Of a stretch of DNA of 64,000 nucleotides, positions 1 to 64,000 are shown piece by piece. The stretch lies in the IMG/VR virus record IMGVR_UViG_3300000234_000002, positions 19,958-83,957 of that record; one strand, written 5' to 3'. The stretch's first letter is position 1; every line of letters starts with the position of its first letter. The notes beneath the pieces are model-generated. The model was given only the letters and a program-made list of their open reading frames with translations, made no database searches and was not told the origin of the DNA. Both the position numbers and the translations under genes were made by a program. This DNA is from a virus.

Positions 1-2
1 CA

Positions 3-551
3 CTTTTTGTTCCTAATAACTGTGTTATTTATTCAAATGCCGTAGGACAACATGTTCGTGAGAATCGTCATAAGTTTCTCCATAAGGGCTGTTTCCACAA
101 GCTAAAGGGATATGCTTATTCTCAACTCAACAAAATGAAGAACGGTAGTCCTCGTGAAAATTCAAAGAGGGCTGAAAGCATAGCCAAATATGGTTTTGAC
201 GTGAAATTCGGATATCATGTTGTGAGGCTCGTTTTGGAAGCCGAACAAATTCTCACAACTGGAGATTTGAATCTTCAACTCCATAAAGAACAGTTGAAAG
301 CGATAAGACGTGGAGAAGTTCCACTCGAAAAAATCGAAGAGTTTTTTAATGAAAAAGAGAAAGTTCTTGAGGGTCTTTATCATTCATCAACAGTAATTCC
401 TTATTCTCCGGATGAAAACGCAATAAAAGAGCTTCTCATAAATTGTTTAGAAATGCACTACGGCTCTCTTGAGAAAGCCGTAGTCATTGAGGATTCTCAC
501 ATCAAAGCTCTTCGAGATATCAAAAAGATTCTCGAAAAAGCCAACATTTAG
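3..551 (+). CDS. Predicted nucleotidyltransferase (YcgL/RlaP-like), 5' truncated by window edge
   Basis: Frame is open from position 3 (LFVPNNCV...HKFLHKGCFHKLKGYAYSQL), then GFDVKFGYHVVRL...LKAIRRGE, the typical C-terminal half of this phage family. Confidence 0.7.
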   Translation, partial: LFVPNNCVIYSNAVGQHVRENRHKFLHKGCFHKLKGYAYSQLNKMKNGSPRENSKRAESIAKYGFDVKFGYHVVRLVLEAEQILTTGDLNLQLHKEQLKAIRRGEVPLEKIEEFFNEKEKVLEGLYHSSTVIPYSPDENAIKELLINCLEMHYGSLEKAVVIEDSHIKALRDIKKILEKANI

Positions 552-588
552 GTTTTTCCACTTCATGAAAGTTCTGGGGAGATAAAAC

Positions 589-1008
589 TCAACCTGAATT
601 TTCAGAAGTCTCAATTATATCACAAAGTAAAGAATCTAGATAGTGATGAGAAAATTCGTCACCAAGAAAACCTAACGTCTGACTATCTCCCCATCTTTCA
701 TCAGATATTTCAACACCATCACAGGTAAAAACACCATCAGTGTTGTTTTTATCGAGTCGTCCATCAAATGTGCATTTTCTTCCATCGTGAAGAGTGAATT
801 CAAAATATCCATCAATTATATCAAATGATTTATCTTTTTGGCTAATATATTCTCGAATTTTCACAACATTTGGGGTGAATAAATTTCCGGCGATCTTCTT
901 AACAAGACCCTTTATAGCGCTTGCGACCCTCGCCTTATCAGGCGTCTTCGACGCCTCGATAGCGGCAGCGATTTTTCTTAACTCAGTGGCAACTTGCGAG
1001 GGCCTCAT
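589..1008 (-). CDS. Leader-cassette protein 1: conserved 40-aa leader + acidic variable domain
   Basis: Likely start is the ATG at 1008 (MRPSQVATELRKIA...), matching the other copies; the ORF track extends to a TTG at 1038. Confidence 0.75.
   Translation of the reverse strand: MRPSQVATELRKIAAAIEASKTPDKARVASAIKGLVKKIAGNLFTPNVVKIREYISQKDKSFDIIDGYFEFTLHDGRKCTFDGRLDKNNTDGVFTCDGVEISDERWGDSQTLGFLGDEFSHHYLDSLLCDIIETSENSG
889..1008 (-). repeat. 120-bp dispersed leader module, copy 1
   Basis: Near-identical nucleotide sequence to 1314-1433, 19022-19141, 20606-20725 and 24257-24376. Confidence 0.95.
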
Positions 1009-1025
1009 TGTGTTTCTTTTATCCG

Positions 1026-1050
1026 AGCTGCGGATCAAAGCTGCGGATCA
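1026..1050. repeat. 12-bp direct repeat AGCTGCGGATCA (13-nt period) at gene junction
   Basis: 1026-1037 and 1039-1050 are identical; the repeat spans the stop codon of 1035..2036. Confidence 0.85.
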
Positions 1051-2036
1051 CTAAACAAAAGACCGTCAATTTTTCCATCAATATTAATTAACTCCGATGA
1101 AGCTTTTACTAGAACATTTTGCTGACGAATGTAAAGACTTTCAATTTCATTTATAACATCATCGCCAAGATGACTGAATTCAGACCTCACATAATTCATA
1201 TTTAATGGCACAACAGCCTCTGATAAAGCTTCCAAAGCATAACCTGCACCCTCAAAGTCATTTAAAAATTTAGTAGCAAGGTTATTAGCATAAGATACAT
1301 ATTCATCATTGTGAGCGATCTTTTTAACAAGACCCTTTATGGCTGAAGCGACCTTCGTCTTATCAGGCGTCTTCGACGCCTCGATAGCGGCAGCAATTTT
1401 TCTTAGCTCAGTGGCAACTTGCGAGGGCTTCATGACATTTCCTTTATCCGAAGAAGTTTTCGTTTCGAGAACGTCCTTCAAAATTTCATTGAGGTCATTA
1501 TCAAGTTCTAGCTTTGCAGCTTTTACCTTTTCAATATAACTATCGTAAACTTTCTTTAATTTTAGCGCTTCATATTCTTCGACTCTCGGATGGTCGGCTT
1601 TAGGGAAACGCTTCAAACAAGAATCATAAGTTTTATACGCAGCATTGTAAGCATCGTTAAATTTTGGAACGAACGACTTATGGAATTTACTGAAGAACTT
1701 ATTGGCCGAGTTATTCCACTCGGACATTGAGTCTTTCTCTATATTTTCTTTAACCTGAGTTACAATGTCTTTCCCTTTAGCGGAAAGGTATTTCTGAGCG
1801 ATTCTTTTGGACACTAAGCTATTGGATGACACTTGTGAATTCCCAACTTCTTTTTGTGCCCAAGAATCACCTTCAGGAGTATTGTAGACCAGACATTTAT
1901 AACCTTGAATTTTCAAGTATCCGGAGAATGTTGAATCTCTAACAACATTCTCCGGTACATTCTTAACATCCCACTGGCCGTCAGGCTGTAAATGGAAACC
2001 GAGACCCGACGTCATTTTAAAATCGTCTGATAACAT
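1035..2036 (-). CDS. Multi-domain protein with internal leader module (cassette 2 fused in frame)
   Basis: 333 aa; contains SKRIAQKYLSA linker and internal MKPSQVATEL... at 1433, preceded by SD-like AAAGGA. Confidence 0.75.
   Translation of the reverse strand: MLSDDFKMTSGLGFHLQPDGQWDVKNVPENVVRDSTFSGYLKIQGYKCLVYNTPEGDSWAQKEVGNSQVSSNSLVSKRIAQKYLSAKGKDIVTQVKENIEKDSMSEWNNSANKFFSKFHKSFVPKFNDAYNAAYKTYDSCLKRFPKADHPRVEEYEALKLKKVYDSYIEKVKAAKLELDNDLNEILKDVLETKTSSDKGNVMKPSQVATELRKIAAAIEASKTPDKTKVASAIKGLVKKIAHNDEYVSYANNLATKFLNDFEGAGYALEALSEAVVPLNMNYVRSEFSHLGDDVINEIESLYIRQQNVLVKASSELINIDGKIDGLLFSDPQL
1314..1433 (-). repeat. 120-bp dispersed leader module, copy 2
   Basis: Direct sequence comparison with the other four copies. 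Confidence 0.95.
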
Positions 2037-2051
2037 CAGGTTACCCTAAAT

Positions 2052-2537
2052 TCACTCTCCGTGATGACCTTTTCCACGTCTATCGAAGTAATAGGTAGAA
2101 TTCTTCGACTGATCACCGTAAACGGAGTGAACAGCTTTCTCAATTTGCTCAAGCGGCTTATCGAGGTCCTCAACGGTGTCTACTTGCTGGAAAATTCCAG
2201 CAAGTTTATGGACCGAAGAAGCCAAAGTGCGACGAGCTTTGACGTCCGAGCGTCTCTCGGTCGCGGCTACTGCTTTCTTCAAAGTCTCCAGAATCGAAGA
2301 AATCTTCGAATAGATCTTCGCGTTGTGAGTAGAAGCGCTATGGAGAGTGTCGATTTGGCTGTGGATGAAACCGATGTCGTCTTTCATCGACTCTTTACCG
2401 AAAGATTCCTCAGCTTCGCTTGCCTGTTCACTTATAACTTTAATTTCTTCCTGAAGTTCTTGAACAGTATCCGTGACAGCTTCGGACTGAGGGTCCATAT
2501 TGGCAAGTTTGCGAACAGTGGAGATCAAAGATTTCAT
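2052..2537 (-). CDS. Hypothetical coiled-coil protein
   Basis: 161-aa ORF, SD-like AAAGGA upstream, helical composition. Confidence 0.7.
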   Translation of the reverse strand: MKSLISTVRKLANMDPQSEAVTDTVQELQEEIKVISEQASEAEESFGKESMKDDIGFIHSQIDTLHSASTHNAKIYSKISSILETLKKAVAATERRSDVKARRTLASSVHKLAGIFQQVDTVEDLDKPLEQIEKAVHSVYGDQSKNSTYYFDRRGKGHHGE

Positions 2538-2572
2538 GGTTTCCTTTCAATTCTTTCCTATCAATAGCTTAA

Positions 2573-4075
2573 TCAAACAAAAGAACTTTGGTTGGATTCT
2601 ATCAAAATGCTGTCTGGAGGTGATTGATATTTATGATGTTTCTTAGACATCTGGCCAATTTTATGATTATCAATAATTTGCTTAGTTGCTTTTATGATGT
2701 TGTCGAGGCTGAAATAGCATACGCCCTCAACAACTCTTCCTTCAGCCACAGCATTTTTAATCGTATTCTTAACCAAACTCTTGATATAGTCGCCAGTCAA
2801 ACCTTCAGTGAGTTCAATAATGTTGGAAAAAGAATCTGCGGTAAAACTATCATCATGCTGAGTGCAATATGATTTGAAGAACTTAGAAATCATTTCTCTT
2901 CTGTCGACAGCATCAGGAAGAGGGATTTCAATTTTCGAGTCAAATCTTCCAGGTCGATTGATAAGGGCTTCATCCATAGAAAAAACGTCATTGGTGGAAG
3001 CCATAACAACCACACCAGAGTTTTCTCTAGCACCGTCTAAACAAGCTAAAAACTCGTTCAAAATTCTTCCGGATCCACCAAAACTCGATCTATCTTGACC
3101 GAAAAGGTCCATATCTTCTATAAAAATTATGCAAGGAGTCAAAGCTCTGGCAGCTTCAAAAAGCGAAGTCACATGGTCTGCCTGATTTATTGACTTACCG
3201 GTGCACCATATGCGAGTCATGCCTTCCGAGACTTCACAGTCTATGGCTCGGAAAGTCATGGTTTTTGCCATACCGGGAGGTGATATGAGCATTACGTTAT
3301 TGGAAGGCGGCATCCCAAGTTCAAGAAATTTATCGGCATTCTTTAATATTTCAACAGTGTTATTTCTTATCATTTCCTTCAGAGAAGGCTTCATTATAAT
3401 GGAGTCCCAAGAGGTGTTGGTGACTTCACCAAAACCAAAAATTCCCTGATCATAAGTTAAACATTTCTTATAATAAATATCGTTTACCATTCTAGACTCG
3501 TCAAGATCAACCAAGAAATTCTCAGCAAGTTGAGAATTTTCAGGGTTCGTCATGACAGAGACACTGCAACTCATGCTTGTGTAGCACAAGTCCAAGTTCA
3601 CAGTCAAATTCTTATTCGTTTTACGGCATTTGACGAAAAAACATCCAAAAGCCGGAAGAAGCATTTTTTGATTTAAAGATATTTCAAAAAGCTCAGATTG
3701 AATTCTGAAATTGTAATCATTTTTAATCATATCCGAAAACTCATAAGAGTCCATGAACGGAATAATGTCGTAAGATGAAGAAGGTCCGTTGAAAAGGCAA
3801 TAGAATGAATAAGAATTCAGGGCTCGAGACCAGCTCGGATAGGTTCTATTTACAGAAGTGCACTTATAAAGAGAAGATTCAAGCCAAATCTCTTTTATGT
3901 GGTTAACCGGATCCGATGGATACCACTTTTGGGGAGCTTTTTTGTTTCTTTCATCGACCTTATAAAAGTAAGTGTCAACAAAGTAATTTATAAGACCTGA
4001 AACCATAGAACTGATATTATAAGGTTTAGAGTCAAGATTTTTAATATAATTAGCAGTTTTAGCTAAGTTACTCAT
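2573..4075 (-). CDS. AAA+ ATPase (classical clade)
   Basis: Variant Walker A ISPPGMAKT, Walker B IIFIEDMD, sensor ASTN, SRH DEALINRPGRFD. Confidence 0.88.
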   Translation of the reverse strand: MSNLAKTANYIKNLDSKPYNISSMVSGLINYFVDTYFYKVDERNKKAPQKWYPSDPVNHIKEIWLESSLYKCTSVNRTYPSWSRALNSYSFYCLFNGPSSSYDIIPFMDSYEFSDMIKNDYNFRIQSELFEISLNQKMLLPAFGCFFVKCRKTNKNLTVNLDLCYTSMSCSVSVMTNPENSQLAENFLVDLDESRMVNDIYYKKCLTYDQGIFGFGEVTNTSWDSIIMKPSLKEMIRNNTVEILKNADKFLELGMPPSNNVMLISPPGMAKTMTFRAIDCEVSEGMTRIWCTGKSINQADHVTSLFEAARALTPCIIFIEDMDLFGQDRSSFGGSGRILNEFLACLDGARENSGVVVMASTNDVFSMDEALINRPGRFDSKIEIPLPDAVDRREMISKFFKSYCTQHDDSFTADSFSNIIELTEGLTGDYIKSLVKNTIKNAVAEGRVVEGVCYFSLDNIIKATKQIIDNHKIGQMSKKHHKYQSPPDSILIESNQSSFV

Positions 4076-4101
4076 GCAAACTGTACTTTAATAGGAGCTT
4101 A

Positions 4102-5895
4102 TTAGAAGGACATAGAATCTAAATATTTATCCCAAATATAAATTTTATCTGAGAAATTCATATTCAATGAAATACTCGCAACAGAAGATGACTTTCTTCT
4201 TTTAAGGGCTTTATCTGCATATCCTCTTAGTTCCTCGTTTTCATTTTCTGAAATTTCTTCAAGTGTTTTTAAAGGTGTGTTTGGGTTGCCACAAAGCCAT
4301 ACTAATGTTATGAAATCACCAGTTTTTGAAAATTTATGGAGTACTTCAGGAGGACTTTTTGGATTGCTGGAGATAGACTTAATGAACTCTGGGTCTTCAG
4401 TATCCGAAAAACTTTCAATTATTTCGACGGGAATTTTCGGGTTATTGAGCAAAGAAGTTATTGAATGATGATCTCCATATTCAATGATTTCATTTGCGAT
4501 TTCATTATTAATATTTGAATTGCGAGCAATGCCTCTTTGAATATGGGGATCTTTTTTTCTTGCCAAAAGAATAAGAATTTCTGAAGAAACTTTTTTATTT
4601 GCACCTAAAGCGTTCAAAACTTCTTTGTTATGACTTTCTGAAAGTGCTTCAATAATTCCGGGTGTTATATTTTTATTACTAGCCAAACTTGCAAGAACTT
4701 CATGATCATCGTCCAATAAATTTTCAAGAATTTCAACAGGAGTCAAAGGATTAGATGCTATAACTGATCGAACTTCAAGGTCTTTGTCAGTTGATAATTT
4801 TTCGATAATACTCCGTGGTAAATTAGTATTAGTACCCAAAAAAGCACGAATCTCTGCACTTTCATGATTTGAAAATTTTTCTAAAGTATTAGCATCCGTA
4901 TTTGGGTTGCGAACAACACCTGAAAGAACGTCATAATCTTCGGAGTTTGAAAGTTTTTCCAAAATGTATGGTGGGGTGCTGTGATTATAAGCAATACCAA
5001 TATTAGTATTAACATCGTTTTCATCAAATAATAACTCAATCATATAGGGAGTCAAGTTTTCATTTGAAGAAATTGCTTTTTTTATTTCCTTATTGTCACT
5101 CTTAACAAGATCTTCTTGTTCTTTTTTAGATAACTCTTCACCCGACCCGAATTTTGCAAGTGCACTCTTTGGAGCATCTTTAGCTTTTTGATCGCAAACA
5201 TTCATAATACTATTGAAACTATCACCTAAATATTTTGAAACTTTATAATCAGAAAGTTGTTTGTCATAGGAGTTCCAAAATATTTTCTCTTCAGTGTTAT
5301 TATCAACGTCTCTTTGATAGCTTATCGCTATTTTATAAAGTGGATCCGAAATATCGGATTTTTTGTTTAATACGAAAAAGAAAACACAATTTGATAATTG
5401 ATACTCCTCATAATATGATGCACCCTTCATCGTTATACACCATTTAGAGCCTTGACCGTGGAATATTGAAGCAGCTTTATTTTTTATCCACAAAACTTCA
5501 AAATCATCATTTTCAAAAATTTTCTCAGAATCAGGAACTTCTTCTAGTTTATAACGTTTTTGAACTTTATCTTTCCTACCCGATTGGTTATCTTTCAATT
5601 CAAATAACTGGTCTCTAAGTTCCGTAAATTCATTAAATTTATACTGATAAATATCTCGCTTTTCTAAATTCTTCCCAAATTTCTCGAAAAGTTCAACAAC
5701 ATCAGCAATTTCAGCAGAAAGTGCTTGCCCAGACTCAAGTATTTTAAGTTCCCACTCAAGATATTTATTCTTCCCTTTTGTGGGATCTTTAGAACTAAAA
5801 TACTCTATGTCTTTTTGATACTGTGGATATTTGACTAAAGCATCTTTTTCTGATAATGCAGCGATAATTGAATATGCTATACGAACTAAATTCAT
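4102..5895 (-). CDS. GSKWC-motif domain + leucine-rich variant/HEAT-like repeat protein (paralog of 31364..33073)
   Basis: HGQGSKWCIT..YYEEY motif followed by about 12 repeats of A.NPNTP..IL..L. Confidence 0.8.
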   Translation of the reverse strand: MNLVRIAYSIIAALSEKDALVKYPQYQKDIEYFSSKDPTKGKNKYLEWELKILESGQALSAEIADVVELFEKFGKNLEKRDIYQYKFNEFTELRDQLFELKDNQSGRKDKVQKRYKLEEVPDSEKIFENDDFEVLWIKNKAASIFHGQGSKWCITMKGASYYEEYQLSNCVFFFVLNKKSDISDPLYKIAISYQRDVDNNTEEKIFWNSYDKQLSDYKVSKYLGDSFNSIMNVCDQKAKDAPKSALAKFGSGEELSKKEQEDLVKSDNKEIKKAISSNENLTPYMIELLFDENDVNTNIGIAYNHSTPPYILEKLSNSEDYDVLSGVVRNPNTDANTLEKFSNHESAEIRAFLGTNTNLPRSIIEKLSTDKDLEVRSVIASNPLTPVEILENLLDDDHEVLASLASNKNITPGIIEALSESHNKEVLNALGANKKVSSEILILLARKKDPHIQRGIARNSNINNEIANEIIEYGDHHSITSLLNNPKIPVEIIESFSDTEDPEFIKSISSNPKSPPEVLHKFSKTGDFITLVWLCGNPNTPLKTLEEISENENEELRGYADKALKRRKSSSVASISLNMNFSDKIYIWDKYLDSMSF

Positions 5896-5917
5896 ACTTT
5901 TTTTTCTTATTATAAGT

Positions 5918-6424
5918 TTATACAGACATTATTTTAAATGGAGGACGAACTGCATTGCTGTGAATAGAAGCAGCTTTCAATGCAGTTTTTATTCGGGTCT
6001 TAGGATCAAAACCAACAGTTGAGGCTAAAGAACCTAAACAGATTTCGTCTGCTATTCCTATTGCATTATAACAGTTTACGGATCTTTCTAAGTGGTAATC
6101 ATTGTAACTGGTCCAAATGCGACCTTTGCTACCAACTATTATTTGCCAGTCGTTTAAATTATATTTATTACTCTTTATGTATCGATGAAAAGAATCCATG
6201 AAGATGTTACCATCGTCATCCGATCCTAAAGGTTCTAACGGTTTAAAATTCAAAAAAGCCGTTTCAAATTTCCAATTTCCTGCAAATCCGACAAGCCAGC
6301 CATTTCTTTTAAAAAGTTTTTTATTTGTAACAGAACAAATAGTAGAATTCGACACTCCGGAACTAGCAGAGTCCGAACCGAACCAAACTTTCCCATCTGA
6401 TTCAATGCCAACTACTGCAGTCAT
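5918..6424 (-). CDS. HslV/proteasome-beta-like Ntn peptidase
   Basis: GAGG SD favours the start at 6424, giving M-T-AVVGI with N-terminal Thr; GSDS, K, GFAG, AIG, ALKAA...VRPPF motifs. Confidence 0.75.
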   Translation of the reverse strand: MTAVVGIESDGKVWFGSDSASSGVSNSTICSVTNKKLFKRNGWLVGFAGNWKFETAFLNFKPLEPLGSDDDGNIFMDSFHRYIKSNKYNLNDWQIIVGSKGRIWTSYNDYHLERSVNCYNAIGIADEICLGSLASTVGFDPKTRIKTALKAASIHSNAVRPPFKIMSV

Positions 6425-6433
6425 TTTCATTCC

Positions 6434-7648
6434 TCATTTATGAATTGGGTGATTTTCGTCAACCCAAATCGGAGAAACTAGGCACTTTCCTCGTTTAGAA
6501 TCAAGAAGATAACTTGCTTGAACCGGTTCTTGATAAGAGGCACGGACCGAAGTTCCATAAGCCGAATGGCCTATGACTGAACCATTACATATCACTCGTC
6601 CTAAATCCAAAAACGTGTGCCAATGACCTATATGGTGGTAATGAGCTTTTAAACCAGGGATGGTATCCCAGGAAGAAACATATTTCATAAGGGGAATCGA
6701 AAGTCCACCAATTCCACCAGAGTATTTTGTTTCATCTCCATGATGAAAATGGAGGTTCCAACCGTAAACACTAATGATGGTGTGGGCGCTTTTAGGAGCT
6801 TCTATTTTAACTCTGGGTTCATTTTTATAATAATGTTGAACGTCTTTGTAAACCGCCCATTCGTAAGAGTGGCTCCAACCGGTAGCTACTCTTCTTTCTT
6901 TAGTGGTTCGACCATGATTTCCGTAGTTACACGGGACTAAAATATTTTCAATTTGATCATCAGCCAAGAACGAGTCTATGGCTTCTACCATCATGTTTTT
7001 GAATACGGAAGCTGCCTGTAATGGAGCGAGAGATGTGGTTTCCACGAGTTCATCGTGAATATGGCCTGTTATGTGATCTCCACCGAACCACAAAACAACG
7101 TCTCGAATTTTATAAGATGATCTATGGTGAGCAAGAAGCCAATGGGCTCCTTCATACATTCTTTTGATTCTTGATTTTGCAATATCAAGAGAATATGAAT
7201 TGCAACCGCCAACACTTTCAGAGTCAACAGTCTCCTCTATATGCCAATCCGAACCCATAACAACCAAGGCACCTTCTCTTTCGTGCCTTTCTCTTTGATT
7301 TATAAAGATTGTCCTCTCGATTGGTTGAGAGGACAATTCATCGTGAAATTTATTTTTTAGTCTTTCTTCTATTAACCTATCTGAGAGTTCTGAAATTTGA
7401 GATTTTAAGTCTTTTTCTTGAAACTTTCGAAGTTTCTTTTGAACAATTTCTTCAGACTGGCTATTGACAAACCATCCTACAGTATTATTTGACTTTTTAG
7501 AAAATAAGACTTTATCTATTTCGAGTTCACGAATTTCTCTAGTTATAACAGAATGGTGAATTTTTAAAGAATTGGAGATGCTAGTTACGTTGGAACCTGG
7601 ATTGGACTTCAGATAGTCCAATATTAGGTTTGCGTTTTTGCTTAGCAT
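6434..7648 (-). CDS. Winged-HTH + calcineurin-like metallophosphoesterase
   Basis: N-terminal HTH-like segment; SDWH, GGD, GNHGR, HHG, GHWH motifs. Confidence 0.8.
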   Translation of the reverse strand: MLSKNANLILDYLKSNPGSNVTSISNSLKIHHSVITREIRELEIDKVLFSKKSNNTVGWFVNSQSEEIVQKKLRKFQEKDLKSQISELSDRLIEERLKNKFHDELSSQPIERTIFINQRERHEREGALVVMGSDWHIEETVDSESVGGCNSYSLDIAKSRIKRMYEGAHWLLAHHRSSYKIRDVVLWFGGDHITGHIHDELVETTSLAPLQAASVFKNMMVEAIDSFLADDQIENILVPCNYGNHGRTTKERRVATGWSHSYEWAVYKDVQHYYKNEPRVKIEAPKSAHTIISVYGWNLHFHHGDETKYSGGIGGLSIPLMKYVSSWDTIPGLKAHYHHIGHWHTFLDLGRVICNGSVIGHSAYGTSVRASYQEPVQASYLLDSKRGKCLVSPIWVDENHPIHK

Positions 7649-7703
7649 GACACAACAAATCGTAAAAAGAAGATTATTAAAAAGCGGTACAATTTTATTG
7701 AAA

Positions 7704-8021
7704 TTATTTATTCACAACGAATATTACTATACCAAAAATCGTAATGGCGAAACCAGTCATTTTAGTATATGATATCTCAAAAAATGAATTACTGAAGTAT
7801 CCTATCAATAATGGGTACATAATAACAAGTATTAAGTCATAAATTATCGCATCCTTCAAGATGTCTTTAGAATAAGAGGCAACAATCGTCCAAGTGGGAA
7901 CAAGTCCCATTAGATACATAATAACAGAATAGTGACTTCCACGGTGTAAGTTACAGCTAAGCCATGAATTTATGGATATTGTTATTAATAAAATTGGTAT
8001 CCAATAAATCATCATCCGCAA
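7704..8021 (-). CDS. Small four-TM membrane protein
   Basis: Four hydrophobic segments in 105 aa; true start may be the ATG at 8015 or 8012. Confidence 0.65.
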   Translation of the reverse strand: MRMMIYWIPILLITISINSWLSCNLHRGSHYSVIMYLMGLVPTWTIVASYSKDILKDAIIYDLILVIMYPLLIGYFSNSFFEISYTKMTGFAITIFGIVIFVVNK

Positions 8022-8083
8022 TAAGCAAAAAAGATTTATTTATATCATAACATTTAATAAGTATTTAATAGATATTAAATGTT

Positions 8084-8371
8084 ATGATTAGTGGAAAAGA
8101 AAAGTTTGTTAGAAAAATGGCTGCTTTAGCTTCTTCTTCAAATCAAGAATTAGCAAGTGCAATTAAAACAAAAATATTCCCGAAGTGGATGCGTTCAACG
8201 AACCCGAATTGGGAATCAGGTGATACACAAGTTCTTGGAGAACCTGTCAAGATGGGTGCACAAGATGGTGAACTCTATCTTGAAGCACGTGGAATTCGCG
8301 TTACGCAGGAATGGGATGGGGAGTTAAGTAAGAATTTAAACGATCTTTTAGAAAGTTGGCTTAGTCATTAA
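8084..8371 (+). CDS. Hypothetical protein
   Basis: 95-aa ATG ORF with normal composition. Confidence 0.6.
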   Translation: MISGKEKFVRKMAALASSSNQELASAIKTKIFPKWMRSTNPNWESGDTQVLGEPVKMGAQDGELYLEARGIRVTQEWDGELSKNLNDLLESWLSH

Positions 8372-8508
8372 TCCGGCCATACTTTGGAAGCCCAGTAGCG
8401 AGCATCCCTTCTATTCTTTGAACGAATTATTTTATAGGTACAAAACGTGGACCAAATAAAATATGCCCAAATGAATCCTGTTAGTATATAAAGAATGTTA
8501 TTCAACAC
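8368..8508 (-). CDS. Small single-TM protein (below ORF-track cutoff)
   Basis: Reads (M)LNNILYILTGFIWAYFIWSTFCTYKIIRSKNRRDARYWASKVWPD*; fills the gap and overlaps the stop of the upstream gene. Confidence 0.45.
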   Translation of the reverse strand: MLNNILYILTGFIWAYFIWSTFCTYKIIRSKNRRDARYWASKVWPD

Positions 8509-8791
8509 TGTCTAACCAATCATTGAACACCCAAACCGGACGGCCATCGCAGGTCAAAACTGCATTAGCTTCTACAGCTTTCGCGAGCTTCTCAGGAGTC
8601 AGGTCACAAGCATTCGTAAACCCATTTGTATATGATACTTTTTCCCGGTTAAATGGTTTTGATGGTTCCGGAATTACTAATAAACTACCAAGCTCAACCG
8701 ATAGGTTTGTCAACCGAGTGGATAATATCTGCATTTCCAAACGGATTTCTCGTGCTCGCCAGAAATTTCGTTCTTCAATTTTCATTTTCAT
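8498..8791 (-). CDS. Hypothetical protein
   Basis: 97-aa ORF with GAGG SD upstream. Confidence 0.6.
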   Translation of the reverse strand: MKMKIEERNFWRAREIRLEMQILSTRLTNLSVELGSLLVIPEPSKPFNREKVSYTNGFTNACDLTPEKLAKAVEANAVLTCDGRPVWVFNDWLDSVE

Positions 8792-8864
8792 TTATCACCT
8801 CGCACAGCATCAATTCGAGCTTCAAGCTTTTTTAGATTTTCCAAGACATTGGTCATGATCCTTA

Positions 8865-9239
8865 TCAGGTTTTGAGACAGTCATTTCCCCATTTTTGCTT
8901 TTGGGGCATTCTGTATGGAGCATTTACACCAGATTCAATTGCATCCGGTGATGGAACTTTTCCACGACGAAAACAAGCTTCCTTGAAAACGTGAAAATTG
9001 AATTCATACCCCTTAAAATTGATAGTGGCAATTCCCTTATCTTCTATATCTCGACCATTTTCAATTCCGGCCATGAGATCCCAAAGAGATCTCCTCTGTC
9101 CGTTCAAATAACGTTTGAGAGTTTGGGTATACTGTTCATAACTGTTCAGGGTATTTTGTGCGGCTTCAACCGCTTTGAGATTTGAAGAACTTCTAACTAC
9201 GAGTTTCAACCATTCGGTTGAAGAAATTTGGTCGATCAT
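8865..9239 (-). CDS. Hypothetical protein
   Basis: 124-aa ORF preceded by TGTAATAT-N5-ATG. Confidence 0.6.
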   Translation of the reverse strand: MIDQISSTEWLKLVVRSSSNLKAVEAAQNTLNSYEQYTQTLKRYLNGQRRSLWDLMAGIENGRDIEDKGIATINFKGYEFNFHVFKEACFRRGKVPSPDAIESGVNAPYRMPQKQKWGNDCLKT

Positions 9240-9254
9240 TTCAAATATTACATT

Positions 9255-9722
9255 TCAAATACTCGATTGTTCTACACTTAAAAGTAAATGATGATATTTG
9301 AGTTTATCTTTATACTCGGAGGTGTGATCCACTATAATAGATAAATATCTCTTCCTTGGAGGGAAAGAAGAGTATAACTTGATAATATTATCTATGACAT
9401 AATACTTCTTTTCCGAAAGAAATCTATCGAGAAAATCTCTTAGAGACTTTTCATTATGAAGACCATTAAATTCAAGACCTTCAAAAATGTTGACAGTGAG
9501 AGCCCAGTCATTTAATCTTTCTTTTATATAATCCGGGTAATCAGTTACCATTCTAGTGCTGGCAGGTAGACAAGCCACAGTCATTATTACTGCACAAAGA
9601 TTACCCTTAGAATCCAACTGGTGATAAAAACAAATTTGGTCTTTATCAACAGACATGACTTCGCCAGTAAAATTCGGACATCTAATAACTAATATATCTT
9701 CAACTGGATCATAACAAGCCAT
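9255..9722 (-). CDS. Hypothetical protein
   Basis: 155-aa ORF preceded by TGTAATGT-N4-ATG. Confidence 0.6.
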   Translation of the reverse strand: MACYDPVEDILVIRCPNFTGEVMSVDKDQICFYHQLDSKGNLCAVIMTVACLPASTRMVTDYPDYIKERLNDWALTVNIFEGLEFNGLHNEKSLRDFLDRFLSEKKYYVIDNIIKLYSSFPPRKRYLSIIVDHTSEYKDKLKYHHLLLSVEQSSI

Positions 9723-9729
9723 AAAAACA

Positions 9730-11487
9730 TTACATAGTTTTCAGCCATCTGACTTTTTTAAGATTTTCTTCGACTCGAACTAAACCCGCGTCCTTATAAA
9801 AATCATTCTCTGACATGTGGGAATTTTTTGCCATATCCCAAACTGTTTTCTTATTTATTATTCTATTATTTTCAACATCTAAATAGTGATATGATGGCGG
9901 AGATTCACCAAGTTTAGTCCAATTCGAAGCTAAATATATGGTGCCGTTATCACCAACATTAGGATCCGAATAACTAACCACAGCTTTGATTTCTTTATTA
10001 TTTATTTTCAAAAGCTTCAAAAATTTTCTTAAGGAAAAGCTGCTCAAATTCTTCAGATGATAGCTTGGATGAACACAAAATCTTCTAAGTTCTCTTATAT
10101 CTTTCGGACCGAATTTGGACCCGGTTTTATCATTAATACTTTTTATTGTTTGATTTCTACCAACTCCGCTGAAAGCAGATAAAACAACAAGTTTCCCATC
10201 AAGATATCCACCATAACATGTAACAACTGAACCTAAATTCCCAAGATAATGGTATAAAGAAAGGAATTCGTGGGCTTCATGATTTGGGCATTTTTTGAAT
10301 TCAATATTTTTAAGCTCAAAATCAAAAGACTCGGACTCCTTATGATATAATTTATTATCAAGAATTTTGGAGAGCTTGCCTAAGTGGATTTCGTGTTCAT
10401 AAATCCAAAGAAGTTTGTGATTCGTATTATTCTCAACATAAGAAGACTTCGACCTATCACGAGGATTACCAAAGTATCCATACTCTTTAAAATTGTGAAA
10501 ATAATCACCCTGGCACTCTATGAGCAAATTATGATCTGGAAGGAAAAAGTCAAAAGAGTAAGGACCTATATTATAATTATGATGGTAATTTACTTTATAC
10601 CTGTTTTCAAGCAAACCCATAACAATTTTTTCAGTAGAAGGAATTTTATTACTTGATCCTGGAATCGATAAAGTGCATTTTACTCCATATTTTCTTTCTA
10701 AAGTTTTTACAGTTTTTGCTCTTTTACATTCTTTTTTATTGCAACACAAATCTTCATATTTTTCAGTATATTTAGAAAAAGATAAGTCAAACTGAGATTT
10801 ACAATAATCACATAAAGCGCAAACTTTCTTAGCTGTTTTGAAATTTAAAGATTCGACATCATACCCGAATTTTTCTAAAGTTTCCTTTGCAAGTAAATTC
10901 GGGTTTAACTTTGGTTTTGTTCTCTCAATAAAATCTTTGTGGAATTGACTTTTAGATACGGTTTGATCTTTATAAGATGAAGATAAAGCGTCACATTTTT
11001 TACAAGCACCATTAACAGAATTCGTTATATTACACATTTTTGTTTCAAAAGTAGAATCACAAAATTCACATTTAGCTATAACATTTTTCCTAGAAATTGG
11101 TTTTATATTTGGATAAGAATACCCATATTTCATGTATGTTAATTTATTATCCATATTGCGATATGGTACAGAGTTTAAAAATAAAAAATAGCTTCTCTTA
11201 GAATGAGTAATTTCTAAATTTTCATAATCTTCGGAAATATTTGAACAACTTTGACAATTTTCTTTTAAACAAAACAGGCATTTCTTTTTACTTTTGAAAT
11301 AAGGAATGTCTAAAAGGTTTGTGGAACCATATTTCTTTATAAGAGTTTCCTTGTTTCTATTTAGCTTAACAAGATCTTTATCTCTTGATTTCCAAACTTC
11401 ACAATTCTTAAAATGTCTTTTTAAAGTAGAAGACGAATTCGCCCCCCAACCACATAAACAATGGTGGGAGGCGAATTTTTCAGTCAC
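9730..11487 (-). CDS. Zn-finger + Vsr/DUF559-like endonuclease + Mom-like GNAT fusion (free-standing homing-endonuclease-like)
   Basis: Multiple CxxC; FDFFLPDHNLLIECQGDYFH nuclease motif; C-terminal FLSLYHY..ELRRFCVHP..SYSD..GTIYLASNW. Confidence 0.75.
   Translation of the reverse strand: MTEKFASHHCLCGWGANSSSTLKRHFKNCEVWKSRDKDLVKLNRNKETLIKKYGSTNLLDIPYFKSKKKCLFCLKENCQSCSNISEDYENLEITHSKRSYFLFLNSVPYRNMDNKLTYMKYGYSYPNIKPISRKNVIAKCEFCDSTFETKMCNITNSVNGACKKCDALSSSYKDQTVSKSQFHKDFIERTKPKLNPNLLAKETLEKFGYDVESLNFKTAKKVCALCDYCKSQFDLSFSKYTEKYEDLCCNKKECKRAKTVKTLERKYGVKCTLSIPGSSNKIPSTEKIVMGLLENRYKVNYHHNYNIGPYSFDFFLPDHNLLIECQGDYFHNFKEYGYFGNPRDRSKSSYVENNTNHKLLWIYEHEIHLGKLSKILDNKLYHKESESFDFELKNIEFKKCPNHEAHEFLSLYHYLGNLGSVVTCYGGYLDGKLVVLSAFSGVGRNQTIKSINDKTGSKFGPKDIRELRRFCVHPSYHLKNLSSFSLRKFLKLLKINNKEIKAVVSYSDPNVGDNGTIYLASNWTKLGESPPSYHYLDVENNRIINKKTVWDMAKNSHMSENDFYKDAGLVRVEENLKKVRWLKTM
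11436..11478 (-). terminator. Imperfect GC-rich hairpin just after the sheath gene, overlapping the 5' end of the next ORF
   Basis: AATTCGCC...GGCGAATT arms with further inner pairing; weak U-tract. Confidence 0.4.
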
Positions 11488-11500
11488 TTAAACTTTACAC

Positions 11501-14500
11501 TTAGGATCTAACGCGGACACTCAAAGTGGCCACGATGTATTCAAGCGGAAAGACCGGGACGTAGATAGCAGATACTCTGAGTATCGTTGGGTCGTTCTCG
11601 TCAGAAGCCACCTCAATACCAGCAACGGAAGTAACGATTTGCTGATCGATCAGAGTGGTGAAAGCGCCACTAATGGCGGTCTCAACGCTCTTGATGAGGT
11701 TACCGGTTAACTTCTGTCCGATGTAAGGGTCGAGAACCTGACGGAGAACCTTCTGTACGTATTGGATGGTAAGGACGACCGAAGGAGTTCTCGTGAGAAC
11801 CGAGTCAACGTTCGTGGTAAGAGCGTGTCGAACTCTGAGACCAGCCTGAACCTGCTCAATGATCGTTACGCCGTTAACCGCGATTTGGTTGGCTTCAGTC
11901 GGGTCAAGAACTCTTCCGATTCTTCGGAATCCCTGTATGGACCTTCTGGTAAGAGGGCTGGCGACATCAAAGGTCGGATTACAGGTCGAGGCGGCGTAAG
12001 CAGCGGCGGCGTAAGTTCCATCAACGAGTTGATCAACCAAATTACCAAGAGAATCCTGGACCGAGATTACGAAAGAGTCAGGGTAAACGACAGTTACGAG
12101 TTCCGAGTTCAAAGATCTTGCTATGGACTGAACTCCAAGAGGAGAAGTTCCGGTAGCAACACCAACAACGCCAGTACGCTCGCCCTCCTGACGAGGAGCG
12201 CTCATGAACACACAGTGCTGGTTGAGGTAACCAAACACCTGAGTATTCGAAGTCAGAGGAATAACGACGTCAGCAGGGGTAGAACCACCAATCTTCTTTT
12301 TCTGCTCATCAATTGCAGAGATGTAAGCAGAAACCGGAGCTTGGCTGCTATTGGCGGATCTAAAGACTTGCTTGAGACCAACAACAACGGCACCGTTCAA
12401 CTGAGCTATGCGAGCCGCGAGAGAAAGAGGACTATCAGGGGTCGGGGATCCGAAAGCCTGAATTATCTTCTTCGAGTCTCTGTAGAGCTGAGTCGAGATA
12501 TCGCTCTTGGCGTAGTCGTAGGAAATGTAGTAAACATCTCCTACCTGGGGCTCAATACCAGATCTATCGTAGGTTCTCACCAAGGAAGTCGTTCCAGGAT
12601 TCATATTGAATGTGTTGTAGACTGTGAGTTCTACACCATTCACTGCACGAATCGGAAGCGAAGCATCGGTTACGAAAGTCTGGTTAACTACGAGAGTGAA
12701 GCTTCCTCCGCTCGTATAATCACCAGAAGACGCCGGGAGAACCGTAAATCTCAGGCCCGTGGTCGAATCCGTGTAGGTCTGACCAGGGAATCCAGTTCCG
12801 TGAGAACCTAAGAGACCCTGAGAAGAAGCCACAGTGAATCCGGACTGAGCATTCTCACCAATATCGCCCGAAGATCCAACAACAATCCCCAAACCAGTGT
12901 CTTCAATCAGAGCCGAGTTGGCAACCGAACTGAATGCAACGGTGGAGCTGTTTCCAGTAGATCTGGAATTGACGGTCAGGTAATTTCCGAGACCCTGGAC
13001 CGGAACTTGGTAAGCAAAAGCCAAGCTGGAGAAAGAAGAATTTGCGTTTAACGCGTTAGCGATTTTCTTGGCAGTCGGCTGACTTCTCTGAACCGTGAGA
13101 CCGGGCTCAAGACCGAGAACCAAATTCGCGTTACCGGAGGTCTTGATGGTTATCAACGAGTTTACGGTGTTGATTCTGGAGGTAAGAACCAATTTACCGC
13201 TATTGATTCCCTGGCCGGTTCTCGCAACGAGTTCGTTGAGGAAGAAAGCGGAAGGGTTGGTCGTGTCGTTGGTGCCGTGGACGTGGTAGATTCCCTGAAT
13301 TTCAGCCAAGTGGAGAGGATACTTGGTCTGGAGTTCAGTAGTAAGAGTTATGAGAGTACCAGAGTTGGTCGCGTTCGCCGAAGTGATGTTGTTGGTTACA
13401 TCATCAACAACGTGAACACCGGACTGCAGTAAGTGAAGATTGAAGTCGGCCTTAAGCTCATTCGCGAGAGCAAGGGCGGTAGGACTGTCAACAGCATTGG
13501 TGGCTGTGATTATGTTGACAGTATCACTCGTCAAGTGAGCAGAAGCCAAAACGCGGTGAGCGTTATATTTGGCCTTCAAGTCATTGAGGATTGGGTAGCA
13601 GTCAGATTCAATAACCGGCGCCGACGCGGGGGTCAGAGTATTGGTTGCGTCGTCCTTACCATGAACGCCACGCTGCGTTAAGTGGAGATTGAACGCATCT
13701 TTGAGATCATTGGCGAGTCTAACAGCAGTAACCAAATTCGAAGCGTTAGCAGTTGTTACGACATTCAGAGTGTCGTCGAGCTGATGGATACCAGCTTGAC
13801 TCAAGTGAAGATTGAACTTGGTCTTTATATCATTTAAGAGCGTTAGAGAGTCACCAAGCGTAACGGCAACAGGCGCCGATATGGTGTTAACGGCATCTGC
13901 TATGACATGGAACACAGTAGAAACTCTGTGAGCTTCATACTTCGTTCTAAGGTTGTTGGCAAGAGCGATGACATCAGCCGTGTAAGTCGCAACATCGGCA
14001 GCCGAAGCATATTCGATGTAGACGTCGTTGATGGAAGTTACGACGTCATTAAGCGTTACAGCACTTCCAGACGGAATGGTGGCAGTTACGTCAACACCGT
14101 CAACGTTGATTTGGACGGAATCATTGACTCCGGCAGTCACATTGTACGGCGCCGTCTTGGTCGCGACGTAAGAAGCAACCTGATTTATGGAGTTATAAGA
14201 ACCCTGAGCGCTTGCGTTCGGAGAAAGACCAATCTTGGTCGATCCATCAGTCTGTCCAGATCCAGTCGGAGGAAGAACGAGAACAGAAGAAACGAGACCA
14301 TTGGTGAACGAAGGAACGCTTCGTCCACGAATCACGATGGCGTTTTCTGAACCGTAAGAAAGGACCGAGGCCAGAGCGTTGGGAGCGGAAGAAAGGAACG
14401 TTCCGGAACCGTCCGCGTGAACCTGAGTGTCGGCATCGACCGCAGCGTTTATAGCTGTAGCAACGTCCGAAAGAGTCGTAGCAGCCGAAATGTCGATGGG

Positions 14501-16552
14501 AGCAAGGGTAATCCCGTCGATCACAAGAAGCAATCTGTCAGTCGACAATGGAGTAACCGAAGCTACCGGATTACCCAAAAGAAGGGCTCGGAATGCGGTA
14601 GAAAGGTTAACAGTTACCGGTGCATTTCCGTCGATTACTACGCCACCAAAGTTCTGGCTGTAAGCGTAGATGTCGTACGGCTCCTGCTTCCCATTAGAGA
14701 AAGAAGCGTGGGTCGCGGGATTCAACGCGTTAGAGAACGTGACCGTGACGGTCTCCGAAGTCGGATTTCCGGCTCCAGTGTGGATGACGTCAGGAGCCTG
14801 TTCAGAGCCGGAAGGCCACTGAATGGTTTCAGGAAGGCCGGATTTGGTTCCGAACTTGGTTCCGTAAAGGTTTACGCCAGTGAGAGCGGAAGCTATCGTG
14901 TAAGTTCCGATAGAAGAAGGTCCAGGAGTCACAACGCTGAAAGTATAGGTATCATCTACTATTCTGTTATACCAGAAAGTAGCGAAAGCCTTATAATCAG
15001 CAGGAACCGGGCTCTTCAACGTGACTGTGTTGTTAGTTCCGTCAACTTCAGTCACAGCTACAGGAGGTCTGGAACTGGCATCTCTCCAGTTCTTACCAAC
15101 ATGAACTATGACAAGATCGGGTCTGTTGGTCGGAAGGTCAATTCTTCCGTTCGTAACAGTCTGATAAAGGGAGACACCAAGGGGCGTATCTCTACCATTT
15201 CCAGTGGTGGGGGTCAGGGGAAGAACGAACTTGCTCGTAGAAACCGAGTTCAAAACCGGATCTACGAATCTGGAGCACTCAGAACCATAAACACGATTAT
15301 CAACAAGCAAACCAACTATTTGGGTGCTGTTGAAAGCGGTATTTCCAGTCTGAACGCCGGAGGAAACGTTGAAAGTCGCCCCCCACTGAATTCTTGACTG
15401 ATCACCATCATTGGTAACAACGAAATCTTGACCATTGATATAATCACGACGACCCGGACCAATTCCGACGTTCCCAACATTCACAATGTTGGTATTCGGA
15501 AGGTAGTCAAAAGTGTCTTGGAAAGTATTGAAATAATAGGTGATGTTGACAGTCGAACCGTCAGTCGGAGCGAACGGGAGAGTCACCAAGCTATTAAGAC
15601 CGTCAACCGACGATGCAATAACAACCTGTCCGTTCACCAAAACGCTAACCTTCGTAATGTCAGTCGTTATGATTCCGCCATCGGAACCATCAACAATAGG
15701 ACCTTGGAAGGTTCTGAAAGACTTGTTGCGGGAAGTGGAAACTCCGGGATTAAACCCGAAAACGCCGTTGGCATTTCCACTACTTATCGTTATATTCCCG
15801 GCAGCGGTCAATCTGACGTGATTCAAGCCGTCAGCATCAACGTGGATCGAAGCAGTCAAACCGGTGATGTTAGCAGCGTTGACGTCATTAGCAACATCCG
15901 CAGCAGGACGGCTCGTACCGGCGGTTAAATTGACAGAGTAGGTGGTGAGATCGTTCACCACTAAAGTGAGAGTGTCGTTGGTTCCCGATACAACAGAGTA
16001 AGGCTCAGCTTTGGGAGCGGTAAGAATAGCAAGGCCAGCGCTTATTTGCTGGGAAAGATTGTCAGTTATTCTTACGTCTTTTCGGTGGAAGAAATAATTA
16101 ACAAGAACAACATCATCTTCATTCGGTGGAACCAAGATGGTCACCAAGCCGTTTACGCCGTCGACGGACGAAACTATAACAGACTCGTTATTGACAGTAA
16201 CAGAAACCTTGGTAACATCGAACGTGGTGAGACCACGACCCGAACCGTCCACTATAGGAACGTTTCTTACCTTAAACTGAGTTTTGGAACCATCCTGGTT
16301 ACCTAAAACAGGGTTTGAAAGAGTTCCACCAGAAACCCATCTACCAGTAACGTCCTCACCAAAAATGGGAGTATCAGCTACACTGCTGGAACCTCTCACC
16401 ATTTCATAGTTGGATTGCGATAAGGTCTCCTTACCGACACCGATAAGAACGGGAACTCGAATTCCACCAAGGTTCTGAGCCGCAGAGGGATCAGCAGAAG
16501 TAGAAACAGTCACACCAGGAGGAGTGTAGGTGGGGAAGGGACCAATCGCCAT
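11501..16552 (-). CDS. Contractile tail sheath protein, very large with inserted domains
   Basis: N-terminal YTPPGV, C-terminal DENDPTILRVSAIYVPVFPLEYIVATLSV typical of sheath; 1683 aa; AAAGGA SD. Confidence 0.88.
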   Translation of the reverse strand: MAIGPFPTYTPPGVTVSTSADPSAAQNLGGIRVPVLIGVGKETLSQSNYEMVRGSSSVADTPIFGEDVTGRWVSGGTLSNPVLGNQDGSKTQFKVRNVPIVDGSGRGLTTFDVTKVSVTVNNESVIVSSVDGVNGLVTILVPPNEDDVVLVNYFFHRKDVRITDNLSQQISAGLAILTAPKAEPYSVVSGTNDTLTLVVNDLTTYSVNLTAGTSRPAADVANDVNAANITGLTASIHVDADGLNHVRLTAAGNITISSGNANGVFGFNPGVSTSRNKSFRTFQGPIVDGSDGGIITTDITKVSVLVNGQVVIASSVDGLNSLVTLPFAPTDGSTVNITYYFNTFQDTFDYLPNTNIVNVGNVGIGPGRRDYINGQDFVVTNDGDQSRIQWGATFNVSSGVQTGNTAFNSTQIVGLLVDNRVYGSECSRFVDPVLNSVSTSKFVLPLTPTTGNGRDTPLGVSLYQTVTNGRIDLPTNRPDLVIVHVGKNWRDASSRPPVAVTEVDGTNNTVTLKSPVPADYKAFATFWYNRIVDDTYTFSVVTPGPSSIGTYTIASALTGVNLYGTKFGTKSGLPETIQWPSGSEQAPDVIHTGAGNPTSETVTVTFSNALNPATHASFSNGKQEPYDIYAYSQNFGGVVIDGNAPVTVNLSTAFRALLLGNPVASVTPLSTDRLLLVIDGITLAPIDISAATTLSDVATAINAAVDADTQVHADGSGTFLSSAPNALASVLSYGSENAIVIRGRSVPSFTNGLVSSVLVLPPTGSGQTDGSTKIGLSPNASAQGSYNSINQVASYVATKTAPYNVTAGVNDSVQINVDGVDVTATIPSGSAVTLNDVVTSINDVYIEYASAADVATYTADVIALANNLRTKYEAHRVSTVFHVIADAVNTISAPVAVTLGDSLTLLNDIKTKFNLHLSQAGIHQLDDTLNVVTTANASNLVTAVRLANDLKDAFNLHLTQRGVHGKDDATNTLTPASAPVIESDCYPILNDLKAKYNAHRVLASAHLTSDTVNIITATNAVDSPTALALANELKADFNLHLLQSGVHVVDDVTNNITSANATNSGTLITLTTELQTKYPLHLAEIQGIYHVHGTNDTTNPSAFFLNELVARTGQGINSGKLVLTSRINTVNSLITIKTSGNANLVLGLEPGLTVQRSQPTAKKIANALNANSSFSSLAFAYQVPVQGLGNYLTVNSRSTGNSSTVAFSSVANSALIEDTGLGIVVGSSGDIGENAQSGFTVASSQGLLGSHGTGFPGQTYTDSTTGLRFTVLPASSGDYTSGGSFTLVVNQTFVTDASLPIRAVNGVELTVYNTFNMNPGTTSLVRTYDRSGIEPQVGDVYYISYDYAKSDISTQLYRDSKKIIQAFGSPTPDSPLSLAARIAQLNGAVVVGLKQVFRSANSSQAPVSAYISAIDEQKKKIGGSTPADVVIPLTSNTQVFGYLNQHCVFMSAPRQEGERTGVVGVATGTSPLGVQSIARSLNSELVTVVYPDSFVISVQDSLGNLVDQLVDGTYAAAAYAASTCNPTFDVASPLTRRSIQGFRRIGRVLDPTEANQIAVNGVTIIEQVQAGLRVRHALTTNVDSVLTRTPSVVLTIQYVQKVLRQVLDPYIGQKLTGNLIKSVETAISGAFTTLIDQQIVTSVAGIEVASDENDPTILRVSAIYVPVFPLEYIVATLSVRVRS

Positions 16553-16606
16553 TTGAAATTCTTCCTTTAAAAAGATTTTATGTATTTAGTAAGTATAAAG
16601 TATCGG

Positions 16607-16638
16607 TTTTTGGTTTCAGTATTACCTGAAACCAAAAA
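16607..16638. terminator. Inverted repeat, probable intrinsic terminator
   Basis: TTTTTGGTTTCAG-6 nt-CTGAAACCAAAAA perfect 13-bp arms, intergenic. Confidence 0.65.
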
Positions 16639-16669
16639 TTCATAAGGAGACTAAAATAAAAAAGAATAG

Positions 16670-17080
16670 CTACTGCTTAGCTTTATTGTATAAATTTATT
16701 GCTTTATTCCTAATTTCTAATGTGCTGCTATCGGCCTTCATAAGTTTGCCGTCAGGTGTCTGACTAAGAGAATTTGTTCCCAAACTCTGTCTTATTTTCG
16801 ACCTCTCAGCTTTTTGCTGTTGTATCTTCTCCCACTTAGACTTTGAAGATCTACCAACAGCTTTATCTAAAGAAGGATAGTCAACATCATGGACTCCGCT
16901 ATTTCCGACGGTCCCACCTTTAAAATTAAAAGAAACCAAACTCACCATTTTTCTGGGAGATGAAGACGTGCAAATCGGACAAGGGTGTTCGGTTTTATAC
17001 TTTTGAACATTTTCAGAACCCATTATTAGTTCTTCAAATAAATTTCCACATTCGTGACATTCATACTCATAAACAGGCAT
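16670..17080 (-). CDS. FmdB-family zinc-ribbon protein
   Basis: MPVYEYECHECG...FE...CPIC signature. Confidence 0.8.
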   Translation of the reverse strand: MPVYEYECHECGNLFEELIMGSENVQKYKTEHPCPICTSSSPRKMVSLVSFNFKGGTVGNSGVHDVDYPSLDKAVGRSSKSKWEKIQQQKAERSKIRQSLGTNSLSQTPDGKLMKADSSTLEIRNKAINLYNKAKQ

Positions 17081-17091
17081 GTAAAACTATA

Positions 17092-18300
17092 CTAAATAAT
17101 TCTCTCAAAAGAAAGGTGTTTACCTATTAAAACTGGCAGAGACTGTGAATTGAGTAAATTTGAAGTCTTCACAAGATCCAAATCCAAAGTTCCATCAAGC
17201 CATCCTTTTTCATCTTCAGCAGATTTGGATACAAGTTCAGTGCGACTGACAACAGCCGGGAGGGGAATCCAGGTCTCCCAATCTACGCGAAGAGAAAGTG
17301 AAATTGAACTTTCATAAAAATAGCTATCATCAGTTTCATTATATACTTCTTCGTTTTCTCCACCAGGAGAAAGGTCTATAAGTTCAATTCCTTCATAACC
17401 GAGTGAACTTTGTCTATCCCAAAGTTGATGAATTATGAAGTCGGAAAACTTCTCTCTATCCTCGGAGTCTCTGGAAAAAGCTATAAGTTCAAGAGAAACT
17501 TCAAATTTTCCACCGTATATTCTTGCAACGTCTGTTCTCTCATCAGTTATTACTATAATGTGTTTGTCACATATTTCAATTCTATCGCCGAAACATATTA
17601 CGCATCCGGGAATTGCTGAAATATTGGTGCCTTCATAATCAAAATAGTGAGACTTTGTAGTAAAACCTTCGTAGCGATAATCTGCATGGACGCTATATCC
17701 AATAGGAACATCTTTGAGGAATAAAATTTCTCCAGTATCATAATTTATTGTGTAGTCAGTATTGACTATCAACTGTTTTCTATTATCAAGCCATAATCTA
17801 AGAGAACCAGGGTATATCTTATCTCTTGATATTTGACCTTCAGTGCTAGATGTACTGGTGAAAAATATGACAGGTTCACCATGAACAGTGTAATGGGGAG
17901 TTACTGAAAATTCCCCTGGAACTTGTCTAGCTTTGTCCGGTAATTTGTCGACGGTTATTATATAACTCCCCGGCTGAGAAGGAAATTTTGTTCTTCTCGG
18001 GTCCAATCTCTCAAGCTCATTATTATTTTCTTTAACCCATTCTATAGAATAGCTTGGCTTTTGGTCAAAATAAGTTAACATGCAAAATGATGACAGAGTT
18101 CCCATATAATTATCGGCTGAAAGACGAACTCTTTCAGCCGAAGTACCATTTATTATAACACCTCTTTGAGGTCTTTCATCAAAGGAAAATTTATTTTGGA
18201 CGTTATTTACATCGTTTCTATACTTTGGGTGAGTATAAAGTACGCCTTTGATTTCGTTTATTATTTTCTTTTTAGTGGCGTTTGTTAGCCAATTCTTCAC
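17092..18300 (-). CDS. Putative tail completion/structural protein
   Basis: 402 aa upstream of sheath; DYTINYDTGEI.F beta-rich virion-like motif; call rests mainly on position. Confidence 0.5.
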   Translation of the reverse strand: MKNWLTNATKKKIINEIKGVLYTHPKYRNDVNNVQNKFSFDERPQRGVIINGTSAERVRLSADNYMGTLSSFCMLTYFDQKPSYSIEWVKENNNELERLDPRRTKFPSQPGSYIITVDKLPDKARQVPGEFSVTPHYTVHGEPVIFFTSTSSTEGQISRDKIYPGSLRLWLDNRKQLIVNTDYTINYDTGEILFLKDVPIGYSVHADYRYEGFTTKSHYFDYEGTNISAIPGCVICFGDRIEICDKHIIVITDERTDVARIYGGKFEVSLELIAFSRDSEDREKFSDFIIHQLWDRQSSLGYEGIELIDLSPGGENEEVYNETDDSYFYESSISLSLRVDWETWIPLPAVVSRTELVSKSAEDEKGWLDGTLDLDLVKTSNLLNSQSLPVLIGKHLSFERII

Positions 18301-18578
18301 GAATTTACGTTACTATAAAAACCTCGACGGATTCTTCCTATTTTCAAAGCTCCGTTAAGCCAGATTTTATGGTCGGAAATCTTTCTTTTAGTTCTCCTAA
18401 AACGAAGGATTTCCTTTATTATCTCTTTTTCTACTTGAATAAGTTGAGACTTACTAAGAGCTTTCGAATATTTGAAAAGAAGATCTAAAGAATAACTTGT
18501 CATATAGGTACTTCTACCAAGAGAGTATCGAATGGTGCTGAGTATAAGTACCCAAAGATCTTCATCAAAAACTTCCAT
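18297..18578 (-). CDS. Hypothetical protein
   Basis: 93 aa, STIRYSLGRSTYM; TGTAATAT-N5-ATG upstream. Confidence 0.65.
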   Translation of the reverse strand: MEVFDEDLWVLILSTIRYSLGRSTYMTSYSLDLLFKYSKALSKSQLIQVEKEIIKEILRFRRTKRKISDHKIWLNGALKIGRIRRGFYSNVNS

Positions 18579-18727
18579 TCAAGATATTACATTCGTAAAT
18601 TCAAAACTATTGAAGCGATATATCAAGAAAATGGTGAAAAAGTAAAGCCAAACCAAAACTCGGCTTCACACTTCATGTTGATAAATGGGTGTAGTATATA
18701 AATTTGGGTATAACTTCGGACACTGAA

Positions 18728-18776
18728 ATTTTGCGTGCAACTCGCCCTGTGGAAAACAGCGAGTTGCACGCAAAAT
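18728..18776. terminator. Perfect 18-bp inverted repeat immediately downstream of cassette 3
   Basis: ATTTTGCGTGCAACTCGC (18728-18745) / GCGAGTTGCACGCAAAAT (18759-18776). Confidence 0.7.
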
Positions 18777-18784
18777 GGAGTTAA

Positions 18785-19141
18785 TCACTCACGGGTACTG
18801 GGATGACCTAACTCTTCTATCATAGACATAATAATTTCCGTCTCTTCTTCCTGGTCTATATCCCCATCACTTTCACGAACCCAATCCGCATCTCTACCAT
18901 CTTTTTCAAGGCTTATTTTATAAGTGTGCTCTTGCCCATCAGGAGTTTGGCTTGTGACTCTCCACTCTTCCCATCTGGGGTCTTCCTCAGGAAGAACTTC
19001 TTTTTTCAATATGGGGGAGTTAGCGATCTTTTTTACAAGACCCTTTATGGCTGACGCGACCTTCGTCTTATCAGGCGTCTTCGACGCCTCGATAGCGGCA
19101 GCAATTTTTCTTAGCTCAGTGGCAACTTGCGAGGGCCTCAT
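18785..19141 (-). CDS. Leader-cassette protein 3: 40-aa leader + highly acidic 78-aa domain
   Basis: ATG at 19141 with GGAG upstream; payload has about 23 D/E versus 9 K/R. Confidence 0.8.
   Translation of the reverse strand: MRPSQVATELRKIAAAIEASKTPDKTKVASAIKGLVKKIANSPILKKEVLPEEDPRWEEWRVTSQTPDGQEHTYKISLEKDGRDADWVRESDGDIDQEEETEIIMSMIEELGHPSTRE
19022..19141 (-). repeat. 120-bp dispersed leader module, copy 3
   Basis: Direct sequence comparison. Confidence 0.95.
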
Positions 19142-19164
19142 GAAAACTCCGTGATATAAAAAAC

Positions 19165-20175
19165 TCAATCGCTCATTTGAGCGGCAGTGTGGAGACCGAG
19201 AGCAACAGCGTGCATAGGGTCAGATGCCTGTCTGATTTCCGATATTTCAATCGGAAATTTTGACTTCTTGGATTCAAAGATTTCAGTAAATTTATCCATG
19301 AAGCCCGAAGCCATGGAAGTTCCGCCAGAAACAATAATGGGAATGGGAGTGGAAAGAAGAAATTCAGACTTTGCTCTATGAAATTGAGAAATAATCTTAT
19401 CTATTGTATATTCGATAAGATTAGAAATGTAGAAAGAAATCGCTTCAGCTTCTCTTCCCCTTGGGTTCAAGATGTTAACCCCCGACTCTTTAATATGACA
19501 AGCCTTCGAAGCTGTGATCCCTAAAGCACTTGAAGCTCCAGCATCAATCCAATCACCACCTCTCCCGAGCGAGAATTCCAAAGCGCTCATCGCGTTGTAT
19601 GACAAACAAACATTTGTCATACCAGATCCATATGATATCCCAAGACCGGAGAATTTTGTGGATGAACCTTCGGAATAAACTATAGCGAGCGCTTCATTAA
19701 CTGGCTCCGGGTCGTAACCAGTTTCTTGGATTATCTTTTTGAGAATGCTGGTGTGATAAATGGTATTGGAACCGGCAATATCAATTGCCGGGGCCGGAAC
19801 AGAGAAACAGCATTTTTCGTTCGGGGACTTCGGCTTCCCGATGAGATTGTTAATTATAATGGCGATGACTTTCTGAGCCTCAACTTCACCGGACGAAACA
19901 ACACCGCCTGCGAGGGGTCTGCGGATTTCTTTGTTGAAAAGATTCGCAGAAGCTAATGCGTCATCACCAATAACATAAAGAGAACCATCAATTTCTACGA
20001 AAGCAGTGTTGCTGAGCTTGAGCATCCTCTTGTGCTCAATAGGCAAATCAAGGAAAGCATCCCTAACTCTTTTAATGGAAACTTTCTTTTCTGAACTTCG
20101 TGCAGCCACGAAGTTCATAGTTCCACAGTCTAGACCAACACCAAAGATTTCGTTTTTAGACATTTCGATAATCAA
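19165..20175 (-). CDS. Actin-fold ATPase (MreB/MamK/ParM-like)
   Basis: Phosphate-1 GLDCGT, connect-1 VNEALA, phosphate-2 SYGSGMT, adenosine IIVSGGTS, DPMHAVALG. Confidence 0.85.
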   Translation of the reverse strand: MIIEMSKNEIFGVGLDCGTMNFVAARSSEKKVSIKRVRDAFLDLPIEHKRMLKLSNTAFVEIDGSLYVIGDDALASANLFNKEIRRPLAGGVVSSGEVEAQKVIAIIINNLIGKPKSPNEKCCFSVPAPAIDIAGSNTIYHTSILKKIIQETGYDPEPVNEALAIVYSEGSSTKFSGLGISYGSGMTNVCLSYNAMSALEFSLGRGGDWIDAGASSALGITASKACHIKESGVNILNPRGREAEAISFYISNLIEYTIDKIISQFHRAKSEFLLSTPIPIIVSGGTSMASGFMDKFTEIFESKKSKFPIEISEIRQASDPMHAVALGLHTAAQMSD

Positions 20176-20197
20176 GTTACATCAAAGTTTTTATTTT

Positions 20198-20725
20198 TTA
20201 ATATTTGGAATTCTCATATTCACGGAAAGATTCAGCTAAATCAGAAACTCCTGATTCTTCTAAGCCTTCAATAATATCATTTGAATGAAATGCTCCATGG
20301 GAGCAAAACCAAATAATAGTGTCTTCTTTTTGTAAAAACTCTTTCATAGAAGAATATTTTTTGAACGACTTCTGATCAAATCCTTCGACTTCATCCCAAG
20401 TTTTTGATCCAGATCCCAGGACGTCAACAGGACTACTGGATTTTAAACTTTTCGGGTCTGAATTAATAGCAACAAAAACTGAGTCAGTAAAAGCTGCCCA
20501 AATACTACCGCTAACCTTTAAACCTTCTTTCATTTCATAAACAAGGTCCATAGCAGAATAATCGCCGTTATTTATATCGATAGATACAACTGAGGGAACT
20601 TCAGATGAGATCTTTTTAACAAGACCCTTTATGGCTGAAGCGACCTTCGTCTTATCAGGCGTCTTCGACGCCTCGATAGCGGCAGCAATTTTACGGAGTT
20701 CAGTGGCAACTTGCGAGGGCCTCAT
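20198..20725 (-). CDS. Leader-cassette protein 4: 40-aa leader + acidic variable domain
   Basis: ATG at 20725 preceded by TATAAT-N4; leader ends KKIS. Confidence 0.8.
   Translation of the reverse strand: MRPSQVATELRKIAAAIEASKTPDKTKVASAIKGLVKKISSEVPSVVSIDINNGDYSAMDLVYEMKEGLKVSGSIWAAFTDSVFVAINSDPKSLKSSSPVDVLGSGSKTWDEVEGFDQKSFKKYSSMKEFLQKEDTIIWFCSHGAFHSNDIIEGLEESGVSDLAESFREYENSKY
20606..20725 (-). repeat. 120-bp dispersed leader module, copy 4
   Basis: Direct sequence comparison. Confidence 0.95.
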
Positions 20726-20763
20726 GAAAATTATAGAAAATAAAAAAATAAAAAACTCAAGAT

Positions 20764-21306
20764 TCAAATTTTTGGTTTTTTACCTCTCAAATTTTTGAGA
20801 GCGTTTATAGATTCGTGGTTTCCTTCAACCTTCTTCTCTTCGGCATTAAAATTGACTTCACTATTTTCCGGGGTAATTTGGCTGGGTATGAATATTGGCA
20901 TACTATTATCGACAGCTTGTTCTGGTCGGGATGACTGGCTTGGCTGGAAATTACCAGAAGCGTTTTGCATAGTCTTCTCTAAAGACGATATCATGGATTC
21001 AAGTCTGTTCATAAGAGCGTCTACTTTAGACTCTTTAACATTATCAGGTTCATTTTTAATTACCATATTATTGATGATCTGAGGCGGCGGCGGTTGAGTA
21101 ACTTCTTCTTTGCGAAGAACTTGAGAGTGGACAACCTTTGTGGTATTGATAGGATGAACTGATATATAATGGGAAAGTCTACGAACATCTTGAGAAGATG
21201 AATATTGATGATCTGATATTATAGATTCACCTCCACCAGTTAAAGTTACTCCGATGTCTTCTATTGCCAAAGAAGTGTTCAAACGATTTTTTATTTTAAA
21301 CATCAC
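20764..21306 (-). CDS. Hypothetical protein
   Basis: 180-aa ORF coupled to neighbours by overlapping start/stop. Confidence 0.7.
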   Translation of the reverse strand: MMFKIKNRLNTSLAIEDIGVTLTGGGESIISDHQYSSSQDVRRLSHYISVHPINTTKVVHSQVLRKEEVTQPPPPQIINNMVIKNEPDNVKESKVDALMNRLESMISSLEKTMQNASGNFQPSQSSRPEQAVDNSMPIFIPSQITPENSEVNFNAEEKKVEGNHESINALKNLRGKKPKI

Positions 21307-21968
21307 AAACTCTTTTCTATCAGATCTCTTATGGCTGATGAAAACTCATTCGCCACTAAATCCGATACTCTATTCGCAAATCTTCCTATTATACCTTCAA
21401 GTTGTTTAGACTTGTAAATGAATTCTTTATTTTCAGCCTCATACTCCTCTTTGCGGGCTGCCATATAAGAGTTAGATTTAATTATTAACTTGCCTTGCCT
21501 AGTAAGAAGCATAGACTTAGGGGTCGCACTAATTTTTCTTTTAAAGTCACGGTGAGATGAAGTCTCTCTGGCGTCAAGAACCCTTCGGCGCCCATCATTC
21601 AATCCATCGCCGTAACGCTTTCTAGCGTCAACGGCACCGTAACCTCTTCTCAGAACTCTCTGAACTCCGCCTAAAGGCTTTTTTCTGAAAGTTTTGTCGG
21701 GTTTCGGCTCTTCCTCTTCGTCAGATTCTTCTACTTTTATATCAGAGTTTTCTAAATCTATGCCCTCGATGTCAAATACTATCTCGAATTCTATTACATT
21801 ATTCGTTATATTAGCTAAAACTTCATAATGTTTTAAATGTTCAAATTTGGTAATACCTTCGGACACCAATAATTTATCAAGCAAATCAATGCCATCCTTA
21901 GCTATTTCTTCAACTATTGAAGAAATAATCTGTTTTGAAATTTGGAGGAGTGATTTCTCGATGCTCAT
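21303..21968 (-). CDS. Hypothetical protein (morphogenesis cluster)
   Basis: 221-aa ORF, ATGA overlap with upstream gene. Confidence 0.65.
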   Translation of the reverse strand: MSIEKSLLQISKQIISSIVEEIAKDGIDLLDKLLVSEGITKFEHLKHYEVLANITNNVIEFEIVFDIEGIDLENSDIKVEESDEEEEPKPDKTFRKKPLGGVQRVLRRGYGAVDARKRYGDGLNDGRRRVLDARETSSHRDFKRKISATPKSMLLTRQGKLIIKSNSYMAARKEEYEAENKEFIYKSKQLEGIIGRFANRVSDLVANEFSSAIRDLIEKSL

Positions 21969-23284
21969 CTACGGTAAGTATTTTCAAAAGTTACAGTGTT
22001 ACCACGAAATTCACGTTCATCAGGGATAGCGGATCTTTCCGAAACCATAGGGTTCGAAGAACCTTCACCCGGAATAGTGAATCTTGTTTGAGGAGAATAA
22101 AGACGGGAAGTATTTATAATAGGAACTTTACTTCTTATATCTTGTTCATCAATGTGTGATATTATAAAAAACTGCTGAAGTTGCATGCCTCTAGCAGTTG
22201 GCATTTTAACCGAACCTATCGAATATCTGTCACCATTCAATTTTAAAATGAAATCCCTTTGAGACAATAGAGGTGAAGGACTAGTCCAAGTATCTTGTTC
22301 GTGTGATAACGTCTGTCCCCTATTTGTTAATTTATGAGCTTTATTTGAGTCATCGGGAGCTATTATTATATCGTAAGGACCGTCGTAACCACCTATGAAT
22401 CCGGTGGCGTAGCAAAGTAAACAATCAGATTGCGGCTGTCTATGCGTAGAAGAATAACAACCACATCTAATTCCAAAATTCTTTCGAATATAAACTTTTA
22501 CCCTTTCCCCACCTTGGTAGAGAAGGAATTTATTCCTTCTTACAGCTTCTCTCCATATCCAGTCAAGCTGTTCAGTTTCGTAATTATTGGATATAGCTGA
22601 TTTACTGAGTGAAGTTTCAACTTCATTACCACTAGAATCAACACAAACTGAAGTTAGTCTATAATACACTCTCTGCCCCATGTTAGTTTTCACAATATTA
22701 TTTTTATAACGATAAGTTGCTAAAACAACACTATTTTCATTCGGGACTACTGGAGGAATAGGTTTTTGGGAAACAGGATCAAAAGAACCATAATTTCTTA
22801 TTTGAACTTGACCAGAAGTTGAGTCTATGGAATCTATGGAAGCCACAACACCATCAATTGTGACGTAAACATTAAGGCTAGCGCAGTCTGCTTCACCAAG
22901 CCAAGGCTGGATGACGATCGGTTTGTATCTAGTTTGAAAAACCCATTGGGCATCAGGGTCAGTAGTTCCCTTATATACAAATGAGTTCGATACATCTTCT
23001 TCCAAAGAAAGAGCGGTAATAGTTTCGTCTCTCCAAAAGTTACTGCAAACCGGAATTAAATTTAATTTTTGAAAATCACCATAAGGAGAATCGAAAGCCC
23101 TATAAATATTAACGCCTATTATTTGGAACCTGGAATTTTGAAATAAACTTGACGGGTCATCCCATCTTAAATCAATAATTCCAGGTTCAAGACCAGACTG
23201 ACAAGAAAAATTCAAAGGAGGTAAAGGAGAGGCCGAATAGTCCTGTTCCAGTATATGGGGAGGTCTATCAGCAGGAGCTGGCAT
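21965..23284 (-). CDS. Putative neck/head-closure protein with FN3-like N-terminus
   Basis: PPLNF..IDLRW..GVNIYRA FN3-like start; CGC...CLLCYATGFIGGY metal motif. Confidence 0.5.
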   Translation of the reverse strand: MPAPADRPPHILEQDYSASPLPPLNFSCQSGLEPGIIDLRWDDPSSLFQNSRFQIIGVNIYRAFDSPYGDFQKLNLIPVCSNFWRDETITALSLEEDVSNSFVYKGTTDPDAQWVFQTRYKPIVIQPWLGEADCASLNVYVTIDGVVASIDSIDSTSGQVQIRNYGSFDPVSQKPIPPVVPNENSVVLATYRYKNNIVKTNMGQRVYYRLTSVCVDSSGNEVETSLSKSAISNNYETEQLDWIWREAVRRNKFLLYQGGERVKVYIRKNFGIRCGCYSSTHRQPQSDCLLCYATGFIGGYDGPYDIIIAPDDSNKAHKLTNRGQTLSHEQDTWTSPSPLLSQRDFILKLNGDRYSIGSVKMPTARGMQLQQFFIISHIDEQDIRSKVPIINTSRLYSPQTRFTIPGEGSSNPMVSERSAIPDEREFRGNTVTFENTYRR

Positions 23285-23317
23285 AATAAAAAGATTTAAT
23301 CAAGAATTGAAACAAAT

Positions 23318-23599
23318 TTAGTCTTCTTCGACTAAGACGTGAAGTGAATATCCACCGTTTTCACCAGGTTCAACCGATAGTCTTTGTATTTTAGATTTAT
23401 CGAGGTCCTCATCGGACAAAACCTTCTGGACAGTTTGAACCTTAGCCTGATTAATGGTTTTTATTCTTGCGTCGAGTTCGTCGAGTTCATGCTTACGACG
23501 AACATACTCAACGGACCAATGCGTCAAAGATGCATCATACTCGGATATGCGGGTGAGGGTCTCGCCGGAAAGAGGAAATTTTTTAGTAACCATAGCCAT
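23318..23599 (-). CDS. Hypothetical protein
   Basis: 93-aa ORF. Confidence 0.6.
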   Translation of the reverse strand: MAMVTKKFPLSGETLTRISEYDASLTHWSVEYVRRKHELDELDARIKTINQAKVQTVQKVLSDEDLDKSKIQRLSVEPGENGGYSLHVLVEED

Positions 23600-23858
23600 A
23601 AGGAATAATACCAGGCTTAAATGTGATTTTTAACTCTAAATTATCCGCCGAAGCATAATGTCTATCAAGTCCGTATTCGTTTTTCGTTATATTAAGAGCT
23701 GACTCTACGGCAGCTTCTATTTCAAATTTAAGTTTTTCTTGGAGAGCATTCTTATCAACATCGCCCGAAAAATGAACTTCGAAAGATAGACTACCTTTTA
23801 TAAAATATTGGTTGTCGTCTTCACTGGCGATCTTAGTGGCAATTTTACCAAAATTCAT
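23583..23858 (-). CDS. Hypothetical protein with KIA-type N-terminus
   Basis: MNFGKIATKIASEDDN... Confidence 0.65.
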   Translation of the reverse strand: MNFGKIATKIASEDDNQYFIKGSLSFEVHFSGDVDKNALQEKLKFEIEAAVESALNITKNEYGLDRHYASADNLELKITFKPGIIPYGYGY

Positions 23859-24033
23859 AAAACATAATGAAAATTAAAAGAATAATACATGAAAATTAGT
23901 TATTAACTGTTAATTTAATCAACGCAGACTCTCGTCGAACACTATGACTAATGCCACATTGTCTCGTACAAGTCTTCATCATTTCACGTATAATAATGAT
24001 GCTTTTTATAAAATATTGGTTGTCGTCTTCACT
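23796..24033. repeat. Exact 30-bp direct repeat (23796-23825 and 24004-24033)
   Basis: TTTTATAAAATATTGGTTGTCGTCTTCACT twice; on the minus strand it encodes SEDDNQYFIK. Confidence 0.9.
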
Positions 24034-24376
24034 AGCTTTTGCTTGCAATTTTAACTTCATACTGAAATTCATTGCTACCATCCCAATACATCAGAATATC
24101 TCTTAATAGATCCTCATCACCAACAACATTCTCTAAAACACCATTTTGTAATTCATCAGTTGAAAAAATTGCAGAGTGTGATTCACCACCACACTTTGCA
24201 GTTATGAAATCAACATCACCTTCTTCAATTTTCACATCATAAATTTTTGTCTTTGTAGCGATCTTTTTTACAAGACCCTTTATGGCTGAGGCGACCCTCG
24301 CCTTATCAGGCGTCTTCGACGCCTCGATAGCGGCAGCAATTTTTCTTAGCTCAGTGGCAACTTGCGAGGGCTTCAT
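24032..24376 (-). CDS. Leader-cassette protein 5: 40-aa leader + acidic 74-aa domain
   Basis: ORF begins exactly at the leader ATG; TACAGT-N4-ATG upstream. Confidence 0.8.
   Translation of the reverse strand: MKPSQVATELRKIAAAIEASKTPDKARVASAIKGLVKKIATKTKIYDVKIEEGDVDFITAKCGGESHSAIFSTDELQNGVLENVVGDEDLLRDILMYWDGSNEFQYEVKIASKS
24257..24376 (-). repeat. 120-bp dispersed leader module, copy 5
   Basis: Direct sequence comparison. Confidence 0.95.
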
Positions 24377-24399
24377 GTTAACTGTAAAGAATAAAAAAG

Positions 24400-26190
24400 T
24401 TACAAATCAAAGAAATACCTATGTTTAGGCGGAGTATGTACTTTCTTATAACCGAGTTTTGAAGCACACTCAGCTTCCTTCATGTTGTTTTTCTTTGCGT
24501 ACCCATATAAAGTTTTCTTATTTATTTCTTGACCCGAATCATTTTCATAAAAATAACTTCTAGTTGTTTTACCATCAAATGTCCAATTTGAAGCTTGATA
24601 TATGGTTCCTGAATGACCAAATCTCGGATCAGCAAATGACACCAATTTTTTGACTTCGGGATAATCGGATTTGAAAAGCTTAATGACTTTAGACATTGCA
24701 TATGATGCGAAGTTTTTCTTGTGATATGAGGGATGAATGCAGAATCTGTCGAGTTCCATAACTTGGTCATTATTGAGTTTAAACCTAGGGGCGATACCCT
24801 GGCGAACTGGAGGAGCAAATTTAGCGACCCCGACAATCTCCCCATTAAGTTTAAATAAATAAACATGGCTAGAATTTCTACCAAAACCCCCATAATGAAA
24901 TTTATTAAGAAAATCCCGGATACCGTCTTCGTGTTCAAGAATTTTGAATTTGACGGAATCGAACTCGAAGTCTTTGAGTTCATGTGATTCTCTATCTGGA
25001 TTACGATAGGTGGGGGTTAAGATGGATTGATTTGTAGTCTTGTGAATACAAGTTCCACCGTTTTCATGTTTACTATAATTGCAGTTGAAACATAATATTT
25101 GATATTCTTCTTTGTTAAGCAACCCCCTTGATAATTTGGATAATATATCAACGCCTGATCCATCGCCTTCTTCTCTTTTCAAACTCCCATCATTATTGAT
25201 ATGGTCGATGCAAAGATGAGTTAAATCGTCATCGCCGCAACAAGCACATTTACCACCAAAAGACTTTAAAATACTGTTTATCCTATCACGTTTCACAGAC
25301 ATGACACAAACAAGGCACCTATTTTTCTCATGGGATGTTTGGGAGTTAAAAAAAGATAAATCTTTTTCCTCCCCACAAAGATTGCAAGTTTTACTTATTC
25401 CGAATGTTGGTTTATTAGATAGATGGTGTACAGGGTTTACTCTATATTTACTAGAATTGCAATTGTGACACATCGTTTGGAAATCATGATGATCGAGTTC
25501 ACCGAGAAGAATTTTCCTTTTCCAACCTATGGAACCATGAACTCTATGTAAATGACCATCATTATTTTTATGATCTGTAGTTAAGAACCTTGGTTCAGAT
25601 TCACCACAAATAACGCAAACGTGACCTATAAGTTCAAATAAAGACTGTTTAACCAGTTCTCTATCGAGTTTTGACTTTTCAGACACATGTGATGAATTCT
25701 TTAACCTCCATTCCTTTTGTCGTTTAGTGATAGTTTCTTTATTCTTCTGTTGATATTCAACTTTCCGTTTAATTATTCTTTCTCTATTTTCAGCATAATA
25801 CGCATGCTTTTTTTCTATGATCGATTCTTTATTATTCAGATAATAATTCCGGCTACTCTCTTGTCGAGCTTCAATATTTAATCCAGTGACTTCTTTATTT
25901 CTTTGCCTCCTACAAATTTTGCACTTTGCATCATGACCGTTAGCTTTTGCGGAATTTTTAAAAAATTCAGAAAGTGGCTTTTCGATATCACATGATTTAC
26001 ATGTTTGCGTAGTTAATTCGTCAACTACTTTTTCTTCGAGTTTCCTTTTATTTAGTTCAAGATAATTATCATTTATTGCTTTTCTGCACGATTTGCACTT
26101 AACATCGAGACCATTACGATTAGTTCGAATCTTAAAAAATTCTGAAAAACTTTTTTCGGCCCCACAATTTTTACAAACCTGAGTGTCCAT
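24400..26190 (-). CDS. Zn-finger + tandem HNH endonuclease + Mom-like GNAT fusion
   Basis: CxxC...F...CxxC repeats; two CxxCG..DH.NNDG..CxNCN domains; FLNKFHY..ELDRFCIHP..SFADPRFGHSGTIYQASNW. Confidence 0.78.
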   Translation of the reverse strand: MDTQVCKNCGAEKSFSEFFKIRTNRNGLDVKCKSCRKAINDNYLELNKRKLEEKVVDELTTQTCKSCDIEKPLSEFFKNSAKANGHDAKCKICRRQRNKEVTGLNIEARQESSRNYYLNNKESIIEKKHAYYAENRERIIKRKVEYQQKNKETITKRQKEWRLKNSSHVSEKSKLDRELVKQSLFELIGHVCVICGESEPRFLTTDHKNNDGHLHRVHGSIGWKRKILLGELDHHDFQTMCHNCNSSKYRVNPVHHLSNKPTFGISKTCNLCGEEKDLSFFNSQTSHEKNRCLVCVMSVKRDRINSILKSFGGKCACCGDDDLTHLCIDHINNDGSLKREEGDGSGVDILSKLSRGLLNKEEYQILCFNCNYSKHENGGTCIHKTTNQSILTPTYRNPDRESHELKDFEFDSVKFKILEHEDGIRDFLNKFHYGGFGRNSSHVYLFKLNGEIVGVAKFAPPVRQGIAPRFKLNNDQVMELDRFCIHPSYHKKNFASYAMSKVIKLFKSDYPEVKKLVSFADPRFGHSGTIYQASNWTFDGKTTRSYFYENDSGQEINKKTLYGYAKKNNMKEAECASKLGYKKVHTPPKHRYFFDL

Positions 26191-26211
26191 AGTTAACTAT
26201 ACATTAAAAAT

Positions 26212-26268
26212 TAACTGGGATAACTGGGATAACTGGGATAACTGTGTTAAAATTGGGATAAACTGGAT
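26212..26268. repeat. Intergenic 9-bp tandem repeat (TAACTGGGA)x3 plus degenerate copies
   Basis: 26212-26238 perfect x3, then TAACTG, AATTGGGAT, AACTGGAT. Confidence 0.85.
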
Positions 26269-26278
26269 GATGGAAGAA

Positions 26279-27184
26279 TCAAAGTCCAACGAATTTACGT
26301 GGAGTAAGAGTACCTCTACCAACGTTAGGACCAAACGAAGAGCGTATCCCCATGCCGTATCTTGACTGTTTAAGACCGCGCATAAACTTTACAGTTTCTT
26401 TAGCAGGAATAATCATTTCCTGGAACCGAGAATTAGCATCGTTCATAAGACCTTGGAATTTTGAACTCTTCTCTAAATCGAGTGATATGCCGCCAATAGT
26501 GTAATTAAATTCGTCTTGGATCCAATTCACCGTAAGAGCCTGAAGAGCGTAAACCATTGCACCTGTTAGAAGTAAGGATCTCCATGGTCTATACTGTGTT
26601 ATTAATTGATCCAGATTCTGAAAAGAAGTCATGGGTGGGTATATATTGATTGAATCGTTAGATACGTTCAAATATTCAAGAAGTTCACATTCTTCCCAAA
26701 CGTATCCGAAAACTCGTGTGAATTGATTGACTGACTCCTCACCAGAAGGGGGCATGAAATGGTAGTTGCGGGCCGGGTTATTATCTCTGAGAAGTATTCT
26801 GAGACTTCTTATTAGATCAAGTTCAATATTTGTAGCCCCGGCAAGGGATATAACTTGAGTTGGATCTGACACAATGGAAAATTCTTGGAGGACTTGAACT
26901 TCTCTGGCGCCGACATACTCTCTGAAGTGCCATCTTATTCTATAATTACCGATGTTGGCATCCATCGGTATGAGGAAAGAAGCATAATATTCACCGACGC
27001 TCGGGTTTACGGGTTTTCTTTTTGCTGGAGGAAGTAATATCTCAACTCCGGTCGTGTAATCATAGATGTCATATGATATTTCAGCGGCATTCTTCGGAGT
27101 TTGGTCTTTCGATTTCAAAAATAATGAAAGACCATCCGAGCGAGAAAGTTCCATACCACGCTTGAAGGCAGTCATATAAAACAA
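26279..27184 (-). CDS. Putative head-tail adaptor/neck protein
   Basis: Ig-like N-terminus then helical domain (LRILLRD...FNYTIGGISLD); call is mainly contextual. Confidence 0.5.
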   Translation of the reverse strand: MFYMTAFKRGMELSRSDGLSLFLKSKDQTPKNAAEISYDIYDYTTGVEILLPPAKRKPVNPSVGEYYASFLIPMDANIGNYRIRWHFREYVGAREVQVLQEFSIVSDPTQVISLAGATNIELDLIRSLRILLRDNNPARNYHFMPPSGEESVNQFTRVFGYVWEECELLEYLNVSNDSINIYPPMTSFQNLDQLITQYRPWRSLLLTGAMVYALQALTVNWIQDEFNYTIGGISLDLEKSSKFQGLMNDANSRFQEMIIPAKETVKFMRGLKQSRYGMGIRSSFGPNVGRGTLTPRKFVGL

Positions 27185-27222
27185 AGTTTAACTAAACTCT
27201 TATTGTAAATTCAGTTTGACCA

Positions 27223-28632
27223 ATGTCTTATAAAGTGTGTAGTATATGTAAAAAAGAACTTGAAATTACAGAATTTCATAAAGATAAGTCAAGAAAAGGT
27301 GGGTTAAGAAAAGATTGTAAAGAATGTACTAAATCTAGAAATAATCTACGTTATCAAAAGAAAAAAGAAATTGTAAAAAGTAAAATTAAAGAATATTATG
27401 ATGAAGGTGGAGGAAAGGAAAAAGAAAAAGAAAGAAATTCAATTCTTCAAGAAAAATTATTTTCCATTATGGGTAATTGTTGTAAAATATGCGGAACTGA
27501 GGAACATCTAGTAATAGATCATATTGATGGTGGTGGAAATTTAGATAGAAAGAAAACATCAAAATGGGGGTTGATAAGAAAAATACTAAGTTCAAAAGTT
27601 GATATCAAAAAGTATAGGTTACTTTGTTCAAATTGCAACATTAAAAGTCATTTTATAAATAATGTAGTTAAAATAGAGACAAAAGAAAAAACAGGGATAT
27701 TAAAAGAATGTAAAACCTGTCTTGAAAATAAAGACACATCTTTATTTCATTCACACAAAAAATATGAAGATGGTCTTTATTATGAGTGCAAAACTTGCGA
27801 TAGAAATAGGGGTCAAAATATTAAAAAGAAAGTAATGGACTTTATTGGGAATGGAATTTGTGCAAAATGTGGTGAGTCTGATATTGATAAATTATCAATA
27901 GATCATGTAACACCTGTCGGAAAAAAGAGAGAAGCTCATGGTAGTATTTTATATAGAAGATTGTTAAGGAAAAAAGAAAAGTTAGAAAATCTTCAAGTTT
28001 TATGCTTCAATTGCAACCTAGAGAAAAGTGATAAAAAACCAGTTGAATTCATCGAGTTTGAATTCATCGAATGCCAATTTAGGTACATCGATAAAGAAAG
28101 TTCAAGTTCATTTCTCGATAATTATCATTACGATGGATATGGTAGACATCAAAAATTTTCTATAGGTGTTTTCTTTGAAGATGAACTTATCTGTGTAGCA
28201 AAATTTTGTCCAGTAGTAAGACAAAACGTATCAAGTAAAACTGGTTTTACAGATTCTGAAGTTTTGGAACTTGATAGATTCTGTATCCATCCAAAAAGAC
28301 ATAAATATAATTTTGGTTCGTTTTCGATGTCAAAAATAATGAAAATGATTAAAAATGATTTCAAAGATATTGGGTGTTTAGTATCCTTTTCTGATAAAGA
28401 ACAAGGACATAATGGGTCGCTATACAGGTCATCGAACTGGAAATTTATTGGTGAAACGGAAAAAAGTTATTTTTATGAAAAAGATGGAGAAATCATAAAA
28501 AAGAAAGTTTTTTATGATAGAGCGAAGTCTAGTGGACTTATGGATAATAAAACTGAAAGAGAAGTTGCTATTGAAAATGGGTATAACATCATAAAAACTG
28601 ACAAAAAGTTAAAATTCATGTACAAACTCTAA
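27223..28632 (+). CDS. Zn-finger + tandem HNH endonuclease + Mom-like GNAT fusion (paralog of 24400..26190)
   Basis: CKICG..IDHIDGGG..LCSNCN; CAKCG..IDHV..LCFNCN; FLDNYHY..ELDRFCIHP..SFSD..GHNGSLYRSSNW; very AT-rich and opposite strand to neighbours. Confidence 0.78.
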   Translation: MSYKVCSICKKELEITEFHKDKSRKGGLRKDCKECTKSRNNLRYQKKKEIVKSKIKEYYDEGGGKEKEKERNSILQEKLFSIMGNCCKICGTEEHLVIDHIDGGGNLDRKKTSKWGLIRKILSSKVDIKKYRLLCSNCNIKSHFINNVVKIETKEKTGILKECKTCLENKDTSLFHSHKKYEDGLYYECKTCDRNRGQNIKKKVMDFIGNGICAKCGESDIDKLSIDHVTPVGKKREAHGSILYRRLLRKKEKLENLQVLCFNCNLEKSDKKPVEFIEFEFIECQFRYIDKESSSSFLDNYHYDGYGRHQKFSIGVFFEDELICVAKFCPVVRQNVSSKTGFTDSEVLELDRFCIHPKRHKYNFGSFSMSKIMKMIKNDFKDIGCLVSFSDKEQGHNGSLYRSSNWKFIGETEKSYFYEKDGEIIKKKVFYDRAKSSGLMDNKTEREVAIENGYNIIKTDKKLKFMYKL

Positions 28633-28650
28633 ATCAAAAGGAAATATTTC

Positions 28651-28950
28651 ATGAAGCGCTGTTGTGATGTAATAAATCAAACCACAGGGGAACTTATCGG
28701 ATACCTTGTGGAATGCCCAGCATGTAGAGATGCCGATAGATGCAGCGCCCACGTTTTCAATATCAGAAAAGACGGAAGAGGATGGGATTTCGATGGTAGC
28801 TACGAATTCCCAACGTTCTCGCCTTCAATGCTGGCTCGTGATTCACGCGGCCATATATGCCATAGTTTTGTTCGTAACGGGAAAATAGAATATCTTAGCG
28901 ATTGCACACACGAGCTTGCCGGACAAACTATCGATTTACCTGAATTATGA
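28651..28950 (+). CDS. DUF6527-like small Cys/His protein
   Basis: CPAC..H..WDFDG...PTFSPS...CHSFVRNGKIEYLSDCTHELAGQT; AAAGGA SD. Confidence 0.65.
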   Translation: MKRCCDVINQTTGELIGYLVECPACRDADRCSAHVFNIRKDGRGWDFDGSYEFPTFSPSMLARDSRGHICHSFVRNGKIEYLSDCTHELAGQTIDLPEL

Positions 28951-29328
28951 CTTTTTATCGAGAAGAGAATTATATATTTGATATGTGAGTTCTTTCTTCA
29001 TACTATCAGATAAGACAAAATGATATTCATTTGGTGGTTTTCCGGGTCTAGCGTCATCCATAGGATGACTTATTGCTTCACTATCACTCGGAAATCCCAT
29101 TTTGACAGTAATGGTTCCGTCCGGGGCGTAAGATAGTTTATCTATTCCTCTACTATGACCTATCCAAATATCAGCTTCTGGGGGTTCGGAACTTATTTCG
29201 CCATCGTCAGTATAAACATCAAACCCTAAACCAATAAGGAAATTTTCCAAATCGTCGTAAAATAAACTAGCTTCTTTCGTGTCAGTATAAAGTGGATTTC
29301 CTTTGATTATAACAACCGACTTTTTCAT
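28945..29328 (-). CDS. Small alpha/beta protein with GHSRG nucleophile-elbow-like motif
   Basis: WIGHSRG (GxSxG), later D and H residues. Confidence 0.5.
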   Translation of the reverse strand: MKKSVVIIKGNPLYTDTKEASLFYDDLENFLIGLGFDVYTDDGEISSEPPEADIWIGHSRGIDKLSYAPDGTITVKMGFPSDSEAISHPMDDARPGKPPNEYHFVLSDSMKKELTYQIYNSLLDKKS

Positions 29329-29339
29329 TAAATTAACTG

Positions 29340-29624
29340 ATGACTAAACTTCTAGCAAAATGTCCGGAAATTAAAAAAAATTATAATGTAATATATGGAG
29401 TCATGGAAAACAAAGAAAAAACGGTTAGTGTGAGACTGGAAGTCACGAAGAACTTTTATGAATTATCTAAAAAAGTTCAAGAAACCCCTGAAATGGAAAC
29501 ACTCAAGGCGTTGTTCATTCAAGGAGCAAGGATAATGCAAAAATATGGAGAGTTGAAAAAGGAAGGATGGACACTTGAATTCGTTTCTCCTGATAGATCA
29601 AAAAGCATACAGGTCATGTTATAA
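29340..29624 (+). CDS. Hypothetical protein
   Basis: ORF in short plus-strand cluster; start uncertain (GGAG before ATG at 29403). Confidence 0.5.
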   Translation: MTKLLAKCPEIKKNYNVIYGVMENKEKTVSVRLEVTKNFYELSKKVQETPEMETLKALFIQGARIMQKYGELKKEGWTLEFVSPDRSKSIQVML

Positions 29625-29629
29625 GAAAT

Positions 29630-29884
29630 ATGAATAATTTCATTTATTTAAAAAGTTTTAAGGCTCAAGATATGCATAAATTGAAGATGTTATACATTTT
29701 AAAAGAAAGTTATATAAATTTTTATGATTATGAAGAAAAACTTACAATAGGACACCCAGAGGTAAACGTTCCGGATTTGGTAATAAATGCAATAAGTAAA
29801 TGCAAACTTAAGCAGGGTGAAGTTTGCATTGAAAGAGGACTGAAAATAAAAAATATATTCATGGTCGGAAATCAGAAATGTTAA
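29630..29884 (+). CDS. Hypothetical protein (weak paralog of 29967..30248)
   Basis: Shares Y...K.F....H....L[YF]ILKE and ..VPD[LI]V...[IL].KC motifs. Confidence 0.55.
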   Translation: MNNFIYLKSFKAQDMHKLKMLYILKESYINFYDYEEKLTIGHPEVNVPDLVINAISKCKLKQGEVCIERGLKIKNIFMVGNQKC

Positions 29885-29966
29885 GACGTAATGTCCGTTA
29901 TGGAGGAAAAGTAGTATTTGAAAGAAATGGCCTAAAAGTCATAAATAAGGATCGTTTTAAGCACTA

Positions 29967-30248
29967 ATGTTTGATTTTTACATAGAAATAAAGAAATTTC
30001 AAAAGAAAGAACATGTAGTTCAGTTATTCATTTTGAAAGAAAATCGTTATAAATTTGCAATGGAAATCCTATTAAATAGGATTAATAGAAACACCATAAA
30101 AATTTCGGTGAACAACCTTGAGAGTCTCGGGTTGGAAGTACCCGATATAGTTCTGAAATTCTTGAATAAATGTGAATATGAAGACGGATATCTAACAATA
30201 GATAAAGGAAGAATTACGATTATTGAACCAGTAGAAAATGTAATTTAA
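29967..30248 (+). CDS. Hypothetical protein (weak paralog of 29630..29884)
   Basis: LFILKE...LEVPDIVLKFLNKC. Confidence 0.55.
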   Translation: MFDFYIEIKKFQKKEHVVQLFILKENRYKFAMEILLNRINRNTIKISVNNLESLGLEVPDIVLKFLNKCEYEDGYLTIDKGRITIIEPVENVI

Positions 30249-30251
30249 AAA

Positions 30252-30494
30252 ATGAAAAATCTCGAAAAAGCGCTATCCGGGACACATGAAATAAGAATCA
30301 TAGTTAACGCTGATGAATTTGAAGACCTTATGGATTGGAATAAAGTTATTGCAGAATTGCGTAAGAATAAAACATGTGTGTATATTTCGATGTATCCAGT
30401 ACAACCACATACTTCAAATTATGAAATGACGTTCCCTGAAAACGGAGCTTTGGGTACAGAAACGATTGAGTTGAAAACTGAGAAAATATTTTAA
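30252..30494 (+). CDS. Hypothetical protein
   Basis: 80-aa ORF. Confidence 0.5.
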   Translation: MKNLEKALSGTHEIRIIVNADEFEDLMDWNKVIAELRKNKTCVYISMYPVQPHTSNYEMTFPENGALGTETIELKTEKIF

Positions 30495-31105
30495 TTCTGA
30501 GCCCAATAAACGATCTTCATCCAGTCGGGGTGCTCGTGACACTTTTTGCAGTGATCTCTTCTGACTGAATACTTTTTCTTCAAAACAACGCCATGAATGA
30601 ATCCGGAGCGGGTTCCGGCATCTTTGTGAACTGTTGCAATACCGCGAATCATTCTTTCATTTTCAATATTTGCATCAAATTTTTCGACGATGGAAATTGA
30701 ACTTGTGTTGAGGTTCAAATCCTCAAGGATGTTTCTTCTTTCATTATAATTCTTTTTTGAAGTCATATTAAAATTCATTGAAACAACGTCCCAAAAAGTC
30801 AGTTTGCAAATAACTGATTTATTATGCCTCCAGCTTCCTCTCTTGGATGGAGTCCAGATTTCTCCGTCAAGAATTGTTCCATTAGGAATATTTGAACTCT
30901 TGAGCTCTTCGGTCAAATTATCAGTAATTTCCATTGAAACCTTGTCTCGCGTATAAAATTCGAATTTATTATTCATTTTATAAAGAAGAATACGGAAGCC
31001 GTCATACTTTGGCTCCATCACATAACCCGACAAGTCAATAGACCCAAAAATGTCGTCGTTAACTCTGACGGGCTTTTGTGGATACATCCACCAATAGGGC
31101 TTCAT
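30491..31105 (-). CDS. ATP-dependent ligase adenylation domain only
   Basis: Motif I EPKYDGFR, III LDGEI, IIIa FWDV, IV HGVVLK, V WMKI; no OB domain. Confidence 0.75.
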   Translation of the reverse strand: MKPYWWMYPQKPVRVNDDIFGSIDLSGYVMEPKYDGFRILLYKMNNKFEFYTRDKVSMEITDNLTEELKSSNIPNGTILDGEIWTPSKRGSWRHNKSVICKLTFWDVVSMNFNMTSKKNYNERRNILEDLNLNTSSISIVEKFDANIENERMIRGIATVHKDAGTRSGFIHGVVLKKKYSVRRDHCKKCHEHPDWMKIVYWAQN

Positions 31106-31134
31106 GAAAACAGTTAAAAAGATTAAAACTAAAT

Positions 31135-31356
31135 TTACAAACTTTTGTGAGAGATTGATATAACAGAATTCCCAATGTTAAAAGTATGAATTTTGCGAAT
31201 AACAGCCCCTGGAATATTATCAATTACTTTCCCGTCAATATCTTTAATATGAGAAAAATGTCTTTCTGTCATAGTGGCTGGCTTATATCTAATACCGTTA
31301 TGTAGAATATAAAGTTCTTCTTTTTCAAGATTTATCGATAGAATTAAATTCAACAC
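31135..31356 (-). CDS. Hypothetical protein
   Basis: 73-aa ORF filling gap. Confidence 0.4.
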   Translation of the reverse strand: MLNLILSINLEKEELYILHNGIRYKPATMTERHFSHIKDIDGKVIDNIPGAVIRKIHTFNIGNSVISISHKSL

Positions 31357-31363
31357 ATCAAAA

Positions 31364-33073
31364 TTACATTGCTAAATATTTATCCCAAACACTTTCTTTG
31401 GAATCAACGATCCTGTATTCAGAATTTGAAAGAATACTTGCAACAGTTCTCGATTTCTTGTTTTTTATGGCATCAGATCGAACGTAGTTACTTTTATCTT
31501 TTTCTAAAATGTCTAATACCTCAACAGGGGTATTCGGATTTTGAGCCAATTGCAGACGAACGGAAGGTTCAGGATCTTTTGCTAATTTTTTGGATATCTC
31601 CAAAGGAAGATTTGGATTACTAGCTAAATTACCTCTAATTCCCTCATCAGAACTGTTGGCGAAATCAGAAAGAATGTGAGGTGGGGTGTTGGGATTGGAA
31701 ACAACATTTTGGATAACAATAAAATTCGTTTCTTTAGACATTTCTTCAAGTAAATGAGGAGGAGCGCTCGGGTTTTTTGAAACGAGGAAATGACTTATCG
31801 AGTCCTTATCATTTGCTAATTCTTCAAGAATGAATTGAGGAGAATTAGGATTCTCAGCTAAACTTTCGGAAAACTTTCCAGTTCCATATAAGTCAACAAG
31901 AACTTCATGAGGAGTGTTAGGATTTACTGAAGCGGCTTTTACGACTTCAATTTTGGGATCTTTAGCAAGAATTTCAAGAATATCTGAAGGAGTGTTGTGA
32001 TTATACGCGACGTTCATACGAATGACATCTTTAGAATTTTTCGATAAAATAGAAAGAACATTAGGTGGTGTTTTTCGGTTGTTTGAAATTGCTTCGTTAA
32101 CCTTATAAATGTCAAGACCAACAAGCTTTTCGAAAATATGTGGTGGAGTGTTGTGATTATAAGCAATTTTCAGAATAACATCAGGATCTTCATCATCACT
32201 CAACAACTCGAGCATATAAGGCGTTATATGCTTGCTGCGAAAGATTACGGATTTTATTTTTTCATTGTCATTCTTAACAAGGTCTTCTTGTTCTTTTTGA
32301 CTTATTGACTCTCCGGAACCAAACTTCGCAAGTGCACTCTTTGGGGCGTCTTTAGCTTTTTGATCGCAAATCGTGTCTATTTTAGAAAAACTTTCTCCTA
32401 AATATTTTGATATCGTAGATTTAGATATTTGATCATCAAGTGAACTCCAAAATATTTTTTCTTTAGTGTTGTTATCAATATCTCTCTGATAGGATATAGC
32501 GATTTTATAAAGTGGATCCGAGATATCAGATTTTTTGTTTAGTATGAAAAAGAAAACAGTATTATCGAGCTGATATTGCTCATAATAAGATTTTCCTTTC
32601 ATCGTTACACACCATTTTGAGCCTTTTCCATGAAATACTGAAGCCGCTTTGTTTTTAATCCACAAAACCTCAAAATCATCGTTTTCAAATAATTTTTCGG
32701 AATCCGGTACCTCTTCTAACTTATAACGCTTATCAGCTTTATCCTTCTTTAAACTTTTCTGTTCTTTTAATTCAAGAAGCTTATCTCTAAGTTCCGTGAA
32801 TTCGTTAACTTTATACTGATAAATATCGCGTTTGTCGAGTTTTGGACTGAACTTTTCAAAAAGTTCAACAACATCAGCAATTTCTTCCGATAAAGCTTGG
32901 TTTGAATCAAGAATCTTGAGTTCCCATTCAAGGTATTTACTTCTACCCCTAGATGGATCCCTTTCGCTGAAATACTCGATTTCCTCTTCATAATGAGGAA
33001 ATCGAGCTAATGCATCTTTCTTAGATAACGCCGCTGTTTTTATAATCAAACTAGCAATACGACTAAAATCCAT
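31364..33073 (-). CDS. GSKWC-motif domain + leucine-rich variant/HEAT-like repeat protein (paralog of 4102..5895)
   Basis: N-terminal about 270 aa closely similar to 4102..5895; NPNTP repeats; shared WDKYL C-terminus. Confidence 0.8.
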   Translation of the reverse strand: MDFSRIASLIIKTAALSKKDALARFPHYEEEIEYFSERDPSRGRSKYLEWELKILDSNQALSEEIADVVELFEKFSPKLDKRDIYQYKVNEFTELRDKLLELKEQKSLKKDKADKRYKLEEVPDSEKLFENDDFEVLWIKNKAASVFHGKGSKWCVTMKGKSYYEQYQLDNTVFFFILNKKSDISDPLYKIAISYQRDIDNNTKEKIFWSSLDDQISKSTISKYLGESFSKIDTICDQKAKDAPKSALAKFGSGESISQKEQEDLVKNDNEKIKSVIFRSKHITPYMLELLSDDEDPDVILKIAYNHNTPPHIFEKLVGLDIYKVNEAISNNRKTPPNVLSILSKNSKDVIRMNVAYNHNTPSDILEILAKDPKIEVVKAASVNPNTPHEVLVDLYGTGKFSESLAENPNSPQFILEELANDKDSISHFLVSKNPSAPPHLLEEMSKETNFIVIQNVVSNPNTPPHILSDFANSSDEGIRGNLASNPNLPLEISKKLAKDPEPSVRLQLAQNPNTPVEVLDILEKDKSNYVRSDAIKNKKSRTVASILSNSEYRIVDSKESVWDKYLAM

Positions 33074-33096
33074 ATGTAAAAATACAGAAAAAAGAC

Positions 33097-34638
33097 TTAA
33101 GAAGATCTCAGAATAAAATCAGGAAGATTGCTCTGTCCCATGGAGTGTTCATACCTCACAGAAGGAGAAGCATGATTGAATGGAATATTAAGTTTTAGTC
33201 TAACATCACTTTCAACCCAATTACGAAGTTCAACTATCTGCTCAGATGATAAATGATCGGTAAAGGTATAAGACTTATATCCACCATTAGGATCACCTTT
33301 ATAATATTCAGATACTTCCGTAAAATCAACATCATAAGCGTGAAGCCTGTCACCAGTTCTTGGGCTCGTGTAAGTCCAAACGTTATCAAATTCTTGATTC
33401 TTATAAGCTTCATCATAATAAGGGGTTCCGGGATAAGTGGTGATCACGGTGCAATCAAAATCCGCAGGCTTTGACTTTATAAGCCAATCATGAACAGCAC
33501 GAATAGAGTTTTCACTCTCTCCAGCATGACCTATACTCATCAACGCTTTCACCTTTAAATCATATTTATTGGCTATATCCATAACATTATCGTTGTCTTC
33601 TACGGTTGCCCTCTTCTGTATGTTAGTCAGGATTCTGGGGTCTGCAGCTTCGAATCCGCAAAGAAGCCACCTGAAGCCAGCACGATACATCGAAGATGCC
33701 TGTTCTTCGTTAAATAACTCGGACTTAATGAAGCCTCTTAGACTAAAATCCACACCGAGTTCCGATTGCAAATCGGAAATTTTATTCATGAGGTCAACAA
33801 GACCTTTATTCACGTTGAGTTCATCATCATAAAACATGAAACCAGTATGACCATAAGTCTCGTGAAGGAATTTGATTTCTTTAATAATGCTTTCCGAGCT
33901 TCTAGTTCTTATCATTCGGAGGCTTTTTGAATTTCTCCCACCACAATAAGCACAAGCAAAAGGACAACCGAGCTGAGCAATAAGACTCGTCGACGGCTTC
34001 CCATCGATCATATATTTATAGCTTTTAGCATCAACAAGGTGTCTGGCCGGATAAGGGCTAGCTTCATATACTTCATCATCCATGAAGTATTCACCTTTAT
34101 GATCGTCAGCATCTATCAACTTAGGGGAGTCAGGTCTTAAAGCAGTAAATATTGAATATTCTCCGTCACCAGAAACTAAGACATCAACTAAATTTTGAAG
34201 TTTATCGAAAGCCCTGTGGGCTCTATCGGCTCTTTTTTGTTTGACCTCCATCTTTCTAGCTGAATCCACTAGAGTAATGTGAGGTCCGCCAAGAATGATT
34301 TTCAAATCAGGTCTAACACTTCGAATTCTTTCGATAATGAGCTTTACAGCTGGGAGCTGAGGAGTCGTGGTGGTTATTCCGATTGCTATATCATTACAAT
34401 CTTTAGTATAAGATTCCACAACGTCCAAATAATTACTAATTCCGCTCGTATCTATGACGTTTACTTTATAACCAGCGCTTTCTAACGAAGACGCGACTTT
34501 GAGAACACCGAGACTCATAAAAACTCTTTCGTCGAGTAGAAATAAAGAAGGAGGAATCAATAAAGAAACACTTTTACCCTTACCACTGTCGATTTTAATT
34601 TTACTGGAAAGAATTGGAAGAGTTAACATCAGGCCCAA
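33097..34638 (-). CDS. B12-binding radical SAM protein (class B methylase-like)
   Basis: N-terminal cobalamin-binding domain (SLGVL.VAS, IILGGPH, GDGE); GCPFACAYC; FYDD, GFEAAD, YPGTP. Confidence 0.9.
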   Translation of the reverse strand: MGLMLTLPILSSKIKIDSGKGKSVSLLIPPSLFLLDERVFMSLGVLKVASSLESAGYKVNVIDTSGISNYLDVVESYTKDCNDIAIGITTTTPQLPAVKLIIERIRSVRPDLKIILGGPHITLVDSARKMEVKQKRADRAHRAFDKLQNLVDVLVSGDGEYSIFTALRPDSPKLIDADDHKGEYFMDDEVYEASPYPARHLVDAKSYKYMIDGKPSTSLIAQLGCPFACAYCGGRNSKSLRMIRTRSSESIIKEIKFLHETYGHTGFMFYDDELNVNKGLVDLMNKISDLQSELGVDFSLRGFIKSELFNEEQASSMYRAGFRWLLCGFEAADPRILTNIQKRATVEDNDNVMDIANKYDLKVKALMSIGHAGESENSIRAVHDWLIKSKPADFDCTVITTYPGTPYYDEAYKNQEFDNVWTYTSPRTGDRLHAYDVDFTEVSEYYKGDPNGGYKSYTFTDHLSSEQIVELRNWVESDVRLKLNIPFNHASPSVRYEHSMGQSNLPDFILRSS

Positions 34639-35768
34639 CCTCTTTCTTTTTTAGCGTCAAGTACAATCTTTTCTAAATCAGAGGATATTTTTTCCCAAGT
34701 ATACTGTTTACTGAGTTCCATACCTAAATTTGAATATTTGTCTCTAGTTTCTTTATTTTTGAGAGTTTCAATTATCATATCAGAGTAGATTTTTTCTTTA
34801 CCACCGAATGGTGTCTCTATCATCTGAACACTACCGCCATATAATTCCCCTAAGGCATCTTGGTTCGTTATAATAGGGACAGTTCCAGAAGCACATGCTT
34901 CCATGATAGAAACTGAAAAACCCTCGGTATAAGACATCGTTTCACAAGGGTAAGCAAGAACTTCTGCTTTATTAAATTCTTCACGTATTCTGTTGCGACT
35001 AACAGAATCGTGCAGATGAACGTTCATTTTTGCATTTTTCTTAAAACGTTTGAAACACTCTATTATATATTTTGCTCTGTTTGAAGATTCGGCATAGGTA
35101 TAATGGTAACCAGGATTGACGTCTACGAAATGATCAAGCCAGTTTTTTATTTTGTAAAAAATATGAAGTTCTGCGTGGGGAACAGCTTCAATAACATTTG
35201 GCCATATAGAAAGTAAATTGTGAAGACCTCTGTCAGGAGAGGAAGCCCAAATCACTCTTCCAGGAATTTTGTTGCTCGTGTCATAAGAAGAAGGATCACA
35301 GCCGTTATGGAGAACTCTCCATTTATTGAAATGAGGAGTTAAAACACCGACATTTTGTCGATGTGATTCAGAAGGACTAGTCCATATATCAACAAAATCA
35401 TCATAATCAGGAAGACAATGTTCAAAAGAATTTATTTGGAGATTACAAAGCCTTATTATTTTCCAACTTATGAATCTAAGATAATTCGGTTCATTCCATG
35501 AAATTGCGAAATCATAGTTATTGCTAGTGTTAACCTGATCTTGTATGTGTTCAAGAGGAATTATATGAATACCATTCCATTCCATAGGACCATGAGTTGT
35601 ATCCATGAAAATGGATATATCATGACCCCTAGATTGGAGTACTCTTGCTATTGATATAAAAGAATATTCAGAACCGGTGAGACCTCTTGGGTTCGAATAA
35701 ATATCTTCTGAAAAATTAAATTTATATCCAGCGGTACACCAAGGACTGTAAATAAATGCAGCTTTCAT
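34629..35768 (-). CDS. GT-B (GT4-like) glycosyltransferase
   Basis: TGSE, HNG.D, WASSPDRGL, EGFSVSIMEACASG. Confidence 0.88.
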   Translation of the reverse strand: MKAAFIYSPWCTAGYKFNFSEDIYSNPRGLTGSEYSFISIARVLQSRGHDISIFMDTTHGPMEWNGIHIIPLEHIQDQVNTSNNYDFAISWNEPNYLRFISWKIIRLCNLQINSFEHCLPDYDDFVDIWTSPSESHRQNVGVLTPHFNKWRVLHNGCDPSSYDTSNKIPGRVIWASSPDRGLHNLLSIWPNVIEAVPHAELHIFYKIKNWLDHFVDVNPGYHYTYAESSNRAKYIIECFKRFKKNAKMNVHLHDSVSRNRIREEFNKAEVLAYPCETMSYTEGFSVSIMEACASGTVPIITNQDALGELYGGSVQMIETPFGGKEKIYSDMIIETLKNKETRDKYSNLGMELSKQYTWEKISSDLEKIVLDAKKERGWA

Positions 35769-36907
35769 ATATAACTCGGTAGTCCTTCTTTTCCGCGAGT
35801 CAAAATTGTCTGTTCAAGTCTATCAGTTAGAATAGACCACTCGAATTTTTCGGAATGTTTGCGACACGAATCTGACATATGAGATTTTAAAGATTCACTA
35901 TTTAATGCATGTAAAAGTTTTTCGGTATACTGAGATTTCTTTCCTTCATAAGGCGGCTCGACAAATAATGAAACGGGAGACCAAAGCTCTTTGAAGCAAT
36001 CGTCAGCGCATATGACCGGAACAGTCCCGGAAGCGCAAGCCTCAAGTATAGAAACACCAAAAGTTTCAGTGTAATGAACTGCATCTAAAGGATAAGCCAT
36101 AATCTCTGATGTAGAAATTTCTTCACGAATTCTGTTTCTACTAACAGATCCATGAGGAAAAATATTATAACCGGAAGACATTCTCTTCATTGCCTCTTTT
36201 GAATATAATGAACGCATACCGAGTTCAGTGTTCATAACACCTCTTTCGGTCTTATTATTGAAGTCTATGGCGTTACAAAAAGCATCAAGGCCACTGAAAT
36301 CATAAAAAATATGAAGGCTTGCATCAGGTACTTCAGAAATTATTCTAGGCCAAATTTCCAAAAGCCTATGTAAACCTCTATCATGAGAGGAAGCCCAAAC
36401 AACTTTGTTTTTTACTTTTTTCGATGGTTTAAAATCTTTTAAATCAACGCCATTATAACATATCTTAATTTTTTCTTTTGGAAATGAGGTATACCTCATT
36501 AAATAATCGGCGTGGGAATAAGAAAGTGGAGTTAAAATATCCACATAGTCTTCCCATCCAACAGGGCAGCTGAAAAAGTCAGAAACTTGCTGGTTGAAAA
36601 TCTTTAAAACATCATTATTAGCAAGCGCCAACGGACGAGGATCCATCCACGACAAAAGAGCGCCCCAGTCTTGCTTACAGTAAATGTCTTCCCATTCTTT
36701 ATAAGGACAAAGTGTCACACCATAAGTATTCCCGGCGTGAGGGAACCTCGAAAATAATGTTACTTCATGTCCTTTCTTAGCTAAATTTATTGCGTAAGAA
36801 AAACATGATATTTCGGATCCAGTCATACCACGACTTGAATCCCAAAGATTATTTGGGTCGAAGTCATGTCTTACGCAGAAATCAGGATAGAAAAAACCTA
36901 TTCTCAC
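35765..36907 (-). CDS. GT-B (GT4-like) glycosyltransferase
   Basis: TGSE, YNGVD, WASSHDRGL, ETFGVSILEACASG. Confidence 0.88.
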   Translation of the reverse strand: MRIGFFYPDFCVRHDFDPNNLWDSSRGMTGSEISCFSYAINLAKKGHEVTLFSRFPHAGNTYGVTLCPYKEWEDIYCKQDWGALLSWMDPRPLALANNDVLKIFNQQVSDFFSCPVGWEDYVDILTPLSYSHADYLMRYTSFPKEKIKICYNGVDLKDFKPSKKVKNKVVWASSHDRGLHRLLEIWPRIISEVPDASLHIFYDFSGLDAFCNAIDFNNKTERGVMNTELGMRSLYSKEAMKRMSSGYNIFPHGSVSRNRIREEISTSEIMAYPLDAVHYTETFGVSILEACASGTVPVICADDCFKELWSPVSLFVEPPYEGKKSQYTEKLLHALNSESLKSHMSDSCRKHSEKFEWSILTDRLEQTILTRGKEGLPSYI

Positions 36908-37863
36908 GTTTTATTCCTGCTCTCAAAAGCTTTGAGGCTAAACCAATCAAGAGTTTGTCTCATACCCTCTTCGTATGAAACTTGAGGGGACCATCCAATA
37001 AGTTCATTTATGAGACTAACATTTGGACACCTTTGTTTAGGGTCGTCTTGAAGTGGTTTCAGATTCAGTATCTTGCTCTTGTTACCATAAAATTCATTTA
37101 TATATTTGGCTATATCTAAAACAGTTCTTTCATCGGGATTTCCGATGTTTACTGCTTCTACAGGCTTTACCTTATCAGAGTTCATCAAACCATGAAGAGC
37201 CCTAACAGTATCTGATACATAACAAACACTTCTTGTCTGAAGTCCGTCACCATAAACAGTCATATCGTTACCATGAATAGCCTGCATGGTGAAATTTGGT
37301 ATCATTCTACCATCTTCCATGTCCATCTTCGGTCCATAAGTATTGAACAGACGAGCTATTCTTATGTCTGTTTTGTGAATATCATGATAACACCAAGCTA
37401 AAGATTCAGCAGCTCTTTTACCCTCGTCATAACAACTTCTAGGACCTAGAGTATTGACTCTACCGTGATATGATTCTTTTTGAGGATGGACTTCAGGGTC
37501 ACCATAAACTTCAGAAGTTGAAGTAATTAAAACTCTCGACCCATTTATCGAAGCATAGTCAAAAACATTCTGAGATCCAATAAAAGCAGTTTCCATAGTA
37601 TAAATCGGGTCTTTTTGATAATGAACAGGACTCGCAGGACAAGCGAGATGGTATATTTGATCAAATTTAACAGAAAGATTTAGTTCTCCTGAAAATCTAA
37701 TATCTCGATTAAAAAACCGGATGTCGCGAATAACATCATCAAGATTCTTTATGGAAGAACAGTATGAGTTATCAATTACATAAACAGTATCTCCATTCTC
37801 TACAAGGTGCTTAACTAAATGAGACCCAACAAAACCAGAACCGCCTGTTACCAGTATTTTCAT
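36904..37863 (-). CDS. uxs: UDP-glucuronate decarboxylase (UDP-xylose synthase)-like SDR
   Basis: TGGSGFVG, HLACPASPVHYQ, STSEVYGDP, RSCYDEGKR, NTYGP, QTRS, DDP..RCP. Confidence 0.85.
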   Translation of the reverse strand: MKILVTGGSGFVGSHLVKHLVENGDTVYVIDNSYCSSIKNLDDVIRDIRFFNRDIRFSGELNLSVKFDQIYHLACPASPVHYQKDPIYTMETAFIGSQNVFDYASINGSRVLITSTSEVYGDPEVHPQKESYHGRVNTLGPRSCYDEGKRAAESLAWCYHDIHKTDIRIARLFNTYGPKMDMEDGRMIPNFTMQAIHGNDMTVYGDGLQTRSVCYVSDTVRALHGLMNSDKVKPVEAVNIGNPDERTVLDIAKYINEFYGNKSKILNLKPLQDDPKQRCPNVSLINELIGWSPQVSYEEGMRQTLDWFSLKAFESRNKT

Positions 37864-37867
37864 GTTC

Positions 37868-40348
37868 TTATCTCTTCAGTATGGCTTTGTAAGGATGAAT
37901 TACGATTGTAGACATTTCATCGACCAAAGAATTCAGCTCTTTATCCCAAGAAATCGCCACATCGTTCCAACTAAAGTTGGACCTAGCATGATTAATGAGA
38001 TTCATTCTCTTATCATCAGAAATTGGATTTCTGAGATTTTCTATTATTGCTTTCTTATACTTCTCATTATATTCGTGAGAATTCCAGTCGCCGTGTATCA
38101 TAGTACCACGATTACCGACCGTTTCATTAAGAGCAGCCACAGGAGAAGTTATTATTTGTAGACCAGCAGCCTGGGCTTCCATCGCCGATATACAACTGGT
38201 TTCTGAGAACCAAGTCCCATAAAGCCAATGGGATGCGGACATGAAATGGGAGGCTAATATTTCTTGTGAAACTCTGCCATGATAGAAAACATTTTTAGTG
38301 TTGTTAAGAAGATTCTTTAAGTGGCCTATATAAGAAATTTGACTTTGATCGTTAACGAGCTTCGCGCTCATTTCCCAATTTTCAAAACCGTAGAAAACGT
38401 GAAGCTCAGCATCAGGAACTTCGTCTACGACGTTACCCCAAACATTGAGCAAAGACAAAAGACCTCTGTCTGGGCTTGAACTATAGATAGCTTTATTTTT
38501 GTTTTTCTTGATTTCAGAAAACTCTTTATCATTAAAACGATCGAAGTTTATCCCGTTTTTTGTTACGTGAACTTTATCCTCATGGAGATATTTATAATTC
38601 TCCAAGAAGAAACCCTTGTGCCAGTTAGATAGGGTCAAGAACCTATCAATTTTCAGGGACCTTGCATAGTTCAGTTCATCCCCACAATGAATGTCATGAA
38701 CCCAGCAAAGGTTAACTTTAGACTTCAGTCCAAGATGCTCATCAAAAATGTGAGGGCGACGAGAAGAAATCATAATATCACACTCAACGTTTGCAAAATT
38801 TGAATAATCAGTGTATTGGACACCATCGAAAGTGCCCTCTAATCCATAACAGTCGCCATAAACTCTAACACTATGGCCCATGCTTACGAGCCTAGTTGAC
38901 ATCTCTATTAAAGCAATTTCGCTTCCACCGTTACCCTTTTCTTTAACAGTTTCAGGATTCCACTTTTCATAACTATGACCAACAAAGAAAACTATATCTC
39001 TTTTTCTGTCGGTCTTGTAAGTGAAATCGTTGAGTGGAACAAGTTTTTCCACATCAACATTTTTTACGACTGGAGTAACAACACTAATATCATTACTTTC
39101 TTTTTCGATAATAGAAAGTATTCTGTTGAAATCCGATTTTGTTAAATGACCAACTTCAACAAGTTTGTTTAATGGATCGTTAAGCTTGATTTTGCTTAAA
39201 TGAGTTGTATATATTTTCCGATTCAAAATTAGAGATTGATCATCAGGAACGGTAGAAATAGCTCTATTGACACTTTCTAAAGCTTCCTCAACTTTCCCTA
39301 ACTTATTTAGTGCAAAGTTATAATATTTTTGTATATCATATTCTCTATCAAGAGGATTAACAAATAAAATAGTTTTTGTTGGCGGTAAATCCAAACCCTT
39401 TTTGATAAATCTTACACACTTCGTCCAAAGTTCATTTTGAATTCTTAGATCAGATTGACTTTGGGCTTTAAAATAAAAACACTTTCCTATTGCAAAAAGT
39501 GGCTCACCCCAGTCATCTTTAGTGGAATGAGCCAAAAGAGCCCATTTCAAAGAAGAATCGGTATCGCCCTTAGAAAGATAATGACGAGCAAGCTCCATGC
39601 ACGAGAGACATTTCTCATCATCCCATCCAGAAAGAGCTACGTATTTTTCATGAAATTTAATGGAGTTATCAATATCATTGATATTCCCGTATTCGAGACC
39701 TAGATAATAAAGCTGCCGAACGTCAGAATCACCAACTTTATCATAATTCGATTTCAGAATCCTGAGATTCCTGTTTTTTTCTACAGGTTTTAGATTCAAA
39801 TCACGCTTATGAACAATAACACACTCTTTGGATTCATGAAGATGATCTAAAGGTTTTATTGGAACCAAAACTTCATGAACAGCGCCTTGCCATTCAAAAT
39901 GAGAAGCCGGACTAACTAATCTTTCTCTGTAATGATAACAAGTCACATTCCCGTTATGGTCGTGTGAGTACTCATATGGGAACATTATCATGCAATTTTT
40001 ATTATATTTAATATTCGTTACTAAATCATAAAGTTTCTCAGCCCCATAAACCTCATCATCACCATCTATCCACATAACCCAAGGTTGTGTGGCTAAGCTA
40101 AAACTTCTCTGTCTAGCGTTAGAAAAAGACTGAATTTTACCATCAGAGTCGTTACAATCCAGATAAGTTTCAAACTTATCAGCATACTTTGAAACTATTT
40201 CTAAAGTTCTGTCTACAGAACCAGTATCAACAACGCATATTTCAGCAACATGTGGTCTGATAGATCTTAAACAATCTTCTATTTGAGCTTCTTCATTTTT
40301 TACTATAAGACAGACCGATATAGGGGCAACTTTATTCATGCATAACAC
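37868..40348 (-). CDS. GT2 + TPR + GT4 fused glycosyltransferase
   Basis: IVKNE..VDTGSVD..FSNAR..WIDGDD (GT2); TPR-like helices; GGSE..SSPDRGL..ETSCISAMEAQAAG (GT4). Confidence 0.9.
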   Translation of the reverse strand: MLCMNKVAPISVCLIVKNEEAQIEDCLRSIRPHVAEICVVDTGSVDRTLEIVSKYADKFETYLDCNDSDGKIQSFSNARQRSFSLATQPWVMWIDGDDEVYGAEKLYDLVTNIKYNKNCMIMFPYEYSHDHNGNVTCYHYRERLVSPASHFEWQGAVHEVLVPIKPLDHLHESKECVIVHKRDLNLKPVEKNRNLRILKSNYDKVGDSDVRQLYYLGLEYGNINDIDNSIKFHEKYVALSGWDDEKCLSCMELARHYLSKGDTDSSLKWALLAHSTKDDWGEPLFAIGKCFYFKAQSQSDLRIQNELWTKCVRFIKKGLDLPPTKTILFVNPLDREYDIQKYYNFALNKLGKVEEALESVNRAISTVPDDQSLILNRKIYTTHLSKIKLNDPLNKLVEVGHLTKSDFNRILSIIEKESNDISVVTPVVKNVDVEKLVPLNDFTYKTDRKRDIVFFVGHSYEKWNPETVKEKGNGGSEIALIEMSTRLVSMGHSVRVYGDCYGLEGTFDGVQYTDYSNFANVECDIMISSRRPHIFDEHLGLKSKVNLCWVHDIHCGDELNYARSLKIDRFLTLSNWHKGFFLENYKYLHEDKVHVTKNGINFDRFNDKEFSEIKKNKNKAIYSSSPDRGLLSLLNVWGNVVDEVPDAELHVFYGFENWEMSAKLVNDQSQISYIGHLKNLLNNTKNVFYHGRVSQEILASHFMSASHWLYGTWFSETSCISAMEAQAAGLQIITSPVAALNETVGNRGTMIHGDWNSHEYNEKYKKAIIENLRNPISDDKRMNLINHARSNFSWNDVAISWDKELNSLVDEMSTIVIHPYKAILKR

Positions 40349-40364
40349 TACCAGAAACGATAAA

Positions 40365-41339
40365 TCAAGTTAAATACTGTCTGAAGCACATAAACCAACC
40401 AGAAAAAGTCCCAGCTCCCGTGGAAACCTTTTCAACAGAAACTCTTATCTTCCATCTATTATGGAAGTAATCAGCTTTATAAGTTTCTATGTCAAGCATT
40501 CCTATTTGGCTTCCGAGAGGAATATTTTTAATATAAGAAACACTTAGAGGGATGTTCAGTAAATGCCAGTCAGTCCCCCGAACAGAATTAGGAGTAACAG
40601 CGCCAGTTGCGAAGTCAACATTCCAAAAACCATCACCATTTGTAGGAGCTGGGACAGCTGTAGATAAATTCAGATCATGAGTTCCATTATTGTTAGTAGC
40701 TGGCATAATGACGCTATATCCATAACCAGTATCCAAAAGATTTACATTTCCCGTGTTAGAACCATTTAAAACAGGAGAGTTTGCAGGTATAATGGAAGAA
40801 AGAGTGAATTTATCTCTTGAATCCCAATTTTCAACTGGATACCATTGAGCTTGACAATCGTGAATCAATATTGGCTCAATAAATTCCATTTCCATATATT
40901 TGACTTCAGGAACAGTAAATTCTAAATAAACAGGAGTTCCTTCACCTCTCCCAGAAGCAGGAGGTGTTGGGTTCTTATTATCACCAGCCCCGGTGAAATA
41001 AGTTCTCCAATAAAAAGGAGCCGGATTTATTACGATGTTTGGTCGATTATCAAATTCAGAAGGAGCATCAAGTTTGAAGTTGAAAGTTGGCCTTAGGGCG
41101 TTGCCTCTGTGAGCAGCCACTATATTATTTAAATTAGTTACTTCATCATTAGGTAAAGCGTTTTTAAACCAAACTGTAAAAGTTTGAAGAGTGTTATTGA
41201 CATCGATTCTGTCCATTACGATAGTGAAATCAGAAAAACCATAATTTCGAGAATACATTATTTGATTTTCAAATCTGTCAAAGTCAAACTTTCCAGTTTG
41301 GGTTTGAGAAAAATTGAATAAGTAAGAGGTTAGCGCCAT
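40365..41339 (-). CDS. Putative virion structural protein
   Basis: 324-aa beta-rich ORF in the fibre operon. Confidence 0.55.
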   Translation of the reverse strand: MALTSYLFNFSQTQTGKFDFDRFENQIMYSRNYGFSDFTIVMDRIDVNNTLQTFTVWFKNALPNDEVTNLNNIVAAHRGNALRPTFNFKLDAPSEFDNRPNIVINPAPFYWRTYFTGAGDNKNPTPPASGRGEGTPVYLEFTVPEVKYMEMEFIEPILIHDCQAQWYPVENWDSRDKFTLSSIIPANSPVLNGSNTGNVNLLDTGYGYSVIMPATNNNGTHDLNLSTAVPAPTNGDGFWNVDFATGAVTPNSVRGTDWHLLNIPLSVSYIKNIPLGSQIGMLDIETYKADYFHNRWKIRVSVEKVSTGAGTFSGWFMCFRQYLT

Positions 41340-42044
41340 TTAAAATGAAAATCCAAAAAAAATTGAATTGAAATTGTTACCGGATGGAGAGTAGTTTTCG
41401 TCAAGGATTTCAGTTATAGAATGAGCCTGAGCGGTTGAAGAACCGAAAGTCCAACTCATACTAGTAGTTTGAGGTGTTGAAATATTTTTTGAACTGACCA
41501 TAAATCTTGTGCCGCTACTAAAAGAGTCATTAATTTCAGTTTGACCTCCACCAGGGGTTGCAGCGGAAGCTGAGTCATTTGCACAAAGACAATCAACTAA
41601 AACAGAATTTGAACCTATTGTTGTTATATCAGTTGAATAAGAAGAAACAGTGTTGTTATCTGAAAAATTAGTTCCTACTGAACCGAGTGAAATTTGATAA
41701 ACACCACTATACACTAAAACTAAAGCTTCCCATGAGTAAAGGGATCCACCACCCGTAAAAGTCCATGAAAGATTATAACTTCCAGTAGATGAAGGTAAAC
41801 TAGCATCTGGTAACCAGAAAACAGCAGATCTAGTTCTATTACTAAAAGAAACAGCGGTAGCGCTAGGACCAATATTCATAGACACACCATTATACGATGT
41901 GGAACCAAATACTAAAGTCCCAGAACCAATACTCTTAAGTATAGCTACTAAAAATCTATTAGAACCTGAAGCAACAGATAAATTATGAGAAAAACCAGCA
42001 GAAAATCCCGTAAAATAATCACTGTCAAGTTGAGTTATTGTCAT
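41340..42044 (-). CDS. Putative virion surface/fibre-tip protein, Ser/Thr/Gly-rich
   Basis: 234-aa beta-rich ORF abutting a collagen gene. Confidence 0.55.
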   Translation of the reverse strand: MTITQLDSDYFTGFSAGFSHNLSVASGSNRFLVAILKSIGSGTLVFGSTSYNGVSMNIGPSATAVSFSNRTRSAVFWLPDASLPSSTGSYNLSWTFTGGGSLYSWEALVLVYSGVYQISLGSVGTNFSDNNTVSSYSTDITTIGSNSVLVDCLCANDSASAATPGGGQTEINDSFSSGTRFMVSSKNISTPQTTSMSWTFGSSTAQAHSITEILDENYSPSGNNFNSIFFGFSF

Positions 42045-42045
42045 T

Positions 42046-44889
42046 TTATGAAAAATTCAAAGTACCAACACCATAATAAAGTGAACCGTTATAATAAAAA
42101 GTAACTATATGGACAGTATTAGCGGCAGTGTTTACAGCAGGAGAAGAACCTCCAGGCCATCGAACAGTAGAAGGCCAGTTTACAGTCCTTCCGCCAGTAG
42201 CATCTTGAACTAAACGAAGCAAAAGGTTTGAAACTCCGGTTGTTGGAGCGGTAAATATTAAAGTAGAAGCAGTTCCCGTTAAAGTAACAGCTTGCCTCAA
42301 GCCGTTATTCCAGTTAATGGTAGCAGTAGCACCACTGTTACCATTAATGAATTCTTGATCAAAACCTATTGTTTTGACGTTGGATATTTGACCTTGGTCG
42401 TTTACAGTTACAGTAGAGCTGGTTATATTTCTACCATTTGTTCCAGAAAAACGAGCTATAGAATTGTTAATAGCAGTACCGGGACCTATAACAGCAGTAG
42501 GACTTACGGGACCGGTGGGTCCCTGAGGACCAGTAGCACCAGCTGGACCGGTTGGTCCAGCAGGACCGCCAGAAGGTCCTGTGGCTCCAGTAGCGCCATC
42601 AGCTCCTCTAGGAGAAAAAGCAACAAATTTCTGGTTTAGAATTTCAGGGAATCTACCAGAGTTATAAGGTCTTCTCCATTCAACATATAAAGTATGGACT
42701 CCAGCAGAAAGTCTTCTACTTTCAAAATTATTTACAATTTCTGGTTGACCAGAAATAACATTAACGAAGCCTTGAACAGGACTTCCACGATCGTTATCAA
42801 AAACTATCCTGAATTCCGCTACGGCACCAGTATTTCCAGTGCCAACTCTTGATGAAGCAAAAACAGAAGCATTGTATATAGCGAGTAAATCTGTTGATTG
42901 AGTTAAATTGAAATTCAAATAAGAACTTGGAACAGGGATAAATGTTGCCGATGTTGCTATCGGACCAGAGTTGGTCGCAAAAGAAGCAACACTCGTCGAG
43001 ACCAAAGTAAAAATAAGAGGACCAGGAACAACACCAGCTAAGCCTTGAGGACCAGTTACCCCTTGAGCGCCAGTGGGTCCAACGGGACCAGTGTCACCAC
43101 GAGGGCCAGTTGGGCCTTGAGCACCGGTAGTTCCTGGGCCAGTTACACCTTGCGAACCAGTTGGACCAATAAGACCTGGAGAACCTTGGATACCTTGCGG
43201 GCCAATAATTCCTGTATCCCCACGGGGACCAGTGGCACCTTGGGGACCAGTTACACCCTGTATTCCTTGAACACCGGTAGCGCCCTGTGGTCCAGTGGAT
43301 CCTATAGGACCCGTGTCACCACGAGGACCCGTTAAACCAGGGGAGCCTTGGGGTCCTGTGTTTCCTATAGGACCAATAGGACCAGTTATACCCTGCGGTC
43401 CAGTTTGTCCTTGTAATCCAGTAGCACCCTGGAGACCTATTTGTCCAGTTGGTCCCTGAATACCTTGGGGTCCAATTTGACCTGTGGGTCCGACAGCTCC
43501 GGTAGTGCCTTGGAGGCCAGTCGAACCTTGTATACCTGTAGCACCTTGAGGTCCTGTGACACCTTGTATACCTGTGACACCCTGTATACCAGTGGCACCT
43601 TGTGGCCCGATTGGACCTGTAGCTCCAGTATTGCCACGGGGACCTGTATCACCTCTTGGGCCAGTATCTCCTTGAATTCCTGTGTTACCACGAGGTCCGG
43701 TGATGCCTTGTATACCAGTTGGGCCCTGTGGTCCCGTATCACCTCTAGGGCCAGTTTGGCCCTGTGGTCCCGTAGAACCCTGAGGTCCAATTTGTCCGGT
43801 TTGACCTTGAGGACCAGTGACACCAGGAGATCCTGTCTGTCCCTGCGGGCCAATCTGTCCTGTCGACCCTTGGATACCGGTGGCGCCTTGGGGGCCTTGG
43901 GGGCCTGTAGGACCTTGGGGGCCGGTTGGTCCCACAATGCCTTGTGAACCTGTATCACCACGAGGACCAGTTTGTCCTTGAATACCAGTAGGACCTTGAA
44001 TACCCTGAGGACCGGTATCACCTCTTGGTCCTGTTGGACCCTGAAGACCTTGTGGGCCTGTGGGACCTTGAACACCAGTGACTCCAGTTGCACCTTGAAG
44101 CCCAGTGTTACCACGAGGACCTGTGTCGCCTTGTGGACCTGTGTTTCCTCTGGGTCCAGTATCACCACGTGGACCAGTAACACCTTGAGGTCCAGTTGAC
44201 CCTGCTATGCCGTTAAGACCGGTTGCACCCTGTGGTCCTGTTGCTCCTGTTGGTCCTTGAATACCAGTATCACCTCTTGGTCCGGTAAAGCCTGTTACTC
44301 CCGGAAGACCCGTAGGGCCTTGGATACCTTGGATACCTGTAGGACCAATTTGTCCTGTGGCGCCCTGAATACCAGTAGCACCCTGCGGTCCCTGATTTCC
44401 AGTTGCGCCTTGTGGTCCTATGGGACCCTGAATTCCAGTGGCTCCCTGTAAACCAGTAGAACCGCGAGGCCCTGTATCGCCGCGTGGACCCGTCTGTCCT
44501 TGAATACCGGTGTCACCACGCGGTCCAGTTGAGCCGGTGGCTCCTTGAGGCCCTATAGGACCAGTTGCGCCTTGAGGACCTATTGGAAAACCAGTTAGTC
44601 CGAATACACTCTCATTAAGTATTTTAAGTTCATGATAAAGGTCAAAAGCTTCTTGAACAGTTTGATCTGTTACATTTCTTACTAAGACTAAATTATTGTT
44701 ACCTATGTTTTGATTAAATACAGCAATGTTATCATAAACTATTTGAAAATCGATACCAGGCTGTTCATCATAATCAACAGTATCCCATATCAATAAAGAA
44801 GATGCGGGGGATATTGATAAAACACCAAAGTTTATGGTAGAAACCGAATCGTTTCTTAAATAGACTTTTATGTTTATTAAGGAACTCAT
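42046..44889 (-). CDS. Collagen-like fibre protein B
   Basis: About 520 aa of Gly-X-Y between an N-terminal LLIWDT domain and C-terminal globular domains (..[20 protein letters not shown]..). Confidence 0.92.
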
Positions 44890-44897
44890 AGTTTTCC

Positions 44898-46523
44898 TTA
44901 AAAATCAGTTTCAATATAAACTGATGAAATATCAAGACCAACAGCTAAAGCAGTCTGATTGTTTGTTCTCCAAGAGTTGTAGGTTAAAAGGGTTGTTGGT
45001 GCAGGATAAGCAACACCAGTTGCTCCAGTTATAGAGCCAGCAACAGATATCCCAGCATTCAAACGAGAAACTTCCCAATGAATAATCCCACCGATCGGTG
45101 GAGCAAAAATGGAAAGTTCATAAAAATCAGTTGATAAGGTTCTTGCGGGATAATTCACACCTAAATCAATTGCTGGTTGAGCAGAAGATCCACCATAATA
45201 AAACGATAAATTACTTCCTGAAACTCCGTGACCAACACCTATGCAATTTGTTAAAGTTGAAGGATCAACATTAGCTGGAGCACTCGTGCTGCTAGACATC
45301 CCAATAAACATTCGAGCGCCAGTAACGGTAGCAGCATCTGAAACACCAAACCTAGTTATCATATGAAAACCACCCAAAATAACAGAAGTTGCAGTGGGAA
45401 TAGGACCGGCTCCAACAGTATATTGCCTAGCCGCAAACCTTAAATGAGCCATCGATCCAGGAGTGGTTGCCGAAATATAACCAATTCTTTTCATGCGTGT
45501 GAAAAAATTGGTAGTAGCAATATTTCTTGCGTTCGCAGTACCGGAAGTGTTTGCAGCTAAAAGACCAAATACTGCAGGAACTGTAGTTGAATTTCCTAAA
45601 GCATTCCAGAAACCAACTTTATTTCGAGCTAAAAATGGCTGAACCTTCGTATCCTGACCTGCAGGGCCAACGAAAGTTAGCATGTTACGATTTGAAATCG
45701 GACTGGCAAAAATACCGCAATATAAAGAAGGAATATGTCCAAATGAAGTTGATAAAGGCATTTTTATAACATTTTGATCAATCACAAAATTTGAAGTTCC
45801 AGCATTTTCACCAGTAGTCCCAGTGTAAACCATTATAACGCCAGCAGATGGAACGAACGGAGCAGGACCTCTCATAGCACCAGAAGCAGAACCAGGTAGT
45901 CCCTGAGGACCTACGGCACCAGTCGCTCCTTGAGGACCTGTTGTCCCAACACCAGTAGCGCCCTGAGGTCCTGTATTACCTCTTGGTCCGGTGTCTCCTT
46001 GAATTCCTGTGTCACCACGAGGGCCAGTTGGGCCTTGAGCACCAGTAGAACCAATTCCAGAGGGACCTGTCGATCCCTGTGCACCCTGTGGCCCGGTAGC
46101 TCCTGTATTACCACGAGGACCAGTAGCACCCTGTGGTCCAGTAGACCCGGCACTTCCACTGGCAACACGAGGGTCGGAGCTTGATATTGACTGACCAGGA
46201 CCAGTTCCTATATTTGGGAACGAAAATTGTCTTAAAAATAAATACTGTTCATAGGCAGAATTTATTAGTAAATAAGTGTCGAAACCATCAGAAGCATTTT
46301 GATCAACAGAGTTTCTTTCTATAATTACGAGGCTTGAATTTAAGTTGGTCTGGAAAGTTCCAACGTTATTCCTAACTTGTTCGAAATTTACAATACAAGT
46401 TGGGTCGAAATTTATAGTATCCCAAATAAGAGAGCTACTCCCGTTTGGTATAGAAAGAGACCCATAATTTATAACACCACCAGAAACGTTCCTTAAAAGG
46501 ATAGACAAACCAAGAGCACTCAT
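44898..46523 (-). CDS. Collagen-like fibre protein C (short collagen, large C-terminal domain)
   Basis: N-terminal domain paralogous to 42046..44889; about 90 aa Gly-X-Y; C-terminal beta-sandwich-like region. Confidence 0.88.
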
Positions 46524-49500
46524 CTCTCCTCCAAAGTCAAAGTTATGAAAGCATTACGCATCTGCCCAGCTATGCTAGCTCCAGTTCCATTCGTAAATTT
46601 AAGGCCCAATAAAACACCAGAATCAACATCAATACTCAAGTTCACTGAACCAGTGAAATTCGTATTTCCAACACTGAAAGTACCAACAATAAAAGAGTTA
46701 CTAATAGAGAAGTCAACATTTCCTAAAAATGTTGAAGCTGTAAAGCCTATTGTATCAAGGTCAGTTTCAAATGAAACTGGATAAGTGACTGTCGAATTTT
46801 GAACACCGACACCTCTAACAGTTAATACTGCTCTTGTTATGGTAGCATTGAATGGAACTTGATAAGGCGAGCAAGAACTCGGGTTTGATATCCCAGAAGC
46901 AGATCCACTCCGTTTATTTCCAGGTGTGTCGCCGCCGGAACCTCTCCAAGTCAAAAAATAAACTGAAGTGTTATAGACATCTTCATCCATAACAAATTCG
47001 ACAGTCGCAAATCTTTTAACAACACCTGAAGGGCCTGTGGGACCAATAGACCCCGTTAGACCCTGGATACCTGTGGCTCCTTGTAAACCTGTAACTCCCT
47101 GAGGACCAGTGTTTCCTCTTGGTCCCGTATCACCACGTGGACCAGTGGGTCCCGTAACGCCTTGAATTCCTTGAATTCCTGTGGCGCCTTGTATTCCTTG
47201 TGAACCAGTTGCACCTTGTGGCCCGATTGGACCAGTAGCCCCCGTATTGCCTCTAGGGCCAGTATCACCACGGGGGCCTGTTTGACCTTGAGGACCTGTG
47301 TCTCCACGTGGGCCGGTAGGTCCAACGGGACCAGTGTCACCTCTTGGGCCTGTGGCTCCAGTTATGCCATTAACACCAGTTGCCCCCTGAGGACCAGTTG
47401 GGCCTTGTATTCCCGTATTGCCTCGGGGACCTGTGTCACCACGCGGTCCTGTATCCCCTCTTAAACCCGTAAACCCCTGAGGACCAGTATCACCACGTGG
47501 ACCAGTCGGGCCTTGAGCACCAGTTGATCCAATTACGCCCGGAAGACCTGTGGCGCCCTGTATTCCCTGGGGGCCTGTGGATCCAATTGGGCCAGTTGAA
47601 CCTTGTGGACCAGTGATACCAGGAGATCCTGTCGGACCGATAGGTCCTTGAATACCAGTGTCACCTCTCGGGCCCGTGAAACCCTGAGGGCCTGTATCAC
47701 CACGGGGTCCGGTCGGACCAGTTGGTCCTTGTAAACCAGTAGCGCCTTGTGGACCAGTCGGGCCGACGGGACCTGTGGTTCCGGTTCCGGCTCCAGCGGG
47801 ACCCTGTGGGCCTGTAGCACCAGTTACACCCTGGGGGCCAGTGGCACCCTGTGGTCCTGTGATACCGGGAGATCCTTGGGGACCAGTTATGCCCGGTGAA
47901 CCTTGTGGTCCAGTTACACCAGTATTTCCACGGGGACCCGTATCACCGCGTGGACCAGTCTGCCCCTGAGGTCCGGTTACACCTTGTATACCTTGAATGC
48001 CAGTAGCACCAATGGGACCAGTTACACCAGGGGAACCCTGTGGTCCAGTTGAACCTTGTGCACCAGTAAGACCCTGTGGCCCGGTAGCTCCTGTATTACC
48101 ACGAGGACCAGTATCACCACGGGATCCGGTTTGACCTTGTGGTCCCGTTACACCTTGAGGGCCAGTGGGACCAATTAACCCTGTGGCACCCTGAGTTCCT
48201 GTGGCACCTTGTGCACCAGTTGATCCAGTTTGTCCTTGTGGACCTTGGACTCCGGTGGCACCCTGAAGCCCGGTGGCACCTTGTGCACCAGTAGCTCCAA
48301 TAGAGCCCGTTACACCTTGAGTTCCTGTGGCTCCTTGGGGACCAGTAGGACCTTGAGGCCCTGTGGCTCCTTGGGGACCAGTAGGACCTTGTACACCAGT
48401 ATTACCACGTGGTCCTGTATCCCCTCGGGGGCCGGTTTGACCTTGTGGGCCTGTGGCACCCTGGGGACCCGTTGAGCCAGTAGAACCTTGGGGACCAATA
48501 GAGCCAGTAGAACCCTGTGGGCCAGTTACACCCTGAATGCCTTGAACACCGGTAGACCCTTGAACACCGGTAGACCCTTGTGCACCTTGAAGACCCGTAG
48601 CGCCTTGAGGACCGGTTACTCCCTGTGGTCCTTGAACACCAGTTGACCCTTGGGGACCTGTAGAACCTTGAACACCCTGGGGACCAGTAGCGCCTGTTGT
48701 TCCAGGAAGTCCTGTGGCGCCCTGAACACCGGTATTTCCTCTTGGACCAGTATCACCTCTGGGACCCGTCTGCCCTTGAATGCCAGTGGGGCCTTGCAAT
48801 CCAGTGGCACCAATAAGACCAGTGTCTCCTCTAGGCCCAGTAGTACCTTGGGGACCAGTGGGGCCTACAACACCTTGGGGACCAGTAGCACCTTGGGGAC
48901 CAGTTGGGCCTATTGATCCTGTTTCACCACGGGGACCTGTAGAACCAGTGGCACCTTGGGGACCAGCTATTCCTGTAGCGCCTTGGGGGCCGGTTACACC
49001 AGGGGACCCTTGGGGGCCTATAAAACCTTGCGCTCCCGTATTTCCACGAGGACCAGTGTCACCTCTTGGACCAGTTGACCCTTGTGGACCTGTGGAACCT
49101 TGGATACCAGTAGCTCCTTGAACTCCGGTGGCACCCTGAATTCCCTGAATCCCAGTGGCTCCCTGTGGACCAGTATTGCCACGTGGACCCGTTGGACCAG
49201 TGGGACCTTGTATACCCTGTGGACCTGTGGACCCCTGTGGACCTGTGGAACCTATTGAGCCCTGTATACCAGTCGGGCCTTGTAAACCCGTAACTCCCTG
49301 TGGGCCAGTTACACCAGGGGAACCCTGTGGTCCAGTATGTCCTATAGGGCCTGTTGGACCAGTAACTCCAGTAGGTCCTTGAGGGCCAGTGAAACCGATA
49401 GAACCAGTTGGTCCTTGTGGACCCTGAATACCAGTAGCTCCTTGGGGTCCTTGGAGACCGGTGGCTCCTTGAGTTCCTTGGGGACCGGTAGTACCTGGAG

Positions 49501-50632
49501 AGCCCTGAGGACCAGTCGGACCTTGTATACCAGTTGATCCGCGTGGGCCGGTGGGACCTGCTGGACCTGTGGCGCCAGGAGAACCCTGGGGACCTGTTGG
49601 GCCTTGTGAACCAGTTGGCCCTGGTAAACCTGGGGGACCAGCAGGACCAGCAGGACCAGTTAGACCCTGAGAACCAGTTAGACCCTGAGAACCAGGGGAG
49701 CCTTGGAAACCTTGGATACCCTGTGGACCCTGAATACCTTGAGGTCCAGTAGGTCCTAGAGGGCCTGTTGACCCTGTGACTCCCTGAATGCCAGTTGAAC
49801 CACGTGGGCCAGTATCACCGCGTGGGCCGGTTTGACCTTGTGGGCCGGTTGGACCTGTTGGTCCAATAAGACCTGTGACGCCTTGTAAACCTATAGAACC
49901 GGTATGCCCGATAGGACCAGTCGGACCTTGTATTCCGGTGGCGCCTTGTAAACCCGTAGCTCCTTGAGGTCCAGTTACACCAGGAGATCCCTGGGGACCC
50001 GTTACACCAGGAGATCCCTGGGGACCCGTAGATCCTGTAACACCAGTCGCACCACGAGGACCTGTGGCACCTTGGGGACCCGTTACGCCAGGGGAACCTT
50101 GGGGACCCGTAACTCCCTGAATTCCCGTTGGTCCTTGGACACCTGTGGCACCCTGGGGACCAGTAATACCAATAGAACCTGTATGACCTCGGGGACCGGT
50201 TGGGCCAGTTGGGCCGATTTGCCCAGTATTACCACGAGGTCCAGTGAAACCTATTAAACCTTGTGGGCCTGTAACACCAATAGAACCAGTAATACCCTGT
50301 GGACCAATTTGCCCAGTGGGACCTTGAATACCTTGTGGGCCTGTGGGACCGCGAGGTCCCGTTAGACCTTGAAGCCCTTGTATACCTTGGGGACCCTGAG
50401 GGCCAGTATTACCGCGAGGGCCAGTAAGACCTTGTGCACCCTGAACGCCAGTGGCACCCTGAACACCTTGTGCACCAGTAGGACCAATTACACCTTGTTG
50501 ACCCTGGGGACCAGTTGGCCCGAATGAACCTATAAGACCTTGGGGACCGGTAGGTCCAATAGGACCGGTAGGTCCTTGCGGACCAGTCGGACCAGTAGAG
50601 CTTCTTCTGGTTCCTACCGGATTATCTATCAT
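46520..50632 (-). CDS. Collagen-like fibre protein A, about 1190 aa of Gly-X-Y
   Basis: [18 protein letters not shown] repeats from residue ~13; about 165-aa C-terminal globular domain. Confidence 0.93.
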
Positions 50633-51873
50633 GTGGAAGCCGTGAGAGAAATCTGAATTGTTCCAGGAAAGGCTACGTTACCTTTTTCTGCGGCAAGCAA
50701 GCGAACAAAAGTAGAACCTCCAGGATCTTTGGTGTGTACCACGAAGCTTATCGTGTTATCATCGACAGGCTCAGGACCGTTTAAATTCTGTAAATAAAGA
50801 TTTTGGCTGATGTTTGCAGTATTTACGTCGTTGATATCTAAATCCAAAATTGTTTCTTGGATCTCTTCTGTTCCATTACTCCACATGAGTTTGAAAGCCG
50901 CGTAACCACCAGGAGCGCCTCTTGTATATGAAATATAAAATGAAATGTTTCTAACACCAGTGGGTATAGGAAAGCCGACCTGATTAGTAAAAGCACCATT
51001 TATAGGAAGAACCTGTTGAGGCAGGTGAATTTGCCTCGGAATTTCATAGTCACAACATTTGCTTGTGGTGGGCATTGGTGAATATACCGGTGGGCAAATT
51101 TGTTCGTCTTCCGAACAAACATTGATACAATAATTTTGGATTAAATTTTTACCACATTTATAAGAGTGACCACCGGTCCTGATGAAAGAACACGCATATT
51201 CTCCAACTTTTATGAAATTAGTCCCACACACTGAAGAAGGGATAATTTCGAAAATGCTTTTGGAGCCAACAACAGAAAAATTTTGCGAAGCAGTCTGTTT
51301 AGGGGAGTCTTCGGACTCCATGAACTCCCAAACTATTTGATATTCTCCAGTATTGAGATTTATTATCCAAGGAGCATAAAAATGACCAATATCATGTTGA
51401 TAAGCAACGCTGCTTGATATTAATTCACATCCCTTAGAGTTCATTACTCTCCAAGATATGGAATACGGATCTTTCGGAAAGTTATTAGAATCAGTTATCT
51501 TTACAAATAGGTCATTCTCACCTAATACCTGGTATGTTTTGAAAAGTAAATGAACAGGGTTATTATATTTAGAAGTCTGCTTACATAAATCGCTTGGATC
51601 TATTACAAGAACACCCTTTGAATAAAAATATTTTTGACCACAAGGATCTGTTTGTACTTCCCAAGTTATTGTATATGATCCGGGCTTACCAGTCATCCAA
51701 GTTGCATAATAAACTCCAGTGTCTTTCTTGACGGCTTTATTATAAGCAACTTGGACCCCATACTGATCTACAGCTTTCCATTTAACAGAATAAGCATCCT
51801 GAAGATAACCATCTGAATTGTGCAAGTTTATGCACAAATCTTTGGTATTTTGAGAATTAGTTAAGTATATCAT
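50629..51873 (-). CDS. Putative structural protein with two Ig-like repeats
   Basis: Duplicated D.YS[VI].W...G.[YF]YA.W....G.Y.I.WE motif; Cys-rich linker. Confidence 0.6.
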
Positions 51874-52244
51874 TTATTGAAATTTGCTATCAAACCTTGT
51901 GAAGACTGGTTTGCACCAACAACATTAAATTCTTGAATCGATTCAATGCTATTAGCCGGATTCCTCAGAACTAACCTCCAAAATCCTATCTTATCAGGAT
52001 AGAATCTGACGTTGTAATAGCCAGAAGATCCGGCTATTTCATTTATGAAAACAGATCCAGAAGAAATAGAAGAGTCTGATACGGTAGACCCGTTTAACAA
52101 AGACCAAGACAAAGTTGAATTATTGTGAAACAACTTTATCTGAAAGTCTGAAAAACCCAAACCAGTAAGTCTAGTGAAAGAACCTATTGGAAAATAAAAA
52201 TCAAATTGGCTCCTTACTAAAGAACCAGAATTAATTGTTTGCAT
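51870..52244 (-). CDS. Putative structural protein (Ig-like)
   Basis: EIAGSSGYYNVRFYPDKIGFW. Confidence 0.55.
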   Translation of the reverse strand: MQTINSGSLVRSQFDFYFPIGSFTRLTGLGFSDFQIKLFHNNSTLSWSLLNGSTVSDSSISSGSVFINEIAGSSGYYNVRFYPDKIGFWRLVLRNPANSIESIQEFNVVGANQSSQGLIANFNK

Positions 52245-52270
52245 AAATCAAAAAGATCAAAGAAAGACTA

Positions 52271-52504
52271 TCAATCAGCAAGCATTTCTTTCATAGCCAT
52301 GATTTTTTGGGCATAATCATGAGGTTTTACTGGATGTGAACCTAAATAATAGGCGTCTTTAAGGTCTTTCATTGAGCCCGCATTATTCATAAATATAAAA
52401 ATTACTTTGCGACCTTCTCGTCTCTTACGAAGAAGTGTGCAACCACTAAGCAAGAAAAAAGCGCCAATATATATGTTATCAGTTTCCATTTCTTCAATAG
52501 TCAT
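52271..52504 (-). CDS. Small hypothetical protein
   Basis: Likely start is the ATG at 52504 (MTIEEMETDNIYIGAFFL); the longer ORF runs through a terminator. Confidence 0.6.
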   Translation of the reverse strand: MTIEEMETDNIYIGAFFLLSGCTLLRKRREGRKVIFIFMNNAGSMKDLKDAYYLGSHPVKPHDYAQKIMAMKEMLAD

Positions 52505-52521
52505 AAAACAACAGTACAAAA

Positions 52522-52559
52522 TGAAAATGGGAAACTGAATTAACAGTTTCCCATTTTCA
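52522..52559 (-). terminator. Intrinsic terminator
   Basis: TGAAAATGGGAAACTG / CAGTTTCCCATTTTCA 16-bp arms, T-run follows on minus strand. Confidence 0.75.
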
Positions 52560-52581
52560 ATCAAATTAAATTGAAGTAGTA

Positions 52582-53397
52582 TCAGATGGTGAAAGGAGTA
52601 ACACCGTCGTCTTCAACAACAGCAACACCAACACCGGCAGGGAGGCCAACACGAGCGCCTCCAGGCTGAAAAGAAGAACTTCTCATCTTCGAAAGAGAGC
52701 CGTAAGCGAAAGAAAGAAGAACAAGACCGGTCTCAACGAGATAAGGAGCAACAACATCTCTCAGAGCAGCGTAAAAGTCTGCTTTGGATGCAGTGGACAT
52801 CGAGGTGAAAGTTGAGAGAGCGTCCAATGTCGCATCCGAAACGTCAACAGTTGTTGCCGTAGGATAAAGAGCAGTAGACAGAGCAGAAACCGAAAGACCC
52901 GAAAGGTTCGGAGGGGAAGCCGCCCAAGCTGCGGCTATCAAGGCATTGAGCGTCGAACCGTTAGCAGCAGTGTCTATCCGGAGAACTGCAGTCGGACCAG
53001 AATTCGGAGCAACGGTGTCGAGTCGAATCTGGTTAGTTCCAGTTATCGAAGCAACAACATTGAGACCGTTATTCAAGAATCCGGTATTGAGGTCTGCAAC
53101 TATCGTTTCTTTAGAAACGCTCACTCCGGCAGTCACGGATAAAACCGTGAAAGAACCAGGAGAGGTTTTGATTCTAAAAGCGGAATTGGAAGACGTATTC
53201 ACGTTCGCATTGGTGTCTGTACCAATAACGGAAAGAATCGCCTTCGCGTTCAAAACCGAAAGAAGCGTTTCACTGGACGGTTTTTGGAGGTACAAGCTCT
53301 GGCCCGGAGGCTCGCTTGAGAAGTTACGCTGAGTGCGACTCTCCACATCACTCAGGTAAATTTTTGAAATGTCAGAGCGTACTGCAGCTACTCTCAT
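52582..53397 (-). CDS. Putative abundant virion protein
   Basis: AGGAG SD, higher-GC codon usage like the sheath gene, followed by terminator. Confidence 0.6.
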   Translation of the reverse strand: MRVAAVRSDISKIYLSDVESRTQRNFSSEPPGQSLYLQKPSSETLLSVLNAKAILSVIGTDTNANVNTSSNSAFRIKTSPGSFTVLSVTAGVSVSKETIVADLNTGFLNNGLNVVASITGTNQIRLDTVAPNSGPTAVLRIDTAANGSTLNALIAAAWAASPPNLSGLSVSALSTALYPTATTVDVSDATLDALSTFTSMSTASKADFYAALRDVVAPYLVETGLVLLSFAYGSLSKMRSSSFQPGGARVGLPAGVGVAVVEDDGVTPFTI

Positions 53398-53415
53398 GAT
53401 TAACTCCTATTCAGA

Positions 53416-53967
53416 TTAAGCGAACGTGTAAGTATTACTAAGCTTGGAATTTGCAAAAACTTGCGCTTTCCAACCAGCATCTGGTGTACCTATAGTAACA
53501 GCCGAATCGGGGAAAATTATAGAAACTCCGGTGAAAGTCACGAAAACAGACTCGGGGATTTTTTGCGTCTGACCTACAAGATTTGTGAGAATGACCGACG
53601 TAACGTCGGGGTTTATGGAAGTAAAAGTGGTCCCGGTCAAGGAAACGTCAGATCCAGTTAAAGAGCCAACAGTGATGATAGGAGCTACAATGGTGTCCGA
53701 ATCAACTCTTAAAGAGTTGATGTAACCTTCATCATCAAGACCCTTGATACCACCAATGTTATAAGAAAGAAGAACTTCATCCGTAGGAACAAGATCAAGA
53801 TATCCCTTAACAGTAACATCGAGAGGGTTTACATAAGGAATATAAATTTTTTGCTTTGTGATATTCGCATATCCAGAAAAATTTCCCTGACTACGGTCAA
53901 CCTTATCAATCAAAATTGATCGATTAATTACTTGGTTGTTGATTACTCTAACGTAATTGACAGACAT
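53416..53967 (-). CDS. Putative virion protein
   Basis: AAGGAG SD; 183 aa. Confidence 0.6.
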   Translation of the reverse strand: MSVNYVRVINNQVINRSILIDKVDRSQGNFSGYANITKQKIYIPYVNPLDVTVKGYLDLVPTDEVLLSYNIGGIKGLDDEGYINSLRVDSDTIVAPIITVGSLTGSDVSLTGTTFTSINPDVTSVILTNLVGQTQKIPESVFVTFTGVSIIFPDSAVTIGTPDAGWKAQVFANSKLSNTYTFA

Positions 53968-53999
53968 GTGTTCTCCTTATGTTAAAATCTAATTAAAAT

Positions 54000-54638
54000 T
54001 CAATAAGCCGAGTCTCTTTCAGCATAAACGAAGCTGAATTGAGAAGAGCCACCAGTTCCACGAATAAAAAGCTGTTTGATGTTAGGCAGAACGGAGTTAA
54101 GAGGATTTGTATTATTATTGTTTGGAATAGTATATTCACTATTTCCATCAAAAGAAACAGCTAAACTAACAGAACCTTCGTTTGCGATTACGGGGTTTTC
54201 TCCGTAAGTTGGAAGATAAATCACCAAAGAATTACTGACATCAGCAGCATTCGGTGCGATACCATTTATGATGATGGTTCTTTGAACTTGAGTTTCGTAT
54301 GGTAAAATTAAATATTGGTCTTCATCCGGACCTATCACACCGCTACTATAAATAGGGGCAAATTTTATCCAAAGGTATTTTGAATCGTTGAAACCATAGT
54401 CTGCTGGGTTGAAAGTGAAACGAGTTTTATTCTTAAACGAGTTATTATCTGGACCGAAGAATATGGTAGAACTGCTAGAAGTTCCACAACTCGGAATTTG
54501 AACAAACGGAGTATAAGGTTGATCGAAATTTGACGCATACTTCATAATATAATGAGTAACATTTGGAATCTTATCCCAAATTAAGTCAACCAAATTTGCT
54601 CGACGTCTATAAGTTGATATGCGTCTCATCAATAACAA
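54000..54638 (-). CDS. Putative structural protein
   Basis: 212-aa beta-rich ORF; true start may be the ATG at 54629. Confidence 0.55.
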   Translation of the reverse strand: MLLMRRISTYRRRANLVDLIWDKIPNVTHYIMKYASNFDQPYTPFVQIPSCGTSSSSTIFFGPDNNSFKNKTRFTFNPADYGFNDSKYLWIKFAPIYSSGVIGPDEDQYLILPYETQVQRTIIINGIAPNAADVSNSLVIYLPTYGENPVIANEGSVSLAVSFDGNSEYTIPNNNNTNPLNSVLPNIKQLFIRGTGGSSQFSFVYAERDSAY

Positions 54639-54655
54639 ATAATATAGAAGACTTA

Positions 54656-55072
54656 TTATAAGACAATCTTAGTCGAGTTCTTATTCTCTTCAGCTACTTT
54701 TCCGTTAAAAGTAGCACCAACTTCCATCCCATCTTGTCTTATGGCCTCAGACCTTGCTTCGGCCCAAGTATCGGCAACTTGTCCTTTATAATTTGGAAGA
54801 GCTTTTTTAGCTTCGCCATATCTGTCTCTTTGACGGGCTTCCGCTCTTATGGAATTCGCCATCATTTGCTTTTTAACTCTATCACCTTTTGAAGGCCAGG
54901 ATCCAGAAGGACCATCTTTAAAAGCAACTTGAACAACACTTGGAATATATGTATACTCACAAACTCCATCACAGCTTACACAACTTGGAGTTATAAACTT
55001 GAAATCTGACATTCTTGCTTCTTGTTCTTGAACATTTCCGCAAGAAGAACATTTATAGCTGTAAGTCGGCAT
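54656..55072 (-). CDS. FmdB-family zinc-ribbon protein
   Basis: MPTYSYKCSSCG...CVSC...FKDG. Confidence 0.78.
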   Translation of the reverse strand: MPTYSYKCSSCGNVQEQEARMSDFKFITPSCVSCDGVCEYTYIPSVVQVAFKDGPSGSWPSKGDRVKKQMMANSIRAEARQRDRYGEAKKALPNYKGQVADTWAEARSEAIRQDGMEVGATFNGKVAEENKNSTKIVL

Positions 55073-55075
55073 GAT

Positions 55076-56017
55076 TTACTTTACTTTTATGTTTAAGTCT
55101 ATGTCTTGCTCATCAATCTTTTCAACAGGAATATTAACGGACCTATTGAGTCTATCCCATTCATTATCTATTGATTCAAGAAGTTCTTCGTCTGTGAGTT
55201 CCCAATTTTCATCAACTATTTCACCAACGAATTCATCGAACTTTTTAAGAACGGCATAAGCGTGCTTGCAAAGCCAGATTTTTCTTTCGGGATCGCGGAT
55301 GTCGGGAGTCGTGGCTGAACCACTTGGCTGGTTTAAAAGATAATCATTATGTTTAGCATGATATTCAGGACCATTGTACTTCCAATAAGGACAGTTACAA
55401 CTTATCGCAACATCACTAATAGTTGTTAGTTTAGCTTGAACTACCTTTTCACCGTTTCCGGCGTTTGCGCTGAAAGTGAAAATCTTTGTTTTTGGATCAT
55501 AAGAAGTAAGACTAACTTTTACAGACCTTGCATTTTCTTTAATATTTTTTGGAGTTTTAGGGGTTATTTGCTCAGGTTTTAGAGCTAAATGAATAACCGC
55601 TACAGAAGAATGAGTTACTTTATGATCAGTTCTATAAGGATAACTGAAATACTCCGACATATCAACATCAGTCATATAAGAAGTGTTTGTAGGAGATTGA
55701 ATATTTTCATCACGATAAAATTCTTGATGTTTGGTCTTTTCCGGACCAGTCATAAAATCAAATATTGATCCAGGTTCAGAAGACGGGATCAGAGGCTCAT
55801 CTTCATCATATACGAATGTTTTTTGACCAAAAAGATCTGCTTCTAAAGAATTCGCAACTTTAGTTGAACTTGTTATTATTTCAAGTTCAACTGGAATGAC
55901 GAACAGAGGACGCAAGTGATCAGGAATTGCTGAAACGAACGATAGCAGGTCTGGATAAACGTCTTGGCAGTTAAAAGAATAAACTGCTGCGTCAGTTAAA
56001 ACAAAACCAGCTGACAT
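55076..56017 (-). CDS. SWIM zinc-finger-containing protein
   Basis: SCNCPYW...LCKHAYAVL. Confidence 0.7.
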   Translation of the reverse strand: MSAGFVLTDAAVYSFNCQDVYPDLLSFVSAIPDHLRPLFVIPVELEIITSSTKVANSLEADLFGQKTFVYDEDEPLIPSSEPGSIFDFMTGPEKTKHQEFYRDENIQSPTNTSYMTDVDMSEYFSYPYRTDHKVTHSSVAVIHLALKPEQITPKTPKNIKENARSVKVSLTSYDPKTKIFTFSANAGNGEKVVQAKLTTISDVAISCNCPYWKYNGPEYHAKHNDYLLNQPSGSATTPDIRDPERKIWLCKHAYAVLKKFDEFVGEIVDENWELTDEELLESIDNEWDRLNRSVNIPVEKIDEQDIDLNIKVK

Positions 56018-56406
56018 CAGAAATCCTCCGAATCGGGCTTACTGACGTCAGTCTCTCCACGACGTCTTGGGAGATTGATACGAACTTCTTCAAGAACTCT
56101 TTCGAGTTCATCGATTTTTTCCGGTCTTAAATTTTGTTTTATTTCTTCATAATCTATTTTATTAACAGCCATGGCGGTAGCCATAAGTGATTTTTCTAAT
56201 TTAAAAAGACTTTCCGGCATTCCATTTATAAGATCGCCAGCTACAGCGTAAAGATGTTCTTTATGGGAACTAGAATCTATAATTTTGAGAGCCTTATTAA
56301 TATAATTTTTCAGTTCTTCACAACGTAAACGTGCGTCAGATAACTCTTCCTGTATATAAATGGTCGCTCCAGCTTCACGATAACGCATAACTAGAGCGAC
56401 CATCAA
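56017..56406 (-). CDS. Hypothetical helical protein
   Basis: 129-aa ORF with GAGG ahead of the next gene. Confidence 0.65.
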   Translation of the reverse strand: MMVALVMRYREAGATIYIQEELSDARLRCEELKNYINKALKIIDSSSHKEHLYAVAGDLINGMPESLFKLEKSLMATAMAVNKIDYEEIKQNLRPEKIDELERVLEEVRINLPRRRGETDVSKPDSEDF

Positions 56407-56413
56407 AAATCAA

Positions 56414-57415
56414 TCAAAGCAATTTGTCGCTATGTTCCTTCTTGAGGAACTTCTTGAAGTAATCACTTTCAGTGGCATAAAGAGCTTTGACGAGAGAATC
56501 CGAAATTTGTTGCTTCTTCAAGAAACTAACCTTCTCAGCGTTCTTACCCTCGTAAGGCCAATGAATGGGGAAATCAGGATCAAGAACAAGAGCGATTTTT
56601 ACTCTGTAATCGAGTTTGGAAGTATCAACTTTCTTCCCTGGACGTTTTTTGTGAGGATTCGCGTTATTCATCCTCTCTTCGAAACTAGAAACCCTAATAG
56701 ACTTTCCACCATCTTCGTCCATATTCTGAACTTCGGAAGACTCCATATTACCGACGTTCATCTTGATGCTTATGCCCTCTTTATGTACAATATTGGTTCT
56801 AGCCTTTGGAGGGTTGTTTGGTATAAAACCAGAGCCCGCGATATTTTCAATACTACTAATTATCTTCACAGACTCAGGTCTGTCCATATTCTCAACTTTT
56901 ATCTTAGCGGGGGTTCTAATGCGTCCTATAATGGTCTCACCGCCATCTCCGTCTGAAACCGAAGACGAAGTTATTCTCTTTGGGGCAACATGAGTTGGAG
57001 TATTGAGAACCTTGCTATTTAAGGGATTCTTAACGTCTCTTCTATCATTAACATTCATGACAACATCTTCGTCATGGTCATGATCTGCGGTAAGAGAACC
57101 CCTCTGAATGTTTAACAAATCAGTGTTGATGGTCTTCGCTTTTGCAGGGTTTCGAGAAGGAACTACAGCAGCGGGGACTTCGTACTCTTCATCAGAGTCT
57201 TCATCAACTTCACCTAAAACAAACCATCCCTGGTTGATAGAACCTCGAATGCTTGTCGTAGGGACTTCAAGGCCAAGATAGCGAAGAATGGAACCGTCAT
57301 ATTCAATGACGTCACCTTTTTCAACAGAAAGATTTTCTGTTCCTCCAACTCGGATTTTCATCAGAGCTGTGAATTTGTGAAACTGTCCCTTAACCCACTT
57401 AAATCCACTTGACAT
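56414..57415 (-). CDS. Hypothetical protein
   Basis: Likely start is the ATG at 57415 (MSSGFKW), with GGTAATGT-N5-ATG; the longer ORF overlaps a terminator. Confidence 0.65.
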   Translation of the reverse strand: MSSGFKWVKGQFHKFTALMKIRVGGTENLSVEKGDVIEYDGSILRYLGLEVPTTSIRGSINQGWFVLGEVDEDSDEEYEVPAAVVPSRNPAKAKTINTDLLNIQRGSLTADHDHDEDVVMNVNDRRDVKNPLNSKVLNTPTHVAPKRITSSSVSDGDGGETIIGRIRTPAKIKVENMDRPESVKIISSIENIAGSGFIPNNPPKARTNIVHKEGISIKMNVGNMESSEVQNMDEDGGKSIRVSSFEERMNNANPHKKRPGKKVDTSKLDYRVKIALVLDPDFPIHWPYEGKNAEKVSFLKKQQISDSLVKALYATESDYFKKFLKKEHSDKLL

Positions 57416-57429
57416 AAATAACATTACCG

Positions 57430-57472
57430 AAGTTTTAAGTGCATTTAACTGGTGAAAATGCACTTAAAACTT
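57430..57472. terminator. Inverted repeat, probable terminator
   Basis: AAGTTTTAAGTGCATTT / AAATGCACTTAAAACTT 17-bp arms just after collagen D. Confidence 0.65.
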
Positions 57473-57487
57473 TTATAAAATTAAATA

Positions 57488-58429
57488 TTAATATTGAGAA
57501 GTAACAAACCAGTTAGATCCGTTGCTGGTGAAAGTCCAAGATTTCTTGGGACCGACAAATGAAACGGGAGACGCAACGTTATCGATTGTCTGACCTAAAG
57601 TCGTTCCAACAACAATCAAATTTGTGCTGTTGGTGACGTTTTTGATTATCACCGATCTTCCAGTATTACCAATCGCAGTGGGAAGAGTGACAGTAAAAGA
57701 AGCGGCAGAAGGGTCACACAAAACTAGTTCGTTGATACTTGCAGCATAATTACCAGTTTGATTTGCGGTAACAGACGATATTATAGAAGGACCCTGAATA
57801 CCGGTAGATCCACGGGGACCAGTCTGGCCTATAGAACCAGTCAAACCTTGAGGACCCTGAAGACCTTGTGGGCCTGTGGGACCTTGAACACCAGTAGCAC
57901 CCTGAGGACCAGTAGCACCCTGAGGACCGACAGGACCAGTATTACCACGTGGGCCAGTCGGACCAATAGGACCACCAGAAGGACCAGTCTGTCCTTGGGG
58001 TCCTGTGAATCCGGGGGACCCCTGAGCACCCTGGAGGCCAACAGCGCCAGTATTACCACGAGGGCCAGTTAAGCCCTGAATACCGGTGGCACCCTGTACA
58101 CCCGTTACGCCCTGAAGTCCGGTGGCTCCCTGAGGACCAGTGTTACCACGGGGGCCTGTAAGCCCTTGTACACCAGTTGCACCCTGAAGCCCAGTAGCAC
58201 CCTGCAAACCTGTTACACCTTGTGCACCAGTGTTTCCACGGGGGCCAGTCACGCCTTGGATACCAGTGGCTCCTTGGGGACCAGTAGGACCACCAGAAGG
58301 TCCGGTGGCTCCTTGGGGACCAGTCGGTCCGGTGGAACCCTGAGGACCTTGAAGTGCGGGACCGGTGGACCCGGTTCCCCACACCGTTTTGAAAAGTTCA
58401 CCGAAACCGGCTGTTCTTACGTCTGCCAT
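57488..58429 (-). CDS. Collagen-like fibre protein D
   Basis: About 190 aa Gly-X-Y; C-terminal [15 protein letters not shown]...QTID...SNGSNW domain; GAGG SD. Confidence 0.9.
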
Positions 58430-58436
58430 TTTATCC

Positions 58437-58859
58437 TCAGGAAATGCTGATTAAGAACGTTAAGTTGAAAGCCGTACCATTCTCTATGGTGACTTGGGTG
58501 AAAGTGGAATTGTGAGTTATATTGACAGTTCCTGTGGAATCAATCCAATTGAGGCCGTCCTGTTTAAGAACAACAACTTTCGGAAGTCTATTGAAATTGT
58601 GGGTGAGAACAACACTATCAGCACCACCAGAAGCTTCAAGGGAAACAACGTCATCAACGCTGATTTTTCCACTCTGCTTAAACCTGAATATATCACCAGC
58701 TGAAGCGCTCCGAAGAACTTCAGAAGTGTCAGGAAGATAAACAGACTGTCCAGGATTTATATATCGGTCTTCACCACGACGACCGACAGTCTGGGACTCT
58801 TGAGCAAGTCTCAGATCACTCAAAAAAATCTGCGTGGTGGAGATGTTCGTGATTTTCAT
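58437..58859 (-). CDS. Putative virion protein
   Basis: AGGAG SD; [13 protein letters not shown] motif. Confidence 0.6.
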
Positions 58860-58888
58860 GTTGTTCTCCTAAATGGACTATTGCAGGT

Positions 58889-59740
58889 TTAAATAAAACG
58901 AATTATGGAAAGAAGTTCTCGAATAATTCTTCTTGTGGAAGAAATCTTCGGTATTTGTTTTATTATGTTCAGTATTTCGCTTGAAGTTCTAGAAGTCAAA
59001 CCGTAAGACTTAAGTTGTTCAACAATTTGGTCTCTTTCAAGACCAGTAGTTTCAGTAAGTTTAACCAAATCATAAAAGTTATATTTTTCAATATCATCAT
59101 CCATCAAAGATTCGACAAAACTTTCTATGGACTGATACTTCTTTTTTGCTTGCTCTTGATCAGCAAGATTGCGTTCTCTGGTTAATTTTTCTTTTTCTTT
59201 ATACTCATCACGAAGTTTTAACTGTTTCTGGAATCTTTTATCTCTAGATAAAGCCCCGTCAGGAGGATTTTGTATAACTTCATCAGTTAATTGGATCATT
59301 TCGTCTGATATGATTTTTGTATTACTGTCATCGACGAATGAAACGCTCCCGTCGTCCCCTATTTTAACATCAAAAGATCCGATTTCTCGAACCATCTGAT
59401 ATTTACCTTCTCCGGCATCATTCGGTCTCTTAAAATAATATCCAAGTTCCAAAGAAACATTCACAGTAGAATTTTTAACATTAGATCCATTATAGTCTCC
59501 AACAACTAAAAGACCACCAATTATCTTACTTTCTGCGAATTTTTCAGGCTTTGCGGGAAAAGAAAAACTCCCTTTTTTAGTTCTAAGGGAAGGGAAATCA
59601 TTTTTTATATCCCAAGAAAAATCAAAACCAGTGTTAAACTGATAAACTGCATTCTTAAATAATGAAGCCATTCTGCCAGCTAAATCAGGATTGCTGGCTA
59701 TGAAATAGCTAAATGCAATTTTCTTGACTGAATATTCCAC
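58889..59740 (-). CDS. Hypothetical protein with KKIA N-terminus
   Basis: 283-aa ORF, MEYSVKKIAFSYFIAS. Confidence 0.65.
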   Translation of the reverse strand: MEYSVKKIAFSYFIASNPDLAGRMASLFKNAVYQFNTGFDFSWDIKNDFPSLRTKKGSFSFPAKPEKFAESKIIGGLLVVGDYNGSNVKNSTVNVSLELGYYFKRPNDAGEGKYQMVREIGSFDVKIGDDGSVSFVDDSNTKIISDEMIQLTDEVIQNPPDGALSRDKRFQKQLKLRDEYKEKEKLTRERNLADQEQAKKKYQSIESFVESLMDDDIEKYNFYDLVKLTETTGLERDQIVEQLKSYGLTSRTSSEILNIIKQIPKISSTRRIIRELLSIIRFI

Positions 59741-59763
59741 ACATAAGTTTTTTAATCAAAAGC

Positions 59764-60153
59764 TCATTTGTCATCAGCAGAATTCATCTGCTTGACGACT
59801 TTTTTAGCCCAAGAATAACCAGAGTCTCCACCCCATAAAGCCCAAGCTATTCTTCCAGCGCTAGGGTATCCTTCTTCACCAGAAGACCACCCTTTTCTTT
59901 TTTTATCTATTTCGTGCCTATCAAAATAGGCTTTCATACGACGAACGGTTTTAGGGGATAGGTTTTTGCCGTTCGATATATCACGAGCACGGGCGACGCC
60001 AACTTCAGTACCGCCTCTCCCGTGCTCTTTTCTCCAGTCTAAACCTTTAGCAGCTTCCTTTTTAGCTCCAACCGGAGGCTCAAAATCAATATGAGAGTAT
60101 TTTTCAGATGAAGAAATTAATTTAGCTATCCTAGATAAAAACAGAAACTTCAT
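59764..60153 (-). CDS. Phage basic protein, possibly head-associated
   Basis: GRGGTEVGVARAR...RMKAYFDRH...SAGRIAWALWGGD, a motif I recall from phage head modules (not verified); LSRIA N-terminus. Confidence 0.55.
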   Translation of the reverse strand: MKFLFLSRIAKLISSSEKYSHIDFEPPVGAKKEAAKGLDWRKEHGRGGTEVGVARARDISNGKNLSPKTVRRMKAYFDRHEIDKKRKGWSSGEEGYPSAGRIAWALWGGDSGYSWAKKVVKQMNSADDK

Positions 60154-60176
60154 AAAAATTCATTTTGGATAAAAAA

Positions 60177-60923
60177 TCAAAATGAAGATACGTAAAAAGA
60201 ATGCGAAACTGAATGATATGGGACAGTTCCAATTTCAGTATAATTGTGAGATAAAACTATGGATCTAACCTCTTTGTCAATATTTGGATCCTTGAAAAGA
60301 TGATTTTCGACCAAAATATTCGGACGAAGTTCCGTTAGGATTTTTGAACTCCTCCTGAAAACAGCAGCTTCGGCACCTTCTACGTCCATTTTAACCCAAT
60401 ACTGTCTTGGTTGAGAATTGAAAAGATGAGGATATTGAGATTTAATATCCTCATAGACCGAATCCATCGAGCGAACCCGAATTATATCACCGGTTAGATC
60501 CCCATCATAACTCTCAAAAAACTCTTGGGAATTGGTATTGAGGTACCCATCTTTGTCGTAAACACCCTCATTAAATACTTTGACCTTTTCTGACCATCCG
60601 TTTAGTTTTAAACCAGATTCAACAATTTCCATCTCAGACAGTTTGAGATTTTCACCACCAAAACAATCATTTCCAAACTGAGGGGACCAAGCAAAGCAAA
60701 ATTCCGCACCACATGCTAGGGCTGCGAAGGTATACGAACCATAAGCCGCCCCTATATCAAACACAATATCTCCTGGATTTATGTTCCAGAACATATTGCG
60801 TACTTCACCCTCATCAATGTGAGACCACCAAGAGGCATTGGAACCACCATTATTTTGGTGTCCTTCCACACATGATACTTTATACTCATTACCTTTGTGA
60901 GAAAAAACTCTTGTGGAAAGCAT
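60177..60923 (-). CDS. FkbM-family SAM-dependent methyltransferase
   Basis: VFDIGAAYGSY, VKMDVEGAE..V, RPNILVE.H; likely start at 60923 (GGTAATGT-N4-ATG). Confidence 0.85.
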   Translation of the reverse strand: MLSTRVFSHKGNEYKVSCVEGHQNNGGSNASWWSHIDEGEVRNMFWNINPGDIVFDIGAAYGSYTFAALACGAEFCFAWSPQFGNDCFGGENLKLSEMEIVESGLKLNGWSEKVKVFNEGVYDKDGYLNTNSQEFFESYDGDLTGDIIRVRSMDSVYEDIKSQYPHLFNSQPRQYWVKMDVEGAEAAVFRRSSKILTELRPNILVENHLFKDPNIDKEVRSIVLSHNYTEIGTVPYHSVSHSFYVSSF

Positions 60924-61028
60924 ATAAACATTACCAATGTATAATGTCACATAAATATAGAGTAGAGCGCCAGTCGAAAAATCATTATATTCTTCCGAAA
61001 ATCAAGGACAAGAAAGAACACTAGGGAA

Positions 61029-61442
61029 ATGATAATGACCGAAAAAATTGAAGATGTAATTCTCGGAGATAACTTTGGTAACATGCCCGCAATATATGAA
61101 ACATTTCCAGTATCTTTAACGAATGTGAATAAAAAACTTGTTGAACATAGAGGAGAAAGAGTAATCCTGGAAGTTGACATGAGTTTAGATGAGATTCGAG
61201 AAATGCTTATTGAATATTGCAAATCCACATATAAAAATTTTGAAATTTTTGATATTACATATGACAAGTATTTATTGATATTGAACGAAGAGTATGGATT
61301 TTACGTTTCAAACAGTGTTGGATATAATGGAAGACTCGCATTTACTGAAAAAGGTGGAATAAGGAAATATGGAGTTCTGATTAATGGACTGAATTTCAGA
61401 CCAGTAAAAGACGTCATCGTTGACGCGGTGAACAATTCATGA
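61029..61442 (+). CDS. Hypothetical protein (tandem paralog 1)
   Basis: MSL.EI.EMLI.YC..LN..YGFY.S...YNG.L..F.PVKD.IVD shared with next gene. Confidence 0.75.
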   Translation: MIMTEKIEDVILGDNFGNMPAIYETFPVSLTNVNKKLVEHRGERVILEVDMSLDEIREMLIEYCKSTYKNFEIFDITYDKYLLILNEEYGFYVSNSVGYNGRLAFTEKGGIRKYGVLINGLNFRPVKDVIVDAVNNS

Positions 61443-61915
61443 GACTGGACTACATCACACCAGTTCGAAAGACATTTCTTGTTGAAAACCTTGAGAGTGA
61501 TGTTATGATGACAACTGAAAACATCAAAGACGTGTTTTATCAAATAAATTTCGTAAAATTCCAAGAAGAATTTAAAAAGAATCCATATACAGTGTATAAC
61601 AACGCGTTAACGAATTTTGGTGGGGAGTTATTATCAACTAATAACATTGAGGTAAAAGTTGAAATTAATATGAGTTTAGGAGAAATTCACGAAATGTTAA
61701 TCAAATACTGTGAGCAATACTGTCAAGATAACATAAATCCTATGAAAAATAAATTTTTGGTGTTGTTAAATGACAGATATGGATTTTACACATCAGATTA
61801 CATACCATATAACGGTGTTTTAGTTGAAGAGAATGACAAATATGGGATTATCGTTAATAAAAACAAATTCACACCAGTAAAAGATGCTATTGTTGATTTA
61901 GTACACAGTTTGTGA
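61439..61915 (+). CDS. Hypothetical protein (tandem paralog 2)
   Basis: As above. Confidence 0.75.
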   Translation: MRLDYITPVRKTFLVENLESDVMMTTENIKDVFYQINFVKFQEEFKKNPYTVYNNALTNFGGELLSTNNIEVKVEINMSLGEIHEMLIKYCEQYCQDNINPMKNKFLVLLNDRYGFYTSDYIPYNGVLVEENDKYGIIVNKNKFTPVKDAIVDLVHSL

Positions 61916-61917
61916 AA

Positions 61918-62586
61918 TTACCTCTGATTCGCCCAAAGTTCCGGATCTGAAAGAAAAACCCTAAGTTCGGCGATAGGCTCGTCGCTGAATCCGGACTCTG
62001 CGTCTTCAGGGTTTTGCTTCTCAAGAAAATCATAACTCCACACTATGTTCTGAATTTTTATATGAGCTTCGAAGAGACCTTCGCCAATGTCGACTATTAT
62101 CTTGTCGCCTTCTTGATGGGTTTTCCAGCCTTTTTGCTTCAGCTGGACTTCCAGGTCTTTAGACTGGAAAGCAACCCTCACGCGATTCGTGAAAATCCCT
62201 GCGGTAACCCTTCTTAAGATCCTGGAGAACTCAGGTTTTGAAAATTTATTATTTTCAAGTTTTGAAGCTAAGATCTTCAGGATCTTAGAAACTGAAGATG
62301 GGGAGCTGCTCATCTTATTAAAAAATTCGTCACCTTCAGTTCCGGTTTTGAGAAATTCAACTATAAATTTGACCGGATCGTCAGTATTCAACTCTTCAGT
62401 ATCACCAGAATCCTCGGTATTGATTATTTTGACGTGATAAATTTGATTTTCGGGAGTAAGTTTTATATGAAAAAAGTCATCTTCTATAACAACCGAACCG
62501 TTTGATTCTTCGGCAGGAATATCCATGCTGTCGAAAAATTCAAAAAGGTCTTCCTTTGTGGTTAAAGCAATATGTTTGCGAGACAT
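61918..62586 (-). CDS. Two related acidic domains joined by a diverged leader-like linker
   Basis: PSSVSKILKILASKLE..SKPEFSRILRRVTA linker; TDDPVKFIVEFL versus SDEPIAELRVFL. Confidence 0.65.
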   Translation of the reverse strand: MSRKHIALTTKEDLFEFFDSMDIPAEESNGSVVIEDDFFHIKLTPENQIYHVKIINTEDSGDTEELNTDDPVKFIVEFLKTGTEGDEFFNKMSSSPSSVSKILKILASKLENNKFSKPEFSRILRRVTAGIFTNRVRVAFQSKDLEVQLKQKGWKTHQEGDKIIVDIGEGLFEAHIKIQNIVWSYDFLEKQNPEDAESGFSDEPIAELRVFLSDPELWANQR

Positions 62587-62694
62587 TTACAATGAAAAAT
62601 AATAAAAAATTGATAAACCTCCAAATTTTGGATCACGAACAAGACAATAATTTATCCGGAGATATTCCGTAAATACTTAAGAATTTATTTAAAC

Positions 62695-63165
62695 TCAATC
62701 GATTCTTTTGAGAATTTCGCTTATGTCAGTTTTAATAGAAACCACCTCAGGGGTGTGCTCATAAATGAAACTATTAATAATGGGCTCTAAAGAATCGTCA
62801 TCAAAATCCACTTTCTGGATTATTTTGGTGAGACCGTTCATGATGTCGCGAACTTCTTTATTGAAACGATGAATTTGATTGATGTCAGTGGAAATTCTAA
62901 TACTTTCATTTGACATAATTTGTTCACCTTCGTCAGTTAAAACCCATTTACCAAACTGCATATCGGCCATGACAACACCATAACTTACTATCTGCGAGCC
63001 ATCATCGGTGATGAATCCAAGAGCTTCCTTCAAAGTGTCAGATTCAAAAGAAACCTCAGAAGTTTCTGGGTTTTCATAAACATGAAACATGTTATAAACT
63101 CTCCCCGGTGCCAATCCAGCAATACGAGCTGCTATGGTATAAATTCGCATAATTTTATGTTTCAT
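62695..63165 (-). CDS. Acidic hypothetical protein with RIA N-terminus
   Basis: MRIYTIAARIAG... Confidence 0.65.
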   Translation of the reverse strand: MKHKIMRIYTIAARIAGLAPGRVYNMFHVYENPETSEVSFESDTLKEALGFITDDGSQIVSYGVVMADMQFGKWVLTDEGEQIMSNESIRISTDINQIHRFNKEVRDIMNGLTKIIQKVDFDDDSLEPIINSFIYEHTPEVVSIKTDISEILKRID

Positions 63166-63692
63166 TAGAACTTCATGTTGAAATGTAAATCTTTATGCTG
63201 GAAACTGATTGAATTTATTGGCAAATTGAAACCTTTGATGCCTTTCGAAAAAGGACTGTCGTTATAAGAAAGAGTTATATGAGGTTGATATGTTGGATAT
63301 TTGGTATCATATTTAATATTCAATAGATCCAAGCAATAAAGGATTTTATTTCTAATTAAATGAACTTCAGGAGAGTTAACTTTCAAAATTATTGGGTAAC
63401 CATCCTCACCGGCTTCAAAATAAGAAATTCCATTTATCGAAACATTGAAAGGATGAAATTGTGATTTTATGTCAGAAAGCATTTTAACAACACGAATGAA
63501 TTCTTTGTCTTCTAAATCACCAAAATAAACGTTAGTTATATGGTATTGATATTCAGGAGACACTCCCGGAACTTTATGAGTTTCCTTAACTGCGTCTATA
63601 ATGTAATTATAACTACCAAAATCTTCGAATTGAATTATGGAACCCACAGCACAAGTAACAATAAAAACCATAAAGAAATTATCTGGGTTCAT
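63165..63692 (-). CDS. 2H phosphoesterase (LigT/Acb1-like)
   Basis: Two HxT motifs: YHITNVYFG and YQPHITLSY. Confidence 0.82.
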   Translation of the reverse strand: MNPDNFFMVFIVTCAVGSIIQFEDFGSYNYIIDAVKETHKVPGVSPEYQYHITNVYFGDLEDKEFIRVVKMLSDIKSQFHPFNVSINGISYFEAGEDGYPIILKVNSPEVHLIRNKILYCLDLLNIKYDTKYPTYQPHITLSYNDSPFSKGIKGFNLPINSISFQHKDLHFNMKF

Positions 63693-63882
63693 CAGTGGTG
63701 GTTAATTTTCCACATATCAAAATAACTTCTGCTGCTTGGCGGTGTTTATTAGTTTCATAACACTGAACTTTGGTTGCATGTTCATTCAATGTGCAGTTAT
63801 GAATTAGAAATGCACATACGAGTATGACTGCAGAAATCATCAACCAAATCGAAACTGTTTTTATTACGTCGCCAATGTCCAT
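63679..63882 (-). CDS. Small single-TM protein
   Basis: Hydrophobic N-terminal helix; TGTAAAAT-N4-ATG upstream. Confidence 0.55.
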   Translation of the reverse strand: MDIGDVIKTVSIWLMISAVILVCAFLIHNCTLNEHATKVQCYETNKHRQAAEVILICGKLTTTDEPR

Positions 63883-64000
63883 ACAGATTTTACAATGAAG
63901 AAATAAAAGTCACTTTTTTCTAAAAACAACTATCGACTGTCCTTTGGACTTTCCATAAGAGAATTCATCAATTTTTTCAAATTCAGAAATCGAAAAAGAA

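Follow-up and report, generated by a model that had tools for sequence, protein, structure and literature searches.

Five genes in the window (the whole stretch of 64,000 nucleotides that was analysed) share a 40-residue module joined in frame to five dissimilar acidic payloads. We favour, at a probability of about one half, a reading in which this leader is a capsid-targeting address tag that docks cargo inside the assembling head, the leader segment alone having been recombined among genes in this genome.

Leader copies and their payloads

A degenerate core pattern of the module matched the window exactly five times, with 0 matches expected by chance, always on the minus strand (938-966, 1363-1391, 19071-19099, 20655-20683 and 24306-24334). 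These are the five sites at which the sequence-only reading had placed the module. Shortly before the window begins, the contig carries two more copies, of which the sixth is nearly identical to the five and the seventh has diverged. P0017 is a candidate eighth, diverged member of the family.

889-1008, minus strand: leader module copy 1, starting ORF 589-1008 (139 aa, P0001); payload 99 aa, pI 4.4
1314-1433, minus strand: leader module copy 2, inside ORF 1035-2036 (333 aa, P0002), residues 202-241
1434-2036, minus strand: N-terminal 201 codons of P0002; residues 8-190 have 42% identity to the stand-alone 205-aa P0031
19022-19141, minus strand: leader module copy 3, starting ORF 18785-19141 (118 aa, P0003)
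20606-20725, minus strand: leader module copy 4, starting ORF 20198-20725 (175 aa, P0004)
24257-24376, minus strand: leader module copy 5, starting ORF 24032-24376 (114 aa, P0005)
C1:16559-16678, plus strand: sixth near-identical copy, on the same contig, 3.3 kb before the window
C1:18800-19270, minus strand: seventh, diverged copy, on the same contig, upstream of the window

Pairwise DNA identity between the modules is 86-97.5%, against 18-50%, the random level, in the 60 nt on either side; aligned identity begins at the ATG and stops at KKI[AS]. The copies are also richer in GC (module GC 0.49-0.53, GC3 0.53-0.60) than their payloads (GC3 0.17-0.37) or the contig (GC 0.39). Near-identity, sharp boundaries and distinct base composition had all been described beforehand, and all three held on measurement.

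The payloads (99, 92, 78, 135 and 74 aa) are indeed different acidic domains, with pI 4.2-4.4 and net charges of -9 to -14, joined to a leader of pI 10.4 and net charge +6. No similarity was detectable between any two of the five (all E > 0.3), Pfam and PHROG searches of the five leader proteins gave no match, and no fold or family could be assigned to the payloads of this genome; the injection, DNA mimicry and anti-defence activity first suggested for them are conjectural. A word-index search for homologs of P0004 returned P0004 itself alone, and an AlphaFold model of P0004 computed with one ortholog reached a pLDDT of 49.8. The claim that each leader runs in frame into an acidic payload stands for all five copies, although copy 2 is internal and does not start its ORF; it has kept its own ATG and is followed by a C-terminal payload of 92 aa. 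Since P0031, which matches the preceding part of P0002, is a stand-alone protein from another contig, that N-terminal part is an upstream gene that was fused or read through into the leader gene. An AAA ATPase gene (2573-4075, PF00004) adjoins copies 1 and 2, as does an ORF that, judged by eye, has the appearance of an HslV-type hydrolase or proteasome-like protein and that gave no family match. Copies 3 and 4 flank an actin-like gene.

The variable sites within the leader form a mosaic, with all four gametes present in 5 of the 6 pairs of informative site groups. The leader has thus been recombined recently in this lineage, by gene conversion or cassette spread, and exchange of this segment alone among genes explains why six copies are so alike in DNA. 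Insertion of complete leader genes has likewise interrupted a gene order that is otherwise conserved: the slots of copies 3 and 4 are empty in the relative G005 and hold other ORFs, without the module, in G002, G003 and G006. P0004 itself is older, and aligns end to end with an ortholog in G005 (26% identity, E 5e-18) whose leader has diverged. These results bear directly on whether a single gene was recently duplicated and its copies then diverged in their 3' parts. The high DNA identity of the six leaders would fit such a history, but leaders that differ by only 2.5-14% are joined to payloads and flanks with no residual similarity, the mosaic of sites requires recombination, and P0004 has an old ortholog already bearing a leader. 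The sharp identity boundaries together with the P0004 orthology refute simple duplication.

The leader as a protein domain

The same architecture, a portable tag on unrelated cargo as the sequence-only reading had proposed, was found in seven related huge-phage contigs (110-427 kb), each with 3-7 strong copies (domain E <= 1e-8; raw matches were counted at looser thresholds). An HMMER search of 1.84 billion representative proteins added 20 metagenomic carriers. Cargo in the relatives includes pentapeptide repeats (PF00805, 120 bits), a ferritin-like domain (PF00210, 25.2 bits; cut-off 24.5) and LRV repeats, the LRV-repeat proteins bearing the long module at one or both ends. Near-identity of the DNA, by contrast, did not prove general. 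Within each relative the copies are only 38-77% identical in DNA while the residue pattern is kept, with P3, L10, R11, I13, A14, I17, S20 and P23 invariant. Our genome is a clear case of a coding segment of ~120 bp homogenised among unrelated genes, whereas in its seven relatives the same family evolves as ordinary, old and diverged paralogs. The proposal that the leader DNA serves as a recombination handle is supported in so far as the leader has recombined in this genome.

The module is a protein domain and not an RNA or DNA element. A conserved nucleic-acid unit overlapping the gene starts, for instance a hairpin in the RNA, a translational operator or a site of homing or recombination, would account for the conservation of synonymous sites among the six copies and for an invariant 36-nt core that contains a GGCGTC-GAA-GACGCC hairpin (folding z-score -2.1, single sequence). 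In the relatives, however, amino acids are kept while third codon positions vary freely, and the seventh copy of this same genome keeps the protein pattern in different DNA. RNAalifold gave -0.13 kcal/mol with one compensatory pair and no structure common to the relatives, there was no Rfam match, and the exact 36-mer was absent from viral and metagenome contig collections. A nucleic-acid element is already largely refuted by these data and is very improbable.

AlphaFold predicts helix 3-19, a loop (S-K-x-P-D) and helix 25-39, in agreement with the suggested two-helix leader, so that the domain is modelled as a basic helix-loop-helix hairpin. A strictly N-terminal signal, as first envisaged, did not survive comparison: the module is usually N-terminal, but it also occurs internally, at the C terminus and as doublets, in which two modules are separated by a Pro/Ala linker and are packed together in the AlphaFold model (pTM 0.55). 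Such positions are more readily explained by a docking domain with its own fold than by a signal peptide. Cleavage after KKIA, as first proposed, is not supported: relatives do not conserve this ending.

As far as tested, the family is confined to one clade of uncultivated huge phages. The module was absent from 50,697 cultured or deposited phage records (tblastn), a 4 kb query gave no megablast match among deposited phages, and a pattern scan of GTDB species genomes found no relative of the module. For the leader family the ESM Atlas held no usable match, comparison of the leader with PDB profiles returned designed helical repeats only, and Foldseek with the doublet model gave nothing at E <= 0.001. 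Pfam DUF7433 (PF24212) scored 13-17 bits, below its curated cut-off of 24.2; these sub-threshold matches recur in 7 of the 10 carriers scanned, at profile positions 29-49, and serve as a lead only. Samples that contain this DNA include biofilm and soil. In read data, 98-99% of sampled words from positions 18600-21000 were present in three DNA metagenome runs, which may be the source samples, and no RNA run holding words of this region was among the matches listed.

Head genes and the probable destination of the cargo

Head genes are absent from this contig, and the link to the head consequently rests on the relatives. Their major head protein was recognised as a 295-aa ORF (phrog_2522, E 2e-46), with an ORF nearby that carries a head-maturation-protease domain (phrog_18299, E 4e-9). 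Two further proteins of the clade, of 444 aa and 228 aa, are scaffold candidates. Six relatives include the major head protein gene, and each of them has leader genes at a distance of 0.1-16 kb from it. In G005 this gene is directly followed by the full-length P0004 ortholog with its diverged leader, and in G004, G002, G003, G006 and G007 the distance from leader gene to head protein gene is 1.8 to 16 kb. The leader genes follow the head protein gene and do not stand between it and the protease. This clustering is the sole conserved neighbourhood found for leader genes, the majority of which are scattered away from head genes, and the synteny that the relatives share is not independent evidence for a head link. 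Searches of the relatives for Gp23 (PF07068) and for HK97-type protease families gave no match; PF03420, the T4 gp21-type protease, was not found in five records, in a search that matched no control genome either. A conserved 162-aa protein of the head block has a hairpin of similar appearance, but its homology to the leader was rejected (hhalign probability 0.4%).

A shorter N-terminal motif of 12 aa, M-D/N-F-x-K/R-I-A-S-R-I-A, also occurs in these phages. After its head protein gene, G006 has a tandem array of six ORFs, all of which begin with M-D/N-F/L-x-K/R-I-A-S-R-I/V-A. The motif is N-terminal in 15 of 24 matches in the relatives and in all four in this genome, with none elsewhere in 26,241 aa. 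Genes of the window that start with it are the following.

4102-5895, minus strand: LRV-repeat protein with a short motif start (MNLVRIAYSII)
23583-23858, minus strand: short-motif gene (MNFGKIATKIAS...); motif kept at the same syntenic place in three relatives
31364-33073, minus strand: LRV-repeat paralog with a short motif start (MDFSRIASLII)
59764-60153, minus strand: 129-aa ORF with a short motif start (MKFLFLSRIAKLIS)

Proximity to the head genes, the nearby protease domain and the short-motif array make capsid targeting, in the manner of the T4 internal-protein tag, the best reading of this circumstantial evidence. The leader would dock the different cargo proteins onto one receptor made by the phage, most probably within the head as it assembles (scaffold, shell or portal). 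In this way the cargo would end up in the virion, like the T4 internal proteins, and the tag may be cut off afterwards by the head maturation protease. The packaging tag first suggested from the sequence is thus plausible as regards the head, given leader genes beside the major head protein gene and a protease domain nearby, but not as a strictly N-terminal signal. Several observations count against a head tag: C-terminal, internal and doublet modules do not fit a cleaved N-terminal propeptide, the KKIA ending varies among relatives, and strongly acidic cargo is an odd partner for packed DNA. The AAA ATPase and the proteasome-like ORF beside copies 1 and 2 leave room for another receptor.

Under one such alternative, possible though we consider it the weaker account, the module serves docking or oligomerisation in general and has nothing to do with the head. 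It would form four-helix bundles, by pairing of like or different copies, or bind another phage machine (the AAA ATPase and the proteasome-like protein beside it, the tail, or the conserved actin-like protein), and would build mixed complexes or mark proteins for unfolding. The packed doublets and a module that functions at either protein end suit this idea, as do the genes beside copies 1 and 2 (HslV-like by eye) and the actin-like gene between copies 3 and 4, and identical copies would maintain mutual recognition. Against it, the proteasome-like assignment has no family match, adjacency to the actin-like gene was rejected as a conserved feature because it is not kept in relatives, and the head protein gene is the only conserved neighbour found. 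The divergence of copies within a relative's genome further indicates that mutual identity is not required.

It is unlikely that the leader instead binds a host molecule, such as DNA or the nucleoid through its +6 charge, with payloads acting as host-directed effectors made in the cell and never packaged. A basic hairpin of pI 10.4 would be suited to that role, and cargo in the relatives includes a ferritin/Dps-like domain and pentapeptide repeats, a fold known to mimic DNA (MfpA/Qnr). Yet the pattern scan found no module in cellular genomes, and host binding leaves unexplained both the short N-terminal motif family and the place beside the head genes.

Comparison with known systems

In T4, the CTS tag loads internal proteins onto the scaffolding core and is then removed by the prohead protease, and the T-even internal proteins are a diverse set in which the CTS alone is conserved (PMC3012670, PMC5694885). 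The present system resembles this in that the leader stays constant while the cargo varies, the clade encodes a head protease, and leader genes occur next to head genes. The likeness is one of design and not of homology: a 40-aa leader is common to six or seven genes with unrelated payloads, and Pfam and PHROG searches of the five proteins showed no homology to T4 IPI, IPII, IPIII, Alt or the CTS. The CTS has 10-20 residues, whereas the leader is a 40-residue folded hairpin that is also found internally, C-terminally and in doublets; its junction reads V-K-K-I-A, without an L/I-x-E cleavage motif, and it has no sequence similarity to the CTS. The head-maturation-protease domain encoded in the clade (phrog_18299) is a different one from the T4 gp21 type. 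The phiKZ-like giant phages have multi-copy families of head ejection or inner-body proteins (SPN3US gp53/gp54, phiKZ gp93-95) whose numbers vary between relatives and from which the prohead protease cleaves long N-terminal propeptides (PMC5694885). Those families are homologous over the whole protein (PF12699), whereas here the leader alone is common; the leader proteins gave no Pfam match to PF12699-type families, and their payloads are mutually unrelated. As to recombination, the PeSL cassettes of T4-type phages are short conserved sequences at gene boundaries that act as handles for shuffling variable genes (PMC2839356, PMC4122927). PeSLs are non-coding promoter and stem-loop units, whereas the repeated handle here is coding sequence with no conserved stem-loop.

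The leader resembles the coat-binding domain of a P22-type scaffolding protein in shape and charge only, with no sequence or fold match. In that protein a small basic helix-turn-helix attaches by electrostatic contacts to the interior surface of the shell, and the remainder is acidic. More broadly, the leader had no sequence or fold match to known targeting or scaffolding domains. A link to the Mu gpI scaffold was also tried: one doublet protein matched PF10123 at 22.9 bits (below cut-off) and phrog_328 at E 1e-4, a result that was not reproduced, and PF10123 had no match in this contig.

Encapsulin and microcompartment tags are short portable peptides that send diverse enzymes, including ferritin-like proteins, into a protein shell; the encapsulin shell has the HK97 fold, and its cargo-loading peptides are C-terminal. 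These tags are linear and have no similarity to the leader, and the shells are not virions. We tentatively suggest a viral counterpart of encapsulin loading, a two-tier address code in which the 12-residue N-terminal motif and the 40-residue hairpin would load a changeable cargo, with ferritin-like and pentapeptide-repeat proteins among its members, into an HK97-fold head, the tag DNA doubling as a recombination handle by which new genes acquire the tag. If the leader is a head-loading tag, the proteins that a whole huge-phage clade packages, and possibly injects, could be listed by a sequence rule, and foreign proteins could be directed into large capsids with a portable tag. The cargo list would be unusual for phage heads, with ferritin-like, pentapeptide-repeat and LRV-repeat proteins besides many acidic orphans.

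A short repeat is shared by the copy-5 gene and the short-motif gene that follows it.

23796-24033, minus strand: 30 bp repeated exactly in direct orientation, at 23796-23825 and 24004-24033

The upstream copy of this repeat is the source of the stop codon of the copy-5 gene, and duplicates, in a shifted frame, sequence of the next gene that comes after its short leader.

Module copies and payloads on the source contig

The sequence-only reading had described a 120-bp, 40-residue module with sharp edges at five sites, each fused to a different acidic domain, and this observation is both real and striking. In the window, a degenerate probe directed at the module's core matched five sites and no others, all on the minus strand, where none was expected by chance. 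Alignment of the copies gave near-identity from the ATG to KKI[AS] and none past either edge, pairwise DNA identity being 86–97.5% within the 120 bp versus 18–50% in the 60 nt on each side. The leader is basic (pI 10.4, net charge +6), the payloads are acidic (pI 4.2–4.4, net charge −9 to −14), and no similarity was detectable between the payloads of the five window genes. Both the edges and the differing acidic domains were thus borne out. Two further copies precede the window, which covers bases 19958–83957 of the 83,957-bp IMG/VR virus record (completeness 20%, CheckV). For the window's leader proteins, the longest contig listed in the protein index measures 322,391 bp. The sixth-copy gene product has 83 aa, with a payload of 43 aa (net charge −10).

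Module copies (C1, coordinates on the contig of the record)
Window 889–1008, minus: copy 1
Window 1314–1433, minus: copy 2
Window 19022–19141, minus: copy 3
Window 20606–20725, minus: copy 4 (carrier protein P0004)
Window 24257–24376, minus: copy 5
C1:16559–16678, plus: sixth, near-identical copy, 3.3 kb before the window
C1:18800–19270, minus: seventh, diverged copy, beginning MKPSKVASELRKIAAKIQNSVRPERGVVAQELKKIIRSI (module profile E 2e-15)

Copy 2 does not stand at an ORF start, but forms residues 202–241 of a 333-aa ORF. Because residues 8–190 of this ORF match a stand-alone 205-aa protein on another contig (42% identity), an upstream gene has lost its stop and reads into the copy-2 leader gene, which retains its own ATG.

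Plain gene duplication was largely excluded as the source of the copies, since identity is confined to the leader and the payloads are unrelated. Variable sites within the 120 bp are mosaic: informative sites fall into four groups (positions 5; 27–33; 76/80; 108), and of the six pairs that these make, five show all four combinations. Such a pattern requires either repeated recombination or recurrent mutation. P0004 has a full-length ortholog in the relative G005 (26% identity, 178 aligned columns, E 5e-18), so its leader–payload pair is older than the split of the two phages; the P0004 leader is now 87–96% DNA-identical to the leaders of five unrelated genes. Recombination in this genome has been limited to the leader. 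GC3 is 0.53–0.60 in the module versus 0.17–0.37 in the payloads fused to it; the seventh copy (0.40) and the modules of all the relatives (0.18–0.51) likewise fall below the six homogenised leaders. A foreign source or GC-biased conversion could account for this.

The module as a protein domain

A HMMER search of the 40 residues against 1.84 billion representative proteins returned 27 hits at E ≤ 0.001, 20 of them encoded off this contig, and scanning IMG/VR yielded 14 loci spread over 11 contigs. Of these contigs, seven (110–427 kb) were examined more closely and carry 3–7 copies each (module profile, domain E ≤ 1e-8), or 5–10 raw matches at looser thresholds. The family was detected in uncultivated huge phages only; no Pfam or PHROG model matched at threshold, the sole recurring signal being sub-threshold matches to DUF7433.

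Residues P3, L10, R11, I13, A14, I17, S20 and P23 are invariant across the relatives' copies, third codon positions vary freely, and DNA identity between copies within each relative genome is 38–77%. No common RNA structure was found among the relatives (RNAalifold, −0.13 kcal/mol), nor any Rfam match. Within their invariant core, this genome's copies can form a local hairpin (GGCGTC-GAA-GACGCC), which neither the relatives nor the diverged seventh copy preserve. Because residues are kept while third positions vary and no RNA fold is shared, constraint acts at the protein level; the evidence indicates a protein domain, and an RNA or DNA element was largely excluded. Identity at synonymous sites is, on these comparisons, a recent trait of this genome alone.

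In an AlphaFold model of a two-module protein, each module comprised a helix (3–19), a loop (20–24, S-K-x-P-D) and a second helix (25–39), with a mean pLDDT of 72. A PDB profile search recovered designed helical-hairpin repeats only, and Foldseek gave no match at E ≤ 0.001. The majority of carriers have the module at the extreme N terminus (M-K/R-P-S-Q...). Doublet carriers of 88–133 aa consist of two modules and a Pro/Ala-rich linker; others have paired C-terminal modules, one module per end of an LRV-repeat protein, or an internal module behind an unrelated N-terminal region, with the Met mostly retained. Such varied placement better fits a small, self-contained docking domain than an obligate N-terminal signal.

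The small acidic cargo of this genome matched no Pfam or PHROG family. In the relatives, cargo includes pentapeptide repeats (PF00805, 120 bits; L033:1910–2491, G004), a ferritin-like domain (PF00210, 25.2 bits, cut-off 24.5; L048:2150–2707, G006), LRV repeats and many orphan domains. A conserved protein domain thus carries variable cargo in multiple copies per genome. This variety, together with the site mosaic, supports the earlier proposal of a constant address tag with variable cargo and a recombining handle.

A short motif, M-D/N-F/L-x-K/R-I-A-x-K/R-I-A/I, is similar to the first helix of the module (L-R-K-I-A-A-A-I). Matches to [KR][IM]A..[ILV][IASV] number four in the 26,241 residues of this contig, and each falls in the opening 15 residues of an ORF (4102–5895, 23583–23858, 31364–33073 and 59764–60153). 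At the relatives' fetched loci, 15/24 matches are N-terminal, a zone holding ~8% of residues. Genes at the syntenic place of 23583–23858 keep the motif in three relatives, and in a G006 array (L058:9303–11592) six small ORFs start M-D/N-F/L-x-K/R-I-A-S-R-I/V-A and then diverge.

Head-gene neighbourhood in relatives

A weak PF05065 signal led to the head protein ORF in the relatives, a 295-aa major head protein (phrog_2522, E 2e-46) that G002, G003 and G007 share at 92% identity. Three genes upstream of its gene, a 517-aa ORF contains a head-maturation-protease domain (phrog_18299, E 4e-9).

Leader genes near the head protein gene
G005: leader gene (the P0004 ortholog) directly after it
G004: leader gene 1.8 kb past it, two unrelated ORFs between
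G002: four leader genes, 2.9–11 kb past it
G003: one leader gene 3.4 kb off, on the opposite strand; double-module LRV gene 5.7 kb away, amid head-block genes
G006: shortly past it, six tandem short-motif ORFs, a long-leader gene and two short-motif ORFs
G007: leader gene 16 kb away

As the relatives share gene order, these are a single conserved neighbourhood and not six independent ones. The capsid link that had been proposed gains circumstantial support from this conserved clustering of leader genes close to the head protein gene, where a head protease is also encoded, although no head genes were found on the present contig. The leader would dock its cargo to the inside of the head during assembly; the head protease may then cut the leader off, and the cargo would be delivered together with the DNA. 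The main rival is a docking or oligomerisation domain for another phage machine.

The closest known system is that of the T-even internal proteins, described as diverse and with nothing in common but a capsid targeting sequence; this sequence brings them to the scaffolding core, and the prohead protease cleaves it off (PMC3012670, PMC5694885). The likeness is one of design, not membership: the leader has no sequence similarity to the capsid targeting sequence, its junction with the payload lacks an L/I-x-E motif, and no T4-type protease or head protein was found in the relatives searched.

Movement of leader genes and other genes of the window

Other genes of the window
2573–4075, minus: AAA ATPase
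5918–6430, minus: 170-aa ORF, beginning MKMTAVVGIESDGKVWFGSD
9730–11487, 24400–26190 and 27223–28632: three fusions of a Mom-like (GNAT) domain with an HNH or endonuclease VII-type nuclease
11501–16552, minus: tail sheath, 1,683 aa (phrog_2839, E 3e-25)
19165–20175, minus: actin-like protein (Volactin, PF25216, E 5e-70)
42046–50632 and 57488–58429, minus: collagen-like Gly-X-Y repeat genes (947, 541, 1,370 and 313 aa)

From the sheath gene up to ORF 23318–23599, the genes follow a conserved order that G002, G003, G005 and G006 share. The places of copies 3 and 4, on either side of the actin-like gene, are empty in G005 and hold different ORFs, none with the module, in G002, G003 and G006; one in G006 looks HNH endonuclease-like by eye and two are Pro/Ala-rich. 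Whole leader genes have therefore moved as well. The actin-like gene lies within this conserved block, and its product is 57–64% identical in four related huge phages.

The copy-5 gene ends in an exact 30-bp direct repeat (minus strand, 23796–23825 and 24004–24033), the upstream copy of which supplies its stop codon. The repeat runs on, in another frame, as a decayed duplicate (ORF 23896–24081) of the 5′ end of gene 23583–23858, and is itself a frame-shifted copy of the stretch of that gene directly behind the short leader. The repeat looks like a scar of leader-gene rearrangement.

As annotated, the window's gene content, which also includes an exonuclease gene, is that of a huge tailed phage. 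The sheath protein is ~3x as long as the PHROG sheath profile (581 positions), and its match to known sheath families is confined to the last ~350 residues. The 170-aa ORF had no Pfam match and looks by eye like an HslV/proteasome-type N-terminal-nucleophile hydrolase; the AAA ATPase and an LRV-repeat protein are encoded nearby, and ORF and ATPase may form a phage-encoded unfoldase–protease pair. The collagen-like genes push local GC up to 0.45–0.58.

Follow-up and report, generated by a model that had tools for sequence, protein, structure and literature searches.

Mom of phage Mu modifies adenine in dsDNA to N6-carbamoylmethyl-adenine in a Gly-tRNA(Gly)-dependent reaction and protects DNA from restriction (PMC13219725). 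Proteins in which a Mom domain is joined to a nuclease have also been described. Iyer, Anantharaman, Krishnan, Burroughs and Aravind (2021; Viruses 13:63, PMC7824862, section 3.4.7) reported REase-Mom fusions in jumbo phages, with five copies in PA5oct, and predicted that they combine restriction with protective momylation. The REase-Mom form and its predicted RM logic are thus already published (PMC7824862), as a prediction made without mobility analysis or experiment, and the heads named in that text are of the REase fold only. A similar logic, in which a nuclease and a protective modification share one selfish polypeptide, is found in the Type IIG/IIC single-chain RM enzymes (e.g. BpuSI).

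Phage nucleases with related catalytic cores are known as homing endonucleases. The EDxHD/Vsr-like family (I-Bth0305I; Taylor et al. 2011, PMC3239194) has the Vsr-like core seen in P0001 and includes free-standing genes beside conserved phage genes; I-Bth0305I itself is intron-encoded, with NUMOD/HTH modules and no Mom domain, whereas P0001 combines Zn-ribbons with a Mom domain. HNH homing endonucleases and T4 endonuclease VII-like proteins (T4 MobE, I-HmuI; PHROG 2255/1035/2633) share with P0002 and P0003 the zinc-bound beta-beta-alpha-metal motif and the format of a free-standing phage gene, but P0002 and P0003 carry two complete HNH modules per chain, each following a Zn-ribbon, and then a Mom domain.

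Here we analysed a window of 64,000 nucleotides (the whole stretch of DNA under study) from an uncultured jumbo phage, in which three ORFs, P0001, P0002 and P0003, each encode a nuclease head and a C-terminal Mom-like domain. P0001 fits the published fusions (PMC7824862), having a REase-fold nuclease, a Mom-family GNAT and several copies per genome. P0002 and P0003, with tandem HNH heads, differ from them, and the tandem-HNH plus Mom build was not found in the literature searched on Mom, GNAT and homing endonuclease fusions and on momylation, which yielded no more on proteins of this kind.

Three fusion genes and their surroundings

The ranges first assigned to the three genes are exact ORFs, and the C-terminal domain of ~190 aa that the initial annotation saw in all of them is recovered in each by Pfam PF25680 (Table 1). 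The similarity between P0001 and P0002 is confined to this domain (35% over 185 aa, E 6e-29), whereas P0002 and P0003 are similar from end to end (32% identity, E 1e-78). The three copies were also considered as recent duplicates, and this was rejected because their mutual identity is only 32-35%. For P0001, a PHROG 559 match spans residues 45-549 and there are more than 55 full-length homologue clusters; P0003, with ~20 such clusters, lies on the strand opposite to its neighbour genes.

Table 1 Coordinates, within the window, of the fusion genes, their domains and the adjoining candidate target regions
Feature	Coordinates	Strand	Description
P0001	9730..11487	-	585 aa; Zn-ribbon/treble-clef repeats, Vsr/EDxHD-type nuclease, Mom-like GNAT (Hef-like build)
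P0001 Mom-like GNAT	9733..10332	-	residues ~386-585; Pfam PF25680 over residues 395-562
P0001 Vsr/EDxHD-like nuclease domain	10333..10725	-	residues ~255-385; model and invariant residues
P0001 N-terminal Zn-binding repeats	10726..11487	-	residues ~1-254; Cys pairs in homologues
Tail sheath gene	11501..16552	-	1683 aa; PHROG 2839 tail sheath, E 2.7e-25; candidate target region
P0002	24400..26190	-	596 aa; two Zn-ribbons, coiled stretch, HNH, Zn-ribbon, HNH, Mom-like GNAT
P0002 Mom-like GNAT	24403..24978	-	residues ~405-596; Pfam Mom and residue-level alignment to 8bv8
P0002 second HNH module	25066..25263	-	residues ~310-375; PHROG 2255, best stretch 264-379
P0002 first HNH module	25441..25635	-	residues ~186-250; aligned to invariant columns; PHROG 1035/2255
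Conserved 301-aa gene	26279..27184	-	between P0002 and P0003; candidate target region
P0003	27223..28632	+	469 aa; two Zn-ribbon-HNH units, Mom-like GNAT
P0003 first HNH module	27460..27657	+	residues ~80-145; invariant motif residues in 19 homologues
P0003 second HNH module	27835..28038	+	residues ~205-272; Pfam HNH at residues 213-271
P0003 Mom-like GNAT	28045..28629	+	residues ~275-469; Pfam Mom and Foldseek to 8bv8

The sheath gene lies directly upstream of P0001, which starts 13 nt after it, and is 50-66% identical in 28 related loci. The 301-aa gene is 65-70% identical in five related genomes; it matched no Pfam or PHROG family, and as a query among viral contigs it gave no pattern match, its homologues coming from whole-record searches only. 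A neighbouring gene of 569 aa had no match in the same number of related genomes. Of the fusions suggested to sit beside core morphogenesis genes, P0001 adjoins the tail sheath gene, and P0002 and P0003 flank the 301-aa gene that has no family match. Overall, the three genes look to lie within a late structural gene block.

The GC content is 0.303 for P0001, 0.346 for P0002 and 0.280 for P0003, compared with 0.394 for the window and 0.32 for the 5th percentile of 1.5-kb windows, so that the AT-richness proposed for all three is clear for P0001 and P0003 and only mild for P0002. A promoter and terminator scan around P0001 gave the same counts as shuffled sequence, and a 20 kb megablast against a phage collection returned no match.

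A Mom-family domain at each C-terminus

The Pfam Mom model (PF25680; cut-off 27.1 bits) matched P0001 with E 2.2e-19 (70.4 bits), P0002 with 3.5e-26 (92.5 bits) and P0003 with 6.9e-28 (98.1 bits), and PHROG 1384 matched the C-termini of all three proteins. P0002 aligned by sequence with the Mu Mom crystal structure 8bv8 at E 1.8e-12. For the AlphaFold model of P0003 (pLDDT 85), Foldseek returned 8bv8 as the top PDB match (E 1.2e-12), with generic GNATs behind at ~1e-5. The resemblance to Mu Mom put forward in the initial annotation is thus borne out by the Pfam match and by the structure search that it had named as a check, and its motifs (HY.G, EL.RFC[VI]HP, S[YF][SA]D...G..G.[IL]Y..SNW and KK) were found.

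The domain has in common with Mu Mom (8bv8, PF25680, PMC13219725) the GNAT fold, the Mom-specific C-terminal elaboration and the conserved residues H58, Y59, E108, R111, S124, D149 and Y159. Six of these (H58, Y59, R111, S124, D149 and Y159, in Mu Mom numbering) are invariant across Mu Mom and the three proteins. Each of the six is retained in 91-98% of 99 fusion proteins, and 196 of 222 domains retain the complete set, the exceptions being mostly S124T. Orthologues conserve the Mom domain to nearly the same degree as the nuclease domain (46-63% versus 53-67%). The domain common to the three proteins is thus a genuine member of the Mom-family GNATs, its catalytic core is retained, and at each C-terminus it is probably catalytically active.

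There are also clear differences. Mu Mom is a stand-alone dimer of 231 aa under Com/C control, whereas here the domain forms the tail of a nuclease, and neither W48 (the dimerisation residue) nor W181 is retained. R151 is essential in Mu Mom, where the R151A variant is without detectable activity (PMC13219725); its equivalent is R in P0002, which keeps all seven tested residues, N in P0001 and E in P0003, and among the fusion proteins it is R in 11 of 99. The HTH-like insertion of Mu Mom (residues ~175-209) is likewise needed for activity (PMC13219725). A slightly shorter segment at a similar place aligns with it and is helical in the P0003 model (H427-436, H445-451), and W181 is not retained.

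The loss of R151, W48 and W181 would suit a different role for the domain, in which a Mom-derived module binds DNA or flips bases and so assists the nuclease in locating or retaining its site, or tags or blocks the DNA that has been cut, with self-immunity coming from differences at the target site. Homing endonucleases are built from modules and take up DNA-binding domains from elsewhere, heads with NUMOD3 and HTH are present within the same family, and Mu Mom binds dsDNA and has been modelled to flip adenine (PMC13219725). Natural variants with an intact nuclease and a degenerate Mom domain, described below, fit as well. We nevertheless consider this role unlikely: S124 (or T) and D149, which are residues of catalysis and not of binding, are kept in ~95% of the 222 domains, and the heads are already rich in Zn-ribbon or HTH DNA-binding modules.

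Nuclease heads and the breadth of the family

No Pfam nuclease family matched P0001, and a profile from 26 P0001 homologues found no PDB nuclease by sequence. When residues 255-390 of its nuclease model (pLDDT 77) were compared by VIA-align, the best match was I-Bth0305I (3r3p; Z 12.6, rmsd 3.0, 95/97 residues), followed by DUF559 (3hrl, Z 10.6) and Vsr (1cw0, Z 10.2); a plain Foldseek search gave a weak result (E 3e-3), and the clear Vsr/EDxHD match comes from VIA-align only. Across the 26 homologues D313, E324, H331 and D344 are invariant and E286 is nearly so, these residues having been mapped onto I-Bth0305I by spacing and not by residue-level superposition. All four Vsr-type catalytic residues are retained in 138 of 145 heads. 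The cysteines C140/C143/C162/C165 and C226/C229/C249/C254 are nearly invariant in the same homologues, among which DUF4379 treble-clef matches occur, and the N-terminal Zn-binding repeats of P0001 probably bind DNA.

Hef-like proteins of Campylobacter phages, found at 5-9 places per genome, align to residues 216-578 of P0001 and thus to both its nuclease and its Mom-like parts. One of them retains H58, R111, S124, D149 and Y159; the protein tested falls below Pfam Mom at E 0.05, and the Mom-domain profile built here matches it at E 1.7e-10.

In P0002 and P0003, the C..C, DH, N and C..CN residues of both HNH modules are invariant in 19 homologues of 35-40% identity. In P0003 these are C87, C90, D99, H100, C135, C138 and N139 in the first module and C213, C216, D227, H228, C261, N263, C264 and N265 in the second. 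The Pfam HNH match in P0003 reaches 21.5 bits against a cut-off of 21.4, and PHROG 2255/1035 match the tandem-HNH heads with E down to 5.5e-32 (PHROG 2255 at 5.5e-32 and 4.9e-24). The heads are therefore of unrelated folds, as had been proposed from the letters alone: Vsr/DUF559-like in P0001, and tandem HNH with DH and CxxCN retained in the other two.

By Pfam and Foldseek the second domain of the three proteins is a GNAT, and none contains a SAM-dependent methyltransferase domain. Since a methyltransferase domain is lacking, the fusions are no members of the single-chain RM enzymes, yet they may act like an RM system. Unlike in Type IIG/IIC enzymes, the modifier is a predicted GNAT acyl/aminoacyl-transferase, and there is no RM-type target-recognition domain shared between the activities.

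The family is broad. The Mom-domain profile matched 7150 representative clusters at E <= 1e-3 and 448 at E <= 1e-30. Among the 150 closest representatives, the domain lies at the extreme C-terminus of a ~500-aa protein in 137, and the heads comprise 83 Vsr-like, 28 HNH and others, among them the combination HTH + NUMOD3 + REase-like. In a FastTree phylogeny of the Mom domains, well-supported branches force at least four HNH and at least six Vsr label switches. The same Mom clade has thus been joined repeatedly to several heads, which extends the pairing with different nuclease folds that was first noticed in this window. When short stand-alone relatives were sought for the P0003 Mom domain, no close one turned up, only a single 199-aa protein on a 908-bp contig that is probably a fragment.

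Occurrence in relatives and a possible cut-and-protect cycle

Related jumbo phages carry between 0 and 9 such fusion genes each. Pfam Mom counts were 0 in a complete genome of 393 kb, 1 in one of 377 kb, and 8 in one of 362 kb, where they correspond to 9 fusion ORFs. Of the 24 scorable loci, 5 have a P0001-type gene after the sheath gene, and the sheath tree requires at least four gains or losses of it; the sister loci L019 (gene present) and L031 (gene absent) differ by a 3.3-kb indel. G003 has a P0002 orthologue at the corresponding site, which is occupied in G004 too and unoccupied in G001, G002 and G005; none of the five related genomes has a gene in the P0003 slot. Identities gave no sign of co-conversion of the sheath 3' end among gene-positive genomes. 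Patchy presence at syntenic sites, together with the sister-pair indel, therefore gives the pattern of free-standing homing endonuclease genes. Presence and absence in relatives was a comparison that the initial annotation had asked of its homing proposal, and the repeated gains or losses at conserved sites, the low GC and the variable copy number all agree with mobile behaviour of this type.

The same loci could also be viewed as weaponry, which is the published reading of jumbo-phage REase-Mom fusions (PMC7824862): the proteins would degrade host or superinfecting-phage DNA in general, momylation would guard the resident phage, and patchiness would reflect arms-race turnover. The sheath-to-ATPase interval is indeed a general variable hot spot, of 1-7.4 kb, and the L019/L031 indel also contains other genes. 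Yet in structure the Vsr-type head is closest to a site-specific homing endonuclease, the annotation of relatives in Campylobacter and T4-like phages is likewise homing endonuclease, and the same sites beside conserved genes are reused, which together make general degradation quite improbable. Hef of phage U5 is said to have been reported as a homing endonuclease by Sandegren and colleagues in 2005.

Alternatively, the nuclease may only spread the gene, with the Mom domain as a beneficial cargo that modifies phage DNA at large, or where each head directs it, and blocks host restriction as Mu Mom does. On this account the selfish gene earns its keep, and the fusion is maintained for that reason. 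An anti-restriction function is proven for Mu Mom (PMC13219725), the core residues of catalysis are conserved here, several copies that differ in their heads would serve different sequence contexts, and multiple momylating enzymes per genome may defeat several host systems (Iyer et al., PMC7824862). That variants with a dead Mom domain behind an intact nuclease are tolerated also fits a non-essential benefit. However, the complete related genomes G002 and G004 have none and one fusion gene, respectively, and the function is therefore dispensable. Moreover, a pure anti-restriction enzyme needs no nuclease, the search for a close stand-alone form of this Mom clade gave none, and R151 is mostly absent. 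A cargo role is accordingly hard to favour, and we rate its chances as low.

The reading that we prefer, tentatively and with slightly less than even confidence, is that these are free-standing selfish genes of the homing-endonuclease type with a protective Mom domain, placing RM logic in one polypeptide. P0001 would act as a Hef-like Zn-ribbon plus Vsr/EDxHD nuclease and P0002 and P0003 as tandem-HNH nucleases, the two active sites per chain of the latter possibly producing a double-strand break. The Zn-ribbon and nuclease head would bind and cut the DNA of related phages, or any unmodified DNA, within or close to the conserved neighbour gene, and recombinational repair would then copy the fusion gene into the cut genome. 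The tethered Mom domain would most likely add an acyl or aminoacyl group to adenine N6 on DNA bound by the same protein, and the carrier genome, modified before cell entry, would escape cutting. Cleavage, homing, DNA modification and its protective role are what we infer for these genes.

A stricter form of this scheme, in which a tethered and possibly tRNA-dependent Mom-type enzyme acylates adenines at the nuclease's own target and so confers instant immunity on the carrier, appears doubtful. In six or seven relatives (P0062, P0067, P0078, P0083, P0091 and P0100) the nuclease residues are intact and the Mom core is clearly degenerate, while the reverse case, an intact Mom core with a degenerate nuclease, occurs in three relatives only. 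The pattern is the opposite of that predicted by obligatory self-protection, and these natural variants argue against strict dependence. The general absence of R151 points the same way; the reaction or its donor may be a different one, or the domain may leave DNA unmodified. In addition, a modifier that diffuses freely would also shield a co-infecting rival genome, which argues against strict cut-and-protect. These points, and the location of the three genes in what looks like a late structural block, also count against the reading that we prefer.

If acylation of the own target does occur, the element could enter any conserved site even if no resistant allele existed there beforehand, and the tandem-HNH form would be an undescribed build with two nuclease centres and a protector in one chain. 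An assay of a single member would inform the annotation of thousands of phage genes, and the family is a possible source of site-directed DNA adenine modifiers. Should the Mom domain shield the target, these genes would represent RM-like selfish elements that have a hypermodifying acyltransferase in place of a methyltransferase, and would provide a new answer to how free-standing homing endonucleases spare their own genome.

A Mom-family tail on two kinds of nuclease

Three fusion proteins, P0001, P0002 and P0003, are each encoded by an exact open reading frame, and all three C-termini match the Pfam family PF25680 'Mom' far over the family cut-off, as well as PHROG 1384. The P0002 sequence matched the crystal structure of Mu Mom (8bv8) with an E-value of 1.8e-12, and an AlphaFold model of P0003 (19 homologues, pLDDT 85) retrieved the same structure as its best PDB match (E 1.2e-12), ordinary GNATs being seven orders of magnitude weaker. 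Active-site and essential residues of Mu Mom were named in a 2026 structural and biochemical study, in which the R151A variant was dead (PMC13219725). Upon alignment with the Mu Mom sequence from the Mu genome record, H58, Y59, R111, S124, D149 and Y159 are invariant across the three proteins. At the position of R151, P0002 keeps the arginine, P0001 has N and P0003 has E; neither the dimerisation residue W48 nor W181 is retained. The matches and the alignment thus bear out the Mom/GNAT-like C-terminal domain proposed in the initial annotation.

The fusion genes and associated features of the window
Feature	Position	Strand	Length	Match or remark
Sheath–ATPase interval	4076-11500		7.4 kb
P0001 (Zn-binding repeats, Vsr/EDxHD-type nuclease, Mom)	9730-11487	-	585 aa	PF25680 'Mom', E 2.2e-19
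Tail sheath gene	11501-16552	-	1683 aa
Direct repeat, copy 1	19025-19175		151 nt
Direct repeat, copy 2	20609-20759		151 nt
Short duplication, copy 1	23796-23828		33 nt
Short duplication, copy 2	24004-24036		33 nt
Direct repeat, copy 3	24260-24410		151 nt
P0002 (tandem HNH, Mom)	24400-26190	-	596 aa	PF25680 'Mom', E 3.5e-26
301-aa gene	26279-27184	-	301 aa
P0003 (tandem HNH, Mom)	27223-28632	+	469 aa	PF25680 'Mom', E 6.9e-28
ORF after P0003	28651-28950		99 aa	DUF6527, E 5.5e-7
ATP-dependent ligase-like gene	30491-31105		204 aa

The Mom domain is the sole part common to P0001 and P0002 (35% identity, 185 aa); P0002 and P0003 are similar over their full length (32%, E 1e-78). In the head of P0001, Zn-binding repeats built on Cys pairs precede a nuclease domain, for which no Pfam name was found. 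Its model is closest to the homing endonuclease I-Bth0305I (3r3p, Z 12.6), followed by the DUF559 protein 3hrl (Z 10.6) and E. coli Vsr (Z 10.2), and residues D313, E324, H331 and D344 are invariant among 26 homologues. Phage 'Hef type' homing endonucleases have been assigned to the same Vsr-like EDxHD family (Taylor et al. 2011, PMC3239194). P0002 and P0003 each carry two full HNH modules, every module preceded by a Zn-ribbon, in which all C..C, DH, N and C..CN residues are invariant (19 homologues, 35-40% identity). Two HNH centres per chain could allow both strands to be cut without dimerisation.

Patchy occupancy of the fusion-gene sites

The 64 kb of the window form the right-hand part of an IMG/VR virus record of 84 kb. 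Since the same proteins occur on a 322-kb contig and relatives with terminal repeats have genomes of 362-393 kb, the source is an uncultured jumbo phage; it was found in metagenomes from biofilm and soil.

Using the sheath C-terminus as query, 28 related loci were recovered with a conserved backbone of a 402-aa gene, a 136-aa gene, the sheath gene, a variable interval and a 500-aa ATPase gene. In L006, L019, L021 and L025, the next gene after the sheath is a full-length homologue of P0001 (41-46% identity), which is missing from the 19 other scorable loci. On the sheath tree, no fewer than four gains or losses are needed to explain this pattern. Two near-identical sister loci, L019 with the gene and L031 without it, are set apart by a 3.3-kb indel starting 55 nt past the sheath stop codon. 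Because this indel also contains small unrelated ORFs, the interval is a general hot spot. The divergence of P0001-type genes roughly parallels that of the sheath; the gene is an old resident of this site, with repeated loss or gain, and no recent arrival.

Across loci L005-L031 and the window the interval is hypervariable, from 1 kb (L031) to 7.4 kb in the window, where it also encodes an exonuclease, an HslV-like peptidase and a 597-aa LRV-repeat protein, none of them present in relatives. The sheath gene itself is very long, with a GC content of 0.49 (window, 0.39) and a skew opposite to that of the nuclease genes.

The second locus was compared across five related whole records (G001-G005), its backbone being a 439-aa gene, a variable interval, the 301-aa gene, a further variable interval and the ligase-like gene. 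In G003, the position directly downstream of the 301-aa gene is taken by a P0002 orthologue (45% identical). In G004, a protein near the same site has a different head (DUF7487; Vsr-type by a profile built in this analysis), and its Mom domain, 51% identical to that of P0002, is placed within the P0002 clade. The P0002 site is empty in G001, G002 and G005, and the P0003 slot in all five. In the window the ligase-like gene and the 301-aa gene share a strand; in all five related genomes they lie on opposite strands, which marks a local inversion beside the P0003 insertion.

Copy number varies likewise: four whole records have 0 (393 kb, complete), 0, 0 and 1 (377 kb, complete) Mom domains, and a complete 362-kb genome has eight Pfam Mom matches and nine fusion ORFs. 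In addition, P0001, P0002 and P0003 are AT-rich (GC 0.303, 0.346 and 0.280, against 0.394). Patchy site occupancy, copy counts and low GC make up the hallmark pattern of free-standing homing endonuclease genes.

Several smaller features accompany these genes. None of the five related genomes has a homologue of the 99-aa ORF directly after P0003; the ORF may have moved together with P0003. The three copies of the 151-nt direct repeat are 85-88% identical, each taking in the region upstream of a small minus-strand ORF together with the first codons of that ORF; the third starts exactly at the P0002 stop codon and the first likewise abuts the end of a 336-aa gene. The repeat may be a shared leader/promoter cassette or a recombination substrate. 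Just downstream of P0002, two 33-nt copies, 97% identical, lie 208 nt apart.

Family breadth and the question of self-protection

With a profile built from nine Mom domains, 7150 representative clusters were matched at E <= 1e-3, of which 448 remained at E <= 1e-30. Among the best 150 matches, the domain forms the extreme C-terminus in 137 (median protein length 507 aa), and the heads are Vsr-like in 83, HNH in 28 (27 tandem) and of other types in 32, including DUF7487 and multi-HTH + NUMOD3 + REase-like builds; seven are short. A search for a close stand-alone relative of the Mom domain found none. Head types cluster in a FastTree of 228 Mom domains, in which well-supported branches force at least four switches of the HNH label and at least six of the Vsr label. 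Selection for the fusion, previously suggested by the two nuclease folds, is thereby supported as repeated pairing, on a quick tree that is indicative.

A second, more diverged subfamily in G003 (L039, L040, L041) combines an MTES_1575-like REase, a Zn-ribbon and a Mom-like domain, with Pfam Mom scores below or near the cut-off, yet keeps H58, Y59, R111, S124, D149, R151 and Y159. P0103 (874 aa), the top match of the representative search, has two stretches matching the profile and may be a double-Mom fusion.

Each of the six core Mom residues is retained in 91-98% of 99 fusion proteins, and all six are intact in 196 of 222 Mom domains, most exceptions being S124T. Among orthologues, the Mom and nuclease domains are conserved to a similar degree. 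This retention and equal conservation favour catalysis over a mere DNA-binding relic, and the tail is probably catalytically active.

Obligatory self-protection predicts that a dead nuclease with a live Mom domain is tolerated, and the reverse is not. Six or seven proteins (P0062, P0067, P0078, P0083, P0091, P0100) retain the nuclease D, E, H and D with a plainly degenerate Mom core, whereas only three (P0055, P0116, P0159) have an intact Mom core and a nuclease lost by non-conservative change; these counts are low, and protection could come in trans from paralogues. This asymmetry is opposite to the prediction and thus counts against strict dependence, as does the absence of R151 from P0001 and P0003. 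It is plausible that the Mom tail shields its carrier against cutting by the element's own nuclease, although these two lines of evidence weaken the idea.

Relation to described systems

The protective role is already in print as a prediction: REase-Mom fusions of jumbo phages were proposed as a restriction component, with momylation protecting the phage, and PA5oct was noted to have five momylating enzymes (Iyer et al., PMC7824862). P0001 is a member of this kind. Campylobacter-phage 'Hef-like homing endonucleases', found in 5-9 places per genome, align to P0001 through both nuclease and Mom-like parts, one of them retaining H58, R111, S124, D149 and Y159. Hef of phage U5 is reportedly a proven homing endonuclease. 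The searchable literature yielded no account of the build that joins tandem HNH modules to a Mom domain.

P0001, P0002 and P0003 are nucleases of homing type, each ending in a Mom-family tail that is probably active. The cut-and-protect reading first envisaged is supported in part: the homing-type nuclease and its Mom-family tail stand, upheld by the patchy sites and the Mom matches, while strict dependence on self-protection is weakened by the decay asymmetry and R151 loss. As the family is very large and the function of its Mom tail a prediction, the question of activity bears on thousands of phage genes.

Follow-up and report, generated by a model that had tools for sequence, protein, structure and literature searches.

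A compact run of collagen-like fibre genes and sugar enzymes in a huge phage, and its proposed role in fibre glycosylation

The gene run and its fibre proteins

The window (the whole stretch of 64,000 nucleotides of viral DNA that was analysed) contains, between positions 33097 and 50632, one tightly packed minus-strand run of fibre genes and sugar enzymes, with intergenic distances of -10 to +25 nt (Table 1). The run comprises, in this order, three collagens, two ORFs without an assigned family, a three-part glycosyltransferase (GT2-TPR-GT4), a UDP-xylose synthase (UXS), two GT4 enzymes and a B12 radical SAM enzyme. Upstream of the run, at a distance of 7–10 kb, there are two further genes, for a fourth collagen and for an FkbM methyltransferase. 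The first-pass annotation had described a collagen trio and sugar enzymes in a single minus-strand run, and every gene that it named was found where it had been placed, all of its coordinates being verified. The run is best explained as a module of late genes in a huge phage that has not been cultured and that measures at least 322 kb. No clear boundary within the run emerged from a scan for promoters and terminators, a repeat search returned degenerate collagen repeats only, megablast matched the region to no phage in GenBank, and a search of sequencing runs listed no RNA holder. The ten genes between 52582 and 63692 had only faint or unrelated matches in PHROG, two of them at E ~0.003 and one to an RNA-ligase family at the far end. 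A candidate collagen at 11501-16552, in the G+C-rich stretch at 12–16 kb, was rejected, being instead a giant tail sheath gene. The phage also encodes Mom-like domains.

Table 1. Positions of the run genes and of the two upstream genes in the window.
Feature	Position	Strand	Basis
Collagen-like fibre protein, 1370 aa	46520..50632	-	Pfam Collagen E 7e-181
Collagen-like fibre protein, 541 aa	44898..46523	-	Pfam Collagen E 4e-11
Collagen-like fibre protein, 947 aa	42046..44889	-	Pfam Collagen E 2e-81
Unassigned Ser/Thr-rich protein, 234 aa	41340..42044	-	Mostly viral large family, beta-sandwich model
Protein without family, 324 aa	40365..41339	-	Without detectable relatives
Soluble GT2-TPR-GT4 glycosyltransferase	37868..40348	-	Pfam, AF2, profile and Foldseek matches
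UDP-glucuronate decarboxylase (UXS, UDP-xylose synthase), SDR	36904..37863	-	Human UXS1 match
GT4 glycosyltransferase GT4b	35765..36907	-	Glycos_transf_1, 29.9 bits (cut-off 26.4)
GT4 glycosyltransferase GT4a	34629..35768	-	Glycos_transf_1, 36.7 bits (cut-off 26.4)
B12-binding radical SAM enzyme	33097..34638	-	PF04055 66.6 bits, PF02310 37.7 bits, both above cut-off
Fourth collagen-like protein, 313 aa	57488..58429	-	Pfam Collagen E 6e-28
FkbM-family methyltransferase	60177..60950	-	PF05050 / TIGR01444, 40.0 and 41.7 bits, above cut-off

All four collagen-like proteins score above the Pfam cut-off for PF01391, with uninterrupted runs of up to 312 triplets, which places them in the collagen triple-helix repeat family and predicts a trimeric helix. 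The largest has 397 Gly-X-Y triplets (a triple helix of ~340 nm) with 179 Thr in Y and zero Lys, and ends in a 165-aa C-terminal tip domain which it shares with non-collagen fibre proteins at 58–68% identity (the AF2 model of the tip, at pLDDT 49, was not usable). In the 541-aa protein a short stalk of 29 triplets is joined to a C-terminal domain of 328 aa and to an N-terminal domain which the 947-aa protein shares at 37% identity; the match of the 541-aa protein to phrog_5073 ('tail fiber') extends past the collagen part. The 947-aa protein has 183 triplets (~157 nm) together with two further domains, one internal and non-collagen, the other C-terminal, and relatives of its non-collagen part are carried by two related loci (L012 and L019). 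In the three run collagens X is Pro in 34–38% of triplets and Y is Thr in 38–45%, Gln in 28–32% and Arg in 8–10%; the fourth, with 62 triplets, is likewise Thr/Gln-rich at Y. Since the collagen regions contain no Lys at all and only 4–8% charged residues, Thr and Ser are their sole hydroxyl sites.

The two ORFs between the collagens and the enzymes had been called putative structural genes. Both are real, and for both the structural label is tentative. The 234-aa protein, which has no match in Pfam, PHROG or NCBIfam, resembles ESM Atlas clusters with a viral share of 82–93% (feature score 0.97) and has a confident model (pLDDT 0.82); it may serve the fibres as an accessory or in binding. The 324-aa protein has no match in the same three collections, and ESM Atlas returned nothing for it beyond a low-confidence model.

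The three-part glycosyltransferase and its partner enzymes

The GT2-TPR-GT4 enzyme consists of a GT-A domain (GT2, with a DGDD motif), a TPR domain and a GT-B domain (GT4, with an EX7E motif), and its true start is likely the ATG at 40339, giving 823 aa. The AF2 model (pLDDT 88) has three domains, with helices 190–413 forming the TPR directly after GT-A. The GT2 domain matches PF00535 at E 3e-16 and its DGDD (the Asp-x-Asp metal site) is invariant among 26 homologues; the GT4 domain scores 30.6 bits against the Pfam cut-off of 26.4, with EX7E at 716–724. Ten of the 26 family members weakly match PF23558 and four match PF23557 (TPR domain). Against solved structures the family profile finds GmaR (3e-28), SunS (6e-16) and the ThuS entry 7msk (1e-10), in agreement with the first-pass view that GT2-TPR enzymes glycosylate proteins, and Foldseek finds SPINDLY/OGT at the top, as well as SunS and ThuS. 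Like the phage enzyme, OGT and SPINDLY have a TPR array before a GT-B catalytic domain; however, the TM-scores are 0.25–0.3 with an rmsd of ~20 Å, and the phage GT-B scores as GT4 rather than GT41, so that the resemblance is one of layout only. The GT2-TPR half is, judged by its sequence, a relative of protein and peptide glycosyltransferases, with transfer activity predicted. The best solved relative of the N-terminal domain, GmaR of Listeria monocytogenes, is a flagellin O-GlcNAc transferase (PMC9638930), which also has the glycosyltransferase followed by TPR and also acts on a filament protein, but has an anti-repressor domain where the phage enzyme has GT4, and its acceptor is flagellin rather than collagen.

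The family is large and almost exclusively found in phages. Among ~185,000 prokaryote species genomes there were only 12 matches, all in metagenome bins of scattered phyla and none in a cultured host. A single-protein scan of viral contigs with the glycosyltransferase returned nothing, and the same scan with UXS returned one weak locus.

The sugar supply is represented by the SDR enzyme, which matches human UXS1 at E 4e-89, the next family reaching only 3e-33, and keeps STSEVYGDP, YDEGK and Arg in alignment with UXS1, which we take to be the catalytic residues. Its assignment as UXS, already suspected in the first-pass annotation, is thus solid, and conversion of UDP-GlcA to UDP-Xyl is predicted. 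The same annotation had called the system probably self-contained, and this fails on present data because no UDP-glucose dehydrogenase was found on the 84-kb fragment; the dehydrogenase is encoded by UXS-bearing relatives. Orthologues of GT4b, with 46–53% identity, follow UXS in four related loci (L010, L011, L013 and L021), and GT4a, which has homologues in 49 related loci, is retained beside the three-part enzyme more widely than any other partner. The B12 radical SAM enzyme has the CxxxCxxC motif (CPFACAYC at residue 225), AprD4 as its best solved relative (E 9e-15) and orthologues in L015, L016, L021 and L010. It is not assignable to a named subfamily, as the NCBIfam matches (HpnJ, PhpK, BchE, AprD4 and others) are far below their cut-offs, and it probably modifies a sugar by C-methylation or deoxygenation. 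The FkbM enzyme probably belongs to the same pathway and O-methylates a sugar. Its homologues occur in nine related loci, in most of them within the sugar island, so that a methylated glycan, as proposed at first pass, is plausible.

Could these enzymes act on something other than a virion protein? With SunS and ThuS among the closest solved relatives, and with weak matches of the radical SAM enzyme to peptide-maturation models, a SunS-like GT2-TPR enzyme and a radical SAM partner might mature a small glycosylated peptide of the glycocin type. We find this scarcely credible, as no gene for a precursor peptide, leader peptidase or exporter was seen in the run and the conserved neighbours of the family are virion genes. 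Glycosyltransferases near phage tail-fibre genes are usually read as modifiers of host surface sugars or of phage DNA (PMC7029224, PMC10202952, PMC12619734). Glycosylation of DNA bases, by which restriction would be evaded, is the classic role of phage glycosyltransferases (as cited in PMC12619734), and the presence of Mom-like domains in this phage would fit it, but base-hydroxymethylation genes are absent nearby, and the multi-domain layout with TPR and the link to collagen and capsid genes are unlike known DNA glucosyltransferases, making this role very unlikely here.

Association with collagen and other virion genes across phages

A related-locus search with the family alignment yielded 16 close relatives whose flanks could be used. 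In 13 of them the enzyme gene has Thr-rich collagen genes at most 10 kb upstream, on its own strand, and none downstream; a fourteenth has giant collagens ~20 kb downstream. The proximity expected from whole genomes is ~15%, and the synteny of close relatives is partly inherited and so does not count as independent evidence. On the GT2 tree, adjacency to collagen is found repeatedly, in six or more separate lineages and with differing gene orders. Among these cases are stand-alone GT2-TPR proteins (290–300 aa), two of the four overlapping the end of a Gly-X-Thr collagen gene. In three complete genomes all the GT2 matches and 6/8 GT1-family matches are found in one island beside the largest collagens. 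The co-occurrence of glycosyltransferase cluster and Gly-X-Thr collagens, which the first-pass annotation had put forward as a check, is seen across many phages.

Threonine at Y was also considered as a mark of glycosyltransferase-linked collagens and rejected. Within the same genomes, collagens that lie far away from the island equal the island-adjacent ones in the make-up of Y, and for this reason the Thr content of Y was dropped as a test of the hypothesis. Viral collagens are typically Thr/Gln-rich at Y, and one from an E. coli prophage, produced recombinantly, folds without any sugar (PMC3368898).

The association extends to other virion genes. In small phages a GT2-TPR homologue directly follows the major capsid gene, and three phage records of ~40 kb have the enzyme and no collagen on the record: G007 and G008, with direct terminal repeats and CheckV values of 70% and 60%, and G009, linear, at 92%, which has GT4a, radical SAM and FkbM partners as well. 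As some small phages thus possess the enzyme set without collagen, collagen is not the sole possible acceptor of the family. The island might then glycosylate other virion proteins (capsid, sheath or decoration), with the collagens being mere neighbours in the late region, and published phage virion glycosylation, as cited in PMC12619734, is that of capsid and tail tube. We regard this as rather unlikely for the present phage, given that adjacency to collagen recurs over lineages and gene orders, down to GT2-TPR genes that overlap the collagen end, and that SgtA provides a precedent on GPT repeats (PMC7157674).

Two of the three collagen-free records look temperate and carry an integrase, as would suit enzymes which remodel the surface polysaccharide or lipopolysaccharide of the host and so block superinfection. 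This is the usual reading for glycosyltransferases of tail-fibre regions and the published one for pelagimyophages (PMC7029224), and GT4 enzymes with UXS are typical of polysaccharide loci. However, the enzymes of the run are all soluble, without a transmembrane segment in any of them, no membrane protein, flippase, polymerase or initiating phosphotransferase accompanies them, the closest solved relatives of the key domain modify proteins or peptides, and enzymes and fibre genes form a single tight run. Host-surface remodelling is, in our judgement, unlikely.

A proposed model for glycosylation of the fibres

The closest precedent is the SgtA/BclA3 system of Clostridioides difficile, in which SgtA, encoded beside bclA3, transfers beta-O-GlcNAc onto Thr of GPT collagen repeats in vitro (PMC7157674). 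As in the phage, the enzyme is a GT-A domain followed by TPR, its gene sits beside that of a Gly-Pro-Thr-rich collagen-like protein, and other enzymes add further sugars (Aubry et al. 2020, PMC7157674). It differs in belonging to a bacterial spore surface, in being a 358-aa stand-alone protein and in using UDP-GlcNAc as donor, whereas the phage enzyme is fused to GT4 and accompanied by UXS, two GT4s, radical SAM and FkbM. The likeness drawn here is one of domain layout and gene setting. Since the GT2-TPR layout equals that of SgtA, the phage probably sugar-coats its own fibres.

We propose, as a fairly probable scenario derived from the comparison of sequences and gene neighbourhoods, that the phage builds long fibres with collagen stalks and attaches O-glycans to them in the cytoplasm of the host, either ahead of assembly or while it proceeds. 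The GT2-TPR half would grip unfolded or trimeric Gly-X-Thr repeats via its TPR domain and place the first sugar on Thr hydroxyls, as SgtA does on BclA3. The GT4 domain of the fusion, together with GT4a and GT4b, would then extend the glycan, with UDP-xylose made by UXS from UDP-glucuronate that, on present data, would come from the host. The sugars would finally be modified by the B12 radical SAM enzyme and the FkbM methyltransferase. The resulting coat might contribute to stability, shielding or adsorption.

Several other systems share parts of this scheme. BclA of Bacillus anthracis has Gly-X-Thr repeats with O-linked sugars, including methylated residues, and sugar-nucleotide genes nearby. 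Its oligosaccharide side chains are on the collagen-like region (Daubenspeck et al. 2004, cited in PMC9614988), but it forms the nap of a bacterial spore, where the sugar chemistry is that of rhamnose and anthrose, and it has a collagen region much shorter than the phage's 340-nm stalk. In mycobacteriophages, phage glycosyltransferases are linked to O-glycans on virion proteins (Freeman et al. 2023, in PMC12619734); the acceptors there are the C-termini of capsid and tail-tube proteins, and the account in PMC12619734 includes no collagen and no GT2-TPR-GT4 fusion. Giant viruses encode soluble multi-domain transferases, such as mimivirus L230, acting on collagen, and PBCV-1 A064R, including fusions of two glycosyltransferases with a methyltransferase, and they make nucleotide sugars and bear methylated or xylose-containing glycans on virion proteins (PMC9614988). 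Their hosts, in contrast, are eukaryotic, L230 works via hydroxylysine while the phage collagen regions lack Lys, and A064R makes N-glycans on the capsid.

A broader reading, which we put forward tentatively, is that SgtA-like O-glycosylation of Gly-X-Thr fibres could be a widespread trait of tailed phages, having arisen or been kept in many lineages, and that huge phages expanded it to islands for glycans that contain xylose, bear C- and O-methyl groups and sit on fibres measuring hundreds of nm. The TPR may, in view of the weak PF23558 and PF23557 matches, be a clamp for collagen peptides with kinship to the one in animal prolyl hydroxylases. If so, this would be the bacterial-virus counterpart to the fibril glycans of giant viruses. 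If the glycosyltransferases do coat the fibres, many environmental phages would adsorb with organelles made of glycoprotein, and this would alter how host range, the stability of fibres, their resistance to enzymes and their recognition by antibodies should be modelled. A phage protein family of ~700 members would gain a function, and a simple enzyme-substrate pair would become available for glycosylated recombinant collagens.

Collagen genes and their pairing with the glycosyltransferase

All the genes that the first-pass annotation had named were recovered on the minus strand, and neighbouring genes of the run are separated by only -10 to +25 nt. The three collagens of 1370, 541 and 947 aa contain 397, 29 and 183 Gly-X-Y triplets, equivalent to helices of ~340, 25 and 157 nm. 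The Thr-dominated Y position noted earlier holds in all three (Thr 38–45%, Gln 28–32%, Arg 8–10%), while Pro is nearly limited to X (34–38%), Lys is absent and charged residues make up only 4–8% of the collagen regions. An 85-aa N-terminal domain is common to the 947-aa and 541-aa proteins, and non-collagen fibre proteins combine the same domain at their N-terminus with the tip domain found in the 1370-aa protein. Such mosaic modules are typical of tail fibres, a role for which the collagen proteins are candidates.

Features of the window (all on the minus strand)
Feature	Position	Strand	Remark
Tail sheath, giant, 1683 aa	11501-16552	-	only last 350 residues match sheath family
Leucine-rich-repeat-variant/HEAT repeat protein, 569 aa	31364-33073	-	directly after radical SAM gene
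SWIM zinc finger protein, acidic, 313 aa	55076-56017	-	between collagen clusters
Fourth collagen	57488-58429	-	
FkbM gene	60177-60950	-	

In 27 of 80 related viral loci, a collagen gene with 25 or more triplets lies within 10 kb. Among the 16 close relatives that are full-length and have a usable upstream flank, Thr-rich collagens are found upstream on the same strand in 13 and downstream in 0; one of the remaining three has giant collagens ~20 kb downstream. Five related genomes (three complete) carry collagens at one to four sites each, with ~15% of the sequence lying within 10 kb of these sites (an estimate on the three complete genomes), and in each of the five the largest collagens adjoin the sugar island. 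All GT2 matches and 6/8 GT1-family matches of the three complete genomes fall in this single island. Collagens remote from it are Thr/Gln-rich at Y too, as viral collagens usually are (PMC3368898).

The pairing recurs in other arrangements in distant relatives (22–30% identity), some with the collagen directly downstream of the enzyme. Stand-alone GT2-TPR proteins of 290–300 aa adjoin collagens with up to 98% Thr at Y, and two of the four such genes overlap the collagen gene end. In a quick, midpoint-rooted GT2-domain tree, collagen adjacency appears in at least six lineages. The homologue of small phages lies immediately behind the major capsid gene. Three phage records of ~40 kb (CheckV 60–92% complete) have the enzymes, with collagen absent from the record. 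In two of these, ~42-kb phages with terminal repeats (loci L018 and L026, genome records G007 and G008), the island sits between replication genes and the terminase gene; L018 also has an integrase.

Fold and distribution of the three-part enzyme

The predicted structure of the 826-aa protein (pLDDT 88) comprises GT-A (1–180), TPR (190–413), a disordered linker and GT-B (448–810). Three protein or peptide glycosyltransferases are matched by a profile of 26 homologues: GmaR (3e-28), SunS (6e-16) and ThuS (entry 7msk, 1e-10). The C-terminal half matches GT4 enzymes. Foldseek also returns SPINDLY and OGT, a likeness of layout only. In 10 of the 26 homologues there is a weak match to the TPR domain with which prolyl 4-hydroxylase binds collagen peptides (PF23558), a match absent from the window's own protein; we treat possible kinship of the TPR domains, suggested by sequence profiles, as a lead. 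Weak matches to the animal prolyl 4-hydroxylase and leprecan (PF23557) TPRs occur in many members of the 26-protein alignment and at the viral locus L062:9461-11071, and cartilage-associated protein is also a profile match.

The enzyme has some 700 homologues of ~50% identity, whose contigs reach 445 kb. Some homologues have a fused methyltransferase or inteins, the latter with LAGLIDADG domains in homologues P0042, P0064, P0084-P0086, P0089, P0094 and P0095. One B12 radical SAM homologue is also intein/LAGLIDADG-bearing, and L010:6284-8857 is among the intein sites; inteins within sugar-pathway enzymes seem unusual. In ~185,000 prokaryotic species genomes only 12 metagenome-bin contigs from scattered phyla match, and among GenBank phages there are three full-length relatives, 29% identical, so the family looks limited to phages.

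Sugar enzymes of the island and their variation

The enzyme earlier called UDP-xylose synthase-like is an SDR that classes as UDP-xylose synthase (UXS; human UXS1 at E 4e-89 vs 3e-33 for the next family), its catalytic motifs retained. A B12-binding domain and a CxxxCxxC motif are present in the radical SAM enzyme, which fits no named subfamily; among solved proteins AprD4, which modifies sugars, is its nearest relative. All the enzymes lack transmembrane segments, and flippase, polymerase and initiating transferase are absent. The 569-aa repeat protein beside the radical SAM gene was not found conserved in relatives.

Relatives carry after the enzyme a cassette of cupin, TylC3-type sugar C-methyltransferase, SDR and GFO/IDH/MocA oxidoreductase, often with FkbM; in a subset, UXS and GT4b replace this cassette or are added to it. 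UDP-glucose dehydrogenase lies beside the island in both UXS-bearing genomes searched (L011:19627-20952; G003:C1:198610-199161). It is absent from the genome of a complete UXS-less relative, a pattern that points to a two-step route to UDP-xylose encoded by the phages themselves. The window's 84-kb fragment has no such gene either. A stand-alone response-regulator receiver protein occurs inside the island at L014:16757-17167 and, as cluster c8, in four other loci (L019, L022, L024, L025).

The phage and a proposed collagen glycosylation

The IMG/VR record (84 kb, of which the window is bases 19958-83957) is judged ~20% complete. Since a 322-kb contig has a letter-for-letter copy of the three-part enzyme, the phage genome is at least 322 kb. 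Near-identical DNA is present in biofilm and soil metagenome runs. The sheath gene implies a contractile tail; its G+C is 49% against a background of 36%, and a helical, His-rich motif of FNLHLxQxGxH type is repeated five or six times in the middle of the protein.

In print, glycosyltransferases of this kind are mostly read as acting on the host surface or on DNA (PMC7029224, PMC10202952, PMC12619734), and the literature searched gave no account of phage collagen fibres that carry sugars. Of the systems tested experimentally, C. difficile SgtA comes nearest, similar to the phage enzyme in its GT-A plus TPR layout and collagen-gene neighbour. Encoded beside bclA3, it puts beta-O-GlcNAc on Thr of GPT repeats (PMC7157674), and on the basis of this activity we propose that the phage enzymes O-glycosylate collagen. 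The gene families and their linkage are observed, while acceptor and chemistry are inferred: the GT2-TPR half would initiate O-glycans on collagen Thr, the GT4 domains would lengthen them, UXS would supply xylose, and the radical SAM and FkbM enzymes would modify the sugars.
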